Below the pieces are notes generated by a model. That model saw only the letters and a list, made by a program, of their open reading frames with translations. It ran no database searches and was not told the origin of the DNA. The position numbers and the translations under genes were made by a program. A stretch of DNA of 64,000 nucleotides from a virus: IMG/VR virus record IMGVR_UViG_3300048573_000442; one strand, written 5' to 3'. Below, in pieces: positions 1 through 64,000 of this stretch; within the stretch, counting starts at the first letter, position 1; each line of letters starts with the position of its first letter.

Positions 1-260
1 GTCAAAACACGTTTACGACCATTCAGACCGACAGGCGTTGCGCCATCCACAAGAACGATCTGGCTCAGGTCAAACACATGTGCCAGAGGGGTTGTGACCG
101 TCGCAATGCCTGAAGCAACTGTGATGGCGGCGGTTTGTGAACCCCAACCGTCAACAAGACAGCCGTCAAGAACCGAGATGAGGCTTCCAGCTAAACCAGT
201 TAGAACTGGAGATCCGGCCTGAAGATTGTGGAAATAATTAGGAGAAGCGGTAGTTAGCAT
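1..260 (-). CDS. Partial (runs off window edge) tail/virion protein
   Basis: Hand-translated, not in ORF track: ATG at 260 after AAGGA RBS, MLTTASPNYFHNLQAGSPVLTGLAGSLISVLDGCLVDGWG...; resembles a common phage tail-protein N-terminus; open to position 1. Confidence 0.6.
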   Translation of the reverse strand, partial: MLTTASPNYFHNLQAGSPVLTGLAGSLISVLDGCLVDGWGSQTAAITVASGIATVTTPLAHVFDLSQIVLVDGATPVGLNGRKRVL

Positions 261-268
261 AGGTTTCC

Positions 269-409
269 TTAGATTTGATTTTCAAAGACGAGGTCTGTGG
301 TTGTTAATGAAGCCAGTTGTTCGAAGACAAGTTCATTTCCTGAAAGTGGCGCAGGCTGTTGAGCGCTTTCATACATTAAACAGATGAGTAAAATTCGAAG
401 CGGTAACAT
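269..409 (-). CDS. Small 46-aa hypothetical protein
   Basis: Hand-translated MLPLRILLICLMYESAQQPAPLSGNELVFEQLASLTTTDLVFENQI; exactly fills the gap between the 411 stop and the RBS of the next gene. Confidence 0.5.
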   Translation of the reverse strand: MLPLRILLICLMYESAQQPAPLSGNELVFEQLASLTTTDLVFENQI

Positions 410-410
410 T

Positions 411-3400
411 TTAGCTCCCGGTTACGGTATACCCAAAAGCTGTACTTGTTCTTCGCACTATAGCAAACATCGGGTTGGTTGTAGAAGCGCGAGTCAGGGT
501 CGTAGTCGCACCGTTCAAGGTGACTGAACCAGCAACCGCAACAGAAGTAGTTCCTGCTGTCACCATGACAGCGCAACCAAATTGGGCAGGTAAGGCTTCT
601 GGTACCGTCAAGACTACGCCATCCGCAGTGATTTCAAGAATGTCGCCATCATCAGCTGCGGTCAAAGCTCTTGACACCGAAACCAAAGTAACGTTTGTCA
701 CTGGTAAATTGTCAAGCCTGTCATTGATAGTAATAATGTCAGCTGAAGCAATCGCGGCAGAACCTTCTACTACCCCAACACGTGTCGTGAGCGCAGTAAG
801 ATCATCTACGATAAGGTCACGAGTATCATCAACATACGTAATGGTATTTGCATCAGCTAATTGCAAACTTGCTTGAGTTGTTGCAACTAAAGTATTCACA
901 GCAGTAAATCGCGTGTCAATTTGACTCTGCATTGAAATAAATGCTGCATCAGTAGTAGCTTGACTTGCGCGAGTAGTATCAGTCGGGTGGACGTGATCGC
1001 CTCTAGCCCAAGTAACCCCAACACCCGGTAAAGCGGTTCCATCTTGCAGGGGAAGCGTATCGGATGCTAAAGCCTCTGTAGATGAGACTGAGCCGAATTG
1101 AACCAGAAATGTAGCTTTAAGACCGATTAGGTTCCCAGCGCCAATATTCAAAACCGAGATAACGATCAGGTCATCTGGCTGTAATGAAGAAATCTGAAGA
1201 TCGGCAGAAAGTTTCTTAGCTGAAAAAGTTCCTGATACTATAGTTGCCGGAACTCCGCCGACAAATAAGTTGGATCCGTTAACAGTGATGCCAATGGTCG
1301 CATCTGCTGTGAGTGCTGAAGAAGTTGCAATGTTAATTTGAACTTCTTGTAGCACTCCAGCTCGAGGCATTCTGAAATTAACACGTTCACCTATTGCAGC
1401 GATTGGCGTAGTTTCATCTGAACCAGCAACAATGATAGGAACAACCAATGCGCCACCTGCAGAACCAAGTGCTGCCAACGCTGCGCTTAAGCCGGTCACT
1501 TCAGAAATCGCGTGCGCATGAACAGCATCCGCTTTGGCAGCTAGCGCTGTCGTTACAGTTGCAGAATCAGCTTTGTCAGCAAGTGCAGTGGTCAAACCAG
1601 TGACTTCAGAGATTGCATGCACATGGACCACATCTGCTTTATCTGCAAGGGCATCTGTTAGCCCTGTTACTCCAGCTATAGTATGCACATGAACTGCATC
1701 TGCCTTGTCAGCTAGGGCGTCTACTAAACCAGTGACGCCAGAGATTGCATGTGCATGGACAATATCCGCTTTATCTGCAAGTGCAGTAGTCAAACCGGTG
1801 ACCTCAGAGATAGCATGGGCATGAACCACATCTGCTTTGGTAGCTAAAGCTGTCACTACATCAGCTGTGCTGGCTTTATCTGCAAGTGCAGCGGTTAAGC
1901 CTGTCACTTCAGAGATTGCATGTGCATGGACGACATCGGCCTTATCTGCCAAGGCGTCAGTTAAACCAGTGACACCAGAGATGGCATGCACGTGTGCTAC
2001 ATCTGCCTTACCGACTAAGGCGGTAGATAAACCAGCAACATCGGTAATAACGTGACCATGACCGACATCAGATTTCGTTGCTAAGGAAGCAGTGACTGTT
2101 GCACTATCCGCTTTGGCAGTTATTTCTGTTTGGAGCGCCGTTACATTGCCCACTACAGTTGTCAACCCTGCAACATCAGTGATAACATGGGAATGAGCCA
2201 TGTCTGCTTTACCGGCTAACGCAGTAGATAGCCCAGAAACGTTTGTGATTGCATGGACATGTGTAACATCAGCTTTACTTGCTAAAGAACCTTCAAGTGA
2301 AGAAATTCTAAGCATATCAGCTGCATGCATATAACCATCTTCACCAATGGTGGCTCGTGGCATTGAAATGGTTTTGATCGCAGTCCCAGTAATCTGAAGC
2401 GGAACTTCAGAATTCAAAGTGAAACTAGATCCACCGCCGCTATCTGAAACAATTGGGGCAACTACATCAGTTTCCCAATCAAATGTGAGCATAATACTAT
2501 TAGTCGCGCAAATTACGCCAACGCGAACATGCTTATAGCCAGCAGGCTTTTGCGTGGTTGCTTGTCCGCTAGCATCACAGTAAATTGAACGGCCGATTTG
2601 ATTTACTGGCCAGTTCCATGATTCATTTACAACTTTCTTTCCCGCTGTTACTAGGGCGACTTGCGTATTAGCAACCGCGCTTGCAGTAACCATGCCTATT
2701 GGTGCACGGGTGTTATCATTTGACAGGTTTAGACCTGAAGCCTTACTAACAAGAGATGAACCTGACAAGTAGACGATATCAAAGGCTGCCAATGGAGTTG
2801 CAGCGGTTGCAACCAATTGTGAACCTTCGAACTTAACTAGAGAACCGGTGTCTACGCTTAAAATCGGGGTTTCGCTTGTTAAAAATTCGCCTGCATTAGA
2901 TGTTCGTAACGCGTTTCCTAAGCCATCTCGTAAAACATAACCAGATGAGAACCCGACGTCAGAACCGACAGCATTGATTCCGACTTGTGTTCCTATAGCT
3001 GAAGGAATTAAAATAGAACCTGAATTTAGAGTGCCAGCAAATACGACTAGGACTGCTTCCCAAACAGAGCCATTCCATCTTTTTGTTTTATTCGCCGTGA
3101 CATCAAACCATAGGGTATCAATAAGCTGGGTTGGCTCAACTGCTGATGTCACGGGAGTCCGCAAAGTAGATTTTCTTACCAAGTCTCCAGTTCTTGAATC
3201 TATTTGCCAATAAAGGTAAACCGTGCTAGTTCCAGAAAATGGACCCCAAGCATTAACAACTGAACGCGTTTCACTAATTGTATAGTTAGCAGTTCCACTG
3301 GCAATCGTTGCAAGAATTGACGCACCGTTAATGACTATATCAACCCCGCCTAAATCATTTTTCTGAAGTGAATTCGTTGGAAGAGCAACTACACCTTGTC

Positions 3401-3416
3401 TGAATCTAATGTCCAT
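411..3416 (-). CDS. Tail fibre / virion decoration protein with HxH repeats (1001 aa)
   Basis: Ala/Thr/Val/Gly-rich; ten 22-aa KADxxHxHxIxxVTGLxxAL repeats typical of phage fibre shafts; WFD...W motif; sits in the structural cluster. Confidence 0.7.
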   Translation of the reverse strand: MDIRFRQGVVALPTNSLQKNDLGGVDIVINGASILATIASGTANYTISETRSVVNAWGPFSGTSTVYLYWQIDSRTGDLVRKSTLRTPVTSAVEPTQLIDTLWFDVTANKTKRWNGSVWEAVLVVFAGTLNSGSILIPSAIGTQVGINAVGSDVGFSSGYVLRDGLGNALRTSNAGEFLTSETPILSVDTGSLVKFEGSQLVATAATPLAAFDIVYLSGSSLVSKASGLNLSNDNTRAPIGMVTASAVANTQVALVTAGKKVVNESWNWPVNQIGRSIYCDASGQATTQKPAGYKHVRVGVICATNSIMLTFDWETDVVAPIVSDSGGGSSFTLNSEVPLQITGTAIKTISMPRATIGEDGYMHAADMLRISSLEGSLASKADVTHVHAITNVSGLSTALAGKADMAHSHVITDVAGLTTVVGNVTALQTEITAKADSATVTASLATKSDVGHGHVITDVAGLSTALVGKADVAHVHAISGVTGLTDALADKADVVHAHAISEVTGLTAALADKASTADVVTALATKADVVHAHAISEVTGLTTALADKADIVHAHAISGVTGLVDALADKADAVHVHTIAGVTGLTDALADKADVVHVHAISEVTGLTTALADKADSATVTTALAAKADAVHAHAISEVTGLSAALAALGSAGGALVVPIIVAGSDETTPIAAIGERVNFRMPRAGVLQEVQINIATSSALTADATIGITVNGSNLFVGGVPATIVSGTFSAKKLSADLQISSLQPDDLIVISVLNIGAGNLIGLKATFLVQFGSVSSTEALASDTLPLQDGTALPGVGVTWARGDHVHPTDTTRASQATTDAAFISMQSQIDTRFTAVNTLVATTQASLQLADANTITYVDDTRDLIVDDLTALTTRVGVVEGSAAIASADIITINDRLDNLPVTNVTLVSVSRALTAADDGDILEITADGVVLTVPEALPAQFGCAVMVTAGTTSVAVAGSVTLNGATTTLTRASTTNPMFAIVRRTSTAFGYTVTGS
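1470..2276 (-). repeat. Intragenic 66-bp (22-aa) tandem repeat, 10 HxH units with three shorter spacers
   Basis: Period 66 bp seen directly (e.g. 1735 vs 1801); units KADVVHAHAISEVTGLTTALAD. Confidence 0.9.
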
Positions 3417-3448
3417 TTTTATCCCCTAATAGGTTGAAAAGCTTTGCG

Positions 3449-3456
3449 TATTTATG
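3449..3456 (-). promoter_or_regulatory. T4-type late promoter-like motif CATAAATA
   Basis: About 33 nt upstream of the 3416 start; recurring NATAAATA before structural genes. Confidence 0.5.
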
Positions 3457-3464
3457 CATGATGT

Positions 3465-5681
3465 TTAATTATGTTTAAAAACTTCTACTGCTCCAGTCCA
3501 TATGCCAATAGGGTTTTGAAGATATTCAGAGGATATAGCAATATTATTAGCGTTCAAAGACATTCTGTAGCCAAATTCATTAAGTTCTCCGACCGTAGAA
3601 GAAGCAAATCTTTGTGTGCATGACCATCCGTTTACATTTTTCTTGAAGATAAACACCGCACCTGCCCATGGCCGATCAAATACTGCCCATGATGATGAAG
3701 TTGCAACCGTTTGTCCATCCGGAGAAATAGCTAATCCATACCCGAAGTAATCAGATGGCCCAAGGCCAGAAGAAAGTACTGCTTGTTGCATCCATGATGT
3801 TCCGGTTCGTGCAAAAACGTATGCAAGTCCTTTAGGCGCCTCAGCAGCAACTAAAGTGTTGCCATCAGCTGATAAGTCTAAATTATTTCTCCCGAACCAA
3901 GCGTTGGAACTGTACAGCGTAGTATTTAATTCTGCTTGATGGGTCCAAGAGGTTCCGTCCCAGGAAAATATTTGAACTCGGCCTGCATTGCTGGCCACTC
4001 CAACCGACCTAAATGGCGAAGAAACCGCTATGGTACTTCCGTCTGCAGAAATTTTAGCAGTATCACCATAACGTTGATTTGTTGCGAAGTTCGGAGGAAC
4101 CAAATCGGCTTGCTTAGACCAGACTGAACCAGTTTTGACAAAAACTTCTGCAGCAGTACCTAAAGAAGTTACCACGAGTGTTCTTCCATCTGCTGATAAG
4201 GAATGTGAAAAACCGAATCTTTTAGAATTAGCAGGGGTCTGCGAAGTTAAGGTAACATTTTTAACGTAGTTTGCACCAACACGATCGAAAAGGGTGACTG
4301 CTCCAGAGTTTAAAAAGCCAGCATCTGTAAAATTTGGGTACCCAATAGCAATAACCGACGAGTCGCTTGACATTGAAACTGATGAGCCAAAGTATCCATT
4401 TACCTGAGAAGTATCTGGGGTTAACATCTGCGTTCTTTCCCAAGAGCTTCCCGTTTTCATAAAAACGAAAGCTGCACCAGCGCCGCCAACTCCCCCGACT
4501 GTAGTTCCTCTTCCAGCTGCAACAATGACTGAAGAATCTGCTGAAATGACAGGTGAACTGAAATACGTGTTAGCCCCCGTAATTTGGAAGTCTAGCTGCT
4601 GTTTGAAATCAAATTTTTGCGGAGCTTGTGCTGAATACGTTGAAATTAAAAAGCTATCGCTGCTAGCAGAGGAGGAAGGAATGAACGTGTAGTCAGAAGC
4701 CAAATCACTCTTAGTGGTTGCAAAAATAATAAATTTGTTTTGGCTTGCAACTACAACTCCACCATATGGCACAGGATTTCCGGGGAATAATTCAGCTTGC
4801 CAATTTGTTCCATTAGCAGAAGATGCCGCAAAGTTTGTATCAGTTAGCGTCGAGAAGTATTTTCCATTACTGTACTCGATATTTGCCCAGTCTGCATCAG
4901 CGGGCATATTAGACAGAGTCCAGTTTACGCCATCAGTTGATACCGCGCCAGGACGGTAATTAGCCGTGACTGCTACAAACTTGCCATCGCCAAATGTTAC
5001 AGATGCCCATGTTTGATACTCGTTAAACCAATCAGGGTCGCCTTTCGGCATAACGCTTTGGGCCCAATTTATTCCATCAGTAGAGCTGAATGAAATTCCC
5101 GGAACATCTGCGGTTGCAGGCCCCTGAATTACAGTGGTTATGGCCACAAATTTACCATTGCCAAAAGCAATATCGCTGACATCACCAAAAGCCGCTTGTG
5201 GCGTAACTGGCAGAACCCCTACCGACCAGCTGAAACCATCAGTGGACACAGCAGAGATATGACGTTCAGCTCCGCCTTGTTCTTTACCGATCGCTATGAA
5301 TTTTCCATCTGCAAAAGTGAGTGCATACCACCTGCTAATAGGATTTAAACTGACAGGAGCCAAAGGCATAACAGTTTCGAACCATATCTCACCATTCGTG
5401 CTGTATGCCAAATTATTAGATGGCATCGTCAATGCAATGTATTTTCCGTTACCGTATGCAATTGACCACCATCGCTGCGGCGCCTGTATCGAAGGCAGTT
5501 GATGTTCTGTCCAAGAAAGCCCGTCTGAAGATTTTAGCGCATAACCCTCTTCAGTAAGCGCAATAAAGTCGGTGCCATATACCGCAGCAGTAACAGTCTT
5601 TGCGCTTGGTAGGGTTCCTTGTTGCCAATAATCCCACTGAAGCGATTGCAGGTTTTTAAAAAAATATGAATTAATAAACAT
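3465..5681 (-). CDS. Double beta-propeller protein (BNR/Asp-box-like N half, FG-GAP-like C half), likely receptor-binding or tail accessory
   Basis: Repeated SxDGxxW motifs, then repeated FGxSVxxSxDG...GA...F motifs. Confidence 0.7.
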   Translation of the reverse strand: MFINSYFFKNLQSLQWDYWQQGTLPSAKTVTAAVYGTDFIALTEEGYALKSSDGLSWTEHQLPSIQAPQRWWSIAYGNGKYIALTMPSNNLAYSTNGEIWFETVMPLAPVSLNPISRWYALTFADGKFIAIGKEQGGAERHISAVSTDGFSWSVGVLPVTPQAAFGDVSDIAFGNGKFVAITTVIQGPATADVPGISFSSTDGINWAQSVMPKGDPDWFNEYQTWASVTFGDGKFVAVTANYRPGAVSTDGVNWTLSNMPADADWANIEYSNGKYFSTLTDTNFAASSANGTNWQAELFPGNPVPYGGVVVASQNKFIIFATTKSDLASDYTFIPSSSASSDSFLISTYSAQAPQKFDFKQQLDFQITGANTYFSSPVISADSSVIVAAGRGTTVGGVGGAGAAFVFMKTGSSWERTQMLTPDTSQVNGYFGSSVSMSSDSSVIAIGYPNFTDAGFLNSGAVTLFDRVGANYVKNVTLTSQTPANSKRFGFSHSLSADGRTLVVTSLGTAAEVFVKTGSVWSKQADLVPPNFATNQRYGDTAKISADGSTIAVSSPFRSVGVASNAGRVQIFSWDGTSWTHQAELNTTLYSSNAWFGRNNLDLSADGNTLVAAEAPKGLAYVFARTGTSWMQQAVLSSGLGPSDYFGYGLAISPDGQTVATSSSWAVFDRPWAGAVFIFKKNVNGWSCTQRFASSTVGELNEFGYRMSLNANNIAISSEYLQNPIGIWTGAVEVFKHN

Positions 5682-5746
5682 TTCGGCCTTACATGTTGAG
5701 TCGCAATTTTAAACGTGTTCTCACTACTATAGATGTTTTCAATTTA

Positions 5747-6169
5747 TCACCTTGCGCCCTTGATAAAAATCTGCTTTTCACTATCAGTTCCTTTCAAAGA
5801 AACCTGCCAATTTGGCAACCATCTTTTAAACATATGGATATACAGCTTTATTCGATTACCGCCTTCAGCAATCATAGTAAATTCACCTGCGCCCTTTTGA
5901 ATAAGCAGTTCCATCATTTGCTTTACAAAGGAGAAGACTTTTTCTGGATTACCCGCTTTAGTCAACTTGTAGCCTATGTTGCCATTTTCTTCCTCATTAC
6001 CGAAGCTCACATCCCAGGCATTATGTTTTCTAGCCGCATTTAGGGGTTTACGAACGGCATCAAAAATAATAGTTAGTCCATTGATTTCTGCTTTGGCCAT
6101 AAAAGACTTTTCACCATTATGGACTATAGTGTATGGGACTTTACTGGATAGGATTTCAAATAATTTCAC
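5747..6169 (-). CDS. Hypothetical protein (140 aa), MKLFEIL N-terminus
   Basis: ORF track; N-terminus resembles the internal-protein-like tag seen elsewhere in the window. Confidence 0.5.
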   Translation of the reverse strand: MKLFEILSSKVPYTIVHNGEKSFMAKAEINGLTIIFDAVRKPLNAARKHNAWDVSFGNEEENGNIGYKLTKAGNPEKVFSFVKQMMELLIQKGAGEFTMIAEGGNRIKLYIHMFKRWLPNWQVSLKGTDSEKQIFIKGAR

Positions 6170-6199
6170 TTGGCGTTACCCCTAATAGTTTGCGACATT

Positions 6200-7093
6200 T
6201 TACGCCTGGAATGACAGAGTCAAATTAGTCAAAGTATTTGACTGCCCAGAAACCATTGTGGTGTTTGCAAACAGCGCACCATTCTGCGCTGAAACGGGAG
6301 CTTGCAGGGATGTAGCCGGTATTACATCATATGCAGCTTTAGTAACGCGAATGAACGTGGGAGTTCCACTGGCAATTGCGTTTGCAGTTTGGTTTGATAT
6401 GATGGATGCAGATAACCCAGAAACCGCAAAAAGCTCATTACTGGTAATTGCTTTGCTCCAGAGTTTAACTCCCGTGGGGGTTGCGCTACTATTAGATGGA
6501 ATTGCTCCGTCCCAAGCCTCAACTGTCACGGCTCGGTCGTATACTCCTGAGACAATGCTTATTTTTGAAAACGCTGCCATATGACCGTAACTGTTTCCTA
6601 ACGTCCCCGCGGTATTACCAGCCCAGATATTGACAATTTCGTTCGCAACGCTCGGGGAAACGCAGGTATCCCCAAACGCCGCTACACGAAATCGCATATC
6701 AGTTAAATTGACCGTTTGTCCATTGACCGCGGTAAGTGTGCTCACGATAGCTTTTGCACCCGAGGAAACTAATCCAACGTCGACATCAAGAAAAGGGCTG
6801 TTTCCATTGCCGAAATAAAACCTTATAAAAGAAACCGTGCCACTGGCAGTTGCAGTGAAACCTACGGAACCTGCTAAAGCGGAAACCCCGTTTGAACTGG
6901 AAAGCCACGTTCCTGAAGGTAGAGATTTTACTGCGCTCAAGGCCGTTATTCCAGAAGTAATCGTTGGGTCCCCTGGTCTTGTACCTGCAAAAATTTGCGC
7001 ATAATAAATGCCAGAACCCTGGCCGGGTGCGGTAGAAGTTAACGCTGTAACTATGGCTCCCCCGGCTAAACCTGTATTAAATGTTGCTCCCAT
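6200..7093 (-). CDS. Virion structural protein with two tandem copies of one beta domain
   Basis: I(F/W)xGxxP...A.ASGT.(S/T)FIR motif occurs twice; Gly/Ser/Thr-rich. Confidence 0.55.
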   Translation of the reverse strand: MGATFNTGLAGGAIVTALTSTAPGQGSGIYYAQIFAGTRPGDPTITSGITALSAVKSLPSGTWLSSSNGVSALAGSVGFTATASGTVSFIRFYFGNGNSPFLDVDVGLVSSGAKAIVSTLTAVNGQTVNLTDMRFRVAAFGDTCVSPSVANEIVNIWAGNTAGTLGNSYGHMAAFSKISIVSGVYDRAVTVEAWDGAIPSNSSATPTGVKLWSKAITSNELFAVSGLSASIISNQTANAIASGTPTFIRVTKAAYDVIPATSLQAPVSAQNGALFANTTMVSGQSNTLTNLTLSFQA

Positions 7094-7095
7094 GA

Positions 7096-7344
7096 TTATG
7101 CTCCTTCTTGCATTACGCAGTTATTAAAATAAATGATTGGCCAAGGAGCCAAAATGTCGTCTGTAGTTACAGTAGGCCCAAACTGAACGACGGGCCAAGG
7201 AGCCAAATCATTATCAGTTGTGACGGTAGGCCCCATCTGCACTGCGTTATAAGATTGCGTGCTTCCGACCGATACAAATGGAAATGCTTCAGCCAGCGGC
7301 TGGCCAAAACTCATGCACCTAATCAAAACATTTATTGGTAACAT
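7096..7344 (-). CDS. Small protein with an 18-aa internal duplication
   Basis: VQ(M/F)GPTVTTDxxLAPWP occurs twice; tightly packed between neighbours. Confidence 0.5.
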   Translation of the reverse strand: MLPINVLIRCMSFGQPLAEAFPFVSVGSTQSYNAVQMGPTVTTDNDLAPWPVVQFGPTVTTDDILAPWPIIYFNNCVMQEGA

Positions 7345-7359
7345 AAGTTTCGGCCCTAA

Positions 7360-10300
7360 TTATGCGCTAACAGCGAATGCATTGCTAGCTGCAGCCTTTG
7401 CTGCAAGCAATTCAGATTCTGCAGGGTTTCCAGTACTAAGTGTAAATCCCCATACAGCTGCAGCTACTCCGGCAAGTGTCAAATTGCCCCCGGAAGTGTT
7501 GAAAGTTCTAACCGCTTTGGCACGAATGTCTACAGAGCCATTGACTTCATCATCGGGACTCGCTGTAACAATACCGTTTACCACGACTGCTGCATCAATA
7601 CCCGCATTAGTATAGGCAGCTAATGCACGTCTAAGTCTCCATGAGCCCATTAGGAGCATATCACGCCCGTCAAATCTCATTGCTTCTGGATACAACATAC
7701 CTATTGCACTTGCTTGCCAATCAGCAACTACGGTATAAACGTCTTCTGCAGCACAGAGTGAATTTCCGACATCAACCCGAAGTGCTGGTCCATCTAAGGT
7801 AATAAACCCAGATGATGCGCCTGAACCTCTGCCATAAATTGCATCACCAAAACCGTCAACTACTTGCTGCTGCGCAATCGGGATAGTTGTTTCAATATTG
7901 TTTGAATAAGTCAAGTCGATCACTGCGTATCCTGGTTTACGAATGCGAACTGTGCAGTTAGCAAATGCGCTGTCATACACATATGACAAAGTTGCAGAAG
8001 TTCCAGAATTAAACAACGTGACCAATGGTTCTTGTCCCGGTGTTGGTGTTTCACTAAACACTGCAACAGAAGAACCCGCGATTAAGCCAGTCAATGTAAG
8101 GGATGCTACATCAAGTGGGTATAAAGCTGCATTTTGTAATGCCAATGTGGTTGTACCGTCAATGCGAAGCGAATCAATTCTATTACCTACGTTTGCAATT
8201 GTGCAAGTAATTCGCATTTTTAGCCCTAAGCCAATAACAGGGTCAATACCGGTTTCTGCTGCTAAGTTTGCATTAGACATGGTTTTCCATGCGCCAAAAC
8301 CAGTACCTTTATCTAATGCATAGTCATAGCTGTGGTTTGCGGTATTTGCACCAGATGAAGCAAAAGAAGTAAGTCCAGTCCAACCAAGGATTTTCCAAGG
8401 CCAAGTCCATTCAATTTGATCCCCAATGCTTTGAAAAACGCAGCGGCCAGCACCGTTAAATTTTGGGGTCCCGCTAGTAATTTGATAAGCATCAGGGTTC
8501 GCAGACGTTTTCTCTACTAATATGAGTGCAGCCCTAGTCGTAGTGTCGCCAGTAAACCCGTCCCACATGCAATTTCCATAAACTGCTGCGAAGCTGTTTG
8601 GTACACCTCCTGAGTTAAACCGGTTGCCATGGACTACGGATTCAAGCTGTTGCGGCCCAATTGTTTTTGAAGCATCTACTTGATAATTGTTGACAGATGT
8701 AAACCGTTTGGTCGTGTTAGTGCCACCATGTAGACCTAGTCGCAACGCTGTAACCCAATTGCGCTGAATCTTGATGATGTCATTGTTGCCACCGTCATCC
8801 CAGATATATCCCATAACGTTTACAGTTCCGGCGCTAAATGGGGAACTAGGTGTTCCGCAATTTCTCAAGGTTGCTTTTTGCGTAGTGTTGCAAAACATGA
8901 TTGCCAAATAAGGATGGCAATTTGCAACACCTGGCCAATTCTGAACATCAGTTATATCAACGACTTTACACTGCCCGACTGTTTCTATCGCTCTAGACTG
9001 AGAAGTAGTAGGAGTGGTACCAACGCAATTATCTGCGTAAACATGCTTAATTATTTTGCAATTATCTGCGGCCTGAATTAGAACCCGCTTGGTAAAGGTC
9101 CACAGCTCATTAACAGTTGTAGGCCCGTTAGTGTTCAAATAAATTGCGCCACTTAATGCGGTAGCAGCACCAACATGACCGCCTCGCAATTTATTAAATG
9201 TCCATCCACCATAACAGTTCACGAAAATAGCGGCGTAACCACTGGTTGCAGTTGATTGTGCCCGAAGCCAAGATATTGTTCCAACTGTGCCACCAGTATA
9301 ACTCTGCTGAATAACTATTGAGTTGCCGTCATAGTTTGTGGTTGCTCCAGTTGATAGACCTATATGCAAATTATCAATGTCCATCGCTGTTGCAGCTTCA
9401 CCAAGGACAATTTGATCGCAAGTATGTAAGTCGCGAATATAAACAGAATAAGGCTGAACCACGTTCCAATACCAAGCGCCTGTAACTTTAGATACATTCA
9501 TTAGCCCGCCGTTAGTGAAAGTCGACTCGTAACGGTTGCCAATACTCCTAGAAGGCTCCACGTTCACTGATCGGTTTGCAGATGTGCAACTTTGTAAATT
9601 AATTGACGGGACACGAACGTTGCAACCTGCCGGCGGAACATAGCCACAGACAGACAAATCTGAACCTGTACCAAAAAATGCAGTGCCCGAAGTGCTAATA
9701 AACACAAAGCTTGAACGGGTATCAGTTGAGCAGTTTGCAGAGGTATGACGTAAACCTGCGTTTGGGAAGAATTGATATTCCCCAGATCCTGGGGAAGTTT
9801 CTACATCTACGCCGGGATAATAAGTCGTACCGTCTGCCGTGAAGTGTGGTAACTGAATTGATTGACCAACGACTCCATTAGTTTGCCCAACATTAATCCA
9901 ATCCCCGCGCATTTGCATCGTGCCAAGTCTCGGGTGGTTGTGAACTCCGATTTCTTGGCCGACGACTACAATCCAACCTTGAACTTCCGGGCTCACAGCA
10001 CTAGCAGAAATACCAGTAAGTGCACCGGTAGAAAATCCAGGAGAAGTGACTCGTAACTTCATAAATCCCGTTGCTGGCATTGCATCACCAGCAATATAAA
10101 CTGCACCGCCCATTCGAGTCTGCATGATACAGAGCAGAACTCCAGATGCTGTGCCCTGAGAAATTGTCGAACCATAAGCTGGGACTGTCCCAGTCGCGTT
10201 GTTGAATTCTACGATCTTAGTAAATTCTGTTGTTATTGTGAAGTTTCCGCCGAGGGCGGAATCTACTGTCAAGTTGTTTATCGGGCCAGTTGAAGCGGTC

Positions 10301-10428
10301 GCATTCGGTGCATAGCGACTATCACAGTCAATTGTGACTCCACCGCCTTGAATATTATAAGTGTCTCCACCGGTTTTACCGGTTAGCGCGGTGATTAGGG
10401 TTGGGGTAGTGATCGTAAAAGTTGCCAT
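7360..10428 (-). CDS. Large tail/virion structural protein (1022 aa), possibly beta-helical
   Basis: Thr/Gly/Asn-rich, beta-rich composition, position in tail cluster. Confidence 0.55.
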   Translation of the reverse strand: MATFTITTPTLITALTGKTGGDTYNIQGGGVTIDCDSRYAPNATASTGPINNLTVDSALGGNFTITTEFTKIVEFNNATGTVPAYGSTISQGTASGVLLCIMQTRMGGAVYIAGDAMPATGFMKLRVTSPGFSTGALTGISASAVSPEVQGWIVVVGQEIGVHNHPRLGTMQMRGDWINVGQTNGVVGQSIQLPHFTADGTTYYPGVDVETSPGSGEYQFFPNAGLRHTSANCSTDTRSSFVFISTSGTAFFGTGSDLSVCGYVPPAGCNVRVPSINLQSCTSANRSVNVEPSRSIGNRYESTFTNGGLMNVSKVTGAWYWNVVQPYSVYIRDLHTCDQIVLGEAATAMDIDNLHIGLSTGATTNYDGNSIVIQQSYTGGTVGTISWLRAQSTATSGYAAIFVNCYGGWTFNKLRGGHVGAATALSGAIYLNTNGPTTVNELWTFTKRVLIQAADNCKIIKHVYADNCVGTTPTTSQSRAIETVGQCKVVDITDVQNWPGVANCHPYLAIMFCNTTQKATLRNCGTPSSPFSAGTVNVMGYIWDDGGNNDIIKIQRNWVTALRLGLHGGTNTTKRFTSVNNYQVDASKTIGPQQLESVVHGNRFNSGGVPNSFAAVYGNCMWDGFTGDTTTRAALILVEKTSANPDAYQITSGTPKFNGAGRCVFQSIGDQIEWTWPWKILGWTGLTSFASSGANTANHSYDYALDKGTGFGAWKTMSNANLAAETGIDPVIGLGLKMRITCTIANVGNRIDSLRIDGTTTLALQNAALYPLDVASLTLTGLIAGSSVAVFSETPTPGQEPLVTLFNSGTSATLSYVYDSAFANCTVRIRKPGYAVIDLTYSNNIETTIPIAQQQVVDGFGDAIYGRGSGASSGFITLDGPALRVDVGNSLCAAEDVYTVVADWQASAIGMLYPEAMRFDGRDMLLMGSWRLRRALAAYTNAGIDAAVVVNGIVTASPDDEVNGSVDIRAKAVRTFNTSGGNLTLAGVAAAVWGFTLSTGNPAESELLAAKAAASNAFAVSA

Positions 10429-10432
10429 AGAG

Positions 10433-11041
10433 TTACCTCAGAAAAAACTGTCTGATTTCGGTGTTTTGTTTAAGCCGCTTTGCGTGTTCACCTTCAGCAT
10501 GCCTATTCCATTTATAAGTCAGGTCTGGAAAATACTTCCAACCTACTGTTGCTGAAACCAATAACCGCATAACGTGGTCTACGCTATTAGGATGCCACCC
10601 ATTCTTAACAATCAACTTTTCTGCTTGCAAAAACAATTCAACTGCAAATGCAGTTTGATAAACTATCGTTTGATGCGGGCGAATATAACCCCGTTTTTCA
10701 AGCATTAAATTCCACTCAGAGAATGCAGTAGAAATTTGAATGCTTTCTGATAAAGCTGTTTTAGTAATGCTATTAGTGAACACTGCATTACTATTTAGAG
10801 CAATCATGTCTTCGACGTTCTTACTGCTTAACAAAGTTTCATCATCGTCATCTACAAATGAAACAAATTCGGATTGACATTCTAAATACCCGACTCTTCG
10901 ACCATTTAGAATAGACTTGCCAGTGTTGTCTATAATCTTATACGAATAACCAGCGCTTTCTGCGCGATCAATAACAGAAGTCGCACCAGACATGACATCT
11001 GGGCGACTTTGTAAAACGTGGATCTGTAATTTACTTACCAT
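10433..11041 (-). CDS. GT-A fold (family 2-like) glycosyltransferase
   Basis: R.xG......EFVSFVDDDD (DxD-type) motif; start moved to the ATG at 11041 overlapping the upstream stop. Confidence 0.6.
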   Translation of the reverse strand: MVSKLQIHVLQSRPDVMSGATSVIDRAESAGYSYKIIDNTGKSILNGRRVGYLECQSEFVSFVDDDDETLLSSKNVEDMIALNSNAVFTNSITKTALSESIQISTAFSEWNLMLEKRGYIRPHQTIVYQTAFAVELFLQAEKLIVKNGWHPNSVDHVMRLLVSATVGWKYFPDLTYKWNRHAEGEHAKRLKQNTEIRQFFLR

Positions 11042-11217
11042 TTTGCCTTTGGGCAAGGCCCTGAAACGCATTTAGTTTTAATGGGGCAATTGCAGAGTCC
11101 GCAAACCGGAATGACCAGTCCTAACGCTTGCTTTTCTTTTCTGTGCTCGCATTGAGTACAAATAATCACCCGTGCTTTGTAAGCATCAGTGTTAGGCAAG
11201 TAGATAGGACCGATCAT
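11035..11217 (-). CDS. Small Cys-rich (probable Zn-binding) protein
   Basis: RxxICxxC...CGLCNC...KC...CPxxKW. Confidence 0.55.
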   Translation of the reverse strand: MIGPIYLPNTDAYKARVIICTQCEHRKEKQALGLVIPVCGLCNCPIKTKCVSGPCPKAKW

Positions 11218-11230
11218 TATCGTTTACCTA

Positions 11231-12061
11231 TCAATAGCCAGAACCAACCAAGCCAGCAGACAGACCGATGCTGTGCTTGGCTAGGAGGGCGGTACAATCG
11301 ATGGCTTCGATACCGGCTTTGAATGACTCGAGGCCATTCAGACGGTTACCATGGCCATTGTGACGCTCATTTTCACGAGTGTCCAAAGCGGCAACAGCGG
11401 TTTGCAGGGTAGCAACACCAGCAGCAGCGCCATTAGCGACAGTAAGAGCGGCGGCAGCGGCTGCCTCAGCAGCAGCGGCGGCTGCTACAGCAGCAGCAAC
11501 TTGGCCGGACAGGGTAGCAACTTGGCCTTGCAGAGCGGTGATCTGAGCAGCTTGAGCAGCATCAGTACCGGTCAGGTTAGCAATCTGGCTTTCCAGAGCG
11601 CTGATGGAAGCAGCGATTGCAACGCAATCACAGCCGTCACCAGTACCATTTACGATGGTGGTAACTTGCTGGCTCAGTGTGTCATACTGGGCAGAAAGTG
11701 CATCTAGAGCAGCTTGCAGGGCTGCATCGCCTTCTTGGCGAGCAGTAACTTCAGCAGCAAGAGCAACGTTAATGCTGTTTACTAGAACTTGAAGTTGGGC
11801 AACAACGGTGCTATTTTCCAGAGCATCCAAGCGATTGCCAAGGGCAACCAACTGGGTGATGATGTTCTGGCCAGTTTGGAAACCTTCGGTTGAAGGATCG
11901 CTGTCCAGAAGACTTTGAATAGCAGCAACAGCTTGTTGCAGTGCGGTCAGGTCAATATTGGGCATGCCCAACAGGTTATTAATCTCGGTACGGATAGCTT
12001 CGCCAGTTTGCTGGCCAATACCTTCGATCAGACATTCAAGGGTTTGATTCAATGTAGTCAT
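11231..12061 (-). CDS. Coiled-coil, Ala-rich fibre-like virion protein
   Basis: Heptad pattern, poly-Ala stretch, locally higher GC. Confidence 0.55.
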   Translation of the reverse strand: MTTLNQTLECLIEGIGQQTGEAIRTEINNLLGMPNIDLTALQQAVAAIQSLLDSDPSTEGFQTGQNIITQLVALGNRLDALENSTVVAQLQVLVNSINVALAAEVTARQEGDAALQAALDALSAQYDTLSQQVTTIVNGTGDGCDCVAIAASISALESQIANLTGTDAAQAAQITALQGQVATLSGQVAAAVAAAAAAEAAAAAALTVANGAAAGVATLQTAVAALDTRENERHNGHGNRLNGLESFKAGIEAIDCTALLAKHSIGLSAGLVGSGY

Positions 12062-12090
12062 GTTTCTTCTTTCTTAAAAAACTCCAACAC

Positions 12091-12282
12091 TTAGGTAGTT
12101 GGATTCTCCCCATCATTACTGATAGTTGTTGTACAAACATTCCCGTCAAGGATGCTCTGTAATTGCTGGATTCTTGCCAAATGTGATTCAACTTCTTGTT
12201 TCACCAAACATCGAATTAAATTTCCCACTTGAGCACCAATGCCTTCAAAAGCACATTCAAGCTGTTCATTCAATGTAGTCAA
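12091..12282 (-). CDS. Small paralogue of the N-terminus of 11231-12061
   Basis: MTTLNEQLECAFEGIGAQVG vs MTTLNQTLECLIEGIGQQTG. Confidence 0.55.
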   Translation of the reverse strand: MTTLNEQLECAFEGIGAQVGNLIRCLVKQEVESHLARIQQLQSILDGNVCTTTISNDGENPTT

Positions 12283-12635
12283 AGCACAGTCTCCGTTATA
12301 CTTGATAAAACGCCGCCAGAATAGGCGAACGTTTTGCGTGTTGTTAGACCATTACGAAGGAGATCAATCTGTGATAACTGATCCCCCGTGTATGATAAGA
12401 CTTTTGTTGATCCGTCTTCATATGAAATGCCAGTTATTTTTCCACTCACATATGTGAAAACTGGCGACTTTAACGGATCATCACTGTTATTTAGTTTATG
12501 AGCAATAAGGCCACTTGAATCTGTAATATACAGATCAAAGCCAGTACCACGCCGAACAGCATAAATGGTGTTAGCGATTAGAGTTGCAGGCAAAGCTGCA
12601 ACTTCTTTCCTGGCGTAAAGGGCGATATTGCTCAT
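12279..12635 (-). CDS. Small virion protein (KxxALPxTLxANxxY domain plus YD-like tail)
   Basis: Shares N-terminal domain with 12643-13209; C-terminal LSYTGDQLSQI...FAYSGGVLSSI. Confidence 0.5.
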   Translation of the reverse strand: MSNIALYARKEVAALPATLIANTIYAVRRGTGFDLYITDSSGLIAHKLNNSDDPLKSPVFTYVSGKITGISYEDGSTKVLSYTGDQLSQIDLLRNGLTTRKTFAYSGGVLSSITETVL

Positions 12636-12642
12636 TAGTTAT

Positions 12643-13209
12643 TTACCAGGCAGCAGTTTCCCAGCGAGCAACAGGCAATGCGCCGTTGTACAGCATGTTG
12701 CCACCAGATTCAGTGATCAGGTCTAGAGCTGCTTTGTTTGCATGAGTATGACGCTTGGTAACAGCATCATCAATATCAGCAACGCTTGAGGTTGGCTTGT
12801 TTTGCAGTGAGGCCCAGTTCAAAACTACATCCAGGGATTCAGCTTCAGAGGACTTAATCCAGGTTGTATTTGCTGGGTTGTACAGGTAGGTCGCGCCACC
12901 AGAGGCGACAGAAGTATCACCGGTTGCATTAATGACATATGCCCAGGTAGCAACAGATGGGGCCAGAGCATCACGAGCAGCAATATCAGCAACAATTGAC
13001 AACTGATTTGATGCGCCTAATGCAGCAGCGATCATTGCTGACACATCGGTGGAGTTGATGATGTGCTTTGCAGCAACACCGGCATTGTCAACGACAAATA
13101 CCTCTACCAATGATGGATTGCCTGCTACTGAGACATAATAGACTGCATTGGCAACTAGAGTGCCAGGAAGAGCAGAGACTTTAAATTGTTGGAGAACAGT
13201 TGTTGACAT
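12643..13209 (-). CDS. Virion accessory protein (188 aa)
   Basis: AAGG RBS; KVSALPGTLVANAVY domain; HTH(A)NKAALD fibre-type motif. Confidence 0.55.
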   Translation of the reverse strand: MSTTVLQQFKVSALPGTLVANAVYYVSVAGNPSLVEVFVVDNAGVAAKHIINSTDVSAMIAAALGASNQLSIVADIAARDALAPSVATWAYVINATGDTSVASGGATYLYNPANTTWIKSSEAESLDVVLNWASLQNKPTSSVADIDDAVTKRHTHANKAALDLITESGGNMLYNGALPVARWETAAW

Positions 13210-13238
13210 TTTTTAGTTTCCTTTAAGGTTTAAGAAAT

Positions 13239-13496
13239 TTACCATTCGGGCGAATCTGCCCAAGTTGTTGTTGCAAGTAATCCACCATCTTGGCCAATCT
13301 GTATTGAATTACCTGGATCTTGGCTTATGCTATTTGATGCTAGTTGTATCTGTGAACCATCTGGCTTTATTAGAACGCCATCTGATCTAACAGTTAGCGG
13401 CCCAAATGCTCCGGCAACCCGTTGCTGCGGGCTCAACTTGGCAAAACCATGTGCTATTAGCTGAGATAGGCTCAATCCGCTCATTGTTGCACCCAT
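13239..13496 (-). CDS. Hypothetical protein (85 aa)
   Basis: ORF track; SQDPGNSIQIGQDGGL motif common in phage accessory proteins. Confidence 0.45.
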   Translation of the reverse strand: MGATMSGLSLSQLIAHGFAKLSPQQRVAGAFGPLTVRSDGVLIKPDGSQIQLASNSISQDPGNSIQIGQDGGLLATTTWADSPEW

Positions 13497-13723
13497 TTAG
13501 ATTCTGATATCAGATTCCCCTGAAAATAAGTATAAGTCTTTTTCCAACTGGAAACTCCATCAGAAGCAGTATCAGATATTAATAGCCCGTCGAGATATTC
13601 ATAGGTATGACTACATTGATCGGAGACGAATTGTGCGTTTGTGGTCACAGGCACGGGATCATCCGAGAGCTGATCATCTGTTAAGCCTGGGAACCAGACA
13701 GTTGATGGTATTGGTGCGTCCAT
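13481..13723 (-). CDS. Hypothetical protein (80 aa) with YD-like motif
   Basis: TYEYLDGLLISDT...KKTYTYFQGNLISES; downstream of a TATAAATA. Confidence 0.5.
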   Translation of the reverse strand: MDAPIPSTVWFPGLTDDQLSDDPVPVTTNAQFVSDQCSHTYEYLDGLLISDTASDGVSSWKKTYTYFQGNLISESKWVQQ

Positions 13724-13748
13724 TGCAAATAATCTCCTATGATACTCT

Positions 13749-13756
13749 TATTTATA
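13749..13756 (-). promoter_or_regulatory. T4 late promoter TATAAATA heading the tail-accessory operon
   Basis: Perfect consensus 26 nt upstream of the 13723 start. Confidence 0.65.
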
Positions 13757-13844
13757 GTGGTTTAGCCCATCATCAATTAAACTGTATGCTAGGACAGATG
13801 GCGCAAATTCGGTTTATTTATTGCTTGACCAAAAAACATAAAAC

Positions 13845-13867
13845 AAAAGGCACCTTAGGTGCCTTTT
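13845..13867 (-). terminator. Rho-independent terminator after nrdA-nrdB-grx
   Basis: AAAAGGCACC-TAA-GGTGCCTTTT followed by a U-rich tract on the minus strand. Confidence 0.75.
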
Positions 13868-13886
13868 TAGTGAAGAGCTAAACCAG

Positions 13887-14132
13887 TTATCGTAATGACT
13901 CTTTTAGCTCGGTAAACCCGCCAATTAAGATACCATCTTTAAAGATCTGTGGAACTGATTTTGCATTTGGGACCAGTTCCTTAAGTTGACTGACCTGAAC
14001 ATAAGTTTTAGTTGGGTCTTTATCCTGTCCTACATCAATTATAAGTTCTTCGAACTGTAGGTTATTTGCCCCGAGTAGCAGTTTAGCTTGGTCACAATAA
14101 GTGCAATTAGGTTTTGAATAGATTTGATACAA
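13887..14132 (-). CDS. Glutaredoxin (RNR reductant)
   Basis: CTYC active site, SVPQIF and IGGF motifs, TTG start after AAGGAG. Confidence 0.9.
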   Translation of the reverse strand: MYQIYSKPNCTYCDQAKLLLGANNLQFEELIIDVGQDKDPTKTYVQVSQLKELVPNAKSVPQIFKDGILIGGFTELKESLR

Positions 14133-14312
14133 ATGGTTCTCCTTAAGTGTTAAGAATAAATTTCAGCGTTCCGCAATCTCAATTTTATCATATCCGCGTG
14201 CCAACATAATCTGTGTTTCTGTAAGTTTGGAAACATCAAAAGTTTATGGCGCTGAAATTACATTCAACGGTAGAGCTTCAAAGATTCGAAGCATTCTTTC
14301 GCTCTTGCCGAT

Positions 14313-15398
14313 TTAGATGCTTGGAAGAGATTCATAATCGATTTTGTTGCTCATCGATGAAAGTACGTAGCTTGTACTTTCATTTTCTTGTAAAGCCGTT
14401 TGAATTTTATTTGTATTCAAATGCTTGCTCATCCAGGGAAGAGGAGCGCTTTTAATGCCCGCATCATACTTGACGCCAACGGCTTTAAAACGTTCCTGAG
14501 CAGTGTAGTCAACTTGGCTGCACATAATCTTTTCATTCATCCCGAGAACTGTGCCTTTTTGAAACTGATAATGCGCCCAAGCTTTTTCTTCAGCAACAAC
14601 GCTCTCGAGCATGTCCTTTGCCTCTTTAGCACATTCAGACGCAATTTCCTTGAAGCGATAGTCGTCTTTCACGTTTTGATTGATCATCCAAGCTGTCGCA
14701 TCTGTATGCAGCAACTCATCGGCCAAAATCAAACTAATAATATTACCATTGCCGACGAAGATTCGATTTTCTACCATACCTAATGAGGTACAGAAAGACA
14801 CCATGAAACGAATCGCCTCCAGCCCGTAGGAAGCAATCAGCGCCATATAGACAGCTTTTACCATTTTAGCTTCGCTGACTTCAACACCTGTTTGAACCAA
14901 ACTGTTTAAGTGGTGAAGATCGGTATAGTATTTGTCAATGCCACTTAACATGTTCACGATTTCTGATGTATCATGAATCTGATTAAATTGGTCACTTGGC
15001 ATCTGATAGATGTTACGAATGATATGTGAATACGACTCGCTGTGAATCTGTTCAAATGCTGACCACCATTGCACCCAAGCTTCTGCTTCGGGGACAGAAC
15101 AAACTGGAGTAAAAATCTGAACTGGTGCTCGACCCTGAATCGAATCCAGCGCAGTTTGCCGAAGCAAATTTGACGTAAAAATAAACTTGGTTGCATCATT
15201 TGCTTTTGAGAAATCAATCTTATCTTTAGTCAAAGAAACTTCATCGGGAATCCAAAAATTGCCCCGCTGCGTTTTAGTAAACTGCGCAAGTTTCGGATAT
15301 GCATAATCATCATAGCGTTGAATAGTTACTGACCCCGCCGGATCTAGAAACATTTTTCGCTGGCCGTAATTTGTCGATTTTGAAAAGTCTAATGTCAT
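14313..15398 (-). CDS. nrdB: Ribonucleotide reductase class Ia beta subunit
   Basis: FWIPDEVSL, EQIHSESY, LEAIRF, DELLH di-iron motifs. Confidence 0.95.
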   Translation of the reverse strand: MTLDFSKSTNYGQRKMFLDPAGSVTIQRYDDYAYPKLAQFTKTQRGNFWIPDEVSLTKDKIDFSKANDATKFIFTSNLLRQTALDSIQGRAPVQIFTPVCSVPEAEAWVQWWSAFEQIHSESYSHIIRNIYQMPSDQFNQIHDTSEIVNMLSGIDKYYTDLHHLNSLVQTGVEVSEAKMVKAVYMALIASYGLEAIRFMVSFCTSLGMVENRIFVGNGNIISLILADELLHTDATAWMINQNVKDDYRFKEIASECAKEAKDMLESVVAEEKAWAHYQFQKGTVLGMNEKIMCSQVDYTAQERFKAVGVKYDAGIKSAPLPWMSKHLNTNKIQTALQENESTSYVLSSMSNKIDYESLPSI

Positions 15399-15516
15399 CT
15401 GTAAGGTCCTTAAAATGTTAATCTAAAGTCGACACGAACGAGTCGACTCGTTTAAACTGATACGCTTCATGAAGACCGAAGCCCCCATGAAGCGTCATAG
15501 TGGTAACCGGCTTATT

Positions 15517-18264
15517 TCACAATACGCAAGACTCGCAATATTGTTCACCATCATCTTCTTGAACAGGCAAACTTTTTACTTCATCTTTTACTGATTCCAT
15601 GGCCGCCTGTTTTTCAATAATGGCGTAATAGAGAGATTTTCCTCCCCATTTATGAAATAGCATGTGTGCTTTAATAACGTCATTGATGTCAATTTTCCCG
15701 TTCGGATAATTCCTTGGGGTAAACGGCATATCTGTAGAAATTCCTTGATCTATATAAACCTGCAATACTGCAGACGTTTTGAGATAGCCCAGGCAATCTT
15801 TCTGCGCCCATAATAGCTGATAATGATTCTTCAGCCGCTTGTATTCTGGGACCACTTGGATGATGTCACCGCCTTTTGAACGTTTTGTGACAATCATCTC
15901 TTTAACCAAATTGATGCCGTTGGTCGAATTGATACAGACGCTAGAACTTTCAACAGGAGCAATTGCACCAGTGGTTGCATTGCGAACGCCGTAAGTCTTC
16001 ATTTTTTCGCGAAGACCTTCCCAATCTAAGTCTTCTGAGGGAGTAAAATCTGCCAATTCATTTACACCTTCAGCTCTTCGCTCCCATGGGAAAACACCTC
16101 TCCCATACCAAGTATTATCTGATTCCAAACATTTGCCTTTTTCTTTGGCAAGGTCCACATTCATTTCCGTCAGATAGAAAGCTTGGTGTTCCATCCATCG
16201 CTTAACTTCTGACAAAGCTTCAGGATCGCCATATTTAAGTTTTCGTTTTGCATGCCAATAAGCGAGATTGGTGACGCCAACGCCAAGCGGCTCAAACTCT
16301 TTATTATGCATGAACGAATGAATAGACAGAAAGTCTTGGTATTGAAGAATGTTATGTAGGAACCTATGAAGTAGACGCAGGGGCCTGCGCATATCTTCTG
16401 GGTGGCGGAATGTTCCCCAGTTGTTTGAGCCCAAGGTGCATAACGCAATTCTCCCATCTGGGTCATCTATGGTTTGAAAAGATTTAGTACTCAACATCAC
16501 TTCACAACAAAGATTGGTTTGATAAATGGGATGTACATTCGTATCAAATGGGCCTTGATTAGAAACGTTATCGATGTTTAAAATATAGATGCGACCTGTT
16601 TCCATACGCTCAGCGATTAACCATTCTTTAAACACCACTTCAGCAGACTCTACTTTTTTGGAAATATCTTTGCGCTGTTCGTATTCTTCATACATTTTTT
16701 CAAATTTTGCAGAGTCGGCATAAAAAGCTTCATACAGATCTGGCACTTGATTTGGATCAAAGAACGTGATATTCTTTTGCTCTTTAAACCTGCGCCAAAA
16801 GAATGAATTCAATACTACGCAGTAATCCAGCTGGCGAATGCGGTTTTCTTCGGTGCCTTTATTATTTTTTAGCACGATGTAATCGTCAAATTGATAATGC
16901 CAAATTGGCATGTTTATTGTTGCTGACGCGTTTCTGATGCCACCTTGGGAATTATGAGTTAAAACCATTGGTCCGTCATTGCTAGCAGAAGCAAAGAAAG
17001 TATGCGTATCTTCTACCGTAATGTCGATATAATTTTCGGGGTTATCCTGTCCAACATCAATTGTCAACAACCTGGTAAACCCATCTTCAGTTAGAATACG
17101 ATCACTTTCAGTAAGTTGTTCTGGCAACCGCTGTTCTATTTTGCCGTTATTCCAAATCATGATCGGGTGATTGGTTGAACAGTTGATAATGGAACCATTT
17201 TCAAAAGTTAACTGTATCTGACTTTGTTTTGCTACTTGCGTATCGAACTTATCACTAACTGTCTTATAAACAATTTGCTTATTTGAATCAAGGGTTTTAA
17301 TCTTCATTCCGATTTGAAGGTCTTTAATTTGAATGCGCCCGCTATCAACTTCGACCCACGTATCTGGGGTGACACAACAAGACCGCAAATCGCCATACCA
17401 TTTCTTAAGGAATGGCAAAATGCCAGTATGCATTACTTCGCCGCCTCTAATAGAAGACCCAAGTGGACGCATACGTCCAATTTCTAAACCGATACCAGCG
17501 CGCTTTGAGGCGTAGTCTGCCATAATTTGTCCGGTTGCAAAAATAGATTTCAGCGTATCATCAGTTCGCAAAAGAACGCAAGAACTAAATTGTTTAGTCT
17601 TTGTCCCAAGCCCAGCAAGCACTGGAGTCGCAAGTGTAAAAATTCCATCTGAAGCTGCGTGATAGAAATCCTTTACCCATTTCAAACGATCTTTTTCTTC
17701 TGAATGGAATGCAGTTGCTGCAGCAATCATGTAGCGAATTTGTGGAGATTCGACAATATTTCCAGTAGCACGATTGCGAACTAGATACTTATCTACGAGT
17801 TGCTCAACTGCAGCGTAGGTCATTAGTTCGTCTTTACCATGATCTAACTGCTTATTAAGATAATCCCAATCTTCGGAGCTATACCACTTCATTAAATCAG
17901 GTGTATATAGGCCAAGTTCAATATTCTTTTTGACGGTTTCAAAAAGGTGCGGGGGATTATAATCCCCGTAAACATCCTTTCGAAGCATGCTGACACGTTG
18001 TTTACCAGCAACATATTGGTAATTAACATTGCCAAGCGGATTTGACTCTTCATCAATTAAGCCGACCATAGCGCGAAGAGCAATTTGATCGAGTTCAACT
18101 GTAGTCATACCACTATAAAAATGCGGGCTAGAAGCTATTTCAATCATTGACGGCGAAACGTCTGCTACTCCCTCACATACTTTAGCAATTTGCGCTTGCC
18201 ATTTCTGTAGTTGAAACGGTTCTTTTTTCCCGTTGCGCTTAGTGACATAAATTTCTTTTGACAT
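15517..18264 (-). CDS. nrdA: Ribonucleotide reductase class Ia alpha subunit with ATP cone and an intein
   Basis: VTKRNG ATP cone, QFSSC, TNLCCE, APVESS, C-terminal CESC; SC|SQGG interrupted by intein. Confidence 0.95.
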   Translation of the reverse strand: MSKEIYVTKRNGKKEPFQLQKWQAQIAKVCEGVADVSPSMIEIASSPHFYSGMTTVELDQIALRAMVGLIDEESNPLGNVNYQYVAGKQRVSMLRKDVYGDYNPPHLFETVKKNIELGLYTPDLMKWYSSEDWDYLNKQLDHGKDELMTYAAVEQLVDKYLVRNRATGNIVESPQIRYMIAAATAFHSEEKDRLKWVKDFYHAASDGIFTLATPVLAGLGTKTKQFSSCVLLRTDDTLKSIFATGQIMADYASKRAGIGLEIGRMRPLGSSIRGGEVMHTGILPFLKKWYGDLRSCCVTPDTWVEVDSGRIQIKDLQIGMKIKTLDSNKQIVYKTVSDKFDTQVAKQSQIQLTFENGSIINCSTNHPIMIWNNGKIEQRLPEQLTESDRILTEDGFTRLLTIDVGQDNPENYIDITVEDTHTFFASASNDGPMVLTHNSQGGIRNASATINMPIWHYQFDDYIVLKNNKGTEENRIRQLDYCVVLNSFFWRRFKEQKNITFFDPNQVPDLYEAFYADSAKFEKMYEEYEQRKDISKKVESAEVVFKEWLIAERMETGRIYILNIDNVSNQGPFDTNVHPIYQTNLCCEVMLSTKSFQTIDDPDGRIALCTLGSNNWGTFRHPEDMRRPLRLLHRFLHNILQYQDFLSIHSFMHNKEFEPLGVGVTNLAYWHAKRKLKYGDPEALSEVKRWMEHQAFYLTEMNVDLAKEKGKCLESDNTWYGRGVFPWERRAEGVNELADFTPSEDLDWEGLREKMKTYGVRNATTGAIAPVESSSVCINSTNGINLVKEMIVTKRSKGGDIIQVVPEYKRLKNHYQLLWAQKDCLGYLKTSAVLQVYIDQGISTDMPFTPRNYPNGKIDINDVIKAHMLFHKWGGKSLYYAIIEKQAAMESVKDEVKSLPVQEDDGEQYCESCVL
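16951..17376 (-). mobile_element. 142-aa mini-intein in NrdA
   Basis: Starts CVTPDT, block B CSTNHP, ends THN before Ser; removal restores LRSC-SQGG; too short for an endonuclease. Confidence 0.9.
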
Positions 18265-18341
18265 TTACGGTTTTTCTCCAAAGATGAATCGGGCCATGGC
18301 CGAAGGTTTCGGCCAGTTTTATTTTAAATTGTGGGTTGGTT

Positions 18342-18917
18342 TTAAAGTTTACTTAGCGAGTAAGCGGTGACTTCATTGATACGGCGCATCCAGCCGGTTA
18401 AAAACATTTTCTGAGATGCATCTCGATTGGCTATTTGTTGATAGAAATTCGTTCGAGTATTTGACAGCGACTGGATTACAGCGCCTTGATTTGCAGAATT
18501 TATTGCGCTTAAGGTTTGTGGACCGATTGCGCCATCTTCAATAGCACCGACAGCTCGCTGTAGAAATCTATTTGCTCGACCGACTCCGTGATTAACGCAT
18601 CCATCAAAATGGATTATCGCCAACGGGTATGACAACAACTGACAAGAACCGGCGATCCAATATTTTCGGCGGTAGATTTCCATTGCCTGTGCAAGTGTCA
18701 ATCCACGAATGTTTACTTCAGTATTTGCTTTTTGGGCAATACCGTATTTCGTTTCTCCGCCTCTATCTTGGGGTATATTAACATAACCGACTTTTCTGCG
18801 TTGGTCCCTGGTTTCAAATAGACCTGCAATCACATCAGGGTCATTTGGATTCCAAAAATTTCCTACTTCATATTTCATCGCATGATGAAACGCAGCTGCA
18901 AAAAAGTCTGTTGTCAT
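18342..18917 (-). CDS. Endolysin, glycoside hydrolase 108-like with peptidoglycan-binding C domain
   Basis: DRGGETKYGI, FDxxVNHG, LQRAVGxxEDGxIGPxTL, FLxGWxRR. Confidence 0.85.
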   Translation of the reverse strand: MTTDFFAAAFHHAMKYEVGNFWNPNDPDVIAGLFETRDQRRKVGYVNIPQDRGGETKYGIAQKANTEVNIRGLTLAQAMEIYRRKYWIAGSCQLLSYPLAIIHFDGCVNHGVGRANRFLQRAVGAIEDGAIGPQTLSAINSANQGAVIQSLSNTRTNFYQQIANRDASQKMFLTGWMRRINEVTAYSLSKL

Positions 18918-18941
18918 AATAGTTCTCCTTGATAGTAAAAC

Positions 18942-18949
18942 TATTTATA
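18942..18949 (-). promoter_or_regulatory. T4 late promoter TATAAATA for the endolysin
   Basis: Perfect consensus 25 nt upstream of the 18917 start. Confidence 0.65.
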
Positions 18950-18962
18950 ACTTGTTTTTGCC

Positions 18963-19475
18963 TTACGAGAAAATATCTCCAACTACTTTTGTTGCTAGGT
19001 GTTTTACCAAATCAAACGGGCCAATAGCTACGCAAGTTTCAATTTGCTGATTAATATTCTTTGCTGCCTGACCAACCGGACTCACGAGCGCAGTTCCTTT
19101 AGAAACCATCGGGTGGACAATTGACATTTCATCTGCAAAATCAATCACGTTGATGTCCAGCGTTCTTAATTTCATTTCATCAGGTGAAAAACCAAATGCA
19201 ATATGTTTTACGCCTGAGCATGATTTTACTGGGACTGTGTCTAGTTGATAAGTTTCCCTATCGGTAACAAGAATGTTCCATGATGAAGGAACCCATAAAT
19301 CGGTTCCATTAATTTGCAGCTTAATCGCGGGGCCAGTAGTTTCTTCTAGATACGTAATTTGCTGCAACATGAAGTCGCATGCAGGACCATTAAACACCCA
19401 ATTGTATTTTACCGCAAGAGGAGTAGTTAAAGAACCTATGGTATATGGTCTGCCAAAGTCTGTTAAAATTTTCAT
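18963..19475 (-). CDS. Hypothetical protein (170 aa)
   Basis: ORF track, fills the gap, no motif recognised. Confidence 0.55.
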   Translation of the reverse strand: MKILTDFGRPYTIGSLTTPLAVKYNWVFNGPACDFMLQQITYLEETTGPAIKLQINGTDLWVPSSWNILVTDRETYQLDTVPVKSCSGVKHIAFGFSPDEMKLRTLDINVIDFADEMSIVHPMVSKGTALVSPVGQAAKNINQQIETCVAIGPFDLVKHLATKVVGDIFS

Positions 19476-19521
19476 AGGTTGTATAGTTGTTATGATATGT
19501 TAATTTTACCATAGAAAAGAA

Positions 19522-20985
19522 TCACTGGTTAACTTTAAGCACCTGTTTCTTTAGTAGGGGATATTGCGCTTCTTTGTAAAAAGTTTCTCGCTCTTTATAA
19601 TGTTTCTTTGCCCACTTTTGCTTTGAGTGAACGTCAACAACATAGACGTAATTTTTGTCATGCCCCTTTCTTAACCCTCGGCCTAAAGATTGAATTGCTT
19701 TAATATAAGATTTGCCAGCATCTACGAGCATGAGGCAAAAAACGCGATCAATTGAAATTCCCGTGCTAGCAATCCCAGAAGACGCAATAACAATCAAATC
19801 ATTACGAGTCGCAAACAGGTCGTAATGTTCCTTGCGAAGGTCAGAAGGCGAATCACCATATAAGAAGACTGCATCTTTAATAAGGGAAGCAAGTTTTTCG
19901 CCGAATTTAATCGAATGCGTAAGAACTAAAGTGTTTCCGTGTTCTGCGCACTTAGAGATAATTAAATCGGCAATCATTTCCATACGTGCTGGAGACTTAG
20001 ACAAGAAAGCTTTTTCACTTGTATAGTCGGGGAAATTCTCATCAACAAAAGTTTCATTTAATTCAATCGGCTGAATCTCGATCTTTGACAGATAATCGTG
20101 CTCAATCAGCCATGCTGCTGGAACTTCAATTAATTTTTCTCCAACTGAACTAGTCAAAGACATTTGGTCAGCTAGGGGTTTAGGAACTGTTCCAGTAACA
20201 CCAAAACGAAAGGCGATGTGTTTCCCGAAATCATTTAGCAATTTTGCAGCTACTGCCGATTTTGCACCGTGGCACTCGTCCCATATAATGGCATTGAACC
20301 TTTGGAGCACCCCAGGATTATTTTGCAAAGATTGCCATGTGGCTACCACATTGGGCTTCTCAATATCTTTTTCATTTCCGCAATAAACCCCAGTTTGTAA
20401 ACTTAACGCTCTGTACCAAGTGGCAGTTTGCTCTACTAAATCGGTAGATGGAACTACGGTGATCACATTATATCCAGCATTCGAATACACGAAAGATAGC
20501 GCAGCCGTGATTGAAGTTTTCCCTGCGCCCGTACCGGCAATACATAGGCCTGATCCAGAATCAACCAACGCCTTGAGACACTGTAGTTGATAAGGCCGAA
20601 GTAAAAACTTTTGACCATTTGGCAAAATGACATCGCCCATGACATCCAATCCTTCAGCCTCTAAGGCTAAACCTGCCTCATCAACTTTAGTAATCTTTCC
20701 GCCGACTTTAGGCTGTTTAAAAGCTTTTCTGTTATCAGTAAGCTCAATGTCATACCCCCATTTGTCAAGGAACACAAAAATCCGCTCAAGTAATCGGACA
20801 TAAGTTTTGCCGGTTTTATCAAAGAATTGTATTTTGCCGTTCCACGAACCCTTTTTGTATGCCGGCATAAAAAAGTATCCGTCGACAAATACGGAAAATT
20901 CTTTTACTAGTGCTTCATTATGTTCGGGTGAGAGCCCGGTTAAATTGCACCATACTTCGTCTCTAATAGTCAAAAAGCATTTCAT
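19522..20985 (-). CDS. uvsW: UvsW-like SF2 DNA helicase
   Basis: LRPYQ, GTGAGKT, DECH, GVTGT, QSLGRGLR. Confidence 0.9.
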   Translation of the reverse strand: MKCFLTIRDEVWCNLTGLSPEHNEALVKEFSVFVDGYFFMPAYKKGSWNGKIQFFDKTGKTYVRLLERIFVFLDKWGYDIELTDNRKAFKQPKVGGKITKVDEAGLALEAEGLDVMGDVILPNGQKFLLRPYQLQCLKALVDSGSGLCIAGTGAGKTSITAALSFVYSNAGYNVITVVPSTDLVEQTATWYRALSLQTGVYCGNEKDIEKPNVVATWQSLQNNPGVLQRFNAIIWDECHGAKSAVAAKLLNDFGKHIAFRFGVTGTVPKPLADQMSLTSSVGEKLIEVPAAWLIEHDYLSKIEIQPIELNETFVDENFPDYTSEKAFLSKSPARMEMIADLIISKCAEHGNTLVLTHSIKFGEKLASLIKDAVFLYGDSPSDLRKEHYDLFATRNDLIVIASSGIASTGISIDRVFCLMLVDAGKSYIKAIQSLGRGLRKGHDKNYVYVVDVHSKQKWAKKHYKERETFYKEAQYPLLKKQVLKVNQ

Positions 20986-21213
20986 TTACATCCACCCCGC
21001 AAATCTAATTGTTCCTTCTGAGGGGATACTATAAAGTGAAATATTTTTAAACTGCCGCTGATGAAGCATGTTCACAAATTCGTCTTTGGTTTTTACTTTT
21101 ACAGTTGACATTGAAACCGTGCGGCCGTCAACAACATCAACAGGACCAACAGCGTCCCTAAATACGGTGAAGCCATTTTCGGCTAAGTGGGTTTTAAGTT
21201 CTTCGATATTCAT
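20986..21213 (-). CDS. Hypothetical protein
   Basis: ATG at 21213 overlaps the uvsY stop (ATGA). Confidence 0.5.
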   Translation of the reverse strand: MNIEELKTHLAENGFTVFRDAVGPVDVVDGRTVSMSTVKVKTKDEFVNMLHQRQFKNISLYSIPSEGTIRFAGWM

Positions 21214-21671
21214 AATATTGCATCCTGCATCTCTGCAATTCGAAGTTTGGTAATGTTTGCTAACATCCACCCAAGCTGTTTCAGCGCCTCAACAATTGAA
21301 AGCATTTTGCTTTTTAATAGGGTAACTTCAATAATGATTTGATTCAATTCGACAATATCTTTCTCTCCCCCAATATATGCCTGAATATCGCGAGTAGATA
21401 AAGATTTTGAATATCCCTCGTTGTATTTCTTCCAAAGCTTTGAAACCCGTTTTTCCTTGACATTATTCAACCATTCCTCAAGACCTTTTAATTCTTGGTA
21501 CTGTTGATCAAATGAAGATTGGTAATGGGGTAAAGTTCTCGCAATTTCCTCAATGCGGCGGTTTTCTAATTTGAAAATCGGTTCAGCTTTTTCAATCGTG
21601 TTCTCATATCTAATAAGAACATCGACGATCTTGTCAAGTTTATCTTCTTCCAAGTGTAGTAAAAAACTCAT
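21210..21671 (-). CDS. uvsY: UvsY-like recombination mediator
   Basis: Helical; DIQAYIGGE and LKQLGWMLANITKLR resemble UvsY; lies between uvsX and uvsW. Confidence 0.7.
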   Translation of the reverse strand: MSFLLHLEEDKLDKIVDVLIRYENTIEKAEPIFKLENRRIEEIARTLPHYQSSFDQQYQELKGLEEWLNNVKEKRVSKLWKKYNEGYSKSLSTRDIQAYIGGEKDIVELNQIIIEVTLLKSKMLSIVEALKQLGWMLANITKLRIAEMQDAIL

Positions 21672-21693
21672 TTTTGTCCTATATTAAATGAAA

Positions 21694-21716
21694 AATGCAG
21701 CAAAAAATGCTGCATT
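21694..21716 (-). terminator. Terminator-like hairpin after uvsX
   Basis: 9-bp stem AATGCAGCA/TGCTGCATT followed by a T run on the minus strand. Confidence 0.5.
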
Positions 21717-21739
21717 CCTTTTTAGTCAATAAGTAGCTA

Positions 21740-23164
21740 TTAATCCTCTAGCTTGCTAATTTCAACGCCTTCTTCAGCATATGATGTTTCATCAGCCATA
21801 AGCTCAAGAACGCTTTTCTCTGATTGAACCACTAGAGGATGGCTCATAATTAATGCGACTAGTTCTTCATCCAGGTTTTTGGTTTGGAACTTCTTTACTT
21901 CTTTACCGGGAAGTTCCAAAGATTTCCAAGCGCCAGAAGACTTTACGACTCCGAGATCTTCCATCATGTCAAGAAATCCGGAATACTTATTCATGCCAGA
22001 TGCGTAAGGCACTTCCACTTCCACTCGAGTTCCGACTTGCGCAAATCGTGATTTATAAGTTTCAACCTTCATGCGAACCCCAATAATATCAGAGCCGTCC
22101 TTTAGTTTTGCGGGGACGATCAACATGATCTGGCTTGCAGAATAGCGAATTGCGTTGTTCACAATCCACAGACCTTGACCATTCATCAAATCAGTGTTTG
22201 GATACACTTGGTGGGTCACTAGGAACGTCATCGGGTTTCGCTTGATACGCGACACAATGGTTCGAAGCATGTGCTTAGACTGCTTAGCTCGTTGACCCTG
22301 ATCGCCTTTCTGAACACCTGCTTGGAAGTGATCATTTTCAGAATCGGTAATTAGCATGTCGATTGAGTCTAATGCAATTACTACTGGCGGACTATCAGGA
22401 TTATCGCGGCCATAGGTTTTTTCGTAAGACGTGACGAATTCAGAAATAACCTTGACAACGTCTGCAAAGGTAGTTACACCTGCATATAGAAAATTATCAG
22501 GATCAACATTGACGCCGATCTTTTTCAGGTAACCAATATCGAGCGCATGTTCTGAATCAAGCATAACAACAAATGCACCCTGTGCTTGCGCATTCTTTAC
22601 AATGTTTGACAGGATGAAACTTTTACCACTATTGTGGGAACTAATACCGGTTCCACCCCAATATCGATGGTTATCATGTGCCACCTCAAAATCCCAAACC
22701 GGCTCATTTCGCCCGGTTTGCTCTACAGCAGCCTGCTGCAATCCACTTGATGTGATTACTTCTAAAGTGGTAACATCTTTTGCGAATACCCAGCCAACAG
22801 AGGTTTCGACAAGGTGGTCATCTGAACAGACCATTTCATGATCGACGGTGTTAACCTTCACAAGGTTTCGCGGGTTTTTCTCAAATACTGTTGGCACATA
22901 CTGTGGGCCATCTGGGGTATCTACCATTAATGTCTTACCGGATTTCGCCGCATCGACAAAATCGCGCATGGTCATTTGCTTCAGATTTGCAAGGACGTGT
23001 GCATCCCATGCAGCCTTCAGCTTATCGGTTCCGACGCTAAATTCGTCATCCGGAGCGGCGAGTAAATCCTCAAAAATAGAATCTGAAATTCCAATTTTTG
23101 ATACCAACTCTTCGCGGGTGTAAAAACTTAAAAGCTCTTTTAAAATCGTATTTTTATTAAACAT
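21740..23164 (-). CDS. uvsX: RecA/UvsX C-terminal part preceded by a 178-aa intein C-fragment
   Basis: AAGGA 5 nt before ATG 23164; CSDDH block B, VWDFEV block F, SHN|SGKS junction; then LDSEHA, ALDSID, GGA-like NNAIRYSAS RecA motifs. Confidence 0.85.
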   Translation of the reverse strand: MFNKNTILKELLSFYTREELVSKIGISDSIFEDLLAAPDDEFSVGTDKLKAAWDAHVLANLKQMTMRDFVDAAKSGKTLMVDTPDGPQYVPTVFEKNPRNLVKVNTVDHEMVCSDDHLVETSVGWVFAKDVTTLEVITSSGLQQAAVEQTGRNEPVWDFEVAHDNHRYWGGTGISSHNSGKSFILSNIVKNAQAQGAFVVMLDSEHALDIGYLKKIGVNVDPDNFLYAGVTTFADVVKVISEFVTSYEKTYGRDNPDSPPVVIALDSIDMLITDSENDHFQAGVQKGDQGQRAKQSKHMLRTIVSRIKRNPMTFLVTHQVYPNTDLMNGQGLWIVNNAIRYSASQIMLIVPAKLKDGSDIIGVRMKVETYKSRFAQVGTRVEVEVPYASGMNKYSGFLDMMEDLGVVKSSGAWKSLELPGKEVKKFQTKNLDEELVALIMSHPLVVQSEKSVLELMADETSYAEEGVEISKLED

Positions 23165-23189
23165 GTTAGTCCTTAAGCGTATTTTGCCA

Positions 23190-23456
23190 TTACTCTTTTT
23201 TAATTTCTGGCGCAAGACCCGGATCAGTCTTAAACACATACGCAGAAATTACTTCATCGGCAGGCAAGCACCCCGAAGGGCCAGCCAGGGCTGTCACTCG
23301 ACCTTGGGGAATGCCTTTAACGAAGGACCCAGAAATAACTTTATTCAGTGCCAAGTTACCAGTTGAATACCAAAATCGGGGTGGAGAGAAATCGGTAACG
23401 ATTGTCTCCATTTTAGAAAGTGATTTTTTGAAATCTTTTAAAAAACTTAAACTCAT
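23190..23456 (-). CDS. uvsX: RecA/UvsX N-terminal 62 aa plus a 26-aa intein N-fragment
   Basis: STGNLALN..ISG...GIPQGRVTALAGPSG then CLPADEV (intein block A), TAA stop. Confidence 0.85.
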   Translation of the reverse strand: MSLSFLKDFKKSLSKMETIVTDFSPPRFWYSTGNLALNKVISGSFVKGIPQGRVTALAGPSGCLPADEVISAYVFKTDPGLAPEIKKE

Positions 23457-23475
23457 ATTTTCTCCAAAAAAATAA

Positions 23476-23508
23476 GGGACCTAAGACTTATCGATCATCT
23501 TAGGTCCC
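23476..23508 (-). terminator. Hairpin between gp32 and uvsX-N
   Basis: 11-bp stem GGGACCTAAGA/TCTTAGGTCCC followed by TTATTTTTTT, immediately before the uvsX RBS. Confidence 0.55.
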
Positions 23509-23518
23509 AAAGAACAAA

Positions 23519-24385
23519 TTACTCTTCTGCTTTGGCCGCTTTTGCGCGAGCGCGAAGCTGTTCTAGAACTGAAGATGATTTGCTTACTACCGGTTCTTCA
23601 GCTTTAGGCTGTTGAGCTTGGGTAGTTTCAGTGCGCTCCGTCTTTGGCTCTTCAGTTTTAGCCGTTTCTTTTTGTTGCTTAGGCGCCGCGCTTGAACCAG
23701 TTTGTTCTGCCAGAAGCAAAGCCTCTACTACAGAGCGTTCAGGTTTAACGCCCACATAATCACGCAGGTTAAACAAGTTGATTTGCTCAATAACATCATC
23801 ATCAAGACTCGTCTGCTTTGGCGAGAAGCTTGAAGTGCTGTAGGACGCATATTGACCAGTTTTGGTCTTCTTGATACGGAAGTTATAGCCGCCGTGGAAT
23901 GCGTAAGGAACTTCCTCTAGATCTCCTGATTGGAATGCAGATTGAATTTGTTTAAACACTGCAGGACCAAAATCAATGAGTTTAACCAGTTGATTCTGAT
24001 CGTGCTCAATTGGTGATTCAACTACGATAACCTGACCGATATAGCTTTTCTTGCGATAATACTTTTTGCCCAAGGTCTCGTTCTTTTCATCATAGAACTT
24101 GCGTGAGAGAGCGCAAATAGGACAATCTTCGTCAAACATGGACAAACATGGAATACGATGAGTTTGGCCATTTACAACCAATTCATGTTCAAGTTTTTCC
24201 ACTAGGAATTGAAGATTATTGTCTTCGTCAAGGTCTGGAAGGAATCGCACAACTGCTTGCGAATCTTCTGGCATTTTCCAGAATGGGTATTTCAATTTCC
24301 ACGTTTGATCGCCACCGTCGCCAGAACCAGTAGCCTTTTTGTCAAATGCACCTTTGAGAGCGTCTAATTTGTTTTTGATTGTCAT
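23519..24385 (-). CDS. T4 gp32-like single-stranded DNA-binding protein
   Basis: AVVRFLP, CL...DCPIC Zn-site-like, YIGQV, GYNFRIK, Y..SSF; flexible tail. Confidence 0.85.
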   Translation of the reverse strand: MTIKNKLDALKGAFDKKATGSGDGGDQTWKLKYPFWKMPEDSQAVVRFLPDLDEDNNLQFLVEKLEHELVVNGQTHRIPCLSMFDEDCPICALSRKFYDEKNETLGKKYYRKKSYIGQVIVVESPIEHDQNQLVKLIDFGPAVFKQIQSAFQSGDLEEVPYAFHGGYNFRIKKTKTGQYASYSTSSFSPKQTSLDDDVIEQINLFNLRDYVGVKPERSVVEALLLAEQTGSSAAPKQQKETAKTEEPKTERTETTQAQQPKAEEPVVSKSSSVLEQLRARAKAAKAEE

Positions 24386-24475
24386 AAAGTTTCCTAAATT
24401 TAAAGTTGTAAAATTTTTTCATCATAAAATAAAGTTGCATCAAACTTTTAAAAATACAGCAAAAAGCTGCAAAGC

Positions 24476-24483
24476 TATTTATA
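24476..24483 (-). promoter_or_regulatory. TATAAATA late promoter-like motif upstream of gp32
   Basis: Perfect consensus about 90 nt upstream of the start. Confidence 0.45.
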
Positions 24484-24608
24484 AACTGGTGTCAGCTTTT
24501 GGGGGAATTTTATGTTCTTCACTACCTATGCATTGCACATAGAGAACATTTGCAGTATCAGGTTCAATTATAACCTGATAAGGTCAATAAGTAATCTTTT
24601 TCTTAGCT

Positions 24609-25097
24609 TCAAAATACATTTACGAGTTGGTCATACTCGTCAATCGTCGGTTCCTGCATTCGCATATACATATCTCTAATAATTTGTTCTGGCACCACTT
24701 TGTCTGGGCGGGACGCTTGGCGATCAATCGCGACTTGCAAGGGAACCATCACGTTCACAGCAACAATTTTAAACCCCTTAGCCTTCGCATCTTGAATCCA
24801 TTTGGCCCTTGACTTTTTAGTCAAGTTGGTATTGTCGACGAATAGATTATCAGCTTTCAAAGCGTGCTGCCAACGCAAATTTACGAAATCGTCAAATTCC
24901 TTTTTATTGTTATTTGCTTTTTCAAATGCAAGGCGGTAAGCAAGTTTTTGTTCGCTTTCAGGATAATCCTTTCCGAGAAATGCCAAGCGGCATTCGTCTA
25001 GCGAAAAAGTCGAAACATTGGGTAGTCCTAGTTTGCTGTTTACAAACGTAGACTTTCCAGATCCAGGGACGCCAATCATAATATAACATGTTTTCAT
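24609..25097 (-). CDS. P-loop (AAA_33 / polynucleotide kinase-like) kinase
   Basis: GVPGSGKS, VDNTNL...R, RQxxR lid, VPEQII. Confidence 0.8.
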   Translation of the reverse strand: MKTCYIMIGVPGSGKSTFVNSKLGLPNVSTFSLDECRLAFLGKDYPESEQKLAYRLAFEKANNNKKEFDDFVNLRWQHALKADNLFVDNTNLTKKSRAKWIQDAKAKGFKIVAVNVMVPLQVAIDRQASRPDKVVPEQIIRDMYMRMQEPTIDEYDQLVNVF

Positions 25098-25342
25098 TTG
25101 GGGCTTTCCTCAAAAATAATCCATTTAGGAATGCAAATGTCCGCGCTTTGTGCTGGAACAATTACCCCATTTTCTACTGCGCACCGTTCAGCAAATTCTT
25201 TTGCTTGTGAAGACATTCTTGCAGCACCATGAATGATAAGAAGCGCAAAACAGATAACCGCTACCGCAATTACTGCGAGAGTGATAATTATACCCTGTTC
25301 AGAAATTGATTCATTTAAATCTTTTTCCATTCTTTCATCCAA
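25094..25342 (-). CDS. Small membrane protein
   Basis: One hydrophobic segment IIITLAVIAVAVICFALLII. Confidence 0.5.
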   Translation of the reverse strand: MDERMEKDLNESISEQGIIITLAVIAVAVICFALLIIHGAARMSSQAKEFAERCAVENGVIVPAQSADICIPKWIIFEESPK

Positions 25343-25911
25343 TCATCAACTGCGGCAAGTTTTAAATGCTGATCATCAGAAATCCGACCATGTTGATCTG
25401 ATAACAGAAAATCCAAATAGGCTTCATGCCCATGTTCTCCAGCTCGAGCAATCAAAGAATCTTTTAAGACTTTCCGCTTGCGAGGGTTCTTCATTGAAAA
25501 CGGTACATGGTGCTCAATAAAAAAGGCAATATTACCTACGTCATTTGCATCAATTTTGAGCAGTTCAGAAATCATTGCAAAGTTTGTCAAAGCGTAATCA
25601 ACCCACATGCGAGCAGAAACAAGTTCGTGTCCATGATACGCCCTATATTCGCCCCGCTCTTCGGAAAACTTAATAATCTGTGATGGCGGTTTACCGATAT
25701 CATGCATCAAGCACGAAATCATTGTCAACATGCGCTGACTATCAGTTCGCGACAAATACAAATTGTCTTTGTACCATTTGAGCAGCATCTCAGTATGAAC
25801 TGAGACATTTTCTTCTCGGTGCCAAGGCGAACCTTCTCGAGTCAACTGCATATTGCGCCAAATATCGGTTTTCTTAAAACGCGATAAAAATTCTTCGAAG
25901 CGATCAATCAT
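25315..25911 (-). CDS. HD-domain phosphohydrolase
   Basis: WHREENVSVHT, MHDIGKP, GHE, HH, SDQHGR. Confidence 0.8.
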   Translation of the reverse strand: MIDRFEEFLSRFKKTDIWRNMQLTREGSPWHREENVSVHTEMLLKWYKDNLYLSRTDSQRMLTMISCLMHDIGKPPSQIIKFSEERGEYRAYHGHELVSARMWVDYALTNFAMISELLKIDANDVGNIAFFIEHHVPFSMKNPRKRKVLKDSLIARAGEHGHEAYLDFLLSDQHGRISDDQHLKLAAVDDWMKEWKKI

Positions 25912-26114
25912 GTATTACAGCCTTTAGTTTGCATTGTGCTTAGATCAATAATTGGCGTAATCGCAGAAATTTTCCCGTTCTCTCCGACTACTGAATTATA
26001 AAGAATCCCATTATAACACGAGTGAAACGTAGAAGGCGTTTCACTTATGATGCGAACAAAAGCAGTAACAAGAAACCAAATCACGAACGCTATCAGGAAT
26101 CGGTTCATGGTCAA
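25908..26114 (-). CDS. Small membrane protein
   Basis: N-terminal hydrophobic helix; overlaps neighbours by 4 nt. Confidence 0.45.
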   Translation of the reverse strand: MTMNRFLIAFVIWFLVTAFVRIISETPSTFHSCYNGILYNSVVGENGKISAITPIIDLSTMQTKGCNT

Positions 26115-26431
26115 TCCATTCTAGATTCGGCGAATGCATTTATGCCATTAGCACGAAGAACTTCTGCAAATGCGTTTGCCCCTGCAAATTTTGCATTCAT
26201 GCTTTGTGTCCCGTTTCCAGACGGGTCATAAACAACAAATCCTCCTTTAAATGCATCAATTTGACCAGCATCAAGTTCTTTTAAATGAGCGACAAATTTT
26301 CCCCGTGCTGGTCGAATACGAACCCAAGCAAATCCACAGGGAAACCATTGTTCTGGATTTTTGTCCAAATAATCAGCGGTTGCAATGCTTGCTGATTTGA
26401 ATGCATCTTTTGCAATTTGTTCAACGTCCAT
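26111..26431 (-). CDS. Hypothetical protein (106 aa)
   Basis: PCGFAWV motif seen in other phage proteins; coupled ORF. Confidence 0.55.
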   Translation of the reverse strand: MDVEQIAKDAFKSASIATADYLDKNPEQWFPCGFAWVRIRPARGKFVAHLKELDAGQIDAFKGGFVVYDPSGNGTQSMNAKFAGANAFAEVLRANGINAFAESRMD

Positions 26432-26439
26432 AATTACTC

Positions 26440-26778
26440 CTAAAAAGAATCATCGCCTGCACAGGCTGCAGTGAAACCTGTAAGAACTCCCTGCAAATAC
26501 GAAATTACGCATTCTGCAGAGCTTCCACTTCCTTCATCTGGTTCACCAGCACTATACGAAATATCGATTATTTGCCATGGTTCATCACCGCCTACATAGA
26601 GATAAACCCAATACACTGGATAAGTGCTAGATTTCTTCCACCATTTTCGTTCCAGTTTAACAACCGCTTCCACGACTTGGAAGTTTTCGCGAGTTAACCC
26701 ACGAACAATTTCTAACAGCGAGTTAATGTGAACATTGCGTGTTGGCTCATTATACAGTTCGCCGTCTATAAATTGCAT
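26440..26778 (-). CDS. Hypothetical protein (112 aa)
   Basis: ORF track, tight packing. Confidence 0.5.
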   Translation of the reverse strand: MQFIDGELYNEPTRNVHINSLLEIVRGLTRENFQVVEAVVKLERKWWKKSSTYPVYWVYLYVGGDEPWQIIDISYSAGEPDEGSGSSAECVISYLQGVLTGFTAACAGDDSF

Positions 26779-26781
26779 GCG

Positions 26782-27018
26782 TTAATTCCAGGTATGCGCC
26801 AATTCAACAAGTTTTTCCGCTTCATCGAGTTCAAAAGATATTTCAAAATATCCTTCAGAAGTCAGTTCGACGCCATATTGCGGTATCTCGATCAAGAGCA
26901 GAGTATCGCCAATCCTTCGTACTTCTCCGCCACCTCCGTCATACCAATTGATATAGCATGTTTCCTCATGCTTGAGTTGCTTTACCTTCTCGATATCTTT
27001 TTCTTTGAGCGTGTTCAT
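26782..27018 (-). CDS. Hypothetical acidic protein (78 aa)
   Basis: AGGAG RBS, tight packing. Confidence 0.5.
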   Translation of the reverse strand: MNTLKEKDIEKVKQLKHEETCYINWYDGGGGEVRRIGDTLLLIEIPQYGVELTSEGYFEISFELDEAEKLVELAHTWN

Positions 27019-27040
27019 TTATTCTCCTAAGTTAAGGGAA

Positions 27041-27457
27041 TTATAACATTATTTCCTCGTAAAAGGCTTCGACAAGAGAAAACATTTCTTCATATGCCTC
27101 GATTTCCCACGGCTGCTCTTCATAAGAATAATGCTCGGCATCTTCACCAAGCCAAATGTGATGCCCGTCAATTATTTGCAGGCGCCCATCTAAAAATTGC
27201 TTAACATGAATAAACTCATGGGCAAGAGCAAGACACAATTCCATTCCGCTAACTTTAGGGTCCACTACTAAAATCGCAGTGTTGTGCTCCGAGAGATAGG
27301 TGGTCCCTGCTAACCCATCGAGTTTAACAGCCGCGGTTGTCATAATCCGCAGCCCTCCCTCTAATGAATGCAGCCCCAACTTTTTAGAAAAGCAATCAGT
27401 CATCTGGGAAATATGTTCCCGCTTCTTGCTTTTCCTAGTTGAAATAGAAATTATCAT
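27041..27457 (-). CDS. Zincin-like metallopeptidase
   Basis: LAHEFIHVKQ (HExxH) and PWEIEAY. Confidence 0.7.
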   Translation of the reverse strand: MIISISTRKSKKREHISQMTDCFSKKLGLHSLEGGLRIMTTAAVKLDGLAGTTYLSEHNTAILVVDPKVSGMELCLALAHEFIHVKQFLDGRLQIIDGHHIWLGEDAEHYSYEEQPWEIEAYEEMFSLVEAFYEEIML

Positions 27458-28401
27458 TTGAATGCGCGATTCTTTTCAAAGTCGCCCATGTCATGCCAAT
27501 CTCGATAGCTATTGATTTTTGAAACATCAACATCTTTAAGGTTCCGATTGATATGTTCATCTGAACCAACGTTAATAAAAATGGCATGTTTACTAGAGCG
27601 TTCAACAAAATTTGGCCAAGCTTTTGCATCATAAGCTGCAGTTGACGGGAATGGCATGGTTTTTGCCGCAGGATGAGCTTTTAGAAAGGGCATCGTAGCA
27701 GACTCAACAACTGCATCTCCGATTTCGCCTTTATGAATATTGCGAGCGACTGCTACACCGAAAGCTTTCGCTTCTGGCCAACCAATCTGTAGAGCACGGG
27801 TCATTGTCCCTGTTGATACTGCACACCAAATTTCAGTGGGATTTAGCCCCAAATCTGTTGAAATATTTTTGCACATGTTGACTAGACCAGCAGTCACAGT
27901 CGCATTGCCAGATAATCCAAATGGAAGAAATTGTGCATTGTTATTTTCTGCCCATTTCTTTGCATAGGAGTTTAACACCGGCATGGCCGCAATACGAACA
28001 AATCGCATATCTACGTGAGGATATGCGAATAACGCCGCTTGATGGTTAGAAACTTCTTTACTAGACGGGCAAAAGAACACTACTTTTTTGTTATAGATCG
28101 CCGCCAGCATTGCGATAGCGTCCATAGCATGCCCCTGCCGAGGGGCACAATAAACAAGAGTATCAAATGGGGATTTTGCAATAACCTGTTCTGCACCAAA
28201 AGCTTTTAAGCCACCAGGGGCAAGGTCGGCACGGAGAACAAAGCGATCATCGCCAAATTTCTCTACAATAGGTTTGTCTACCTTTGTTTTGAAATCCCCC
28301 CACATTTTAAGATAATAATCTCGAGCGCTCTTACGATCCATTCCTTGCGGGATGTCTTTGTTCGTGGCGTCATCTGTAACTGTGAAAACATTTACTCCCA
28401 A
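27454..28401 (-). CDS. PLP-dependent fold-type II enzyme (PALP; D-cysteine desulfhydrase/ACC deaminase-like)
   Basis: LRADL..GGLK (PLP Lys), AVSTGTM phosphate loop, YDAKAW, INVG. Confidence 0.7.
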   Translation of the reverse strand: MGVNVFTVTDDATNKDIPQGMDRKSARDYYLKMWGDFKTKVDKPIVEKFGDDRFVLRADLAPGGLKAFGAEQVIAKSPFDTLVYCAPRQGHAMDAIAMLAAIYNKKVVFFCPSSKEVSNHQAALFAYPHVDMRFVRIAAMPVLNSYAKKWAENNNAQFLPFGLSGNATVTAGLVNMCKNISTDLGLNPTEIWCAVSTGTMTRALQIGWPEAKAFGVAVARNIHKGEIGDAVVESATMPFLKAHPAAKTMPFPSTAAYDAKAWPNFVERSSKHAIFINVGSDEHINRNLKDVDVSKINSYRDWHDMGDFEKNRAFK

Positions 28402-29375
28402 TTTTTTCTCCTGTAGTGTTGTGGGGAAATATGCACGCTAGATGCATTTTCCATGTATTTCTTAGCGTACTCTTCGCCATCCATATTGTACCATGTTTCA
28501 GGGGGTTTGACTACTTTACCGCCTGATTTTTTATTGAGCAGATCGATAAAGCAAAGCGTCATGTTTAAACGTTCTTCGCGGGACCCAAAGAACGGGGTCC
28601 CTTTAAAATAGCCAGTTTGCGGAAGTTTACGGCCTTCATGTTCTACTGGGACTGGAGCACAGTAAAACACTTCGCAGGCAAAAGTCTTTTCAATACTTTG
28701 GCCCTGCTTAACATATTCTGAAATCAGTTCGTCGAGATTAACCCCTGCATGGCGCAAAAGATGATGTCGAATATCAATTGACCCGAATGACAGCGTTATT
28801 TCCCCGAACGGTTTCAAGCCCCTGAAATTCGTAATGATACCAGAACCTAATGAACCGAAAAGAGTCTTCCCATTAGCACGAAGAACAATATCATTCGCCT
28901 GAGAAAAAGCCGGGGTATGAGAATCACCCACAGAAATGCCAGTGAATTTATTAGAAACCGATTGCAGATTTTCCTGTTTTAGCGAAGGGATGCCCTTAAT
29001 TCGTTCACTTAGTCTATTACACCATTCGTTTGTTATCTCTTTGCAAGTAGTCGGTGCACCAATTCGCTTACGAAGCTGTTCGCCCCATGGAGGCATATCA
29101 TAATCAAGGGAGACTACATTCGGATGCTGCATTACCCGATTAATGCGTTCATAGATTTCCTTTGTTGCTCCTCCGAAGAGGTTCAGAGTTCCGCCAAAAT
29201 TGACGCCATGTTCTAGGAACACCTTTTCGTATTTGTCGATATCTGGGGAGCAACGATGATCAATTTCGGCTCCCAGTTGTTCAGCCCAAACAAGCGACCA
29301 ACCAAGAACATGTGAATTTTTTAATAACGGTATATTGCTAATAGGATTAGTGATTACGTTCATATGATTCCTCAC
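28392..29375 (-). CDS. SGNH/GDSL-fold-like hydrolase or acyltransferase
   Basis: VGDSH (block I), FGSIDIR (block III-like), SVHISP (block V-like). Confidence 0.5.
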   Translation of the reverse strand: MRNHMNVITNPISNIPLLKNSHVLGWSLVWAEQLGAEIDHRCSPDIDKYEKVFLEHGVNFGGTLNLFGGATKEIYERINRVMQHPNVVSLDYDMPPWGEQLRKRIGAPTTCKEITNEWCNRLSERIKGIPSLKQENLQSVSNKFTGISVGDSHTPAFSQANDIVLRANGKTLFGSLGSGIITNFRGLKPFGEITLSFGSIDIRHHLLRHAGVNLDELISEYVKQGQSIEKTFACEVFYCAPVPVEHEGRKLPQTGYFKGTPFFGSREERLNMTLCFIDLLNKKSGGKVVKPPETWYNMDGEEYAKKYMENASSVHISPQHYRRKNWE

Positions 29376-29377
29376 GA

Positions 29378-30352
29378 TTAAATTCCGAAAATCTTTTTAC
29401 CGTCTTTTCGTTTTGCCAAATCAAAAGTTTCTGGAAAGATCCACTGATAGGGAATGCGTTTAGTGGGGCTTTTAACGCCATGGTTAATAGCGATGTGTTT
29501 ATAAAATAGGCATGTCTTATCTTCGACATTAACCCATTTTTGTTCTTTCATGGGGTTCCTGACATCATTACAAAGCAAATTCATTTGCTCAAGCCAAACG
29601 TGACCATACTTATTGTCAGCGACAAATTGACCATTTGCATCAATGTGATATTTTACTTTTCCGTTAAGGCTATTCCCGCCAAAAATTTGTTGCATGCCAT
29701 CAAAATGCCCAGTCCCGCCAAATAATACAGAATTTGGGTCCACAATATGTGGATATGCAAATGCCATATATCGTGCAGTATTTTTACACGGATATAACGG
29801 ACTTCTAAAACCTTGATGGGTTTTAAAATATGCTTCTAGCCGTTTTGCAAATTCCATCATAGTAAATGGTCGACCCATTGTCTTCGGTTCGTCCAATAGT
29901 GTTTGCAAATCTTCACCGGCCTTCAATGGTCCACTAATCAACCATTCTTTAACATTAGTGCTTTTTGGAAAATAAATTTGAAAAAGATCATTACGAGCAT
30001 GACGTTCAGTTTTAAATCGCTCCTGTGTTTTCGGAATGCCATCATGCAATAATGACATAAATGTCCCCCAGTGTTCATTGCTGAATGAAAACACAAGAGT
30101 CAAAAACAGCCGCATTTTGTTGTCAGTAACTAAACGCATTTCATCTACGAATGGATGTTCATGCCAATGCAGCCTATGAGAGAAAATTTGATAGTCTTCT
30201 CTCAGTAAATCATCATCTCGTTCATCAAACGCTTTACAATACTCGAAAAATTTTTCAATTCGTTGGTCTTGCGTCCAAGATTTCATCCAACTGTCTGTAG
30301 GTTTACCATTTTTTAAATCTACTGTAACGGTATTTGGATAGGTTATATTCAT
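29378..30352 (-). CDS. Alpha-helical protein resembling aGPT-Pplase / amino-acid:DNA transferase family
   Basis: FSHRLHWHEH; C-terminal VEDKTCLFYK resembles ExxLCEFxK; distant resemblance to its neighbour. Confidence 0.45.
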   Translation of the reverse strand: MNITYPNTVTVDLKNGKPTDSWMKSWTQDQRIEKFFEYCKAFDERDDDLLREDYQIFSHRLHWHEHPFVDEMRLVTDNKMRLFLTLVFSFSNEHWGTFMSLLHDGIPKTQERFKTERHARNDLFQIYFPKSTNVKEWLISGPLKAGEDLQTLLDEPKTMGRPFTMMEFAKRLEAYFKTHQGFRSPLYPCKNTARYMAFAYPHIVDPNSVLFGGTGHFDGMQQIFGGNSLNGKVKYHIDANGQFVADNKYGHVWLEQMNLLCNDVRNPMKEQKWVNVEDKTCLFYKHIAINHGVKSPTKRIPYQWIFPETFDLAKRKDGKKIFGI

Positions 30353-30410
30353 ATTTTATATGTTGGTCGAGTTGGCCGTTGTGAAAATTAAAAAGGAATT
30401 ATACCCCCTG

Positions 30411-31556
30411 TTATTTCAATTCCTTGCATTTTTGTTTATACTGTTCGACGGTCATCCCGTTTGCAGCAATGATTTTGTCGTCAGACGGATGCGATTTCAT
30501 CCCGTTAAAAGTTTTGATGAGGCCCAAATCAAGCATCGCTTTTTGTCGGCCGAACGGATGATCTTTAATCTTGCAAGAAGACCAGATTTTATCAAAATCT
30601 AGATCGTCATAATCCGAACCCGGCTTAATATAGTTTTCTACATACCTGATAAAATCGCAACAGCAATCTTCTGCATTGTAAGGAACAGAGCCCGTATCCT
30701 CATAGATTTTAATCATAACTTCATCAAGCAATGCATCGCCTTTGTATTTTTTATTTGGCTTGACCAAATACTTTATGCATTCACGGGTATTGGTCCCATA
30801 ATAAAATAGGCTTTCTCGAACAACATACTCTGGGAACCAATCAGCAATATCGGCAACAACTGCAGCATATTGAAAGTGATATTGGCGCAATCCATGTTTC
30901 ACGTTCCACTTAAGCATCCAGTCGCCAATTTGGCGCAACGTATGTTTTTGGGCAGTAGCGAGAAAGTCTGCAAGCTCTCGAGCAAGCTTTGGGACATATT
31001 CGGCAAGAAAGTAATCGCCGCCACGTTTATATTCGGAAGTCGGTTTTGGAAATGCGGGGAATTGGTAGCCCACTGAAGTGTAAAAAGATTTTTTATAATT
31101 TTTAACAATCTTCACCATATCTTCAATAGTTCCTGCCGAATGCAAATCAAACAGGATAGTATTATGATAACCACTGGGCTTAATGGCATAATTAATTGCG
31201 CTGCCGCAAACCCGATGCAAGATAAACACATACAGCCATTCTGGAAGAGAGAAATCAGAATGTTTTCCAGTCCAATTAGTTGCAACGGTTTTTCTAAATT
31301 CGTGGCAGGTTCCGTCCTTCATTTTGCCCCAGTACGGGTGCTTATTTGTCCACCCGTAAAAGACATCATTAATAATTTGGCTAAACCCGGCGTATTTTCG
31401 TTCAACCACATCATAAAGATGAACATTCTTCATTAAGTCATCATCGATGCTCGAATTCATATAGTCCAAAGAACCCAAATTGCATTCCTTCTGCTGAACT
31501 TCGGCCATTCGATAGTATCGCAAAAATTCGTCGTAATATTCCGTAGTCTCAATCAT
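30411..31556 (-). CDS. Alpha-helical protein resembling aGPT-Pplase / amino-acid:DNA transferase family
   Basis: LYDVVERKY, FQYAAVVADI, YGTNTRECI, AEDCCCDFIRY parallel the family motifs as recalled. Confidence 0.5.
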   Translation of the reverse strand: MIETTEYYDEFLRYYRMAEVQQKECNLGSLDYMNSSIDDDLMKNVHLYDVVERKYAGFSQIINDVFYGWTNKHPYWGKMKDGTCHEFRKTVATNWTGKHSDFSLPEWLYVFILHRVCGSAINYAIKPSGYHNTILFDLHSAGTIEDMVKIVKNYKKSFYTSVGYQFPAFPKPTSEYKRGGDYFLAEYVPKLARELADFLATAQKHTLRQIGDWMLKWNVKHGLRQYHFQYAAVVADIADWFPEYVVRESLFYYGTNTRECIKYLVKPNKKYKGDALLDEVMIKIYEDTGSVPYNAEDCCCDFIRYVENYIKPGSDYDDLDFDKIWSSCKIKDHPFGRQKAMLDLGLIKTFNGMKSHPSDDKIIAANGMTVEQYKQKCKELK

Positions 31557-31849
31557 TTAGCTTCCCTAGGTTGATAATAAATTTTCGCTTGTAAACCTGG
31601 CATTTGTTCATTTGTGCTCTTAAAAGAGAATAATTTCTCTCCGCTAAAATCTTCAGCGCTGTGCAAAACAAAAAAGATAACTCTCCCGGTTTTAATAGAA
31701 CGTATTCCAAATCCTGCAGTAAAATCATCTGAAGCCAGTTGTCTTAGACAGCCCGGTACATCGAAATAATCTGCAGAAAACGTTTGTGTTTCTGAATTAT
31801 ACGTAAACAGATTTGAGGGGTAAATTTCGCCAACAAGTTTAAAGGTCAT
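31553..31849 (-). CDS. Hypothetical protein (98 aa)
   Basis: ATGA coupling; GFGIRSxKTG motif. Confidence 0.5.
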   Translation of the reverse strand: MTFKLVGEIYPSNLFTYNSETQTFSADYFDVPGCLRQLASDDFTAGFGIRSIKTGRVIFFVLHSAEDFSGEKLFSFKSTNEQMPGLQAKIYYQPREAK

Positions 31850-32274
31850 AGAACGTTTAGCGTTTTAGCGTTAATGATATTCCCCGCATTCGGAAACCAA
31901 AGTTTTCCTGTTTCTGCTTCTTGCGGCAAACAGCCATGCTTTTCAACATAATCTTGCTCTGCTTCCGTGGAAACAATTCGAATGTTCTTAGCAGAGGTAC
32001 ACTGAATAATGTAAACCGACTGCGTCTTAATTGTCAGGGTTTTTAAATTAGGGTACAAGAGCTTTACGCGTTCATAAATGCTGCGCTCTTCTACGATGTT
32101 TAGCCATCGCTCGGGATAGGAGAAATATAGCGAAGTTGTTTTTTCATCAACTCGTTCATGATCAAATAAGTTCTCTAGATGAGTTTTGCCCATATGCAGT
32201 TCATATTCGAGGCTCTCGCAGCGCATATGTGGGCGACGGTGGACATAGACTAAAATTTCAAAAGGGTAATTCAT
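31846..32274 (-). CDS. Hypothetical protein (142 aa)
   Basis: ATGA coupling. Confidence 0.55.
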   Translation of the reverse strand: MNYPFEILVYVHRRPHMRCESLEYELHMGKTHLENLFDHERVDEKTTSLYFSYPERWLNIVEERSIYERVKLLYPNLKTLTIKTQSVYIIQCTSAKNIRIVSTEAEQDYVEKHGCLPQEAETGKLWFPNAGNIINAKTLNVL

Positions 32275-32564
32275 TTTTTAAAGTAAAAAGCTAGTGTAAG
32301 CCAAACAGTGTATGCTACGGCAATAGCAACATTAGTCCACATGCTAAACGTTTGCTTAAGCATGTGGAACATATAAATCCCCCAGTACCCCCAAAGAGTA
32401 AAGAAGAAAATCATTCCAATGCTTACGCCCTTGAGCTGGCGGTCTTTTAGCAGCATGCGAATGTTATCAAGCAAGAAAATAACTGCTCCGATTTGGAACA
32501 AAGAAGTGATAAGGTCGAGTGGCACAAAAATCTCCTGTTTTAACCGTCCAAGCAGATTGTACAC
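32271..32564 (-). CDS. Three-TM membrane protein, PQ-loop/SemiSWEET-like
   Basis: Three hydrophobic helices; NIRMLLKDRQLKGVS loop. Confidence 0.5.
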   Translation of the reverse strand: MYNLLGRLKQEIFVPLDLITSLFQIGAVIFLLDNIRMLLKDRQLKGVSIGMIFFFTLWGYWGIYMFHMLKQTFSMWTNVAIAVAYTVWLTLAFYFKK

Positions 32565-32588
32565 CGTAAACGGGAGATTTTGAAAATT

Positions 32589-34580
32589 TTAAACTAGACC
32601 AAAGGGAACGGGTTCGCCTCCGAACTGGTCCCCGTCTAAAGATGTATCAAGGTCAGAGTCTGCAGCGACATTCTCATACACTAGTTTCTGCGCAATTTCG
32701 CTTTCACCAGAAAGATATTTTAGCAGCTTAATAACAAGTAGGGTTGCTGAAATAGTGTCGTCTGTTGCTCCTTTTTTCGCAGCATAGGACCCACCAGCAG
32801 CAATATAATTTTGAAGTTCAAAATGCAAAACATCAGAATTGATGATCAACCCGTTATTAATTCGCTCAATCAAGTTCTTCATTTGCATACACGCTAGCAG
32901 TTTTGAAGAGCCCGTAGTATAGCACCCGAACTTTCCATTATTCTCATTATACAAATTGACGCCGTCAATATCAACGCCTTCTCCATCATCATTTTGCAAC
33001 ATTGCAACTAAAGCTTCGCCAATACCATTCCGTTCAAAAGTCCAAAGAACTTCTGCTGAATTACGATTGGCATCAGAAGCCCTAAGGTGTTTAAGAAGCC
33101 ATTTAATTTTGGCATAAATTAATGGGATATTAACAGTGTTTAAGCGAAGTTCGGCGACCTGTTCCAATGACGGAAACTCGAACACTTCTATAGCAGTGAA
33201 ATCGCTTCCTGTGCCAGTAGCAGGATCGACACCGACTAAGTACATTCGGTTGGGGCCTGAAACTTCTTTCCAAAATTTAAAGCCCATATTTTCAAATAGT
33301 GGCGGTTTTGTTTGTAAGGAATGAAGTTTGCGGGTATCTACTAGCAACGCATCTGAAGAAAGGAATTCGCAGTCTACTTCTTGGCGAACTTTAACTGGGC
33401 CCAATTTGCCTTTCATTTCGTCATAGTATTTTTGGTCACGTTCTGGATGTTCATGCCAAAGAGCTTTTACGGGGAAAAATGAATTTTGGCCAGAATTGGC
33501 ACCGCGCCATATAGTTGCAAATAGGTCACTATCTCCGTTGGGAGTACTAGTCAGAATAAATTTGCCACCTGTGGACAATGAAGGCGCAATAGAAGCCCAC
33601 ATTTCTTCTTGAATTCTTCGATTTAAGAAGGCAATTTCATCGATAAAAAGGCAGTTATGACTTATGACGGAATTAGTAATATAAGAATGGACATCTTCAA
33701 CCTGAACCAAATCATAGACCGTTTGGCTTTCGCAGTGTGGCAGTAGACTCAGAACTTTTAAATTCCGGTCAATAATATCGCCAGTCAATAATTCGCTAGC
33801 GGGCCTAAATTCACCGTTGGCAAATATCTTGTGATCTGGTGTGCAAATTAGATTAGACCTATCACTAAACTCCAGTTTCAAAGTTTTGGAGTTTTTAGTT
33901 TCTAGTAATCCGGTAAAGTCTTTAAATCCTGAACCAGTTAAAACCTGAAAGCCCGCTATTTCGTAAAATCCTTTTCGTGGAAGTTCTGATAAGTAGTCTA
34001 CAAGACTAAGGATACGTTCAATCGGAATAACTTGTATTTCACCAGTTTCTTTATTCCTAATGGTTATTTTTGTAGACCCGTCTACGCATGACGGCGAACC
34101 ACCTCGACCTGTCTTTTCGCTAGTTGCTTCAGATTTTATTTTTGATCCATTGTCAAATTCTATACTCGTCCTAGAATAATACCGACATCCCGGTTTCAAC
34201 CAAGCGGGCAATTCTTCATATGCGAATTTTATGCGTGACATAATCTCTGTTGCGTGGTTCATTGCTTTAGATGCAATAACTGCAAGTTTGTCATCTGCAA
34301 AGCATGTTAACCAAAGGATGTACATTGCGACGACAGTTGTTTTTCCCAATTGTCTGCTGGCAAGCACCACCGTGTCCTTTTTCTCATGTATGGCCGCTAA
34401 CATCCGTTTTTGGTATTCATACAGTTCCATTGGCAATATTCCCTTTGTAGGGTGCTGGACTTTTACGAACTTCTCGATGAAATACACCGGATCGCTTTTA
34501 CACCTTATGAGGTCTTGAATTGATTCTGGGGTATACTCAGTTTGAGCATACGCCTTTTTGATTGATAGATTGGTTGCCAT
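32589..34580 (-). CDS. terL: Terminase large subunit (T4 gp17-like) with intein
   Basis: LYEYQ, SRQLGKTT Walker A, FIDEIAF Walker B, TSTPNG motif III, GVDPATG nuclease, ATDD. Confidence 0.95.
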   Translation of the reverse strand: MATNLSIKKAYAQTEYTPESIQDLIRCKSDPVYFIEKFVKVQHPTKGILPMELYEYQKRMLAAIHEKKDTVVLASRQLGKTTVVAMYILWLTCFADDKLAVIASKAMNHATEIMSRIKFAYEELPAWLKPGCRYYSRTSIEFDNGSKIKSEATSEKTGRGGSPSCVDGSTKITIRNKETGEIQVIPIERILSLVDYLSELPRKGFYEIAGFQVLTGSGFKDFTGLLETKNSKTLKLEFSDRSNLICTPDHKIFANGEFRPASELLTGDIIDRNLKVLSLLPHCESQTVYDLVQVEDVHSYITNSVISHNCLFIDEIAFLNRRIQEEMWASIAPSLSTGGKFILTSTPNGDSDLFATIWRGANSGQNSFFPVKALWHEHPERDQKYYDEMKGKLGPVKVRQEVDCEFLSSDALLVDTRKLHSLQTKPPLFENMGFKFWKEVSGPNRMYLVGVDPATGTGSDFTAIEVFEFPSLEQVAELRLNTVNIPLIYAKIKWLLKHLRASDANRNSAEVLWTFERNGIGEALVAMLQNDDGEGVDIDGVNLYNENNGKFGCYTTGSSKLLACMQMKNLIERINNGLIINSDVLHFELQNYIAAGGSYAAKKGATDDTISATLLVIKLLKYLSGESEIAQKLVYENVAADSDLDTSLDGDQFGGEPVPFGLV
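33654..34088 (-). mobile_element. 145-aa mini-intein in TerL
   Basis: CVDGST...CTPDH...VYDL...SHN|C; sits just before Walker B. Confidence 0.9.
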
Positions 34581-34608
34581 AATTTTCCATATTTAAAATA
34601 TAACAAAG

Positions 34609-34616
34609 TATTTATC
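34609..34616 (-). promoter_or_regulatory. Late promoter-like GATAAATA for terL
   Basis: About 29 nt upstream of the terL start. Confidence 0.5.
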
Positions 34617-34673
34617 AACTACCTAACAGCTAAAGGCTGTTAAGGTTGCTGTTAGGTTTTCTTGCTTATAATT

Positions 34674-34681
34674 TATAAATA
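34674..34681 (+). promoter_or_regulatory. T4 late promoter TATAAATA driving the LRR array
   Basis: Perfect consensus 42 nt upstream of ATG 34724. Confidence 0.65.
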
Positions 34682-34723
34682 AGGAAATGCAATAATTTAC
34701 TGACGCTTGCCACGGGGAATAAA

Positions 34724-35368
34724 ATGAAATTAAAACAATTATTTGAATCTACATCTAAACAAGAAGTTGAAACAGTCTTAAACAGGTACGGGATTGAGAA
34801 CTACACCATCAATGATGACTTGTCCGTGGATGTCGATGGAGATGTTGATCTAAGTGAAAATAAGTTGAGTTCGATTCCTGTCAATTTTGGGAAGATCAGT
34901 GGAATTTTTGACTGCTCTAACAACCTGCTAACCTCTTTACAAGGAGCACCAAGAGAAATAGGCGGGTATTTCGGTTGCTCTGGTAACCAATTAGCCTCCT
35001 TACAAGGAGCACCAAGAGAAGTCGGTGGGGGCTTTAAATGCTCTGATAACAAATTAGCTTCTTTGCAGGGTGCGCCAAAAGAAGTAGGCGGGCATTTTTG
35101 GTGCTATCATAACCAATTAACCTCTTTGCAAGGCGGGCCAAGAGAAGTTAATGAGGGTTTTGATTGCTGTTATAACAAACTGACATCTTTACTGGGCGCG
35201 CCTAGGGTAGTAGGCTGGCATTTCAATTGCTTTAAAAACCGATTAACCTCTTTGCAAGGTGCACCTAGAGAAGTAGGCGGGGAGTTTAATTGCCGTTTTA
35301 ATCCAAAATTGACCTCACTTGACGGAATTGGCAATGTTGCCGGACAAATTAAAAGCGACCTATCATGA
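34724..35368 (+). CDS. LRR-like paralogue 1 (7 repeats)
   Basis: MKLKQLFES cap, 21-aa LTSLQGAPREVGGxFxCxxNx repeats, LDGIGNV cap. Confidence 0.85.
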   Translation: MKLKQLFESTSKQEVETVLNRYGIENYTINDDLSVDVDGDVDLSENKLSSIPVNFGKISGIFDCSNNLLTSLQGAPREIGGYFGCSGNQLASLQGAPREVGGGFKCSDNKLASLQGAPKEVGGHFWCYHNQLTSLQGGPREVNEGFDCCYNKLTSLLGAPRVVGWHFNCFKNRLTSLQGAPREVGGEFNCRFNPKLTSLDGIGNVAGQIKSDLS

Positions 35369-36018
35369 AATTAAAACAATTATTCGGATTCTCGTTTTCG
35401 ACCTCAAAAGAAAAAGTTGAAAACGTTCTTAAGAAATACAAAATCACAAACTATACAATCAATGACGATCTGTCTGTTGATGTGGATGAGGATATAGATT
35501 TTCGTGGTTCAAATTTAAAAAGATTTCCAATCAAATTTGGCAAAATAAAGGGAAATTTTAATTGTTCTAACACCCAGTTGGAAACGCTTAAAGATGGCCC
35601 GAATGAAGTCAGCGAAAACTTTTACTGTCACAATAACCAATTAGTATCTTTGGAAGGTGCGCCAAAAGAAGTGGGCGGGAGTTTTTGGTGCATGAAGAAC
35701 GAATTGATTTCTTTGAACGGTTCACCAAGGGAAGTAGGCGGGGATTTCAACTGCGACTTAAACCGACTAGCATCCTTACGGGGGGCCGCGCGTGAAGTGG
35801 GTGGCGCATTTGGCTGCGAGAGTAATGAACTGCAGACTTTGGAAGGATGCCCTCGCATTGTAGGCGGGGATTTTTATTGCTCTAAAAACAAATTAACATC
35901 TTTGCACGGCGCACCTAGAGAAATTGGCGGGGATTTTAATTGCCGTTTTAATCCAAATTTGACCTCACTTGACGGGATCGGCAATGTTGCCGGAGAAATT
36001 GAAAGCGATCTATCATGA
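35365..36018 (+). CDS. LRR-like paralogue 2 (7 repeats, most diverged)
   Basis: Same architecture; ATGA overlap. Confidence 0.85.
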   Translation: MKLKQLFGFSFSTSKEKVENVLKKYKITNYTINDDLSVDVDEDIDFRGSNLKRFPIKFGKIKGNFNCSNTQLETLKDGPNEVSENFYCHNNQLVSLEGAPKEVGGSFWCMKNELISLNGSPREVGGDFNCDLNRLASLRGAAREVGGAFGCESNELQTLEGCPRIVGGDFYCSKNKLTSLHGAPREIGGDFNCRFNPNLTSLDGIGNVAGEIESDLS

Positions 36019-36788
36019 AATTAAAACAGCTGTTTGAATCAGTGTCTAAACAAGATGTGGAATCCATCTTAAAGAAATACGGGATTAAGAACTATACCAT
36101 CAATGATGACATGTCAGTCGATGTTGATGGGGACGTGAAGCTAAATAATAATCACTTAAGTTCGATTCCTGTTAATTTTGGGAAAGTAAGTGGGCATTTT
36201 TGGTGTCATAAAAACCAATTAACTTCTTTACAAGGTACACCTAAAGAAGTCGGTAAGGATTTTGATTGTTCTCACAACCAATTAACTTCTTTACAAGGTG
36301 CTCCTGGGGAAGTTGGTGGCGGCTGTTTTAATTGCCACAACAACAAATTGACCTCTTTACAAGGTGCACCTAGAGAAATTGGTGGAAGTTTTTGGTGCGC
36401 TGATAACAAATTAACTTCTTTACAAGGCGGGCCAAGAGAAGTCGATGGGAGTTTTTCGTGCGCTAGTAACCAATTGTCCTCTTTACAAGGCGCTCCAAGA
36501 GAAGTTGGTGGGCATTTTTATTGCTCTAAAAACAAATTGACCTCTTTACAAGGTGCTCCTAGAGAAGTTGATGGGCATTTTTATTGCTCTAACAACCAAT
36601 TAACTTCTTTGCAAGGTGCTTCAAGAGAAGTTGGCGGAGGGTTTTGGTGCCATAATAACCAATTAACTTCTCTACAAGGCGCACCTAAGGAAGTCGGTGG
36701 GGATTTTAATTGCTCTAACAATCCGAATTTGGCATCACTTGACGGAATCGGCAATGTTGCCGGGCACATTTTTAGCAATCTATCATGA
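36015..36788 (+). CDS. LRR-like paralogue 3 (9 repeats)
   Basis: Same architecture; ATGA overlap. Confidence 0.85.
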   Translation: MKLKQLFESVSKQDVESILKKYGIKNYTINDDMSVDVDGDVKLNNNHLSSIPVNFGKVSGHFWCHKNQLTSLQGTPKEVGKDFDCSHNQLTSLQGAPGEVGGGCFNCHNNKLTSLQGAPREIGGSFWCADNKLTSLQGGPREVDGSFSCASNQLSSLQGAPREVGGHFYCSKNKLTSLQGAPREVDGHFYCSNNQLTSLQGASREVGGGFWCHNNQLTSLQGAPKEVGGDFNCSNNPNLASLDGIGNVAGHIFSNLS

Positions 36789-37492
36789 AATTAAGGCAAT
36801 TATTCGAATCTACATCTAAGCAAGATGTAGAATCCATCTTAAACAAATATAAAATAGCAAACTACGCTATCAATGATGACTTATCAGTAGATGTCGATGG
36901 AGATGTGGATCTGAGTAATAAGAAGTTAAGTTCGATTCCTGTTAATTTTGGGAAAGTAAGCGGAATTTTTGACTGCTCTAACAACCTGCTAACCTCTTTA
37001 CAAGGCGCACCTAGGGAAGTTGGTGGTGATTTTAATTGCTCTTATAGCCAGTTAACTTCCTTACAGGGTGCTCCTACCATAGCCTATGGTAATTTTATTT
37101 GCTCTGCCAACCAATTAACATCTTTGGAAAGGGCACCTAGGGAAGTAGGTGGGGATTTTATTTGCTCTAATAACCGTTTGATTTCTTTAAAGGGTGCACC
37201 TAGAGAAGTTGGAGGGCATTTCAGTTGCGCGCGTGCCAAACTGACATCTTTAGAAGGTGCACCTAGAAAAGTAGGTGGGAATTTTTGGTGTGTTAGCAAC
37301 CAATTGCCCTCTTTACAAGGCGGGCCTAAAGAAGTTGGTGGGGATTTTAACTGTAATAGTAACAAATTGACCTCTTTACAAGGCGCACCAAGAGAAGTTG
37401 GTGGGAGTTTTTGGTGCCGCAACAATCCGAATTTGACCTCACTTAACGGAATCAGTAATGTTGGCGGAGACGTTTTTAGCGACATAAAATGA
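36785..37492 (+). CDS. LRR-like paralogue 4 (8 repeats)
   Basis: Same architecture; ATGA overlap. Confidence 0.85.
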   Translation: MKLRQLFESTSKQDVESILNKYKIANYAINDDLSVDVDGDVDLSNKKLSSIPVNFGKVSGIFDCSNNLLTSLQGAPREVGGDFNCSYSQLTSLQGAPTIAYGNFICSANQLTSLERAPREVGGDFICSNNRLISLKGAPREVGGHFSCARAKLTSLEGAPRKVGGNFWCVSNQLPSLQGGPKEVGGDFNCNSNKLTSLQGAPREVGGSFWCRNNPNLTSLNGISNVGGDVFSDIK

Positions 37493-38265
37493 AATTAAAA
37501 CAATTATTTGAATCAGTTGCAGTCCCTAAACAAAAAGTTGAATCCATCCTTAAAAAATACAGGATCGAGAATTACGCCATTAATGATGACTTGTCAGTAG
37601 ATGTCGATGGAGATGTGGATCTAAGCTACAAGAAGTTAAGTTCGATTCCTGTCAATTTTGGGAAGGTTAGTGGCAGTTTTTATTGCTCTGACAACAAATT
37701 GACTTCTTTAGAAGGTGCACCGAGAGAAGTCAGTGGGGATTTTGATTGCACTCATAACCAATTAACTTCTTTACAAGGTTCACCTAGAGAAGTAGGCGGG
37801 CATTTTTACTGCTATCATAACCAATTAACTTCTTTACAGGGTTCACCTAGGGAAGTCAGCGGACATTTTTGGTGCTATAGCAACCAATTAACCTCTTTGC
37901 AAGAAGGTCCTAGAGAAGTCGGAGGGAATTTTAATTGCTCTGATAACGAATTGGTAACCATGCAAGGTTCACCTAGGGAAGTAGGCGGGCATTTTAACTG
38001 CTCTACCAACAAATTGACTTCTTTACAAGGTGCACCTAAAGAAGTAGGTGGGGATTTTAGGTGCTCTGGCAACCAATTAACATCTTTGGAAAGGGCGCCT
38101 AGAGAAGTTGGTAAGGATTTTATTTGCTCTGATAACAAATTAACTTCTTTACAAGGCGCACCTAGAGAAGTTGGTGGGCATTTTTTTTGCTACAACAACG
38201 TAAATTTAAAATCACTTGACGGAATCGGTAATGTAGCCGGAGAAATTGAAAGCGACCTATCATGA
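37489..38265 (+). CDS. LRR-like paralogue 5 (9 repeats)
   Basis: Same architecture; ATGA overlap. Confidence 0.85.
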   Translation: MKLKQLFESVAVPKQKVESILKKYRIENYAINDDLSVDVDGDVDLSYKKLSSIPVNFGKVSGSFYCSDNKLTSLEGAPREVSGDFDCTHNQLTSLQGSPREVGGHFYCYHNQLTSLQGSPREVSGHFWCYSNQLTSLQEGPREVGGNFNCSDNELVTMQGSPREVGGHFNCSTNKLTSLQGAPKEVGGDFRCSGNQLTSLERAPREVGKDFICSDNKLTSLQGAPREVGGHFFCYNNVNLKSLDGIGNVAGEIESDLS

Positions 38266-38969
38266 AATTAAAACAATTATTTGATTCAACTTCTAGACAA
38301 AAAGTTGAATCTATCCTGAAAAAATATAAAATAACGAACTACGTCATTAACGACGACTTGTCTGTAGATGTCGATGGGGATGTGGATTTGGATAGTAAAC
38401 GCCTAAGTTCGATTCCTGTTAATTTCGGAAAAGTTAGTGGGAGTTTTGATTGCTATAAAAACAAATTGACCTCTTTACAAGGTGTTCCGAGAGAAGTCGG
38501 TAAGGGTTTTGATTGTTCTCATAACCAATTAACATCTTTACAAGGTGCGCCTGGGGAAGTTGGTAGGGATTTTAACTGCTCTCATAACCAATTAACTTCT
38601 TTACAAGGTTCACCTAGGGAAGTCAACAGACATTTTTGGTGTTCTCACAACCAATTAACTTCTTTGCAAGGAGCACCTAGAGAAGTAGGTGAGCTTTTTA
38701 CTTGCGCTAATAACCAATTAACATCCTTACAAGGTGCACCTAGAGAAGTCGGTGGAGAGTTTTACTGCTATGGTAACAAATTGACCTCTTTGCAGGGTGC
38801 TCCTAGAGAAGTTGGCGGAGGGTTTTGGTGCAATAATAACGAATTGACCTCTTTGCAGGGTGCTCCTAGAGAAGTTGGTAAGGATTTTTGGTGTGGCAAA
38901 AATCCGAATTTGAAATCCCTTGACGGAATCGGCAATGTTGCCGGAGAAATTAAAAGCGACATAAAATGA
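38262..38969 (+). CDS. LRR-like paralogue 6 (8 repeats)
   Basis: Same architecture; ATGA overlap. Confidence 0.85.
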   Translation: MKLKQLFDSTSRQKVESILKKYKITNYVINDDLSVDVDGDVDLDSKRLSSIPVNFGKVSGSFDCYKNKLTSLQGVPREVGKGFDCSHNQLTSLQGAPGEVGRDFNCSHNQLTSLQGSPREVNRHFWCSHNQLTSLQGAPREVGELFTCANNQLTSLQGAPREVGGEFYCYGNKLTSLQGAPREVGGGFWCNNNELTSLQGAPREVGKDFWCGKNPNLKSLDGIGNVAGEIKSDIK

Positions 38970-39622
38970 AATTAAAACAACTATTTGAATCAGTTGCAGC
39001 CCCTAAACAAGAAGTTGAATCTATCCTAAAGAAATATGGTATCGAAAACTACACCATAAATGATGACTTGTCAGTAGATGTCGATGGAGATGTGGATCTA
39101 AGTAATAAACACCTAAGTTCATTTCCAGTGAATTTCGGAAAAGTTAGCGGGAGTTTTGATTGCTCTGACAACAAATTGGCAACTTTAGAAGGCGCACCAA
39201 GAGAAGTCGGCGGGGATTTTATCTGCTCTTCCAACAAATTGGCCTCTCTAAAAGGAGCGCCTAGAGAAGTCAGCGAGATTTTTAATTGCTCTTATAACCA
39301 ATTAACTTCTTTGCAAGGAGCGCCTAGAGAAGTGGATATAGATTTCATTTGCTCTTATAACAAATTAGCTTCTCTAAACGGCTCGCCAAGGGAAGTCGGT
39401 GGGAGCTTTTATTGCTTTAAAAACCAATTAACATCGCTAAAAGGAGCTCCTTGGGAAGTCAGCGAGAATTTTGATTGCTCTGACAACAAATTGACGACTT
39501 TAGAAGGCGCACCTAGAGAAATAGGTGGAAATTTTTATTGTTATGATAACCCAGATTTAAAATCCCTTGATGGAATCGGTAACGACAGCGTTGCCGGAGA
39601 AATTGGAAGCGACATAAAATGA
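38966..39622 (+). CDS. LRR-like paralogue 7 (7 repeats)
   Basis: Same architecture; ATGA overlap. Confidence 0.85.
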   Translation: MKLKQLFESVAAPKQEVESILKKYGIENYTINDDLSVDVDGDVDLSNKHLSSFPVNFGKVSGSFDCSDNKLATLEGAPREVGGDFICSSNKLASLKGAPREVSEIFNCSYNQLTSLQGAPREVDIDFICSYNKLASLNGSPREVGGSFYCFKNQLTSLKGAPWEVSENFDCSDNKLTTLEGAPREIGGNFYCYDNPDLKSLDGIGNDSVAGEIGSDIK

Positions 39623-40515
39623 AATTAAAACAATTATTTGAATCAACTTCTGGACAAGAAGTTGAATCTATCCTAAAGAAATACGGTATCGAAAACTACA
39701 CCATAAATGATGACTTGTCAGTAGATGTCGATGGAGATGTGGAGTTAAATAATAATAGCTTAAGTTCAATTCCTGTCAATTTTGGGAAAGTTAGCGGCAG
39801 TTTTAATTGCCTTTTTAACAAACTGGCTTCTTTGCAAGGCGCACCAAGAGAAGTCGATGGAGATTTTATTTGCTCTCATAACCAATTAACTTCTTTACAA
39901 GGCGCGCCAAGAGAAGTCGGAGGGAATTTTTATTGCTATCACAACAAATTAACTTCTTTGCAAGGTGCTCCTGGGGAAGTTGGTGGAAATTTTTATTGCT
40001 ATCGCAACAAATTAACCTCTTTGCAAGGTGCATCTAGGGAAGTGGGTGGGAGTTTTGATTGCTCTGAAAACCAATTAACATCCTTACAAGGTGCACCGAG
40101 AGAAGTAGGCGGGGCTTTTAATTGCTCTGGCAACCAATTAACATCCCTACAAGGTGCACCTAGGGAAGTAGGTGGAAGTTTTTATTGTTATCACAACAAA
40201 TTAACTTCTTTACAAGGCGCATCTAGGGAAGTTGGTAGGGTTTTTGATTGCTCTTATAATGAATTAATGTCCTTACAAGGTGCACCTAGAGAAGTGGGTG
40301 GGAATTTTGTTTGCTCTCATAACCAATTAACTTCTTTGCAGGGTGCACCGAGAGAAGTTGGCGGGAGTTTTTATTGCGGTAGCAATCATTTGTCCTCTTT
40401 GCAAGGAGCTCCTAGGGAAGTTGGTGGAAATTTTTATTGCTCCAAAAATTCAAATTTGTCCTCACTTGACGGGATCGGCAATGTAGCCGGAGAAATTGAA
40501 AGCGACATTAAATGA
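39619..40515 (+). CDS. LRR-like paralogue 8 (11 repeats)
   Basis: Same architecture; ATGA overlap. Confidence 0.85.
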   Translation: MKLKQLFESTSGQEVESILKKYGIENYTINDDLSVDVDGDVELNNNSLSSIPVNFGKVSGSFNCLFNKLASLQGAPREVDGDFICSHNQLTSLQGAPREVGGNFYCYHNKLTSLQGAPGEVGGNFYCYRNKLTSLQGASREVGGSFDCSENQLTSLQGAPREVGGAFNCSGNQLTSLQGAPREVGGSFYCYHNKLTSLQGASREVGRVFDCSYNELMSLQGAPREVGGNFVCSHNQLTSLQGAPREVGGSFYCGSNHLSSLQGAPREVGGNFYCSKNSNLSSLDGIGNVAGEIESDIK

Positions 40516-40595
40516 AATTAAAACTGTCAGTTGCAACCTCTAAACATGTTCAGCAACTTATTTCATGTGTTCCGAAAGGTCTTGCCAACTTTTAA
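40512..40595 (+). pseudogene. Remnant start of a ninth LRR gene
   Basis: ATGA-coupled ATGAAATTAAAACTGTCAGTTGCAACCTCTAAACA, a deleted version of the paralogue 5/7 start; 27-aa ORF running into the convergent gene. Confidence 0.55.
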
Positions 40596-41406
40596 TTTCG
40601 GGATTAGTTTCTACCAGCTTACGCATTTTGTCCCACACGTTTTGCGGGATAACAATTGCGCCGCCGTCAAACCATACTTCCTGATGTTTCTCTGAATGTC
40701 TAAGAGTTGCTGGAGTACACGCATGCATTTGCAGTTTAGAAGGTGAGTATGCGTCTAAAATTGTTTCTAAAAAATGTTTACGGAAATCGTCGTTCTGCAA
40801 CAGTTCCGAATAATCACTTTGTTGTATTCGTTCGTATGCTTCGCTATCTACATCGCGTATTTGCACATCGAACTGTTCCAGCGATTCAAATGGGTCAGTT
40901 CCTGTGTCCAGTCCTGTATTCAGACCTGTCTCTACAAAGGCAGCCAAATAATCATTCATTTCATTAATTGGTTCCAAATTTCCAAAAAGATCAATAATCT
41001 TTTCCCAGATGTCAAGATCGCCGACTTCTCCGATTTTTGCGTTTTTAACCGGGAGCACAATGTATCTCTCATCGCCAAAACCCTTAGCGTAGGCTAAATT
41101 TGTAGTGCATATCATTGATTGACTTCGCTTAGGAAAATCTTTCATCTCTGGGTGATTATCGAAAATGGTTGTGTACCAATTGGATGTATTTTGGCTTTTG
41201 CGTTTTGTCTTTGTCAAATCAACATAGGAAAAACCTAAACCAGCTCTCATGCCCCGATAGAATGGCTGCTGTTCTTTGAGCATCCAGAATAAATCTGGGC
41301 AATGTTCGTTCAAGTAAAAGGTGATAGGACGAGTAGTAAGCGGTTCAAACACCTGTTTAAGTGAACCTTCTGCTTTTGCTTCTAAGAATGTTTTAAATGT
41401 TTTCAT
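40558..41406 (-). CDS. ADP-ribosyltransferase-like paralogue A
   Basis: MKTFKTFLE; FYRG, SMICTT...AKGFG, QEVWF. Confidence 0.55.
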   Translation of the reverse strand: MKTFKTFLEAKAEGSLKQVFEPLTTRPITFYLNEHCPDLFWMLKEQQPFYRGMRAGLGFSYVDLTKTKRKSQNTSNWYTTIFDNHPEMKDFPKRSQSMICTTNLAYAKGFGDERYIVLPVKNAKIGEVGDLDIWEKIIDLFGNLEPINEMNDYLAAFVETGLNTGLDTGTDPFESLEQFDVQIRDVDSEAYERIQQSDYSELLQNDDFRKHFLETILDAYSPSKLQMHACTPATLRHSEKHQEVWFDGGAIVIPQNVWDKMRKLVETNPEIKSWQDLSEHMK

Positions 41407-42247
41407 TTTTCATAGCTTCCGATAAATCTTGCCAATTTCTAATTCGTTTTTTGCTTGATCTATACATACTTCTCATTTTGTTCCATTCGTCTAATGGAAT
41501 AATAATGGCACCAGTATCAAACCACACCTCATGCCCTATATAAGTCAGTTCTTCGATTTCGCCAAATGCGGACCCATCAATCCGCAGCACTTTCGGCGAA
41601 TACGCCTTCAAAATTGATTCCAAGAACAAATTTGTAAATTCGGTCTTCTCTAATAGGGACGAATATTTGCTGTTTTTAAGTCTTTGAAAAACTTGGCTAT
41701 TTACATCTTTTATTTGGCGGTCAAATTCCTGCAGAAGCCCAAACGAGCATTTTTCTGTTTTTAGTCCACATTGAATGATTCCGGAAAAGAAATCATTCAT
41801 TGTTTTTATTTCTACTTCATCCCCAAAAATTTTAATCCAAAGGTCCCAAATGTCCGACACGTAAATTTCTGCTACTTTAGCATTTTTAACTGGCAGGATA
41901 GCATATACCTGACTTCCAAATCCATGTGCATAATCGAAATCGGTGGTACAAATCATAGACTCGCTTCTTTTCGGGAGATGACTCATTTCAGGATGATTGT
42001 CAAATATTTCCGTGTACCAATTAGAAGAGTTTTGGCTTTTACGTTTTGTCCCTGTCAAATCAACAAATGAAACACTTAGACCTGATCTCATGCCACGGTA
42101 CAGAACTGCTTTCTCCGTCAGCGCCCAGAACGTATCGGGGCAATACTTATTTAGGTAGTAGGCAGCTGGATGTTCCGTAAGGGGCTGATACACTAGCGAA
42201 GCAGAACCTTCTGCTTTTGCTTCTAGGAATGTTTTAAACGTTTTCAT
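41393..42247 (-). CDS. ADP-ribosyltransferase-like paralogue B
   Basis: MKTFKTFLE; LYRG, SMICTT...AHGFG, HEVWF. Confidence 0.55.
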   Translation of the reverse strand: MKTFKTFLEAKAEGSASLVYQPLTEHPAAYYLNKYCPDTFWALTEKAVLYRGMRSGLSVSFVDLTGTKRKSQNSSNWYTEIFDNHPEMSHLPKRSESMICTTDFDYAHGFGSQVYAILPVKNAKVAEIYVSDIWDLWIKIFGDEVEIKTMNDFFSGIIQCGLKTEKCSFGLLQEFDRQIKDVNSQVFQRLKNSKYSSLLEKTEFTNLFLESILKAYSPKVLRIDGSAFGEIEELTYIGHEVWFDTGAIIIPLDEWNKMRSMYRSSKKRIRNWQDLSEAMKNENI

Positions 42248-42825
42248 AGTACGGTTCCTTTAACAATTGAATTAATTGCGTTTATAACAGTTGAATGTTG
42301 AACAACTTCAAAATGGTTTGTCGCTAATAGCAATTCATCCGTTGGCTTTACGCATCTTTGGGATTTTACTGATACAACTCCATCATTAGCATTAGCCATA
42401 AACGGCGATCCTCCGCCAGTAGTTACTACATTTAGCCAACGGCATGGAGGAATTATATTTCTCGAGTATGCAACTGAATTGCTATAAGGTGCTAAATCTT
42501 TCATGACTAGCAATTTTGGAAATGCATAACGTAAAAAGGCAGCAGCGTTATGCCCGCCGAACGGTGTTGATATCGTAATAATTCCGACAACATTTGGGTC
42601 TTCGCAGGCGATACGATGTGCCAAAATTCCACCCAAACTATGTGCAACAATAAAGTATTTTTGGGAAAGTTCTTCATGCTTAATAGCGTTATGCACGCTG
42701 TCGATTGATTGCGTGCTGTCGTATTCAGCAACAATTGGAATATGATCTTGTATCTGGGAAATAATGTGATTAAACACAATTCCAGAGCTATTAAATCCGT
42801 GAATGTAAAGAATTGTGGGTTTCAT
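42244..42825 (-). CDS. Alpha/beta hydrolase (lipase/esterase-like)
   Basis: YIHGFNS, AHSLGG nucleophile elbow, ISTPFGG, NDGVV, NH. Confidence 0.8.
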   Translation of the reverse strand: MKPTILYIHGFNSSGIVFNHIISQIQDHIPIVAEYDSTQSIDSVHNAIKHEELSQKYFIVAHSLGGILAHRIACEDPNVVGIITISTPFGGHNAAAFLRYAFPKLLVMKDLAPYSNSVAYSRNIIPPCRWLNVVTTGGGSPFMANANDGVVSVKSQRCVKPTDELLLATNHFEVVQHSTVINAINSIVKGTVL

Positions 42826-43072
42826 TTAGGATGTTATGTTCGGGTATTGTTAATTTGCCAGCAGAGATTAGATCTCTTCTAATGACTATTAGTCTAGTCA
42901 ATTCTTTAGACAAATGGGATATTTGATCTGAAGTTGATTGGCGATTATATTTTTGAACGTATTTGTTAATCGCATCTTGAGTCATATAGTTAATGACATC
43001 GGAGTAATGATTTATCCGTTCGCTATCAACCACAAAAGCGGTTTTAACTTTTTCAGTAATAATCTTTGACAT
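42791..43072 (-). CDS. Hypothetical protein (93 aa)
   Basis: ORF track, overlaps both neighbours. Confidence 0.4.
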   Translation of the reverse strand: MSKIITEKVKTAFVVDSERINHYSDVINYMTQDAINKYVQKYNRQSTSDQISHLSKELTRLIVIRRDLISAGKLTIPEHNILNETHNSLHSRI

Positions 43073-43835
43073 GTTTCTGTAAATCTTGCCAATCGTCTAT
43101 ATTGATAATGACTGCGCCTTTATCAAACCAAACTTCCCCCTGAATTATTTTCGAGGATTCAAGTGTTGCGGTAGTTTTTGCCAGTAGGCCAGTTTTTCTA
43201 GGAGAATATGCATCAAATAATTCTTTAAGAAAATCGCTTGAAATGACACGTTTATATTTTTCGGCAAAACGCAATCTTTCAATAATTTCACCGTTTTTAT
43301 TTTTTAGGGCTTCATCGAATTTTACCAATGCATTAAAACAGGATTCATCTTCTTCATCATAATCAAGCAGGTTTTTTAAAAAATAATTTGCGTCGATCAG
43401 TGAAAGCGATTTCCCGAATAGGGTTGTCCTAAGATCCCACATGTCCTGTTCGCCAACTAAACCTATTTTTGAACCGTTTACAGGAATCACTGCAAATACT
43501 GATCCAAACGCACTTGCATAACCTTTAGATGTGGAGCAAATTATAGATTTGCTACGTTTGGGAAAGTCCTGCATTTCGGGGTGATTATCAAAAATTTCAG
43601 TATAAAAATTATTGGTGTTTTGGCTTTTCCTGGCCGTCCTTGCCAAATTGACAAAAGCAGGAGGATGATCCCATTGTAGCTTCCCGAATCCCCGATAAAA
43701 TGGTTTATCTTGCTCGATCATCCATAAAGAATCAGAACAATGCCTTTTTAGAAATTCGTGTATGTGATCAATTGGTTCAAATACCTGTTTAGGCGAATCT
43801 TCCGCTTTTGCTTCTAAGAAAGTTTTAAATTTCAT
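43053..43835 (-). CDS. ADP-ribosyltransferase-like paralogue C
   Basis: MKFKTFLE; FYRG, SIICSTSKGYASAFG, GEVWF. Confidence 0.6.
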   Translation of the reverse strand: MKFKTFLEAKAEDSPKQVFEPIDHIHEFLKRHCSDSLWMIEQDKPFYRGFGKLQWDHPPAFVNLARTARKSQNTNNFYTEIFDNHPEMQDFPKRSKSIICSTSKGYASAFGSVFAVIPVNGSKIGLVGEQDMWDLRTTLFGKSLSLIDANYFLKNLLDYDEEDESCFNALVKFDEALKNKNGEIIERLRFAEKYKRVISSDFLKELFDAYSPRKTGLLAKTTATLESSKIIQGEVWFDKGAVIINIDDWQDLQKHVKDYY

Positions 43836-44808
43836 TTTTCAATTTCTCACTGATAAAGTGGGCGACAGATTTAGTCACTAAAATCACAGGACCGCCAATC
43901 CATAATTCTGTCGTACAGTGAAGGTCAAATAAACTAGAGGGCATATTAGCCGTAGTAAAAACTGTATGCTCTGTTGCCTCCGCAGAATATGCTTCCCAAA
44001 TATGATCCAAGAAATGATCCAAGCATTCCGTCGGTGCATTATTAAAAACACTCATGAAAAGCGCAACTGCCGGTTTATTCCTATCCTTCAGTAGTCTGTC
44101 GAATTCTTGAAAACTTTCAAGCGTCTGTTTCAATTTTAAAGCTTCAAACAAATGATTAAAGTGTTCGATATTCCGGTGGGTCCCGAAAAGATTGATTCGG
44201 GTTTGCCACATATCATCATTATTCACTGCACCCATTTTTACTCCATTAAATGGAATAACAACAATATCCTCTCCTTTTGCAGTACTTCCATAACCACTTG
44301 CAATTTTCGGACATGTAGTTGCTATGAAAGAGGCGCTGCGTTTGGGGAAATGGGCCCTTTTTGGATTAGCATCCAAAAGCATATTATAGAAGTTGCCAGC
44401 GCTAATGCTCTTCCTAGAAGTCAACGTCGGATCTGAAACAACTGCACCTGTTGCTAATAGATCGGCCTTCGGGCTTTGGCCGGAAATGCCTCGCCATATA
44501 AACTTTGCGTCCTTTAGAAACGGGACAAAATCTGACGCCTTTTGGCGAATGAGATCTAAGGTTTCATCAAGGGGTTTAGGTTCATAAACAGGCTTTGATT
44601 CCTTTAAGAACTCTGAGAATCTTAAACCTTCTTTTAAGCCCATCATTCGTTTAGTTATTGCCATTCTAAGTGCCCAATGTCTAGGATCATTTTTATCATA
44701 GTCGTATTCAGAACTGATAATTTCTTCAGCTTTATCCCAAAGATGTTCTGCTCTATCAAGAGGTATTTTTGCTTTTTTAGCTAAATGTTTTAGTGCAGTA
44801 AGTGGCAT
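43825..44808 (-). CDS. ADP-ribosyltransferase-like paralogue D with extra N-terminal helical domain
   Basis: IWRG, SFIATT...ASGYG, TELWI; internal LRFSEFLKE tag at about residue 62. Confidence 0.5.
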   Translation of the reverse strand: MPLTALKHLAKKAKIPLDRAEHLWDKAEEIISSEYDYDKNDPRHWALRMAITKRMMGLKEGLRFSEFLKESKPVYEPKPLDETLDLIRQKASDFVPFLKDAKFIWRGISGQSPKADLLATGAVVSDPTLTSRKSISAGNFYNMLLDANPKRAHFPKRSASFIATTCPKIASGYGSTAKGEDIVVIPFNGVKMGAVNNDDMWQTRINLFGTHRNIEHFNHLFEALKLKQTLESFQEFDRLLKDRNKPAVALFMSVFNNAPTECLDHFLDHIWEAYSAEATEHTVFTTANMPSSLFDLHCTTELWIGGPVILVTKSVAHFISEKLKNEI

Positions 44809-44809
44809 T

Positions 44810-45466
44810 TTAAAAGTCAGGAAATTGTGGAGGTGGGGCGAAATTTGACGTGTATCTTGCTATTCCACTAGTAAACCTGAAATCGTCAATATATCCAGTA
44901 AAATATTTTGAAACAGATGTATATGCACCAAGTTGGAAATCTCCAGTTGCAAAATCAGTGTTTGCAACTGATGCCACCAAAATGCCATTTTGGTACAATC
45001 GAGTATTTGGGGAATCCAAAACGACCGCAACATGAACCCATTCATTTATTGGCAATGGAGCATTTGCTGTCGCCAAAACGGGAACGACATTTCGTTTGCC
45101 TATAACAAGATTTCCGCTTATTGTTTCCAATGTCAGCCCGCTACCGCTAACAGAAAAAAGAATCCCGACGTCAGAGGCAACGGTTTTATAAAGCCAGAAT
45201 TCAATCGTAAACTTGCTACCAAATAATGACATCGTATTTGACGGTCTAGTCAAATACGATGAGCCGTTTAAATATAGGGACGCTGCGCCAAATTGTTTTT
45301 CTGAGCTACTAATAACTGGGGCCCCAATGCCCGTCCAAACTCCACTTGCCGAATCACCAAAGTTTGAATCAAAGCGTAATAGGCTGATTACGTTAGTCCA
45401 AAATGGATCTGGTGGTTGTGCAGTTGATTGGTAAATTGCGCGGATGAGAACTGAAATGTCTAGCAT
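44810..45466 (-). CDS. LamG / concanavalin-A-like lectin domain protein
   Basis: LLRFD, FGAASLYLNG, FTIEFW, WVHVAVV, GYIDDFRF; start moved to ATG 45466. Confidence 0.8.
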   Translation of the reverse strand: MLDISVLIRAIYQSTAQPPDPFWTNVISLLRFDSNFGDSASGVWTGIGAPVISSSEKQFGAASLYLNGSSYLTRPSNTMSLFGSKFTIEFWLYKTVASDVGILFSVSGSGLTLETISGNLVIGKRNVVPVLATANAPLPINEWVHVAVVLDSPNTRLYQNGILVASVANTDFATGDFQLGAYTSVSKYFTGYIDDFRFTSGIARYTSNFAPPPQFPDF

Positions 45467-45473
45467 AATTAGT

Positions 45474-45956
45474 TTATTCTTTATTAAAGTCGTCCCAAAT
45501 TTCTTTATCTGCTTTTCTAGCAGGCCCGCCAACAATAAACGAATTCACTCGAGCCATCGCCCATTGTGCTTGGGCAACACCCGGTCTATGCCCAGTTCTC
45601 CAAGCTGCAGAACCCTTATTGAACACTCGCCGTAAAATAGATACGGGAATTCCTGTTTTTTCAGACTTATTCTTGAGCGCAACGTCAATATTTGAAGACT
45701 CGCCAAACAGCTCTTCATACTTTTCAGTATGTTCGCTTTTTGGTATAGATTTTCCTGCCGACTTCAACTGTTTCTTATATTTCCTATCAGCGGTCCAGTT
45801 GTCAGGATAAGCTTTTGGATCTTTATGGTCAAGACGTTTAAACTTATCAATTTCTTTTGACATCTCTTTTTTCAGGGGAGGTTTGTTTTTTGCCCCCTTA
45901 AAATCCAAATACTTTGGATTTGTCTCAGAAATGAACTGTTTAAACGTTATCGTCAT
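45474..45956 (-). CDS. Basic protein with conserved viral domain (DUF5824-like)
   Basis: KSEKTGIP..ILRRVFNKG.AAW.TGHRPG..Q.QWA.ARVNSF; FKQFISE tag. Confidence 0.55.
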   Translation of the reverse strand: MTITFKQFISETNPKYLDFKGAKNKPPLKKEMSKEIDKFKRLDHKDPKAYPDNWTADRKYKKQLKSAGKSIPKSEHTEKYEELFGESSNIDVALKNKSEKTGIPVSILRRVFNKGSAAWRTGHRPGVAQAQWAMARVNSFIVGGPARKADKEIWDDFNKE

Positions 45957-45958
45957 GA

Positions 45959-46213
45959 TTATTTTGCTGGCTTAACAACGTCTTTAAACACTACGCCTTC
46001 AGAACCATCCCATTCGCCGACGCCGATAGTCTCCTTGCGCTTATACGGCTTAGTTCCAATGAAAGCATTGCAGATGTCCTGGTCTCCATCAAACCAAGCA
46101 CCTGGCTGATATTTGCGAACGGCAGTTTTCCATGAACTATAAGTCGTGTAAACAGTTTCCCCCATATGGTTCTTTGCTTCTTTAAGATTTACTAGTTGTT
46201 TTAGTAATTGCAT
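45959..46213 (-). CDS. Hypothetical protein (84 aa)
   Basis: AGAGG RBS; LKQLVNLKEA N-terminus. Confidence 0.5.
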   Translation of the reverse strand: MQLLKQLVNLKEAKNHMGETVYTTYSSWKTAVRKYQPGAWFDGDQDICNAFIGTKPYKRKETIGVGEWDGSEGVVFKDVVKPAK

Positions 46214-46242
46214 TTTTGTGCCTCTATTGGTTAAATGTATAT

Positions 46243-46539
46243 TTATCTCTTGTCGTAATTAACGTGTATTACTTTTGCTTTAATTACGCCAAGGCCCTGA
46301 AGTATATGTTTTTTCAACCGCAATGTCAACTTTTCAGACAGGTCTTTTTGAAAGCCTAGATCCCTAGGTCTGTCTGCACAATCCGTCCTGAACTCTATAA
46401 CAGTTTGTGGCCCCTCATCTAATAAATGGATGCTAAAGATCTTACAAGCAATGAGTTCTTCTTCAGCAATGTGGTGCAGCATGTTTTCCCATTTTTTAAG
46501 GTGTTCTTCACGCTTAAGGAATTCTTTAAATGTCTTCAT
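46243..46539 (-). CDS. Hypothetical protein (98 aa), internal-protein-like tag
   Basis: MKTFKEFLKRE; ATGA coupling. Confidence 0.55.
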   Translation of the reverse strand: MKTFKEFLKREEHLKKWENMLHHIAEEELIACKIFSIHLLDEGPQTVIEFRTDCADRPRDLGFQKDLSEKLTLRLKKHILQGLGVIKAKVIHVNYDKR

Positions 46540-47186
46540 AAAATTTCTGCCAATCTTGGTTTAATGACATCATAAAATAGATTGCTTAAAGTATCTATTT
46601 TGTAATACTGCTTGCATTTCAAATGAATTTCATTGCCGTTATCGATGCATTCTTCAAGCTCTTCATTTACATTCCATCTAGCGTGTGAAAATTTTTTAAC
46701 TAGCATGTCTGCTGCCATAGTCTGACGCTGATCATAGTTGTATTGGTTTTCTTTATCAGCTGCGAATATTTTGCCAGATAAATAGGCTGAAGAGCCGTAT
46801 GCGTCTTTAAATGCGTCCTTGCCCGTATCAGCATTACAAACCCATTGAAATTCCCCAATTGGGAAAATAGCAAATACCTTTCCGTATTGTCTAGCATCGT
46901 TTTGTTGACCAGTAACAAACATCCAATTTCGAATAGGCTCGCCGACTAAATCAACAAAAAAATCATTCATTTTATCATGCAAGTACGTGCTTGAATCCCT
47001 AGGCCCGCCACGTAGCCTAAAATCCCTGATCTCCCAATCGGCAGACCCTCCAGATTCAGAGCCGCGATACATCAATTTGTTTCCGCCGGTTCCTTTTAGT
47101 TGCTTAAATAAAAATGAGCAGTCTTCTTCAAATCGTTTAAGATCAAAAGATTTTTGTTCGTTTAGGAAAGTTTTAAATGTTTTCAT
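46536..47186 (-). CDS. ADP-ribosyltransferase-like paralogue F (diverged)
   Basis: Start moved to MKTFKTFLNE at 47186; MYRG, RDSS, MFVTG...ARQYG..FAIFP, NEIHL. Confidence 0.45.
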   Translation of the reverse strand: MKTFKTFLNEQKSFDLKRFEEDCSFLFKQLKGTGGNKLMYRGSESGGSADWEIRDFRLRGGPRDSSTYLHDKMNDFFVDLVGEPIRNWMFVTGQQNDARQYGKVFAIFPIGEFQWVCNADTGKDAFKDAYGSSAYLSGKIFAADKENQYNYDQRQTMAADMLVKKFSHARWNVNEELEECIDNGNEIHLKCKQYYKIDTLSNLFYDVIKPRLAEIL

Positions 47187-47880
47187 ATTTAACCCATGGG
47201 TCGTTGATGACAATAGTTCCGTCTTCAGCAATCATAAAATTGCTGCTGTGTAAATCGTTTTGGAACCCGTTCTTGCGCCCAATTTGGACGACATCGAATA
47301 TAGTAGAGGCCAATTTAACTAATTGCTGTTGGCCCATATGGAGTATGAGGTACTCCAAACCTGATGAAATCTCTAGTGCTGTTCTCGTAAAAAACATTTT
47401 GCCTTTTCTTGCAAACAGCGACTGATTATCAATTTCTAAGGCAGCTGGATGTTCTATATAGGTCGTAACAGCTTTAAGATATTCGATCTTTTTGTTGTTA
47501 AATGCGTCTACCTCTGTTGATAAGAACCCAAGTGCGATGCCAGTGTGTTCTGATATAGAACCCATCTCAAAAAGGCGTTCAGATTTTGCTATTAGCACCT
47601 TGGTGCCAGTCTCTGAGTTAACAATTGTTTCCGGGGCGCCAATATCAGGGATAAATTGGTTATTTTTATTTGCCAAACAGTATTTTAGCCACTTGACAAA
47701 TACGCTTGACCTCGAATCGTTTAGTGGACCGATCGCCAACAACACTTCATGTTTTTCATTCATCCAGACCGTCTTATCATATCCACTAGCTTCCATGAAA
47801 TAGCCGCGATCCCTCATTAGATGAAACAACCAAGAACTATCATCAGGTGAAAAATCAGATTCAAATAGGCGATGTTTCAT
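47173..47880 (-). CDS. Atypical protein kinase paralogue 1 (T7 gp0.7-like)
   Basis: DLHSSNFMIAEDGTIVINDPW; start at ATGA-coupled MKHRLFES. Confidence 0.7.
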   Translation of the reverse strand: MKHRLFESDFSPDDSSWLFHLMRDRGYFMEASGYDKTVWMNEKHEVLLAIGPLNDSRSSVFVKWLKYCLANKNNQFIPDIGAPETIVNSETGTKVLIAKSERLFEMGSISEHTGIALGFLSTEVDAFNNKKIEYLKAVTTYIEHPAALEIDNQSLFARKGKMFFTRTALEISSGLEYLILHMGQQQLVKLASTIFDVVQIGRKNGFQNDLHSSNFMIAEDGTIVINDPWVKYENI

Positions 47881-48605
47881 TTGTACCATCCATCGGCTTT
47901 CTTTACAAGTACCTCTAATGGGATGATATTTGGCGACAAATATTTCTCAGCCTCTTCTCGCATCTGTTTTAAATATCTTTTCCCTACAGGATTTTTCAAA
48001 GGCTCACTAAAAAACCCCTGAACAGATTTAAAAATTTTCAAGATGGCTTTGTCGTCAAGGGCGCCATCATTTTCAACCTGCTTAAAAAAATCAACTTTCG
48101 CCTGTAGAAACTTTGCGTTTTCCAAATTGACTTCACTGACTTTGCGAATAAATTCTGCGTCAACTTTTCGTCCAGAAATATCAGTTCGAGATTTTGCCCT
48201 TTTAAGAGATGTTTCCAAGCTTGCGTGAACAAACACTACTCCTACATCATATCCTATAGATTCAAGAATGCCTATGCGATGCAATATTTGGGAAACATTA
48301 TTCGAAGTGCTATCAACAAACAGTGGCAGCATCGAATTCATATAGCCTGTTAAAGATTTTTTTGTGATTTTAATCGATGAATCTCTTAATTCGGGCCACG
48401 TTTCAGAGGATACTTCCTTATCAAGTTTAAAGGCCATGAATTCGGTTGCAATGTCAGTATTGACTACTTTTGGGGAAATTTGCCCCCTTAGGTTCCTGAC
48501 TGTGTAACTCTTGCCGGCACCTGGCAAGCCAATCACGAAAACAGCTTTAAGAATGCCAGCATCATTAATGCCTTCTGTTATGTAGGTTTTGAAATTTGTT
48601 GTCAT
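47877..48605 (-). CDS. Zeta-toxin-like P-loop kinase
   Basis: GLPGAGKS, VNTD, FVDST, VFV...ETSLKR...R. Confidence 0.65.
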   Translation of the reverse strand: MTTNFKTYITEGINDAGILKAVFVIGLPGAGKSYTVRNLRGQISPKVVNTDIATEFMAFKLDKEVSSETWPELRDSSIKITKKSLTGYMNSMLPLFVDSTSNNVSQILHRIGILESIGYDVGVVFVHASLETSLKRAKSRTDISGRKVDAEFIRKVSEVNLENAKFLQAKVDFFKQVENDGALDDKAILKIFKSVQGFFSEPLKNPVGKRYLKQMREEAEKYLSPNIIPLEVLVKKADGWYK

Positions 48606-48609
48606 AATT

Positions 48610-49299
48610 TTAAAAGGATGCCCATGGATCGGTGATAACTAAAGTGCCGTCTGAAGCAATCATAAAGTTACCGGAATGTAAATCTAGAAAGCCGCTGCTA
48701 GGAGTTGCATTAATAATATCTATTAAAGTTCCTAGCAAAAAGTCAAAATCCTCGACGCTTAACACCAATAGCGCCATGCTTTCGGTAATATCCCCACTTG
48801 CTTCTAATCTAGCTTTTGCGTCCGCAATGACTTTTGATTTTAGGTCTTTTTGTAAAATGCTAGTAGAGCCAATAGCACTAGTGCAAGCTTTCACAAGTTC
48901 ATGAATTGCTTCTCGTATCTGGCTGAGTTCGGAAGAGACTTCAAACAAGCGTTCGATGTTGGCGACGATAAACTTCTCACCGCTTATAGTAAGTGGTTTT
49001 GAAAAACTAATATTTGGTAAATGGGGATTGGATGAATGTTGAAAACAAAAACTTACCCACTTTTTGAAATTGGCTGTTTCCCTATAGCTTTCGTCATGTT
49101 GGATTATTTTGACGTTATGTGTTTTTGGATTAACAAATGCTGCTTTAAAAGCGCCAGCTCTCAAAAATTTGTAACCTAAGCCTTTCATATGTTCTAAAAG
49201 AATGCTGCTTCTTCTAGATTCATCATTAAAATCCTGTTCTTCTGTGCTGATGGACTCGACCAAATATTTTTTGAAATTGCGCGCCATCATTATGCCCAT
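48610..49299 (-). CDS. Atypical protein kinase paralogue 2 (T7 gp0.7-like)
   Basis: FLRAGAFKAAF, VKI, NPHLPNI, DLHSGNFM, ITDPW. Confidence 0.75.
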   Translation of the reverse strand: MGIMMARNFKKYLVESISTEEQDFNDESRRSSILLEHMKGLGYKFLRAGAFKAAFVNPKTHNVKIIQHDESYRETANFKKWVSFCFQHSSNPHLPNISFSKPLTISGEKFIVANIERLFEVSSELSQIREAIHELVKACTSAIGSTSILQKDLKSKVIADAKARLEASGDITESMALLVLSVEDFDFLLGTLIDIINATPSSGFLDLHSGNFMIASDGTLVITDPWASF

Positions 49300-49985
49300 G
49301 GGTCAGTTATGACTATTGTTCCGTCTTCGCCAAGCATGAAATTTCCTGGATGCAAATCGAGAATTGAGTTACTAGGTGAAAAATCAATAATGTCTATTAT
49401 GGTCCCTATCAAAGAATCGATATCTTCAACACTTAATAGCAGTAATGAATGAGCATCATTTTCAAATTCGTCATTGGAGCCAAAATTTTCAAGAGAGCTT
49501 TTTATTTCAGCTATTAATTCGTCTCGGGGTTTATTTTTGCCGCCGCTCGAAGCTCTTGATGTTTCGCATAAATCCGCAATTTCAGTCAACGCGAAACCGA
49601 TAGAAACAATACTAGAACTGTCTATCGAAAATAGTCTTTCAATGGTGGCAATCTGAAACACATGCTTCGTGCCATCTTCACCTCCTATTTTTAACGGGCG
49701 ATCAAGTTTTATAATCGGGAGATGCGGGTTGTTCTTATGTTGTTTGCAAAAATCTATCCAGCGAGTAAAAGTACTAAATGAAGCTGGATTATTCTTGTAC
49801 AAAATTATTTTTGTCGAGCTAGAATCCATATACGCAGCTTTTTCAACCCCACTGCCGAGAAATTTGAACCCGTTTAGAACCATATATTTGTGCAAAGCAA
49901 AAGCACGTTCGCGATCAGCGAAACTCCCCGATCTCAAATACTTGGGGGCTTCATGGCTTTCGGCTAGAAAATGTTTAAAGTTCAT
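49290..49985 (-). CDS. Atypical protein kinase paralogue 3 (T7 gp0.7-like)
   Basis: LGSGVEKAAY, TKI, NPHLPII, DLHPGNFM, ITDPW; start moved to MNFKHFLAE. Confidence 0.75.
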   Translation of the reverse strand: MNFKHFLAESHEAPKYLRSGSFADRERAFALHKYMVLNGFKFLGSGVEKAAYMDSSSTKIILYKNNPASFSTFTRWIDFCKQHKNNPHLPIIKLDRPLKIGGEDGTKHVFQIATIERLFSIDSSSIVSIGFALTEIADLCETSRASSGGKNKPRDELIAEIKSSLENFGSNDEFENDAHSLLLLSVEDIDSLIGTIIDIIDFSPSNSILDLHPGNFMLGEDGTIVITDPWA

Positions 49986-50028
49986 TTTAATGGGAATGTA
50001 ACATTCAGTTAAGTTTGCGCTATCCACT

Positions 50029-50928
50029 TTATTCCTCACGCGATTTGATTTCAATGACAACAGCTTTAAACAATTCTATCGGTACAAGGAAAGCCTTCCC
50101 AGAAAACCAGCACTCCCTACTCTCCGGCAGCTTATCCCCATAATTCGCAACTGACAGATTGAGCGAATCAGGCGTGAATACTGCATCAGCTATCGCCTGA
50201 GTTAGGTTGCTGTGATTCTGTGTGATAAACTCACGAATGTACGTAACGCTTACATTCGGGAAAGTGCGGACAAACGCATCTATTACATCGTCAATAGGGG
50301 CTTTAGCAATAGTCTCTTGAAATTGATGCAAACTGACAACGCTTTCGTATCTATTGGCCAAAGGCAAAGTATGTGTTCCTACTCTATTCACAAACACAAA
50401 AAGTTTGTCACTAAGGTAATCTAACGGCACTTCGCGGCCGAAGAAGTTAACATCGCAATTTAGGAAATCGCGCTTATCACAAAATGTAATTAACGAACTT
50501 GAATTTTTCCCAACCGGGACCACCACTGAAACCGCTCCGTACGAACTAGCAGATGATAGAGAAGTAGAGCAGATGAGAGATTTTGAACGATCTGGAATTC
50601 CTGCCTGATTTAACGGCCCTGAAATTGCCATCATCAATTGATACACGTTGTCAGTATCTTTCGACGTTCTTATGCCAGTAGATGAATCAATATACGATAG
50701 TTTCGGCGCTCTTGGGCTGCTGAGGTCCCTTGAGCTTTTTGAACTCCCTCGATATAAAATGCCGCCATTTTTTAATGCTGATAAGAATCCTGGGCAATGC
50801 TTAAGCAAAGCGTCAGTTGCACTCACGATATCCTTTTCATTGAAGTGTTCAGACTTATTCAATAAGGTCCTTTTTCTCCATGCCTTCACTACGGCTTCAT
50901 TCAGTGCAAGTATTTCTGCCAATTTCAT
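50029..50928 (-). CDS. ADP-ribosyltransferase-like paralogue E
   Basis: LYRG, RTSKD, SLICSTSLSSASSYG, RECWF. Confidence 0.6.
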   Translation of the reverse strand: MKLAEILALNEAVVKAWRKRTLLNKSEHFNEKDIVSATDALLKHCPGFLSALKNGGILYRGSSKSSRDLSSPRAPKLSYIDSSTGIRTSKDTDNVYQLMMAISGPLNQAGIPDRSKSLICSTSLSSASSYGAVSVVVPVGKNSSSLITFCDKRDFLNCDVNFFGREVPLDYLSDKLFVFVNRVGTHTLPLANRYESVVSLHQFQETIAKAPIDDVIDAFVRTFPNVSVTYIREFITQNHSNLTQAIADAVFTPDSLNLSVANYGDKLPESRECWFSGKAFLVPIELFKAVVIEIKSREE

Positions 50929-50931
50929 AAT

Positions 50932-51378
50932 TCAATCCAGCTGTTTAATGTTGCCGTCTACTGTTATCATGCGTAATATTTCTTCACGGTTTGCAACGAG
51001 AATATTGTTAGTAGTTTTCCCGCCATTGGCATATGGAACAAAACTTTGATTTGCACGCTTTCTATCAGTCTTTGCTTTTGATCTGCTATTTACAGCGCTG
51101 AGTGCAATGTTGAGATAATTTGCAGCTACCTCGGCATTTCGAGCAGCATATCTTGGCTCAATGACTTCTAAATAATCCTGCTGGGTTTTAAATGCATCTA
51201 GCGCCGCAGTATAAATTTCATCAATTCTTTGCTCTATAAGAACATCATCGGCATCTTTGTGATCCACTGGCGGCTCTGTTGCAGAAAGTTCCTGCTTGGG
51301 CTGTTCAACCATGCCATATTCTTCTTCAATGTCAAACTCTTCACTCATGTTAAATGCTTGTTCCAATGGATTTCTCAT
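50932..51378 (-). CDS. Probable terminase small subunit (T4 gp16-like)
   Basis: Helical PR...EVAANYL segment and C-terminal TTNNILVANREEIL resemble gp16-family NN..VGST.EL. Confidence 0.55.
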   Translation of the reverse strand: MRNPLEQAFNMSEEFDIEEEYGMVEQPKQELSATEPPVDHKDADDVLIEQRIDEIYTAALDAFKTQQDYLEVIEPRYAARNAEVAANYLNIALSAVNSRSKAKTDRKRANQSFVPYANGGKTTNNILVANREEILRMITVDGNIKQLD

Positions 51379-51857
51379 TTTCGTGTTCCTTTAGTTCCTC
51401 TAGACTTAATAGCACCTTTAGTTTGTCTCGTAGACGGCCGTTTTTGTGCTTGTGCAAACAATTCGCGTTCAGTGACCAGCCTAAATCGAGCGCCAATGGC
51501 TTTTGCAAGATTTTCTGCAGCTTGCCACTTCGCAGCGTTTCTGATGAGCATAAGCTTATCGTAATTTGATTTAGCTTCTGACATCATTGCTTCTTTTAAT
51601 GGCTTAATCTCAACAATTTCTAAAGTGTTGTTAGTATACTGGACTAAAAAGTCTGGCCAATAATGTTTGACTTGCTTAGTAATTGGGTCCAAATATGTTA
51701 TATTTAGATTTTTCGGTTCACTGAACCATTTAGACACATGAATAGAATTATCTAGTGCCCGCATATAAGCTATTTCCCAACTAGAGCGGGCAACAATTCG
51801 CCTTGCATCCCCTGCATATTTCTTTGGGTTAGTTGGAACAAAAACGAGATTTGCCAT
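51375..51857 (-). CDS. Head completion nuclease (T4 gp4-like), copy 1
   Basis: FVPTNPKKY.G...I.ARSSWE...M, SE, YWPDF, VEIKP, KW.AA. Confidence 0.8.
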   Translation of the reverse strand: MANLVFVPTNPKKYAGDARRIVARSSWEIAYMRALDNSIHVSKWFSEPKNLNITYLDPITKQVKHYWPDFLVQYTNNTLEIVEIKPLKEAMMSEAKSNYDKLMLIRNAAKWQAAENLAKAIGARFRLVTERELFAQAQKRPSTRQTKGAIKSRGTKGTRK

Positions 51858-51859
51858 AA

Positions 51860-52300
51860 TTATTTCTTAGCCTTTTTAACGCCTTGGTGGAAAATGCTTT
51901 TTTCGGTAAGCACGCGAAATTTCATTCCTCGCTCTTGGCAATAAATTGCTGCGCTCTTCCATTTAGCTTCATTGACAACCAATGCATCCTTTGATCTCTG
52001 GCTTTTAGCAAATTGTTTGTCAGATTCATGAAGTGGTTTAACTTCTACCAATTCTTTAATTAGATTTCCGTCTTTGTCCATGTATTCGACAAAGAAATCC
52101 GGAAAATAGCGGTGCACTTTACTATCGAGTGGACTCAAATAAGGGATAACTATTTCTTCTGAACCCCATTTTAAGACATCTGGGCGACTGTCAAAATACT
52201 TCATGCATGCAACTTCCCAAGAAGAACGGGCAAAAATAGCATTTGGATCCCCAACGTATTTGGTGGGGTTTTTAGGTATGAAACGAGCGTTAAGCGCCAT
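51860..52300 (-). CDS. Head completion nuclease (T4 gp4-like), copy 2
   Basis: FIPKNPTKY.GD...ARSSWE, WGSEE..IPY.SP.D..VHRYFPDF, VEVKP. Confidence 0.85.
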   Translation of the reverse strand: MALNARFIPKNPTKYVGDPNAIFARSSWEVACMKYFDSRPDVLKWGSEEIVIPYLSPLDSKVHRYFPDFFVEYMDKDGNLIKELVEVKPLHESDKQFAKSQRSKDALVVNEAKWKSAAIYCQERGMKFRVLTEKSIFHQGVKKAKK

Positions 52301-53582
52301 TGTCGTACGGCACTGAAAGGTCTGTTACTGGGGCAGCATTGTCAGTAATAGCGGGTTTAGTAGGAAGCGCAAAACCCTGTACTACGCCAGTACCAATAGA
52401 ATTAATCGTCCTATTTGCTGCAGCGCCTAATGAACCCGAAACCGAACCTATTGCCCCATTTAAAGCGCGACCGACTGCATTATTCCCGACTACCTTTCGT
52501 AATGCTCCACTAATAGCGCTCTGAACTGCTCGTTCGCCTTGGCGTGCAAGAATGTCAACAAATGGGTTGCGCTCATTTCCTGGAGAAGTTTTTGCGCCCC
52601 TAACAATATACGCTGAACCTTCGTTATATCCGGACAATATGTCTATGATCATTGGCGCTGAAGGGGATCTATGTTGTCTTGCAGTGCTAGAATCCTTAGC
52701 AGCAGAAAGGCCTGTTTCTATATAAAGCGTATCGAAATCAAAGGTCCCAGTAATCAAATTGAAATTGGTGTCCTCATGATCATGATCGCCAAGTGATAAT
52801 TTGGAAATCCGCGGATTCGTAAAAACAAAGTCGTTTACTTTTACTGGGTCATGTGAACCCATCTCCATGTAATATTGATGGATTATGATTTTTGCAAGAA
52901 CGTTATTGTTCCCGCCATACAGCGCGCCTCTGTTTGATGAGTCGAGTTCATTAGGGGAATTACTAAATGAAAAACCATAGTCTCCTAAATTTGTTGAAGC
53001 CTCATGTTCCCTTCTAGATATTGGCACATGCAGCATGCGATAAAGATTTGCAAAATCCAGCGATTTGTTAGAAACGTCATCATAGAAAGTAAATGAAATT
53101 TCATCATGTGTTATGCTTTTTAGAACCTTAGTTCTAAAATTATACATATTAACCATTTCATAATCAAACGATACCGACGGAAGATCTATCTGCTTAACAG
53201 AATAATCTAACCCGCGCATTAACTCATCAACAGTTTTGCCACCAAGCGTCGATGCATATTCGGCAATGCCCGAATTGAAAATAAATGAAACTTTAAAAAG
53301 GAACTTTGTTCTTGGAATATTTGATGCAGTTGAATTCCTGCCAGTCGAGACATTTTGGGCTGCGTATCTAGTAGAATCCCAAACAAGGGGGGTTATTTGG
53401 GCAATTGCGTCAGCAGCTGAAACTGCATCGCTATCGCCTGTTAATTCGGTTGCGCCAGTAGATTTAAAAATCCCAGAAAGCGCGCGATCGGCAACACCTT
53501 GGACTGCAGCTCCAAACTGTTTAAAGGCTTCTGCTTCTAAAGCAACACCCGTAGATTTGATAATGTTTTTCACATCGCGCAT
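52290..53582 (-). CDS. Baseplate/tail-tube initiator-like protein (gp54/gp19 fold)
   Basis: KFLFKVSF...VKQIDLPSVSF...ISFTFYDD tube-fold pattern. Confidence 0.6.
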   Translation of the reverse strand: MRDVKNIIKSTGVALEAEAFKQFGAAVQGVADRALSGIFKSTGATELTGDSDAVSAADAIAQITPLVWDSTRYAAQNVSTGRNSTASNIPRTKFLFKVSFIFNSGIAEYASTLGGKTVDELMRGLDYSVKQIDLPSVSFDYEMVNMYNFRTKVLKSITHDEISFTFYDDVSNKSLDFANLYRMLHVPISRREHEASTNLGDYGFSFSNSPNELDSSNRGALYGGNNNVLAKIIIHQYYMEMGSHDPVKVNDFVFTNPRISKLSLGDHDHEDTNFNLITGTFDFDTLYIETGLSAAKDSSTARQHRSPSAPMIIDILSGYNEGSAYIVRGAKTSPGNERNPFVDILARQGERAVQSAISGALRKVVGNNAVGRALNGAIGSVSGSLGAAANRTINSIGTGVVQGFALPTKPAITDNAAPVTDLSVPYDNGA

Positions 53583-53607
53583 AATAATTCCTAAGACTAA
53601 TAAGAAG

Positions 53608-53615
53608 TATTTATG
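53608..53615 (-). promoter_or_regulatory. Late promoter-like CATAAATA
   Basis: 26 nt upstream of 53582. Confidence 0.5.
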
Positions 53616-53719
53616 GCAGACGTAACAATTTGGGCATCCTAACCGGAAATGAATAAAGGCTACTTTAAAAGTAGCCTTTATCTTTAACTGATAACGAGTT
53701 GAACCCGTTATCTTACAGC

Positions 53720-54310
53720 TTAAAGATTACCGCCCAATGCAGTACCATAGCCAGCACCAAGCAGTTCTTGACGTGCATGGTCATAACGAAGTTGCAAACT
53801 AATTGTTGCAGCAGTTGAATCAGAGTAATCCATATCGCCATAATCAACCGATGCGATAAAGCAGCCTTCAAGTTTCCAACGCTCAACTACGCCTTCGCCA
53901 CCGTCTAGGGCCTCAAGGATAGTTCCGAATTTGTAATCAGAACCCGTAGCAGCTTGAGCTAGCCACTCGCCAGGAAGATCTCCGCCGATCAAACGCTGTT
54001 GAGTTTCCAGCTGACCCTGAATGGCACCTGAAGCCAAACCGGTAATATCGTCTTCAACCGTTAATGAAATCGGTTCGAAAGTGTGCTTTCCAGCAACATA
54101 GGCAGTGGAGTTATAGCGGTGCATCGTCACTTGTTCAAATGACAGGTTCGGACGCTGAACGTTAGTTGCCTGACGAGTAAGTTCGCGTGAAGATGCGCCG
54201 GGTACCAAACGCGCTAAGCCCACAAAGGTTACTTGCCAGCGGTGCTTTAGCTTAGGGTGAAGTATGCCGGAACCAGCGGCAGGAATACCAATTTGTGATA
54301 ATGTCGACAT
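53720..54310 (-). CDS. Tail tube protein (T4 gp19-like)
   Basis: PKLKHRWQVTF, RPNLSF, YVAGK.TFEPISLTVEDD, WKLEGCF, L.YD.A. Confidence 0.85.
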   Translation of the reverse strand: MSTLSQIGIPAAGSGILHPKLKHRWQVTFVGLARLVPGASSRELTRQATNVQRPNLSFEQVTMHRYNSTAYVAGKHTFEPISLTVEDDITGLASGAIQGQLETQQRLIGGDLPGEWLAQAATGSDYKFGTILEALDGGEGVVERWKLEGCFIASVDYGDMDYSDSTAATISLQLRYDHARQELLGAGYGTALGGNL

Positions 54311-54368
54311 TTTTTCTCCTTGAATAAGTAATGCAATCGCCCGAGTGGCAAATGTTTAAATCATTGCC

Positions 54369-54376
54369 TATTTATG
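54369..54376 (-). promoter_or_regulatory. Late promoter-like CATAAATA for the tube gene
   Basis: 59 nt upstream of 54310. Confidence 0.5.
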
Positions 54377-54403
54377 GGAACAATCAAAAAACACACAAAC
54401 CTC

Positions 54404-55216
54404 TTAATTTAGGCTATCTAAGAATGAACTATACGCTGTTGTAACAGGAACTCCTGACTTTGCAATCAAGTGAAACGGGACTAAAATATATCCATCAGAA
54501 TCATAGAAGAATATTTCGTTGCGCGACGTAATTGCTTCGGCAAAGCTTTCGTTGTTCTTATAATAATCTAGAGCAAACAGCTTTATCGCCTTAATAAGAT
54601 CAGCGTGCTTTAGCTTTAAAATATTTCTATCTGAGCATTTACGAGCAGCTGCTTCTGTATGTTGTTCGGCATTTCCGTCGAGATTGTGAACCCAAACAGC
54701 TGATGAAACACTTCCTATAATCGTGAAAAGATTTTCAAAGAACTCGATTAGTTCAAAAGCCGTAATAGGGAATTTACTACGCGGCAACAAATCCCTAATA
54801 CTTTCGGCAAAAAACTCAAGGCCTCCGTCTTCGCCAACATAAGAATCTTGTAGTTTTTTAGACCATGCCCACTGAAAATTTCCACATGGGAAGCAAAATG
54901 CTAAATGTTTTGCGTACTTAGAGGCCTCTGTCAAGGAACCGACTGCAAAAAAGGATCGTTGGCGAATATCAGGTATGCCATATGCAGCGTCAATTGCGGC
55001 GTTGAATGCGAAACTGAATTCTTGGCTTGAATCTCTTGGCGGACGGTATTTGGGATGCGGAATTATTAAAGCTTTTTCAACAGGCCTACTTACAGATCTG
55101 AACAATGCTTTGCCATCAGACAGCGCTAAAAATGGTTGACAGTGTTGCTTAATCAGCTCTGAGGCGTTTTTAAGTAGGTCGTCCTGCTCTGTCAAAAATT
55201 GCCTAAACTGGGTCAT
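54404..55216 (-). CDS. ADP-ribosyltransferase-like paralogue G (diverged), between sheath and tube
   Basis: FRQFLTE tag; LFRS, RDSS, SFFAVGS...ASKY...FCFP, NEIFF. Confidence 0.4.
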   Translation of the reverse strand: MTQFRQFLTEQDDLLKNASELIKQHCQPFLALSDGKALFRSVSRPVEKALIIPHPKYRPPRDSSQEFSFAFNAAIDAAYGIPDIRQRSFFAVGSLTEASKYAKHLAFCFPCGNFQWAWSKKLQDSYVGEDGGLEFFAESIRDLLPRSKFPITAFELIEFFENLFTIIGSVSSAVWVHNLDGNAEQHTEAAARKCSDRNILKLKHADLIKAIKLFALDYYKNNESFAEAITSRNEIFFYDSDGYILVPFHLIAKSGVPVTTAYSSFLDSLN

Positions 55217-55566
55217 TTTAAATTTTCGATTTTATAACGGGCTTTAAAAGCTGTTGCAATAACTGCATCCCACTCATTTTGAATAAACGAATCTTGTGGG
55301 ATTTCGGTTTTTGCTGTTTCTGCCCATTCAGTAAAGTTTTTAATAAAAGCTTCTGCGTCGTTAGTAGGAAAACCATTTGAATCGGGAGTCGTATCCTGCA
55401 TGACCCCATATTTTCCCTGGTACATCTCTGCTAAGCCATCGATAAGTTCTATTAGCGCATCGTAAAAATCATTAAGGGCCACGTGAACCGCAAATGATTT
55501 CGTTTTAAGGTGCAGAGCGTGAGAAATATCTCTAGCTGCAAAAAGATTGGCAATGATTTTGTCCAT
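55213..55566 (-). CDS. Small ferritin-like four-helix protein (DUF5856-like)
   Basis: HALHLKTKSFAVHVALNDFYD...D.LAE.YQGKYG. Confidence 0.65.
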   Translation of the reverse strand: MDKIIANLFAARDISHALHLKTKSFAVHVALNDFYDALIELIDGLAEMYQGKYGVMQDTTPDSNGFPTNDAEAFIKNFTEWAETAKTEIPQDSFIQNEWDAVIATAFKARYKIENLK

Positions 55567-55590
55567 GTTTTTCCTGTTAGCAACACAACA

Positions 55591-55598
55591 TATTTATC
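55591..55598 (-). promoter_or_regulatory. Late promoter-like GATAAATA
   Basis: 25 nt upstream of 55566. Confidence 0.5.
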
Positions 55599-55605
55599 CA
55601 CTTAA

Positions 55606-55632
55606 AGGGAAGGTTCTTTTAGAACCTTCCCT
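55606..55632 (-). terminator. Hairpin/terminator after the sheath gene
   Basis: 12-bp perfect stem AGGGAAGGTTCT/AGAACCTTCCCT, 3-nt loop. Confidence 0.65.
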
Positions 55633-55647
55633 GTCCAGCGAAACTTG

Positions 55648-57486
55648 TTAAGAAATTTCTGCGCCAGTTGACAATACTCGCAGTGGGATGTGCACGAATT
55701 CTGCAACCTTCGTTGGCTTAATTGCAACCTCAAGATACAGTTCATTATTGTCAATTCTGAACGGGGTGTTATTTGACTCATCACAGAGGGTGGCGAAGTC
55801 ATATAAGCCGCGTTTAGTCAACACATCATTTAGCAAGCCATCGGCCATGGACTTAATGTTGTCGCGAGTCACCTTATCATTTGGTTCAAACACGAACGGG
55901 AATGAACCTTTACGAAGCTGACGTCTAAGGAACATAACCAGTCTAATCACGTTGACGCGATCAAGGGCTGAAGTAACAGGCGATGAAGTTTTCTGCCCCC
56001 ATACCAAAAGGCCGCGACCTGGGAATTGAACAATCGGGTTGATGTTTCTAAATGATTCATACAAGCCATCACGCTGACCAATGTTGAGGTTGGCTTCCAC
56101 GAAAGTAGTTGCTGAACCCAGGGTTCCAGAAACGTAACCGACTTGAGAAACTCCAGTCACGCGACCGCGGTTTACGCCAGCAGGAGCAAACCAGATGTAT
56201 GATTGATTGTCACTATAGGCATAAGTGCGAAGAGCGATACCTGATGGGGCAACGCACACATTGCGGCCGTCCAAGTTGCTTGCCAAGCCCCAAGGGTAGT
56301 AATAAGCGGCGTTCTGTGACTGAACCCGTGCAGATGTCAGTGACCAAGTTGGAACTTGCTCTGGGGTTTTATCGACCGGGGTATCTGCGATAACCATTGC
56401 TTCTTCTAAAACGTCATTGCTAAGAGCCACGAGTTCGTCGACTACTTCATGATAACCAGGGCACAGGATCAAATTGTATTCGTAAATTTCGGAACGAACT
56501 TCTGTGTTGCTGTTGATTTCTGCCTGCAGAGCGGTCACAATTGAAGCGCGGCGAGCTGCATCATTGGCGCCAAGCGGATTAAAGATGCTTACGCTAGCCA
56601 AGTTGACAGTAAACACGTCGCCTGCAACGAATGGGACTGTACCTGCAACAGCCGTAAAGTTCAGTTCGCTTGCGGTGAAAGGAACGTTTAGGGTGCCAGT
56701 GCCAATTGAACCAGACACAGAACCGGCGACATCAAATATTGATGCGCTTGTAAACGTTACAGTGATGGTCTCTGCAGTAGAATCCTGAGTTGTTGCAATG
56801 TCAATTAGTTCACCATTACCAACACCAGCAAATGCAGCTTGATATAACAGTTCAAATTGGAAATAATCGCCCGCGACAAACGGTGTGGTCCCTGCGTTAA
56901 CAGTGAAGCTGACGATAGATGAGCTAAAAGCTGCGCCTACGGTACCTGCACCGAGCGTTCCAGAGTCTGAACCGATAACAGTAAACTGTGTTGCGCTTGA
57001 CATCACTACTGAAATTGTTTCTGGGCGAACCATTTGTGAAGGGGCTGCAATAGCTGCAATAGTCCCGTTGCCAGTACCTACTCTGGTTACATCGCCAGAA
57101 ACTGGGGTCCCAGCGGAAATAAATGTGGTGGTTTCGTCGCTTAGGTCAATATTAGCACGTACAACATATGCACGATTGCCAACTCCAAGGAATTGATTAA
57201 GGGCAAAAAGACCGTATTCATTTCGAGCATCACCGTGATACTCATTTCCAGAAACATCGTTTCTGAATGCTGGTACGCCATACAATTGAATACTTTGGCC
57301 AAGTGAAGTAACGGTCCTTACTGTGCTGTGCTCGTAGGTTGCTCCCGCTGGTGTAACACCGTTGGGCTGCATCTTGTTTTTACGAGTTGCAATAAAGAAA
57401 AGTGGAACCGTCGGTGCACTTGAAGGGATATAAAACGATTCGTCTATTAGCGTAACTGAAACGCCTGGGCTGATTAATGATGCCAT
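55648..57486 (-). CDS. Tail sheath protein (T4 gp18-like)
   Basis: LISPGVSV..ID.S, YYPW, VAPSG, WFAPAG.NRG, INPIV, WGQKT, ALDRVNV.RL, FEPND, IKPTKVAEF. Confidence 0.95.
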   Translation of the reverse strand: MASLISPGVSVTLIDESFYIPSSAPTVPLFFIATRKNKMQPNGVTPAGATYEHSTVRTVTSLGQSIQLYGVPAFRNDVSGNEYHGDARNEYGLFALNQFLGVGNRAYVVRANIDLSDETTTFISAGTPVSGDVTRVGTGNGTIAAIAAPSQMVRPETISVVMSSATQFTVIGSDSGTLGAGTVGAAFSSSIVSFTVNAGTTPFVAGDYFQFELLYQAAFAGVGNGELIDIATTQDSTAETITVTFTSASIFDVAGSVSGSIGTGTLNVPFTASELNFTAVAGTVPFVAGDVFTVNLASVSIFNPLGANDAARRASIVTALQAEINSNTEVRSEIYEYNLILCPGYHEVVDELVALSNDVLEEAMVIADTPVDKTPEQVPTWSLTSARVQSQNAAYYYPWGLASNLDGRNVCVAPSGIALRTYAYSDNQSYIWFAPAGVNRGRVTGVSQVGYVSGTLGSATTFVEANLNIGQRDGLYESFRNINPIVQFPGRGLLVWGQKTSSPVTSALDRVNVIRLVMFLRRQLRKGSFPFVFEPNDKVTRDNIKSMADGLLNDVLTKRGLYDFATLCDESNNTPFRIDNNELYLEVAIKPTKVAEFVHIPLRVLSTGAEIS

Positions 57487-57540
57487 GATTTGCCTCTCCT
57501 ATAAATGTTCTAAGCAAAAAGAATTGTCTTTCGATACGAA

Positions 57541-57548
57541 TATTTATG
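57541..57548 (-). promoter_or_regulatory. Late promoter-like CATAAATA for the sheath gene
   Basis: 55 nt upstream of 57486. Confidence 0.5.
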
Positions 57549-57623
57549 AAGTTGCAGATTTTGGGGCGAAATTCGAACCTTTTTTCAAAAACTGTGCAAC
57601 ATTGAATAAGAAACTCAGTTAAA

Positions 57624-57631
57624 GATAAATA
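57624..57631 (+). promoter_or_regulatory. Late promoter-like GATAAATA for the plus-strand gene
   Basis: About 31 nt upstream of 57663. Confidence 0.5.
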
Positions 57632-57662
57632 GGCAATCCACGTTACTAAAAGGATTCCAACC

Positions 57663-58289
57663 ATGAAAATGACACTTCTAGCTTCCTTCATCACTGAAGC
57701 CCGTGATAAAGATTTAAAATACACTGAAAAAGTGGTCAAGAATAAAATTGACCGCGTTACAGTTGAACTCCACGGCCACCATTCTGGTGCGATGTCTGCG
57801 TTAACCAATCGTTACGACCGCTTAGATCGTGCTATTAAAGAGATGACGATTCGCCGTAATGAAATGAACGAAAAAATCAAAGATAAAGTTACTGATCTTT
57901 TTGACGCCGAGGATATTGTTTTGACGCGTGTTGTTGAAACGGTATCATTCACTTTGACCTTATCAAAATTGGTTAAGGCTGCAGAACAGAAAGACAAGGT
58001 CGTAGTGGATTACGAATCCATCGCAAAAGAACTGGCCAAGCTAATTCCAGATGAATTACAGAAAGCTGTTCAAGAAATTACAGATCGATATACAGAGGTT
58101 TCGCTAGCTGCCGATAAATCTCCGGCTTTAAGAGTAAAGAACAAGAACGATGACAAGTTGACCGAAGACGTTTTGAGTTCCCTGAAGCGCTACATGGAAA
58201 GCATCCATAAATGGGTGTCAAGCATGGTAAAATGGGGTAATAAGTACGACAAGAAGCTTGATAAACTTAAAGAAAAAATAAAAGCATAA
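57663..58289 (+). CDS. Coiled-coil hypothetical protein with FITE tag
   Basis: AAGGA RBS, own promoter-like motif and terminator; opposite strand to neighbours. Confidence 0.65.
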   Translation: MKMTLLASFITEARDKDLKYTEKVVKNKIDRVTVELHGHHSGAMSALTNRYDRLDRAIKEMTIRRNEMNEKIKDKVTDLFDAEDIVLTRVVETVSFTLTLSKLVKAAEQKDKVVVDYESIAKELAKLIPDELQKAVQEITDRYTEVSLAADKSPALRVKNKNDDKLTEDVLSSLKRYMESIHKWVSSMVKWGNKYDKKLDKLKEKIKA

Positions 58290-58290
58290 G

Positions 58291-58312
58291 AAAAGGGGCC
58301 TAGGCCCCTTTT
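58291..58312. terminator. Bidirectional terminator
   Basis: Perfect palindrome AAAAGGGGCCTAGGCCCCTTTT between convergent genes. Confidence 0.8.
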
Positions 58313-58323
58313 TCAATTTTTGA

Positions 58324-59073
58324 CTAGCGCCTATCGACAGTTATTGTCCCATACGAGCTTCCTGGTTCAAATGGGACCATTTGTCCATTTTCGTCAAATT
58401 CGTTGACTTGGAACCCGTCTAAGTTACCTATTTGCACAAAAATCTTCCTAACCATTTCATCCTTAATGTCTATTGGAACTGAAATATAGAACGGAATGAC
58501 GAATTGCAAAGACCAAACAATAATACGCCTATCGCCACCTGGTGGAAAATTCTCTTCATTATTAATTCCGACTAATTCAACCGATGCAATTTTAGTCCAA
58601 TCGAAGGCCGCATCTGATGTCTGTATCTGTAGCGTAGGATCAAATAGCATAAGCAGCTGCTCGAGAATTTGATGCATCTGATTTGAATTGGATGCGTAGA
58701 TAGACAGATCCACATTCATGATATACGGGATTGGCATAACCCTTACTACAGTTTTTAAATCATTTGGAAAAACTCCACCAGCTGGCAAATAAACCCTGCG
58801 GTCTACGACTCCTGTCCCCTTTTTATTAGGCGACAAATTCAGTCCCGTCATATTTGCAGACATGATAGGTAACGAAAACGGCTTATTTTGTGTATTGCCT
58901 GCCTGTAACGCAGCGACTACGCGATCTCTGCTACCTACAGTGATAGGAACTCCTAAAAATTCCTGATCCCCGCATTCATTTCTACCAGTAGAAACTGTAA
59001 GACCTGCAAAAATGTTGCAGAATTGGAGAAGAGCAGCTTTCATTTGCCCTTCATAAAAGTGCTGATTAATCAT
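58324..59073 (-). CDS. Tail terminator / sheath stabiliser (T4 gp15-like)
   Basis: HFY...FCNIF, VPI, LP.MS, PIPY.M...LSIY...ILEQ.L..FDP. Confidence 0.8.
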   Translation of the reverse strand: MINQHFYEGQMKAALLQFCNIFAGLTVSTGRNECGDQEFLGVPITVGSRDRVVAALQAGNTQNKPFSLPIMSANMTGLNLSPNKKGTGVVDRRVYLPAGGVFPNDLKTVVRVMPIPYIMNVDLSIYASNSNQMHQILEQLLMLFDPTLQIQTSDAAFDWTKIASVELVGINNEENFPPGGDRRIIVWSLQFVIPFYISVPIDIKDEMVRKIFVQIGNLDGFQVNEFDENGQMVPFEPGSSYGTITVDRR

Positions 59074-59088
59074 GATTTCCTATTTAGT

Positions 59089-59550
59089 CTATGTGTTTAC
59101 AATTTCGCCGTCCACGTTCCCGATTCCGTCAAGCGTTTTCAGCATCGGATTGTTAAAGCACCAAAAATCTCTACCAACTTCTCTAGGTGAACCTTTTAAA
59201 GATGTCAATTGGTTTTCAGAGCACTTAAAGCTCCCACCGACTTCTCTTGGGGCACCTTGTAAAGAGATCAATTTGTTGGCATGGCACCAAAACCCTCCGC
59301 TTACTTCTCTCGGCGCACCTTGTAAAGATGCCAATTGGTTGCCAGAGCAATCAAAATATTTTGTTACTTTGCCAAATTGAACAGGGATTACAGTTAAAGA
59401 CTTCCCATATAAATCTACTCCGCCATCCACATCAACAGTCAAGTCATCATTGATTGCGTAGTTCGTTATTTTATATTTATTTAGGATCGATTCAACTTCT
59501 TCTTTAGAAGAAGGAAATCTGGTATTTTCAAACAGCTGTTTTAACTTCAT
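59089..59550 (-). CDS. LRR-like paralogue 9 (4 repeats)
   Basis: MKLKQLFEN cap, same 21-aa repeat; ATGA overlap with the gp14 stop. Confidence 0.85.
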   Translation of the reverse strand: MKLKQLFENTRFPSSKEEVESILNKYKITNYAINDDLTVDVDGGVDLYGKSLTVIPVQFGKVTKYFDCSGNQLASLQGAPREVSGGFWCHANKLISLQGAPREVGGSFKCSENQLTSLKGSPREVGRDFWCFNNPMLKTLDGIGNVDGEIVNT

Positions 59551-61394
59551 AACTTCTTCTTTAAGCTTTGCTTGGTATCTGATTGCAAAATGTTTCTAAC
59601 ACTTGGGCGATGTGAACTATAATCTCCGCGCCGGTCAGTTTCCATGAATATCCAACGATTTTTGATCGCGGAGAATTTATAAAGCCTTGGCGGGATTTTT
59701 GTTTCAGGCGCATAATATAATCTGAAATAATCCCCGTCAGAAACCCCAGCGGCCTCTGGCAATTTATAACCTTCTCCATAAGGTTCACCATTACTTGGCA
59801 ACCCATCTTCAATATGTGGCCCCTGAGGTCCTGCCGGGAACGGCTGCTGGGCGACAGCTTCTGGCTGCCCTTTTGCATTTGCACTTGGCAATGCGGCCTT
59901 TAATGGCTGGCCGACAGTCACTATCAAATCATCTGACCCGACTTCTGGAACTGCATCTGCTGCAATTTTAATGATCTCTTCAGTTTGTGTTAACGGCGTA
60001 GTATCCAGCTGATTATTAAACTGCAGCAAATCATCTGACAGCAAATATTTTTGCGTGTTTAAAGAACCAAAAATATCGCGGGTTTCTTGTGATGGCAGTG
60101 CCTGTTGTGCCTGAAACCTATAAAGCATTGGTTGCCATTGTGGGCCAAAGCCTTCAGATGCCCATCCCGTATCAGTAACTTCTAAGAATTTTCTAACCGG
60201 ATTCAAATTGTGATCATACTGCATTTCAGGAACAACTTCAATAATGTCGCCGACGACTATTGGCCGCCCGAGTAATTGAACCATACTATTAAATGAAGCA
60301 GTAAAGGAATACTGATCTAATATATTAATGCCGAATCTGGACAAATCTGACGTTGAATCTGCAGGATTGAATTGAACTCTTAGGGTTATTGGCGAATCCG
60401 CATAATCTCTATCACGATTTTCGTTAAAAAACAGGTCTTGAATATTATTGATATCAGTGGGAACCGAATCTCTTACATCGAATTCTGAAACTTCCCAACT
60501 ACCTGTTCCCGTAAACATTGTCGGGACCACACGAACCGCATTTGCTAGCAGCGCCGATTTAAGCCCAAGTGTTTGTGGTAATGGCGACTGGACTAGATTA
60601 AAAATTCCGGCACGCTTCCACACATAATCGATTGCAACAGTAAACATATCGCCGATCGAATAGGGAGTAGAACCAGCAATAACCGAGAAATTCAAAATTG
60701 TGCTGTTAAATGCTTCGCCAACAGTCGCAAAGCCAAAGGTTCCAGGGATACCGCTAACAAAGACTTCAAATTCAAAAGAACTCACTGCTATAAGAGTTAC
60801 CGTGCATGGCGCTGCGTTGACACCAACTGACCTAATAGTTACCGACCCATTACCAATGCCAGAATAAAGCGGCTGTGCAACCGTGCATGAACCATCTGAT
60901 ATATCAAGGCGAACCTGTTTTGCCCATCTATTTGGATCAGTAGATTGAGTAAGCGCAACTGACCCTATTTCAAGCATTTTGGGCTTACTGGGAGCGTAAG
61001 CGGGTTGGCCATTATGCAACTTAAACCCGAAACTTGCGCCTATCCAGGATGATCCTGGCAGTCCAGGACCCTGCATAGAAGATCTCCAAGAACCGCCAGA
61101 ATTTATCCCTGCTAATGGGAACCCAGGATACGCAGACGTTGCGAATAGGGTTGATTCAGATAATAGTGAACCTTTGCCCTGTTCATGAACGCCAAGCAAC
61201 TTGTAAATGTTTATTGGCGCACCACTAATATTTAACACTTCAGCAACATAGGTTTCTTGGCGCTTCCGATCATTTAATTCACAAATATCTGGAACTAATG
61301 AATTTATTTGCCATGTCCCCACGCACAGCTCTTGCGCAACATATGGTGATGGTTGCGTTCCGCTGTTTATTGACCCGTTGCAATTATCTGGCAT
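59547..61394 (-). CDS. Neck protein (T4 gp14-like) with inserted domains
   Basis: AEVLNISG..I, DLFFNENRDR.Y, LSRFG, P..GDII. Confidence 0.7.
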   Translation of the reverse strand: MPDNCNGSINSGTQPSPYVAQELCVGTWQINSLVPDICELNDRKRQETYVAEVLNISGAPINIYKLLGVHEQGKGSLLSESTLFATSAYPGFPLAGINSGGSWRSSMQGPGLPGSSWIGASFGFKLHNGQPAYAPSKPKMLEIGSVALTQSTDPNRWAKQVRLDISDGSCTVAQPLYSGIGNGSVTIRSVGVNAAPCTVTLIAVSSFEFEVFVSGIPGTFGFATVGEAFNSTILNFSVIAGSTPYSIGDMFTVAIDYVWKRAGIFNLVQSPLPQTLGLKSALLANAVRVVPTMFTGTGSWEVSEFDVRDSVPTDINNIQDLFFNENRDRDYADSPITLRVQFNPADSTSDLSRFGINILDQYSFTASFNSMVQLLGRPIVVGDIIEVVPEMQYDHNLNPVRKFLEVTDTGWASEGFGPQWQPMLYRFQAQQALPSQETRDIFGSLNTQKYLLSDDLLQFNNQLDTTPLTQTEEIIKIAADAVPEVGSDDLIVTVGQPLKAALPSANAKGQPEAVAQQPFPAGPQGPHIEDGLPSNGEPYGEGYKLPEAAGVSDGDYFRLYYAPETKIPPRLYKFSAIKNRWIFMETDRRGDYSSHRPSVRNILQSDTKQSLKKKL

Positions 61395-61418
61395 AGTGTT
61401 CTACCCTATTTTGGGGTT

Positions 61419-61946
61419 TCATGTTAAATCGCTCGCTATTTCGTCTTCGACACTGCCGATTCCGTCAAGAGACGTCAAATTCGGATTCTTAGAACAATTA
61501 AAACTTCCACCTACTTTTCTAGGAGCGCCCCGTAAAGATGTTAATCGATTGCTATTGCACCAAAACCCGCCATTAACTTCTCTAGGTGCGCCTTGCAAAG
61601 AAGTCAAATTGTTGTTAGAGCAATCAAAATCCCCACTCACTTCTCTAGGAGCACCTTGTAAAGATGTCAATTGATTAGCAAAGCAATTAAAACCTCCACC
61701 CACTTCTTTAGGCGCTCCTTGTAAAGAAGTCAGATGGTTAGCAGAGCAATTAAAATCCCCATTTACTTCCCCGAATTTAACAGGAATAGCTGTCAGTTGT
61801 TGCCAATACAGATCCACGTCCCCGTCAACATCAACCGTCAAGTCGTTGTTGATAACGTAATGCTTGATTCGGTATTTTTCCAGTACCTCTTCTACTTCTT
61901 GTTTAGAAGTGGGAAAGTGCGATTCAAATAATTGTTTTAATTTCAT
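61419..61946 (-). CDS. LRR-like paralogue 10 (5 repeats)
   Basis: MKLKQLFES cap, same repeat, SDLT end. Confidence 0.85.
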   Translation of the reverse strand: MKLKQLFESHFPTSKQEVEEVLEKYRIKHYVINNDLTVDVDGDVDLYWQQLTAIPVKFGEVNGDFNCSANHLTSLQGAPKEVGGGFNCFANQLTSLQGAPREVSGDFDCSNNNLTSLQGAPREVNGGFWCNSNRLTSLRGAPRKVGGSFNCSKNPNLTSLDGIGSVEDEIASDLT

Positions 61947-61949
61947 GTT

Positions 61950-63818
61950 TTATCCCATTAAAAATGCGGTATTTTGCCATGTGACCCCACCATTACCGAC
62001 TTCATAATCCATCAATTGGCGAAGCAATTCTGTCTGTTTTTCCGAAGCCATATTCAGTAACGTATCCCCGTTCATAGTAATACCGCCATTAGGACCTGGT
62101 AACGTACCATATCGGGTTCTAATCAGACCGAGCATTTCTAACATTTCAGATTCTGCCCAACCTTGCAGCCATTGTTTACACCAGCGATCTAGCAACAGCT
62201 CTTGCTCAGTTCGTTCGATTGCAACTTCTAAAACCACACGTTCTTCATTATTAGTAAGATTGCGTAAAATGACAAGTTGTCGAGATGCTTCGTCCCAAGT
62301 GAACACTAAATTACCCGCGAAAATCTTTTCAAACTGTTCAGACATTTGGTGGAACAAATGTACAGCAGTCAAATCAACCATACCGCCTTGAAATAGCTGA
62401 TTAAAGAATACCTGTGCGTACATTCCGCGTTCTGCGGAAAGGTTTGTTAACCCCATCATATTCACGCGATGAACTTTTATAACGTTGACAATTCGATCAG
62501 TTTTATTCCTAGGGTCATTCAAATAATAAACTGATTGCCCCTTTTTAAGGGAGATGGAAATGTGCCGGTGCGCATAGGCATTATCTGCACGTTGTCTAAA
62601 TGTTTCAAGCGCGTTATCTACCGCAATTTGAAATTGTTCTTCTGCTAATTCGACACATGTTTGGGGGTAACCTAATTGATGCTTGAGAACATTGATCAAA
62701 CGTAAACGCTCATCTTGTGTTCCATCTGTTCCTACGCCTATACGATCCGTTGTTGGGGAGCCCTCGCTATCAGTATCGGCCTTAACCCAGCTGGTTCCGT
62801 CCCATGCTAACAGATCACGTTTTGCAGAGTTGTAGAAAAAATCACCGACATCTGGTTTTACCGGATCTTCTTGGCCTGCAGGGGTATCTGATAATAACCC
62901 GTTCTCCCAATTTACTCCATCGCTAGTTATTTGAATGAGGTTGCCAGAAAGATCGAACCAGCCTCCCAAAGTAAAAACCTTCAGTTTTATTGTTCCTGGG
63001 CCTCCGTGTGTTGCTCTGGTGTAAAAACAAATTACTTGCCCGACAGATGGAACCGCTGGATAATCGGGAACAGTATTTGCACTAGAAAATGGTGCCCAAC
63101 TTGCACCCATTTTGATTCTAGTGTTTGCTGAATTACAAGCACTCCATGCCCCATTCGAAAAGAATTTCAAATCGTTTTCAGTGGTATTAAAGAATATAGA
63201 ATTCTGTGAAATCAGCGGCGCATTGCCAGTCTGTATCACTTTATCACCAGCGTTGACCCATACCTGTGCAACATCATTCCATGCAAATACAGTATTTGCA
63301 GCAGGGTCATAATAGACTTGACCGCTATAAGGATTTTCAGGTGCAATACTTGAACGGGGTATTGCACCTGCATATGTTTGAGAATCCTTTTCGAACCTTG
63401 ATGATTCTAGCGGATATGATTGTTTACCAATTGTAAAGTACTGGAGAATATTAGAAGCGACATGAATAGAAGCGTAGTAAATCTTATTGTCGTCAATATT
63501 AAAAACTTCTACTGAAGTCTGCGTGGTGTTGTCGCCAAAAAAACCGTAAAACGCTGCAACTACTTTACTGTTCCCGACCGTATCGGATGGGAGCGCCCAA
63601 TCGGTTGAAGCGCTATATCTAACGCCGTCCTCTGGAAACTCTGTCGATGAAAACTTTTGCTCTGATAAAAGAACAACCGCGCCATTATAGGCGACAATTG
63701 GACTTGGCAAATTCCAAGTCAATCTGATTGAAGTCGGAGAAGTTTTAATTGCGGATATATTAACCTGGCGGCCATCAATCCACAGTTGATGAGTCGTCAT
63801 TTGAGTTTGATCTGGCAT
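61950..63818 (-). CDS. Neck protein (T4 gp13-like) with long N-terminal extension
   Basis: LGYP...VEL.EEQ...AVDNALE.F, LPG..GGIT.NG. Confidence 0.75.
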   Translation of the reverse strand: MPDQTQMTTHQLWIDGRQVNISAIKTSPTSIRLTWNLPSPIVAYNGAVVLLSEQKFSSTEFPEDGVRYSASTDWALPSDTVGNSKVVAAFYGFFGDNTTQTSVEVFNIDDNKIYYASIHVASNILQYFTIGKQSYPLESSRFEKDSQTYAGAIPRSSIAPENPYSGQVYYDPAANTVFAWNDVAQVWVNAGDKVIQTGNAPLISQNSIFFNTTENDLKFFSNGAWSACNSANTRIKMGASWAPFSSANTVPDYPAVPSVGQVICFYTRATHGGPGTIKLKVFTLGGWFDLSGNLIQITSDGVNWENGLLSDTPAGQEDPVKPDVGDFFYNSAKRDLLAWDGTSWVKADTDSEGSPTTDRIGVGTDGTQDERLRLINVLKHQLGYPQTCVELAEEQFQIAVDNALETFRQRADNAYAHRHISISLKKGQSVYYLNDPRNKTDRIVNVIKVHRVNMMGLTNLSAERGMYAQVFFNQLFQGGMVDLTAVHLFHQMSEQFEKIFAGNLVFTWDEASRQLVILRNLTNNEERVVLEVAIERTEQELLLDRWCKQWLQGWAESEMLEMLGLIRTRYGTLPGPNGGITMNGDTLLNMASEKQTELLRQLMDYEVGNGGVTWQNTAFLMG

Positions 63819-63847
63819 CTCTAATTCCCTATAACAAAATATATGGC

Positions 63848-63855
63848 TATTTATG
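63848..63855 (-). promoter_or_regulatory. Late promoter-like CATAAATA for the neck operon
   Basis: 30 nt upstream of 63818. Confidence 0.5.
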
Positions 63856-64000
63856 AAAATTAGTCAACTGGGCAACCAGCAATCATCCAATCATGAAGAT
63901 GCCTATCAAGGCAGATTTTCGGTTTCCAATTGGGCGGATTCTCAAACGTGTTCTCACTGCTTAAAGATGCTCCGCTAGATCGATTTTCTATTCTTACCCC

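Follow-up and report, generated by a model that had tools for sequence, protein, structure and literature searches.

Seven paralogous genes on the minus strand of the window, the 64,000-nt stretch of DNA analyzed here, encode proteins that share a pattern of conserved residues and, in most copies, a T4-type N-terminal leader. We see about an even chance that they are late-made, head-packaged and injected NAD+-using effectors with a divergent ADP-ribosyltransferase (ART)-type core, which would be analogous to T4 Alt and form a separate family.

Gene map of the array

The seven paralogues comprised five core members (A, B, C, D and F) and two divergent members (E and G). The array carrier was a giant (jumbo) T4-related phage. 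Copy A (40558..41406, 282 aa, family profile E 1e-93) carries the leader MKTFKTFLEAKAE and the motifs FYRG, RKS, SMICTT and EVWF. Copy B (41393..42247, 284 aa, family profile E 5e-79) overlaps the start of copy A by 14 nt, has the same leader (MKTFKTFLEAKAE) and shares 53% identity with A. It is followed by copy C (43053..43835, 260 aa, family profile E 1e-89) with the leader MKFKTFLEAKAE, and copy D (43825..44808, 327 aa, family profile E 1e-105), where a leader-like stretch, GLRFSEFLKE, is preceded by a 60-aa N-terminal module. This architecture was observed in about 20 of the 183 family representatives. Copy F (50029..50928, 299 aa, family profile E 7e-43) displayed the leader variant MKLAEILALNE together with LYRG, RTS, SLICSTS and ECWF.

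Among the divergent members, copy E (46536..47186, phrog_11975) has 216 aa when counted from the ATG at 47186, which is most likely its start rather than an upstream TTG; it contains the leader MKTFKTFLNE and the motifs MYRG, PRDS, IRNWMFVTG and NEIHL. Copy G (54404..55216, 270 aa) contains MTQFRQFLTE, LFRS, PRDS, RQRSFFAVGS and NEIFF, and is flanked by a tail sheath gene and a tail tube gene. When the ORFs of the window were searched, the core-family profile matched A, B, C, D and F at E 1e-43 to 1e-106, and the profile built from the relatives of E matched G (7e-20), A (2e-5) and B (2.5e-5). Neither profile detected further members among the other ORFs of the window. The core family aligned with the G family in hhalign (probability 95%, E 2.7e-8), and PHROG 11975 connected A, B, C, E, F and G. 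These tests of homology confirmed the seven paralogues proposed in the first-pass annotation, and its motif order was found in all seven copies.

Several neighbouring minus-strand genes carry the same type of leader. A Zeta-toxin/AAA_33-type P-loop kinase (47877..48605; leader MTTNFKTYITE; Pfam Zeta_toxin 3.8e-10, AAA_33 2.5e-10) matched positions 258-465 of phrog_12810, and positions 33-256 of the same phrog matched A-D and F; in other phages, the Zeta-type kinase and the ART-like domain occur as a fusion. It is interleaved with three kinase-fold paralogues (47173-47889, 48610-49287 and 49290-49985, together spanning 47173..50060), two of which start with MARNFKKYLVE and MNFKHFLAE in the leader scan. 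The ORF at 48610-49299 matched phrog_15752, a T7-type protein kinase, and a faint match to Phage_T7_kinase was seen in this group. Leader-tagged small proteins are encoded within 45474..46539, namely a DUF5824 protein (45474-45956, MTITFKQFISE) and a 98-aa ORF (46243-46539, MKTFKEFLKRE).

Residue conservation and predicted fold

The proteins belong to a large, uncatalogued jumbo-phage family, which comprised 3,692 metagenome clusters at 50% identity, had no Pfam match in a scan of 139 members and is listed as unknown in PHROGs. Conservation was analyzed in 183 representatives sharing <50% identity. Position 51 was Arg in 176 sequences and Lys in seven; Arg69, Ser71 and Arg94 were invariant, and Ser97 was kept in 182. 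Residue 101 was Ser or Thr in 172 representatives, Thr102 was present in 140, and Glu243 and Trp245 did not vary wherever the residue was present. A total of eleven polar residues were invariant or nearly so, which at this level of divergence points to a catalytic or ligand-binding site. Arg69, Ser71, Asn76, Tyr78, Arg94, Ser97 and Asp132 are extra invariant residues outside the classical ART signature. The ExE or QxE motif was absent from the family, the residue two before Glu243 being variable. Among relatives of copy E, the β1 position alternated between R and H, the two residues used there by ART clades (PMC7955679). The loss of S-T-S reported by the first-pass annotation for F and G held for G (AVGS) but not for F, which keeps CSTS; the other copy without it is E (VTG). 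The helical insert, predicted to sit between β4 and β5, varied more than any other part of the protein, in line with the variable insert of the first-pass annotation, but it measured 45-114 residues (median 73) instead of 100-130.

AlphaFold (AF2) models of copy A (pLDDT 91.6) and copy E (pLDDT 90.2) had the same two top whole-domain matches, BC2332 from Bacillus cereus (PDB 2aua) and the rifampin ADP-ribosyltransferase Arr (PDB 9iaf, 9iba). Model A reached Z>=5 with only three of 48,161 chains, including BC2332 (Z 6.0, 124 residues aligned) and Arr (Z 5.9). ART-fold proteins made up 26 of its best 50 matches (among them cholix toxin, PARPs, tankyrases, diphtheria toxin, scabin, pertussis toxin, AcrIF11, TreX, Tpt1 and AvrPphF), and cyclic-nucleotide-binding β-barrels made up 20, at Z 3.7 or less. 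For model E, the sole whole-domain matches were BC2332 (Z 6.1 over 128 of 199 residues, exceeding the next row by 1.5 Z) and Arr/Arr-2 (Arr-2 Z 4.5). Taking both models together, BC2332 aligned at Z 5.7-6.1 over 124-129 residues and Arr at Z 4.5-5.9 over 86-92 residues; a Z of about 6 is modest, under the level where matches of this aligner stand alone. Both proteins have the compact ART core predicted for the family, and the active site of BC2332 is diphtheria-toxin-like (PMC3024214); their sequence identity to the family was just 6-14%, and the family carries residues of the R-[ST]-E type. In the models, strands 49-53, 98-101 and 243-246 (β1, β2 and β5) carry Arg51, [ST]101-Thr102 and Glu243, so that the predicted layout has Arg on β1, [ST]-Thr ending β2 and Glu opening β5. 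This supports the placement of R, S/T and E on the strands of the ART triad (R-S-E). By structure, ART-PolyVal was the named ESM Atlas cluster closest to the family.

The ART-like reading proposed in the first-pass annotation was upheld in part, by two independent, confident models with their best matches, the strand placement and the variable insert. The sequence searches gave no link to any ART, including the cholera-toxin-like and Alt/Mod ARTs named there (Pfam scan of 139 members, PDB profile searches, hhalign against T4 Alt with a probability of 0.2%). Structural alignment placed BC2332 and Arr first; Foldseek against the PDB found no significant match.

It is possible, but unlikely, that the packaged enzymes perform other chemistry. 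The invariant pocket (Arg69, Ser71, Asn76, Tyr78, Arg94, Ser97, Asp132 and Glu243) would then be a binding site for a different phosphorylated ligand, for a nucleotide or for a nucleic-acid end. The substrates would be RNA, DNA or nucleotide signals, the Zeta/PNK-like kinase possibly taking part, and the likeness to ARTs would amount to a shared β-sandwich arrangement only. Three (nearly) invariant arginines and two serines suit phosphate binding, a Zeta_toxin/AAA_33 kinase is fused or adjacent to the domain, Agrobacterium phage Atu_ph07 has a weak RNA-ligase-like neighbour, and the modest Z-scores come without a sequence link to ARTs. However, the top whole-domain matches of both models were ART-fold proteins and not kinases, nucleases or ligases, and R or H, S/T and E fall exactly on β1, β2 and β5. 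The invariance of Glu243 also differs from the RNA-repair ARTs of the Tpt1 type, which have no β5 Glu.

Slightly less probable are head-packaged hydrolases of NAD+ or ADP-ribose, or signal-degrading enzymes, which would destroy NAD+ or NAD+-derived defence signals on entry instead of acting as transferases. Such a function would agree with a single Glu in an ART-type core that lacks the ExE/QxE typical of protein-modifying ARTs, and enzymes of the NAD+-ADPr network are often carried in phage heads (PMC9503650). The variable insert and the 3 to 12 family-profile matches that each of five related records carries are better suited to many macromolecular targets than to a single small molecule.

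Leader peptides and virion homologues

Five of the seven copies carried MKTFKxFLxE-type N-terminal peptides, as did five neighbouring ORFs. The pattern M..F[KR]x[FY][LI]..E stands at the start of ten ORFs in the 41-55 kb interval, and elsewhere, across all six frames, it had one chance match. The leader closely resembles the T4 capsid targeting sequence MKTYQEFIAE, the N-terminus of IPII and IPIII, and agrees with it at positions 4, 7, 8 and 10, whose functions have been mapped. In T4, residues 4 and 7 serve targeting and residues 8 and 10 serve processing, with gp21 cleaving behind L/I-x-E (PMC9026906). Leader and catalytic core were conserved alike (1.93 vs 1.98 bits of entropy). In copies A-C, the leader has the sequence FLEAKAE, which misses L-x-E by one residue. 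The window contained no head protease gene, and a gp21-type protease (PF03420) was present in four of five related records, including all three complete ones. The first-pass annotation had passed over both this leader and the published Atu_ph07 virion data.

The products of gp53-gp62 of Atu_ph07 are family members (E 5e-40 to 1e-5, identity 23-30%), and mass spectrometry of purified virions detected all ten, with 3-31 unique peptides each (PMC6102473, Table S5); the gene-to-protein mapping was verified via molecular weight, and these virion data come from distant homologues only. They are true homologues arranged in an array, with their own shared leader, MRWEQLTE, ending in L-x-E. The leader sequence itself differs from that of the window, and some members are tandem-domain or kinase-fused, such as gp53 (ART-like domain plus Zeta kinase).

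T4 IPI-III share the decapeptide pattern M-K-T-[FY]-x-x-F-[LI]-x-E on unrelated proteins, ending in the gp21 motif L/I-x-E (PMC9026906), but they are small basic inhibitor proteins, whereas the cargo of the array would be enzyme-like domains. The phage of the window does not belong to the T-even phages and is related to them only distantly, as a jumbo phage. The array leader is nearer to that of IPII/IPIII than to the short propeptide of Alt, to which the array proteins may be likened in other respects: Alt is late-made, carried in the capsid, cut after Glu by gp21 and injected with the DNA, and has an ART-type core with Arg on β1, S/T on β2 and Glu on β5. In contrast to Alt (~680 aa, ExE), the array proteins have 216-327 aa, a single Glu, a helical insert and additional invariant residues (Arg, Ser, Asn, Tyr and Asp), and they occur in multiple copies. 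The ART-PolyVal (PF18760) and MuF-fused head-packaged ARTs are also co-delivered with DNA and frequently occur as fusions with other effector domains (PMC9503650), and the gp53 fusion follows the same logic. The family matched these ARTs weakly by structure and had no Pfam match to PF18760; its proposed delivery uses a short cleavable leader instead of MuF, portal or giant-polyprotein fusion.

The virion data would also fit non-catalytic internal head proteins (scaffold, inner-body or DNA-associated cargo) on a degenerate ART fold, comparable to the processed paralogous head proteins of phiKZ-like phages. Many processed head proteins of giant phages have no assigned function (PMC9026906), and S-T-S is lost in E and G. 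We consider this improbable, since the (near-)invariant polar residues are retained at <50% identity and the proteins have a pI of 5.1-8.2, mostly acidic to neutral, unlike the basic DNA-bound T4 IPs. Least probable are unpackaged late cytoplasmic enzymes with an N-terminus spread by duplication as a translation-initiation or folding feature, which would fit the protease-free window and virion data taken from another phage, but not a leader that unrelated folds (ART-like, kinase-fold, P-loop kinase and DUF5824) have in common, its agreement with the T4 sequence at the mapped positions or the homologues in Atu_ph07 virions.

Late-promoter motifs and proposed mode of action

ATAAATA, the T4 late-promoter core, was located on the minus strand at 55591..55597, 25 nt upstream of the DUF5856-G operon; at 53608..53614, 26 nt upstream of an operon running from a tube-like gene through gp4-like genes, F and the kinases to E; and at 46240..46246, 27 nt upstream of an operon running from 45959-46213 to D, C, B and A. 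Ten of its 16 copies fell within the intergenic 4.4% of the window, on the correct strand and 25-59 nt upstream of gene starts.

In the proposed head-packaged effector mechanism, ATAAATA-type promoters would drive late synthesis and the leader would direct loading into the prohead core, where a gp21-type head protease probably trims it after L-x-E. The proteins would be ejected into the host together with the DNA and may use NAD+ for modifying host targets or defence components. The presence of multiple copies and the helical insert would provide different specificities. The T4-type leader on most copies suggests that the array proteins are probably head-packed enzymes injected with the DNA. 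Together with the Atu_ph07 virion data, it would change their description from toxins or effectors to capsid-delivered effectors.

Paralogy and residue conservation of the seven genes

The seven ADP-ribosyltransferase (ART)-like genes, lettered A to G by coordinate, are encoded on the minus strand at 40558-55216. The motifs that the first-pass annotation had listed for them, from an aromatic-Arg segment to a Glu-hydrophobic strand, were found in all seven and in the order proposed. The region is a dense block of phage late genes, mostly on the minus strand. It includes genes for the tail sheath (55648-57486), the tail tube (53720-54310, 196 aa, adjoined by a tail-tube-like paralogue of 430 aa), the large terminase (32589-34580) and two tandem gp4-type head-completion proteins with a Tn7_TnsA-like_N fold (51375-52300, minus strand). 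Structural genes were duplicated in two places on the minus strand, the gp4-type pair at 51375-52300 and the tube pair at 52290-54310. Genes for a ribonucleotide reductase, a UvsX-like recombinase and a helicase were likewise present, and a 147-kb metagenome contig with the same genes gave Pfam matches to T4 gp13 and gp15. No nucleotide match to the 14.7-kb region was detected by megablast among 50,697 deposited phage records. The relatives at the protein level were jumbo phages, namely Agrobacterium phage Atu_ph07 (490 kb), Salicola phage SCTP-2, Ralstonia phage RsoM2USA and uncultured phages of 484 and 642 kb.

A profile of 183 family sequences matched copies A, B, C, D and F with E-values from 1e-43 to 1e-106, while a profile of the relatives of copy E recovered G (7e-20), A (2e-5) and B (2.5e-5). 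In a profile-profile comparison, the core family aligned with the relatives of G over the N-terminal 110 columns (probability 95%, E 2.7e-8). On the strength of these matches, the seven copies are assigned as real paralogues in two subfamilies, a core one (A-D and F) and a divergent one (E and G), matching PHROGs 12810 and 11975, neither of which has an annotated function. The core-family and E-relative profiles detected no eighth member among the ORFs of the window. The family comprised at least 3,692 cluster representatives, counted at 50% identity, at E <= 0.001 among 1.84 billion searched, and 1,061 of the same representatives matched at E <= 1e-30. None of the 43 matches of the first homologue search had a Pfam domain or an informative name, and the ESM Atlas clusters of the family were 96-100% viral.

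Ten residues, numbered as on copy A, were invariant in the 183 representatives: Arg69, Ser71, Asn76, Tyr78, Pro92, Arg94, Pro119, Asp132, Glu243 (181/181) and Trp245. Ser97 was kept in 182 of the 183. Position 51 was Arg in 176/183 and Lys in 7/183, position 101 was Ser or Thr in 172/183, and position 102 was Thr in 140/183, with a consensus of PKRSxSFICSTS around the second strand (beta2). The loss of the S-T-S motif, which had been attributed to F and G, applied to G and not to F; the copies found without it were E and G, and both retained the Arg on beta1, the Glu, and residues equivalent to Arg69 and Arg94. An ExE or QxE motif was absent, as the residue two before Glu243 varied (H, G, Q, T, S and R in the seven copies; D, N, S and E among the representatives). 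The variable helical insert noticed earlier was confirmed as the most variable part of the protein (length 45-114), with 2.93 bits against 1.98 bits for the catalytic core.

Predicted fold and relation to ADP-ribosyltransferases

Copy A was modelled by AlphaFold2 with a mean pLDDT of 91.6 from a 46-sequence alignment. The model contained strands at 49-53 (bearing Arg51), 98-101 (closing with the S/T-T pair and followed by a helix), 113-119 and 125-127, then a hairpin, helices across 147-225, and strands at 243-246, with Glu243 as the first residue, and 249-254. Copy E, modelled from its own alignment of 14 sequences, reached a pLDDT of 90.2. The split beta-sheet core of ARTs (strands 4-5-2 and 1-3-6) is the probable fold of both models, on structural matches with modest Z scores.

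Structure prediction followed by Foldseek had been proposed as a check, and its outcome was divided: Foldseek gave no match in the PDB at E <= 0.001 for either model, but an exhaustive structural comparison placed ART folds first among the whole-domain matches. Of 48,161 representative chains, three aligned with model A at Z >= 5, among them BC2332 (Z 6.0, rmsd 3.3, 124 residues aligned) and Arr (Z 5.9, 86 residues); these values of about 6 are modest, and the aligner cautions that Z below 8 may reflect a common arrangement. ART-superfamily proteins accounted for 26 of the top 50 rows for model A, including cholix, diphtheria, pertussis and CARDS toxins, PARPs, tankyrases, scabin, AcrIF11, TreX, Tpt1, AvrPphF and Tse2. 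Another 20 of the 50 were cyclic-nucleotide-binding barrels, every one at Z <= 3.7. Model E had many matches to its helical hairpin, and its whole-domain matches were only BC2332 (Z 5.7 to 6.1, 128/199 residues aligned, 1.5 Z over the next row) and Arr or Arr-2 (Z 5.7 and 4.5). The ART triad, which lines the NAD+ cleft, consists of Arg or His on beta1, Ser/Thr or Tyr on beta2, and Glu, Asp or Gln on beta5. Arg51, Ser/Thr101, Thr102 and Glu243 are residues of the right kinds on the right predicted strands. Among the relatives of E, the beta1 position holds either Arg or His, and these are the two beta1 residues used, in the R-S-E and H-Y-E clades respectively, which further supports an ART fold. 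The active-site constellation of BC2332 is diphtheria-toxin-like (PMC3024214). The nearest named ESM Atlas clusters, both weak matches, were ART-PolyVal by structure and DUF2441 by sequence features, which belong to the Pfam ART clan (PMC7955679). DUF2441 (PF10386) itself was not found in five related phage records. Since two separate models share the top ART proteins, the hit list is strongly enriched in ART folds, and beta1, beta2 and beta5 each bear one of the three most ART-like residues, the copies probably have an ART fold, as judged from the models.

Sequence methods did not recover this relationship. No ART-clan Pfam match was obtained for any of 139 family members even at E 10, where only scattered chance matches appeared, and Pfam scans of the seven copies likewise gave chance matches and no ART family. 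Searches of PDB sequences by phmmer and hmmsearch with copy A and family queries returned no ART and nothing relevant. T4 Alt was aligned by hhalign with a probability of 0.2%, through the YRG segment alone. The tentative fold call of the first-pass annotation was thus partly supported, with BC2332 and Arr as the top two whole-domain matches for both models, but not by sequence comparison. The R-S-E clade of protein-modifying ARTs (cholera toxin, VIP2/C3, T4 Alt/Mod), some of which that annotation had cited for comparison, has an ExE or QxE motif at the ARTT loop and beta5; the copies lack this motif, and the alignment to Alt gave no homology. The additional invariant residues of the family also fall outside the ART signature.

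A Tpt1/KptA-type RNA 2'-phosphotransferase was considered because a kinase adjoins the copies, and was set aside as the principal interpretation, since the beta5 Glu is missing from that clade but Glu243 is invariant here.

Because the sequence tests fail and the ExE of the Alt/VIP2 group is absent, the family is placed, by sequence criteria, outside every curated ART family and filed as a distinct, probably leader-delivered ART-like family.

Putative head-loading leaders, late-promoter motifs and probable packaging

The leader M-(K/T)-T-F-K-x-F-L-x-E or a close variant, a feature absent from the first-pass annotation, opened five of the seven copies (MKTFKTFLEA in A and B, MKTFKTFLNE in E, MTQFRQFLTE in G, and C). 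The same leader was present on five neighbours, namely a Zeta-toxin/AAA_33 kinase, two kinase-fold proteins, a DUF5824 protein and a 98-aa ORF. Over all six frames of the window, the pattern was found in these ten ORFs and in one chance match elsewhere. Copy F starts with the variant MKLAEILALNE. In copy D (43825-44808, minus strand) the motif comes after a 60-residue N-terminal module, MPxTALKHLAKKAK...YWAL..GI.KKM.GL, which was also seen in about 20 of the 183 representatives. Pfam gave no match for this module, which might serve as a long propeptide or be a small cargo of its own. Two proteins inside the array, one alpha/beta-hydrolase-like (42244-42825, minus strand) and one with a Laminin_G_3 (ConA-like) domain (44810-45535, minus strand), had no recognisable leader.

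T4 internal proteins IPII and IPIII start with MKTYQEFIAE (NC_000866). This is the T4 capsid targeting sequence, in which targeting depends on residues 4 and 7 and processing on residues 8 and 10, with cleavage by gp21 after L/I-x-E (PMC9026906, PMC3012670). The leader-bearing copies have an N-terminus of this T4 type, aromatic at positions 4 and 7, and that of E agrees with the T4 sequence at all four mapped positions. The leader ended in L-N-E in E and F and in L-T-E in G, and the family consensus was FKxFLxE, with the final Glu in 166/183. Copies A-C deviate at this end (FLEAKAE), where close homologues read FLQEAKAE. Across the family the leader was as conserved as the catalytic core (1.93 vs 1.98 bits). 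Eight tandem LRR-like paralogues at 34724-40515 (plus strand) have MKLKQLFE-type N-termini, which resemble the MKLxELFE leader variant of many family members.

The full T4 late promoter TATAAATA was not enriched in the window (4 found, 3.2 expected), and among the late-promoter motifs only the position of the shorter ATAAATA was informative. Intergenic sequence makes up 4.4% of the window and contained 10 of the 16 copies of ATAAATA, the T4 late-promoter core. Each of the ten was on the correct strand, with a gene starting 25-59 nt downstream; the genes behind them include those for sheath, tube and terminase and the operons containing G and F-E. An eleventh copy lies 27 nt upstream of the operon ending with D, C, B and A. 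The sites, all 25-59 nt upstream of gene starts, are at 3449, 18942, 34609, 34675 (plus strand), 46240, 53608, 54369, 55591, 57541, 57625 (plus strand) and 63848. They appear to mark late operons of the phage, and from their positions the seven ART-like genes are most likely expressed late, which is when head cargo would be made.

Three kinase-fold paralogues and a Zeta_toxin/AAA_33 P-loop kinase were encoded between E and F (47173-50060, minus strand). The paralogues belong to phrog_15752, of the T7 gp0.7 kinase type, and have the common motif HxGNFM...DPW. Because most of these kinases bear the same head-loading leader, the interval seems to encode a varied group of enzymes destined for injection.

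The family profile also picked out gp53 to gp62 of Atu_ph07 (L001), all ten with MRWEQLTE-like leaders closing in L-x-E. The GenBank CDSs were tied to the published gp numbers by exact molecular weight, and all ten proteins had been seen in purified virions by ESI-MS/MS with 3-31 unique peptides each (PMC6102473, Table S5). Among them, gp53 (L001 14957-17293) combines an ART-like domain, a Zeta_toxin kinase domain and about 300 further residues, and gp54 (L001 13461-14933) contains two ART-like domains in tandem. The same phage encodes a T4 gp21 homologue, gp204 (PMC6102473). A gp21-type Peptidase_S77 (PF03420) was present in four of five large family-bearing IMG/VR records, including all three complete ones, and these five records had 3 to 12 family-profile matches each. 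No protease was detected among the window ORFs scanned, which were part of its ORFs. The virion data for RsoM2USA consist of ten gel bands only and have no bearing on the family. The copies are very probably packaged in the phage head.

Proposed role and significance

In the proposed mechanism, copies A-G would be made late in infection and directed by the leader into the prohead core, where the head protease would strip the leader. The proteins would then stay with the DNA and be ejected into the cell, where the ART-type core would modify or otherwise act on host targets with NAD+ as substrate, and the variable helical insert would determine which targets are chosen. Beyond the observed paralogy, conservation, leaders and promoter positions, we infer the catalysis, the leader cleavage, the injection and the targets, and we give the whole chain, from late synthesis to NAD+ use, about an even chance.

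A broader proposal is more tentative and, taken jointly, rather doubtful. The family might represent a very large, unrecognised clade of the ART superfamily, arrayed in jumbo phages and capsid-delivered by a T4-type leader. Its enlarged invariant set (three Arg, two Ser, Asn, Tyr, Asp and Glu) and the recurrent Zeta-type kinase fusion might then reflect chemistry or targets not like those of Alt, and the helical insert of each paralogue might address a different host or defence target. If true, nucleic acids or defence proteins, for example, would be ADP-ribosylated in a reaction coupled to phosphorylation.

The functionally closest known case is T4 Alt, while BC2332 and Arr are structurally closest and the leader is closest to the targeting sequence of the T4 internal proteins. 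To our knowledge, Alt has for many years stood alone in textbooks as an enzyme that a phage packs into its head and injects to reprogramme the host. The present family, with at least 3,692 clusters, appears to repeat this role in jumbo phages on a far larger scale. Head-packaged phage ARTs have been described as a wider pattern (PMC9503650). The family is absent from Pfam and unknown in PHROGs. The assignment would name thousands of hypothetical proteins. The head-loading tag has already been mapped experimentally in T4, and virion proteomics of homologues exists for the cultivable Atu_ph07. The reach of the T4 targeting code across phage diversity and the first-injected proteins of giant phages are thus directly testable, and so is the possibility that variable effector arrays explain host range or defence evasion.
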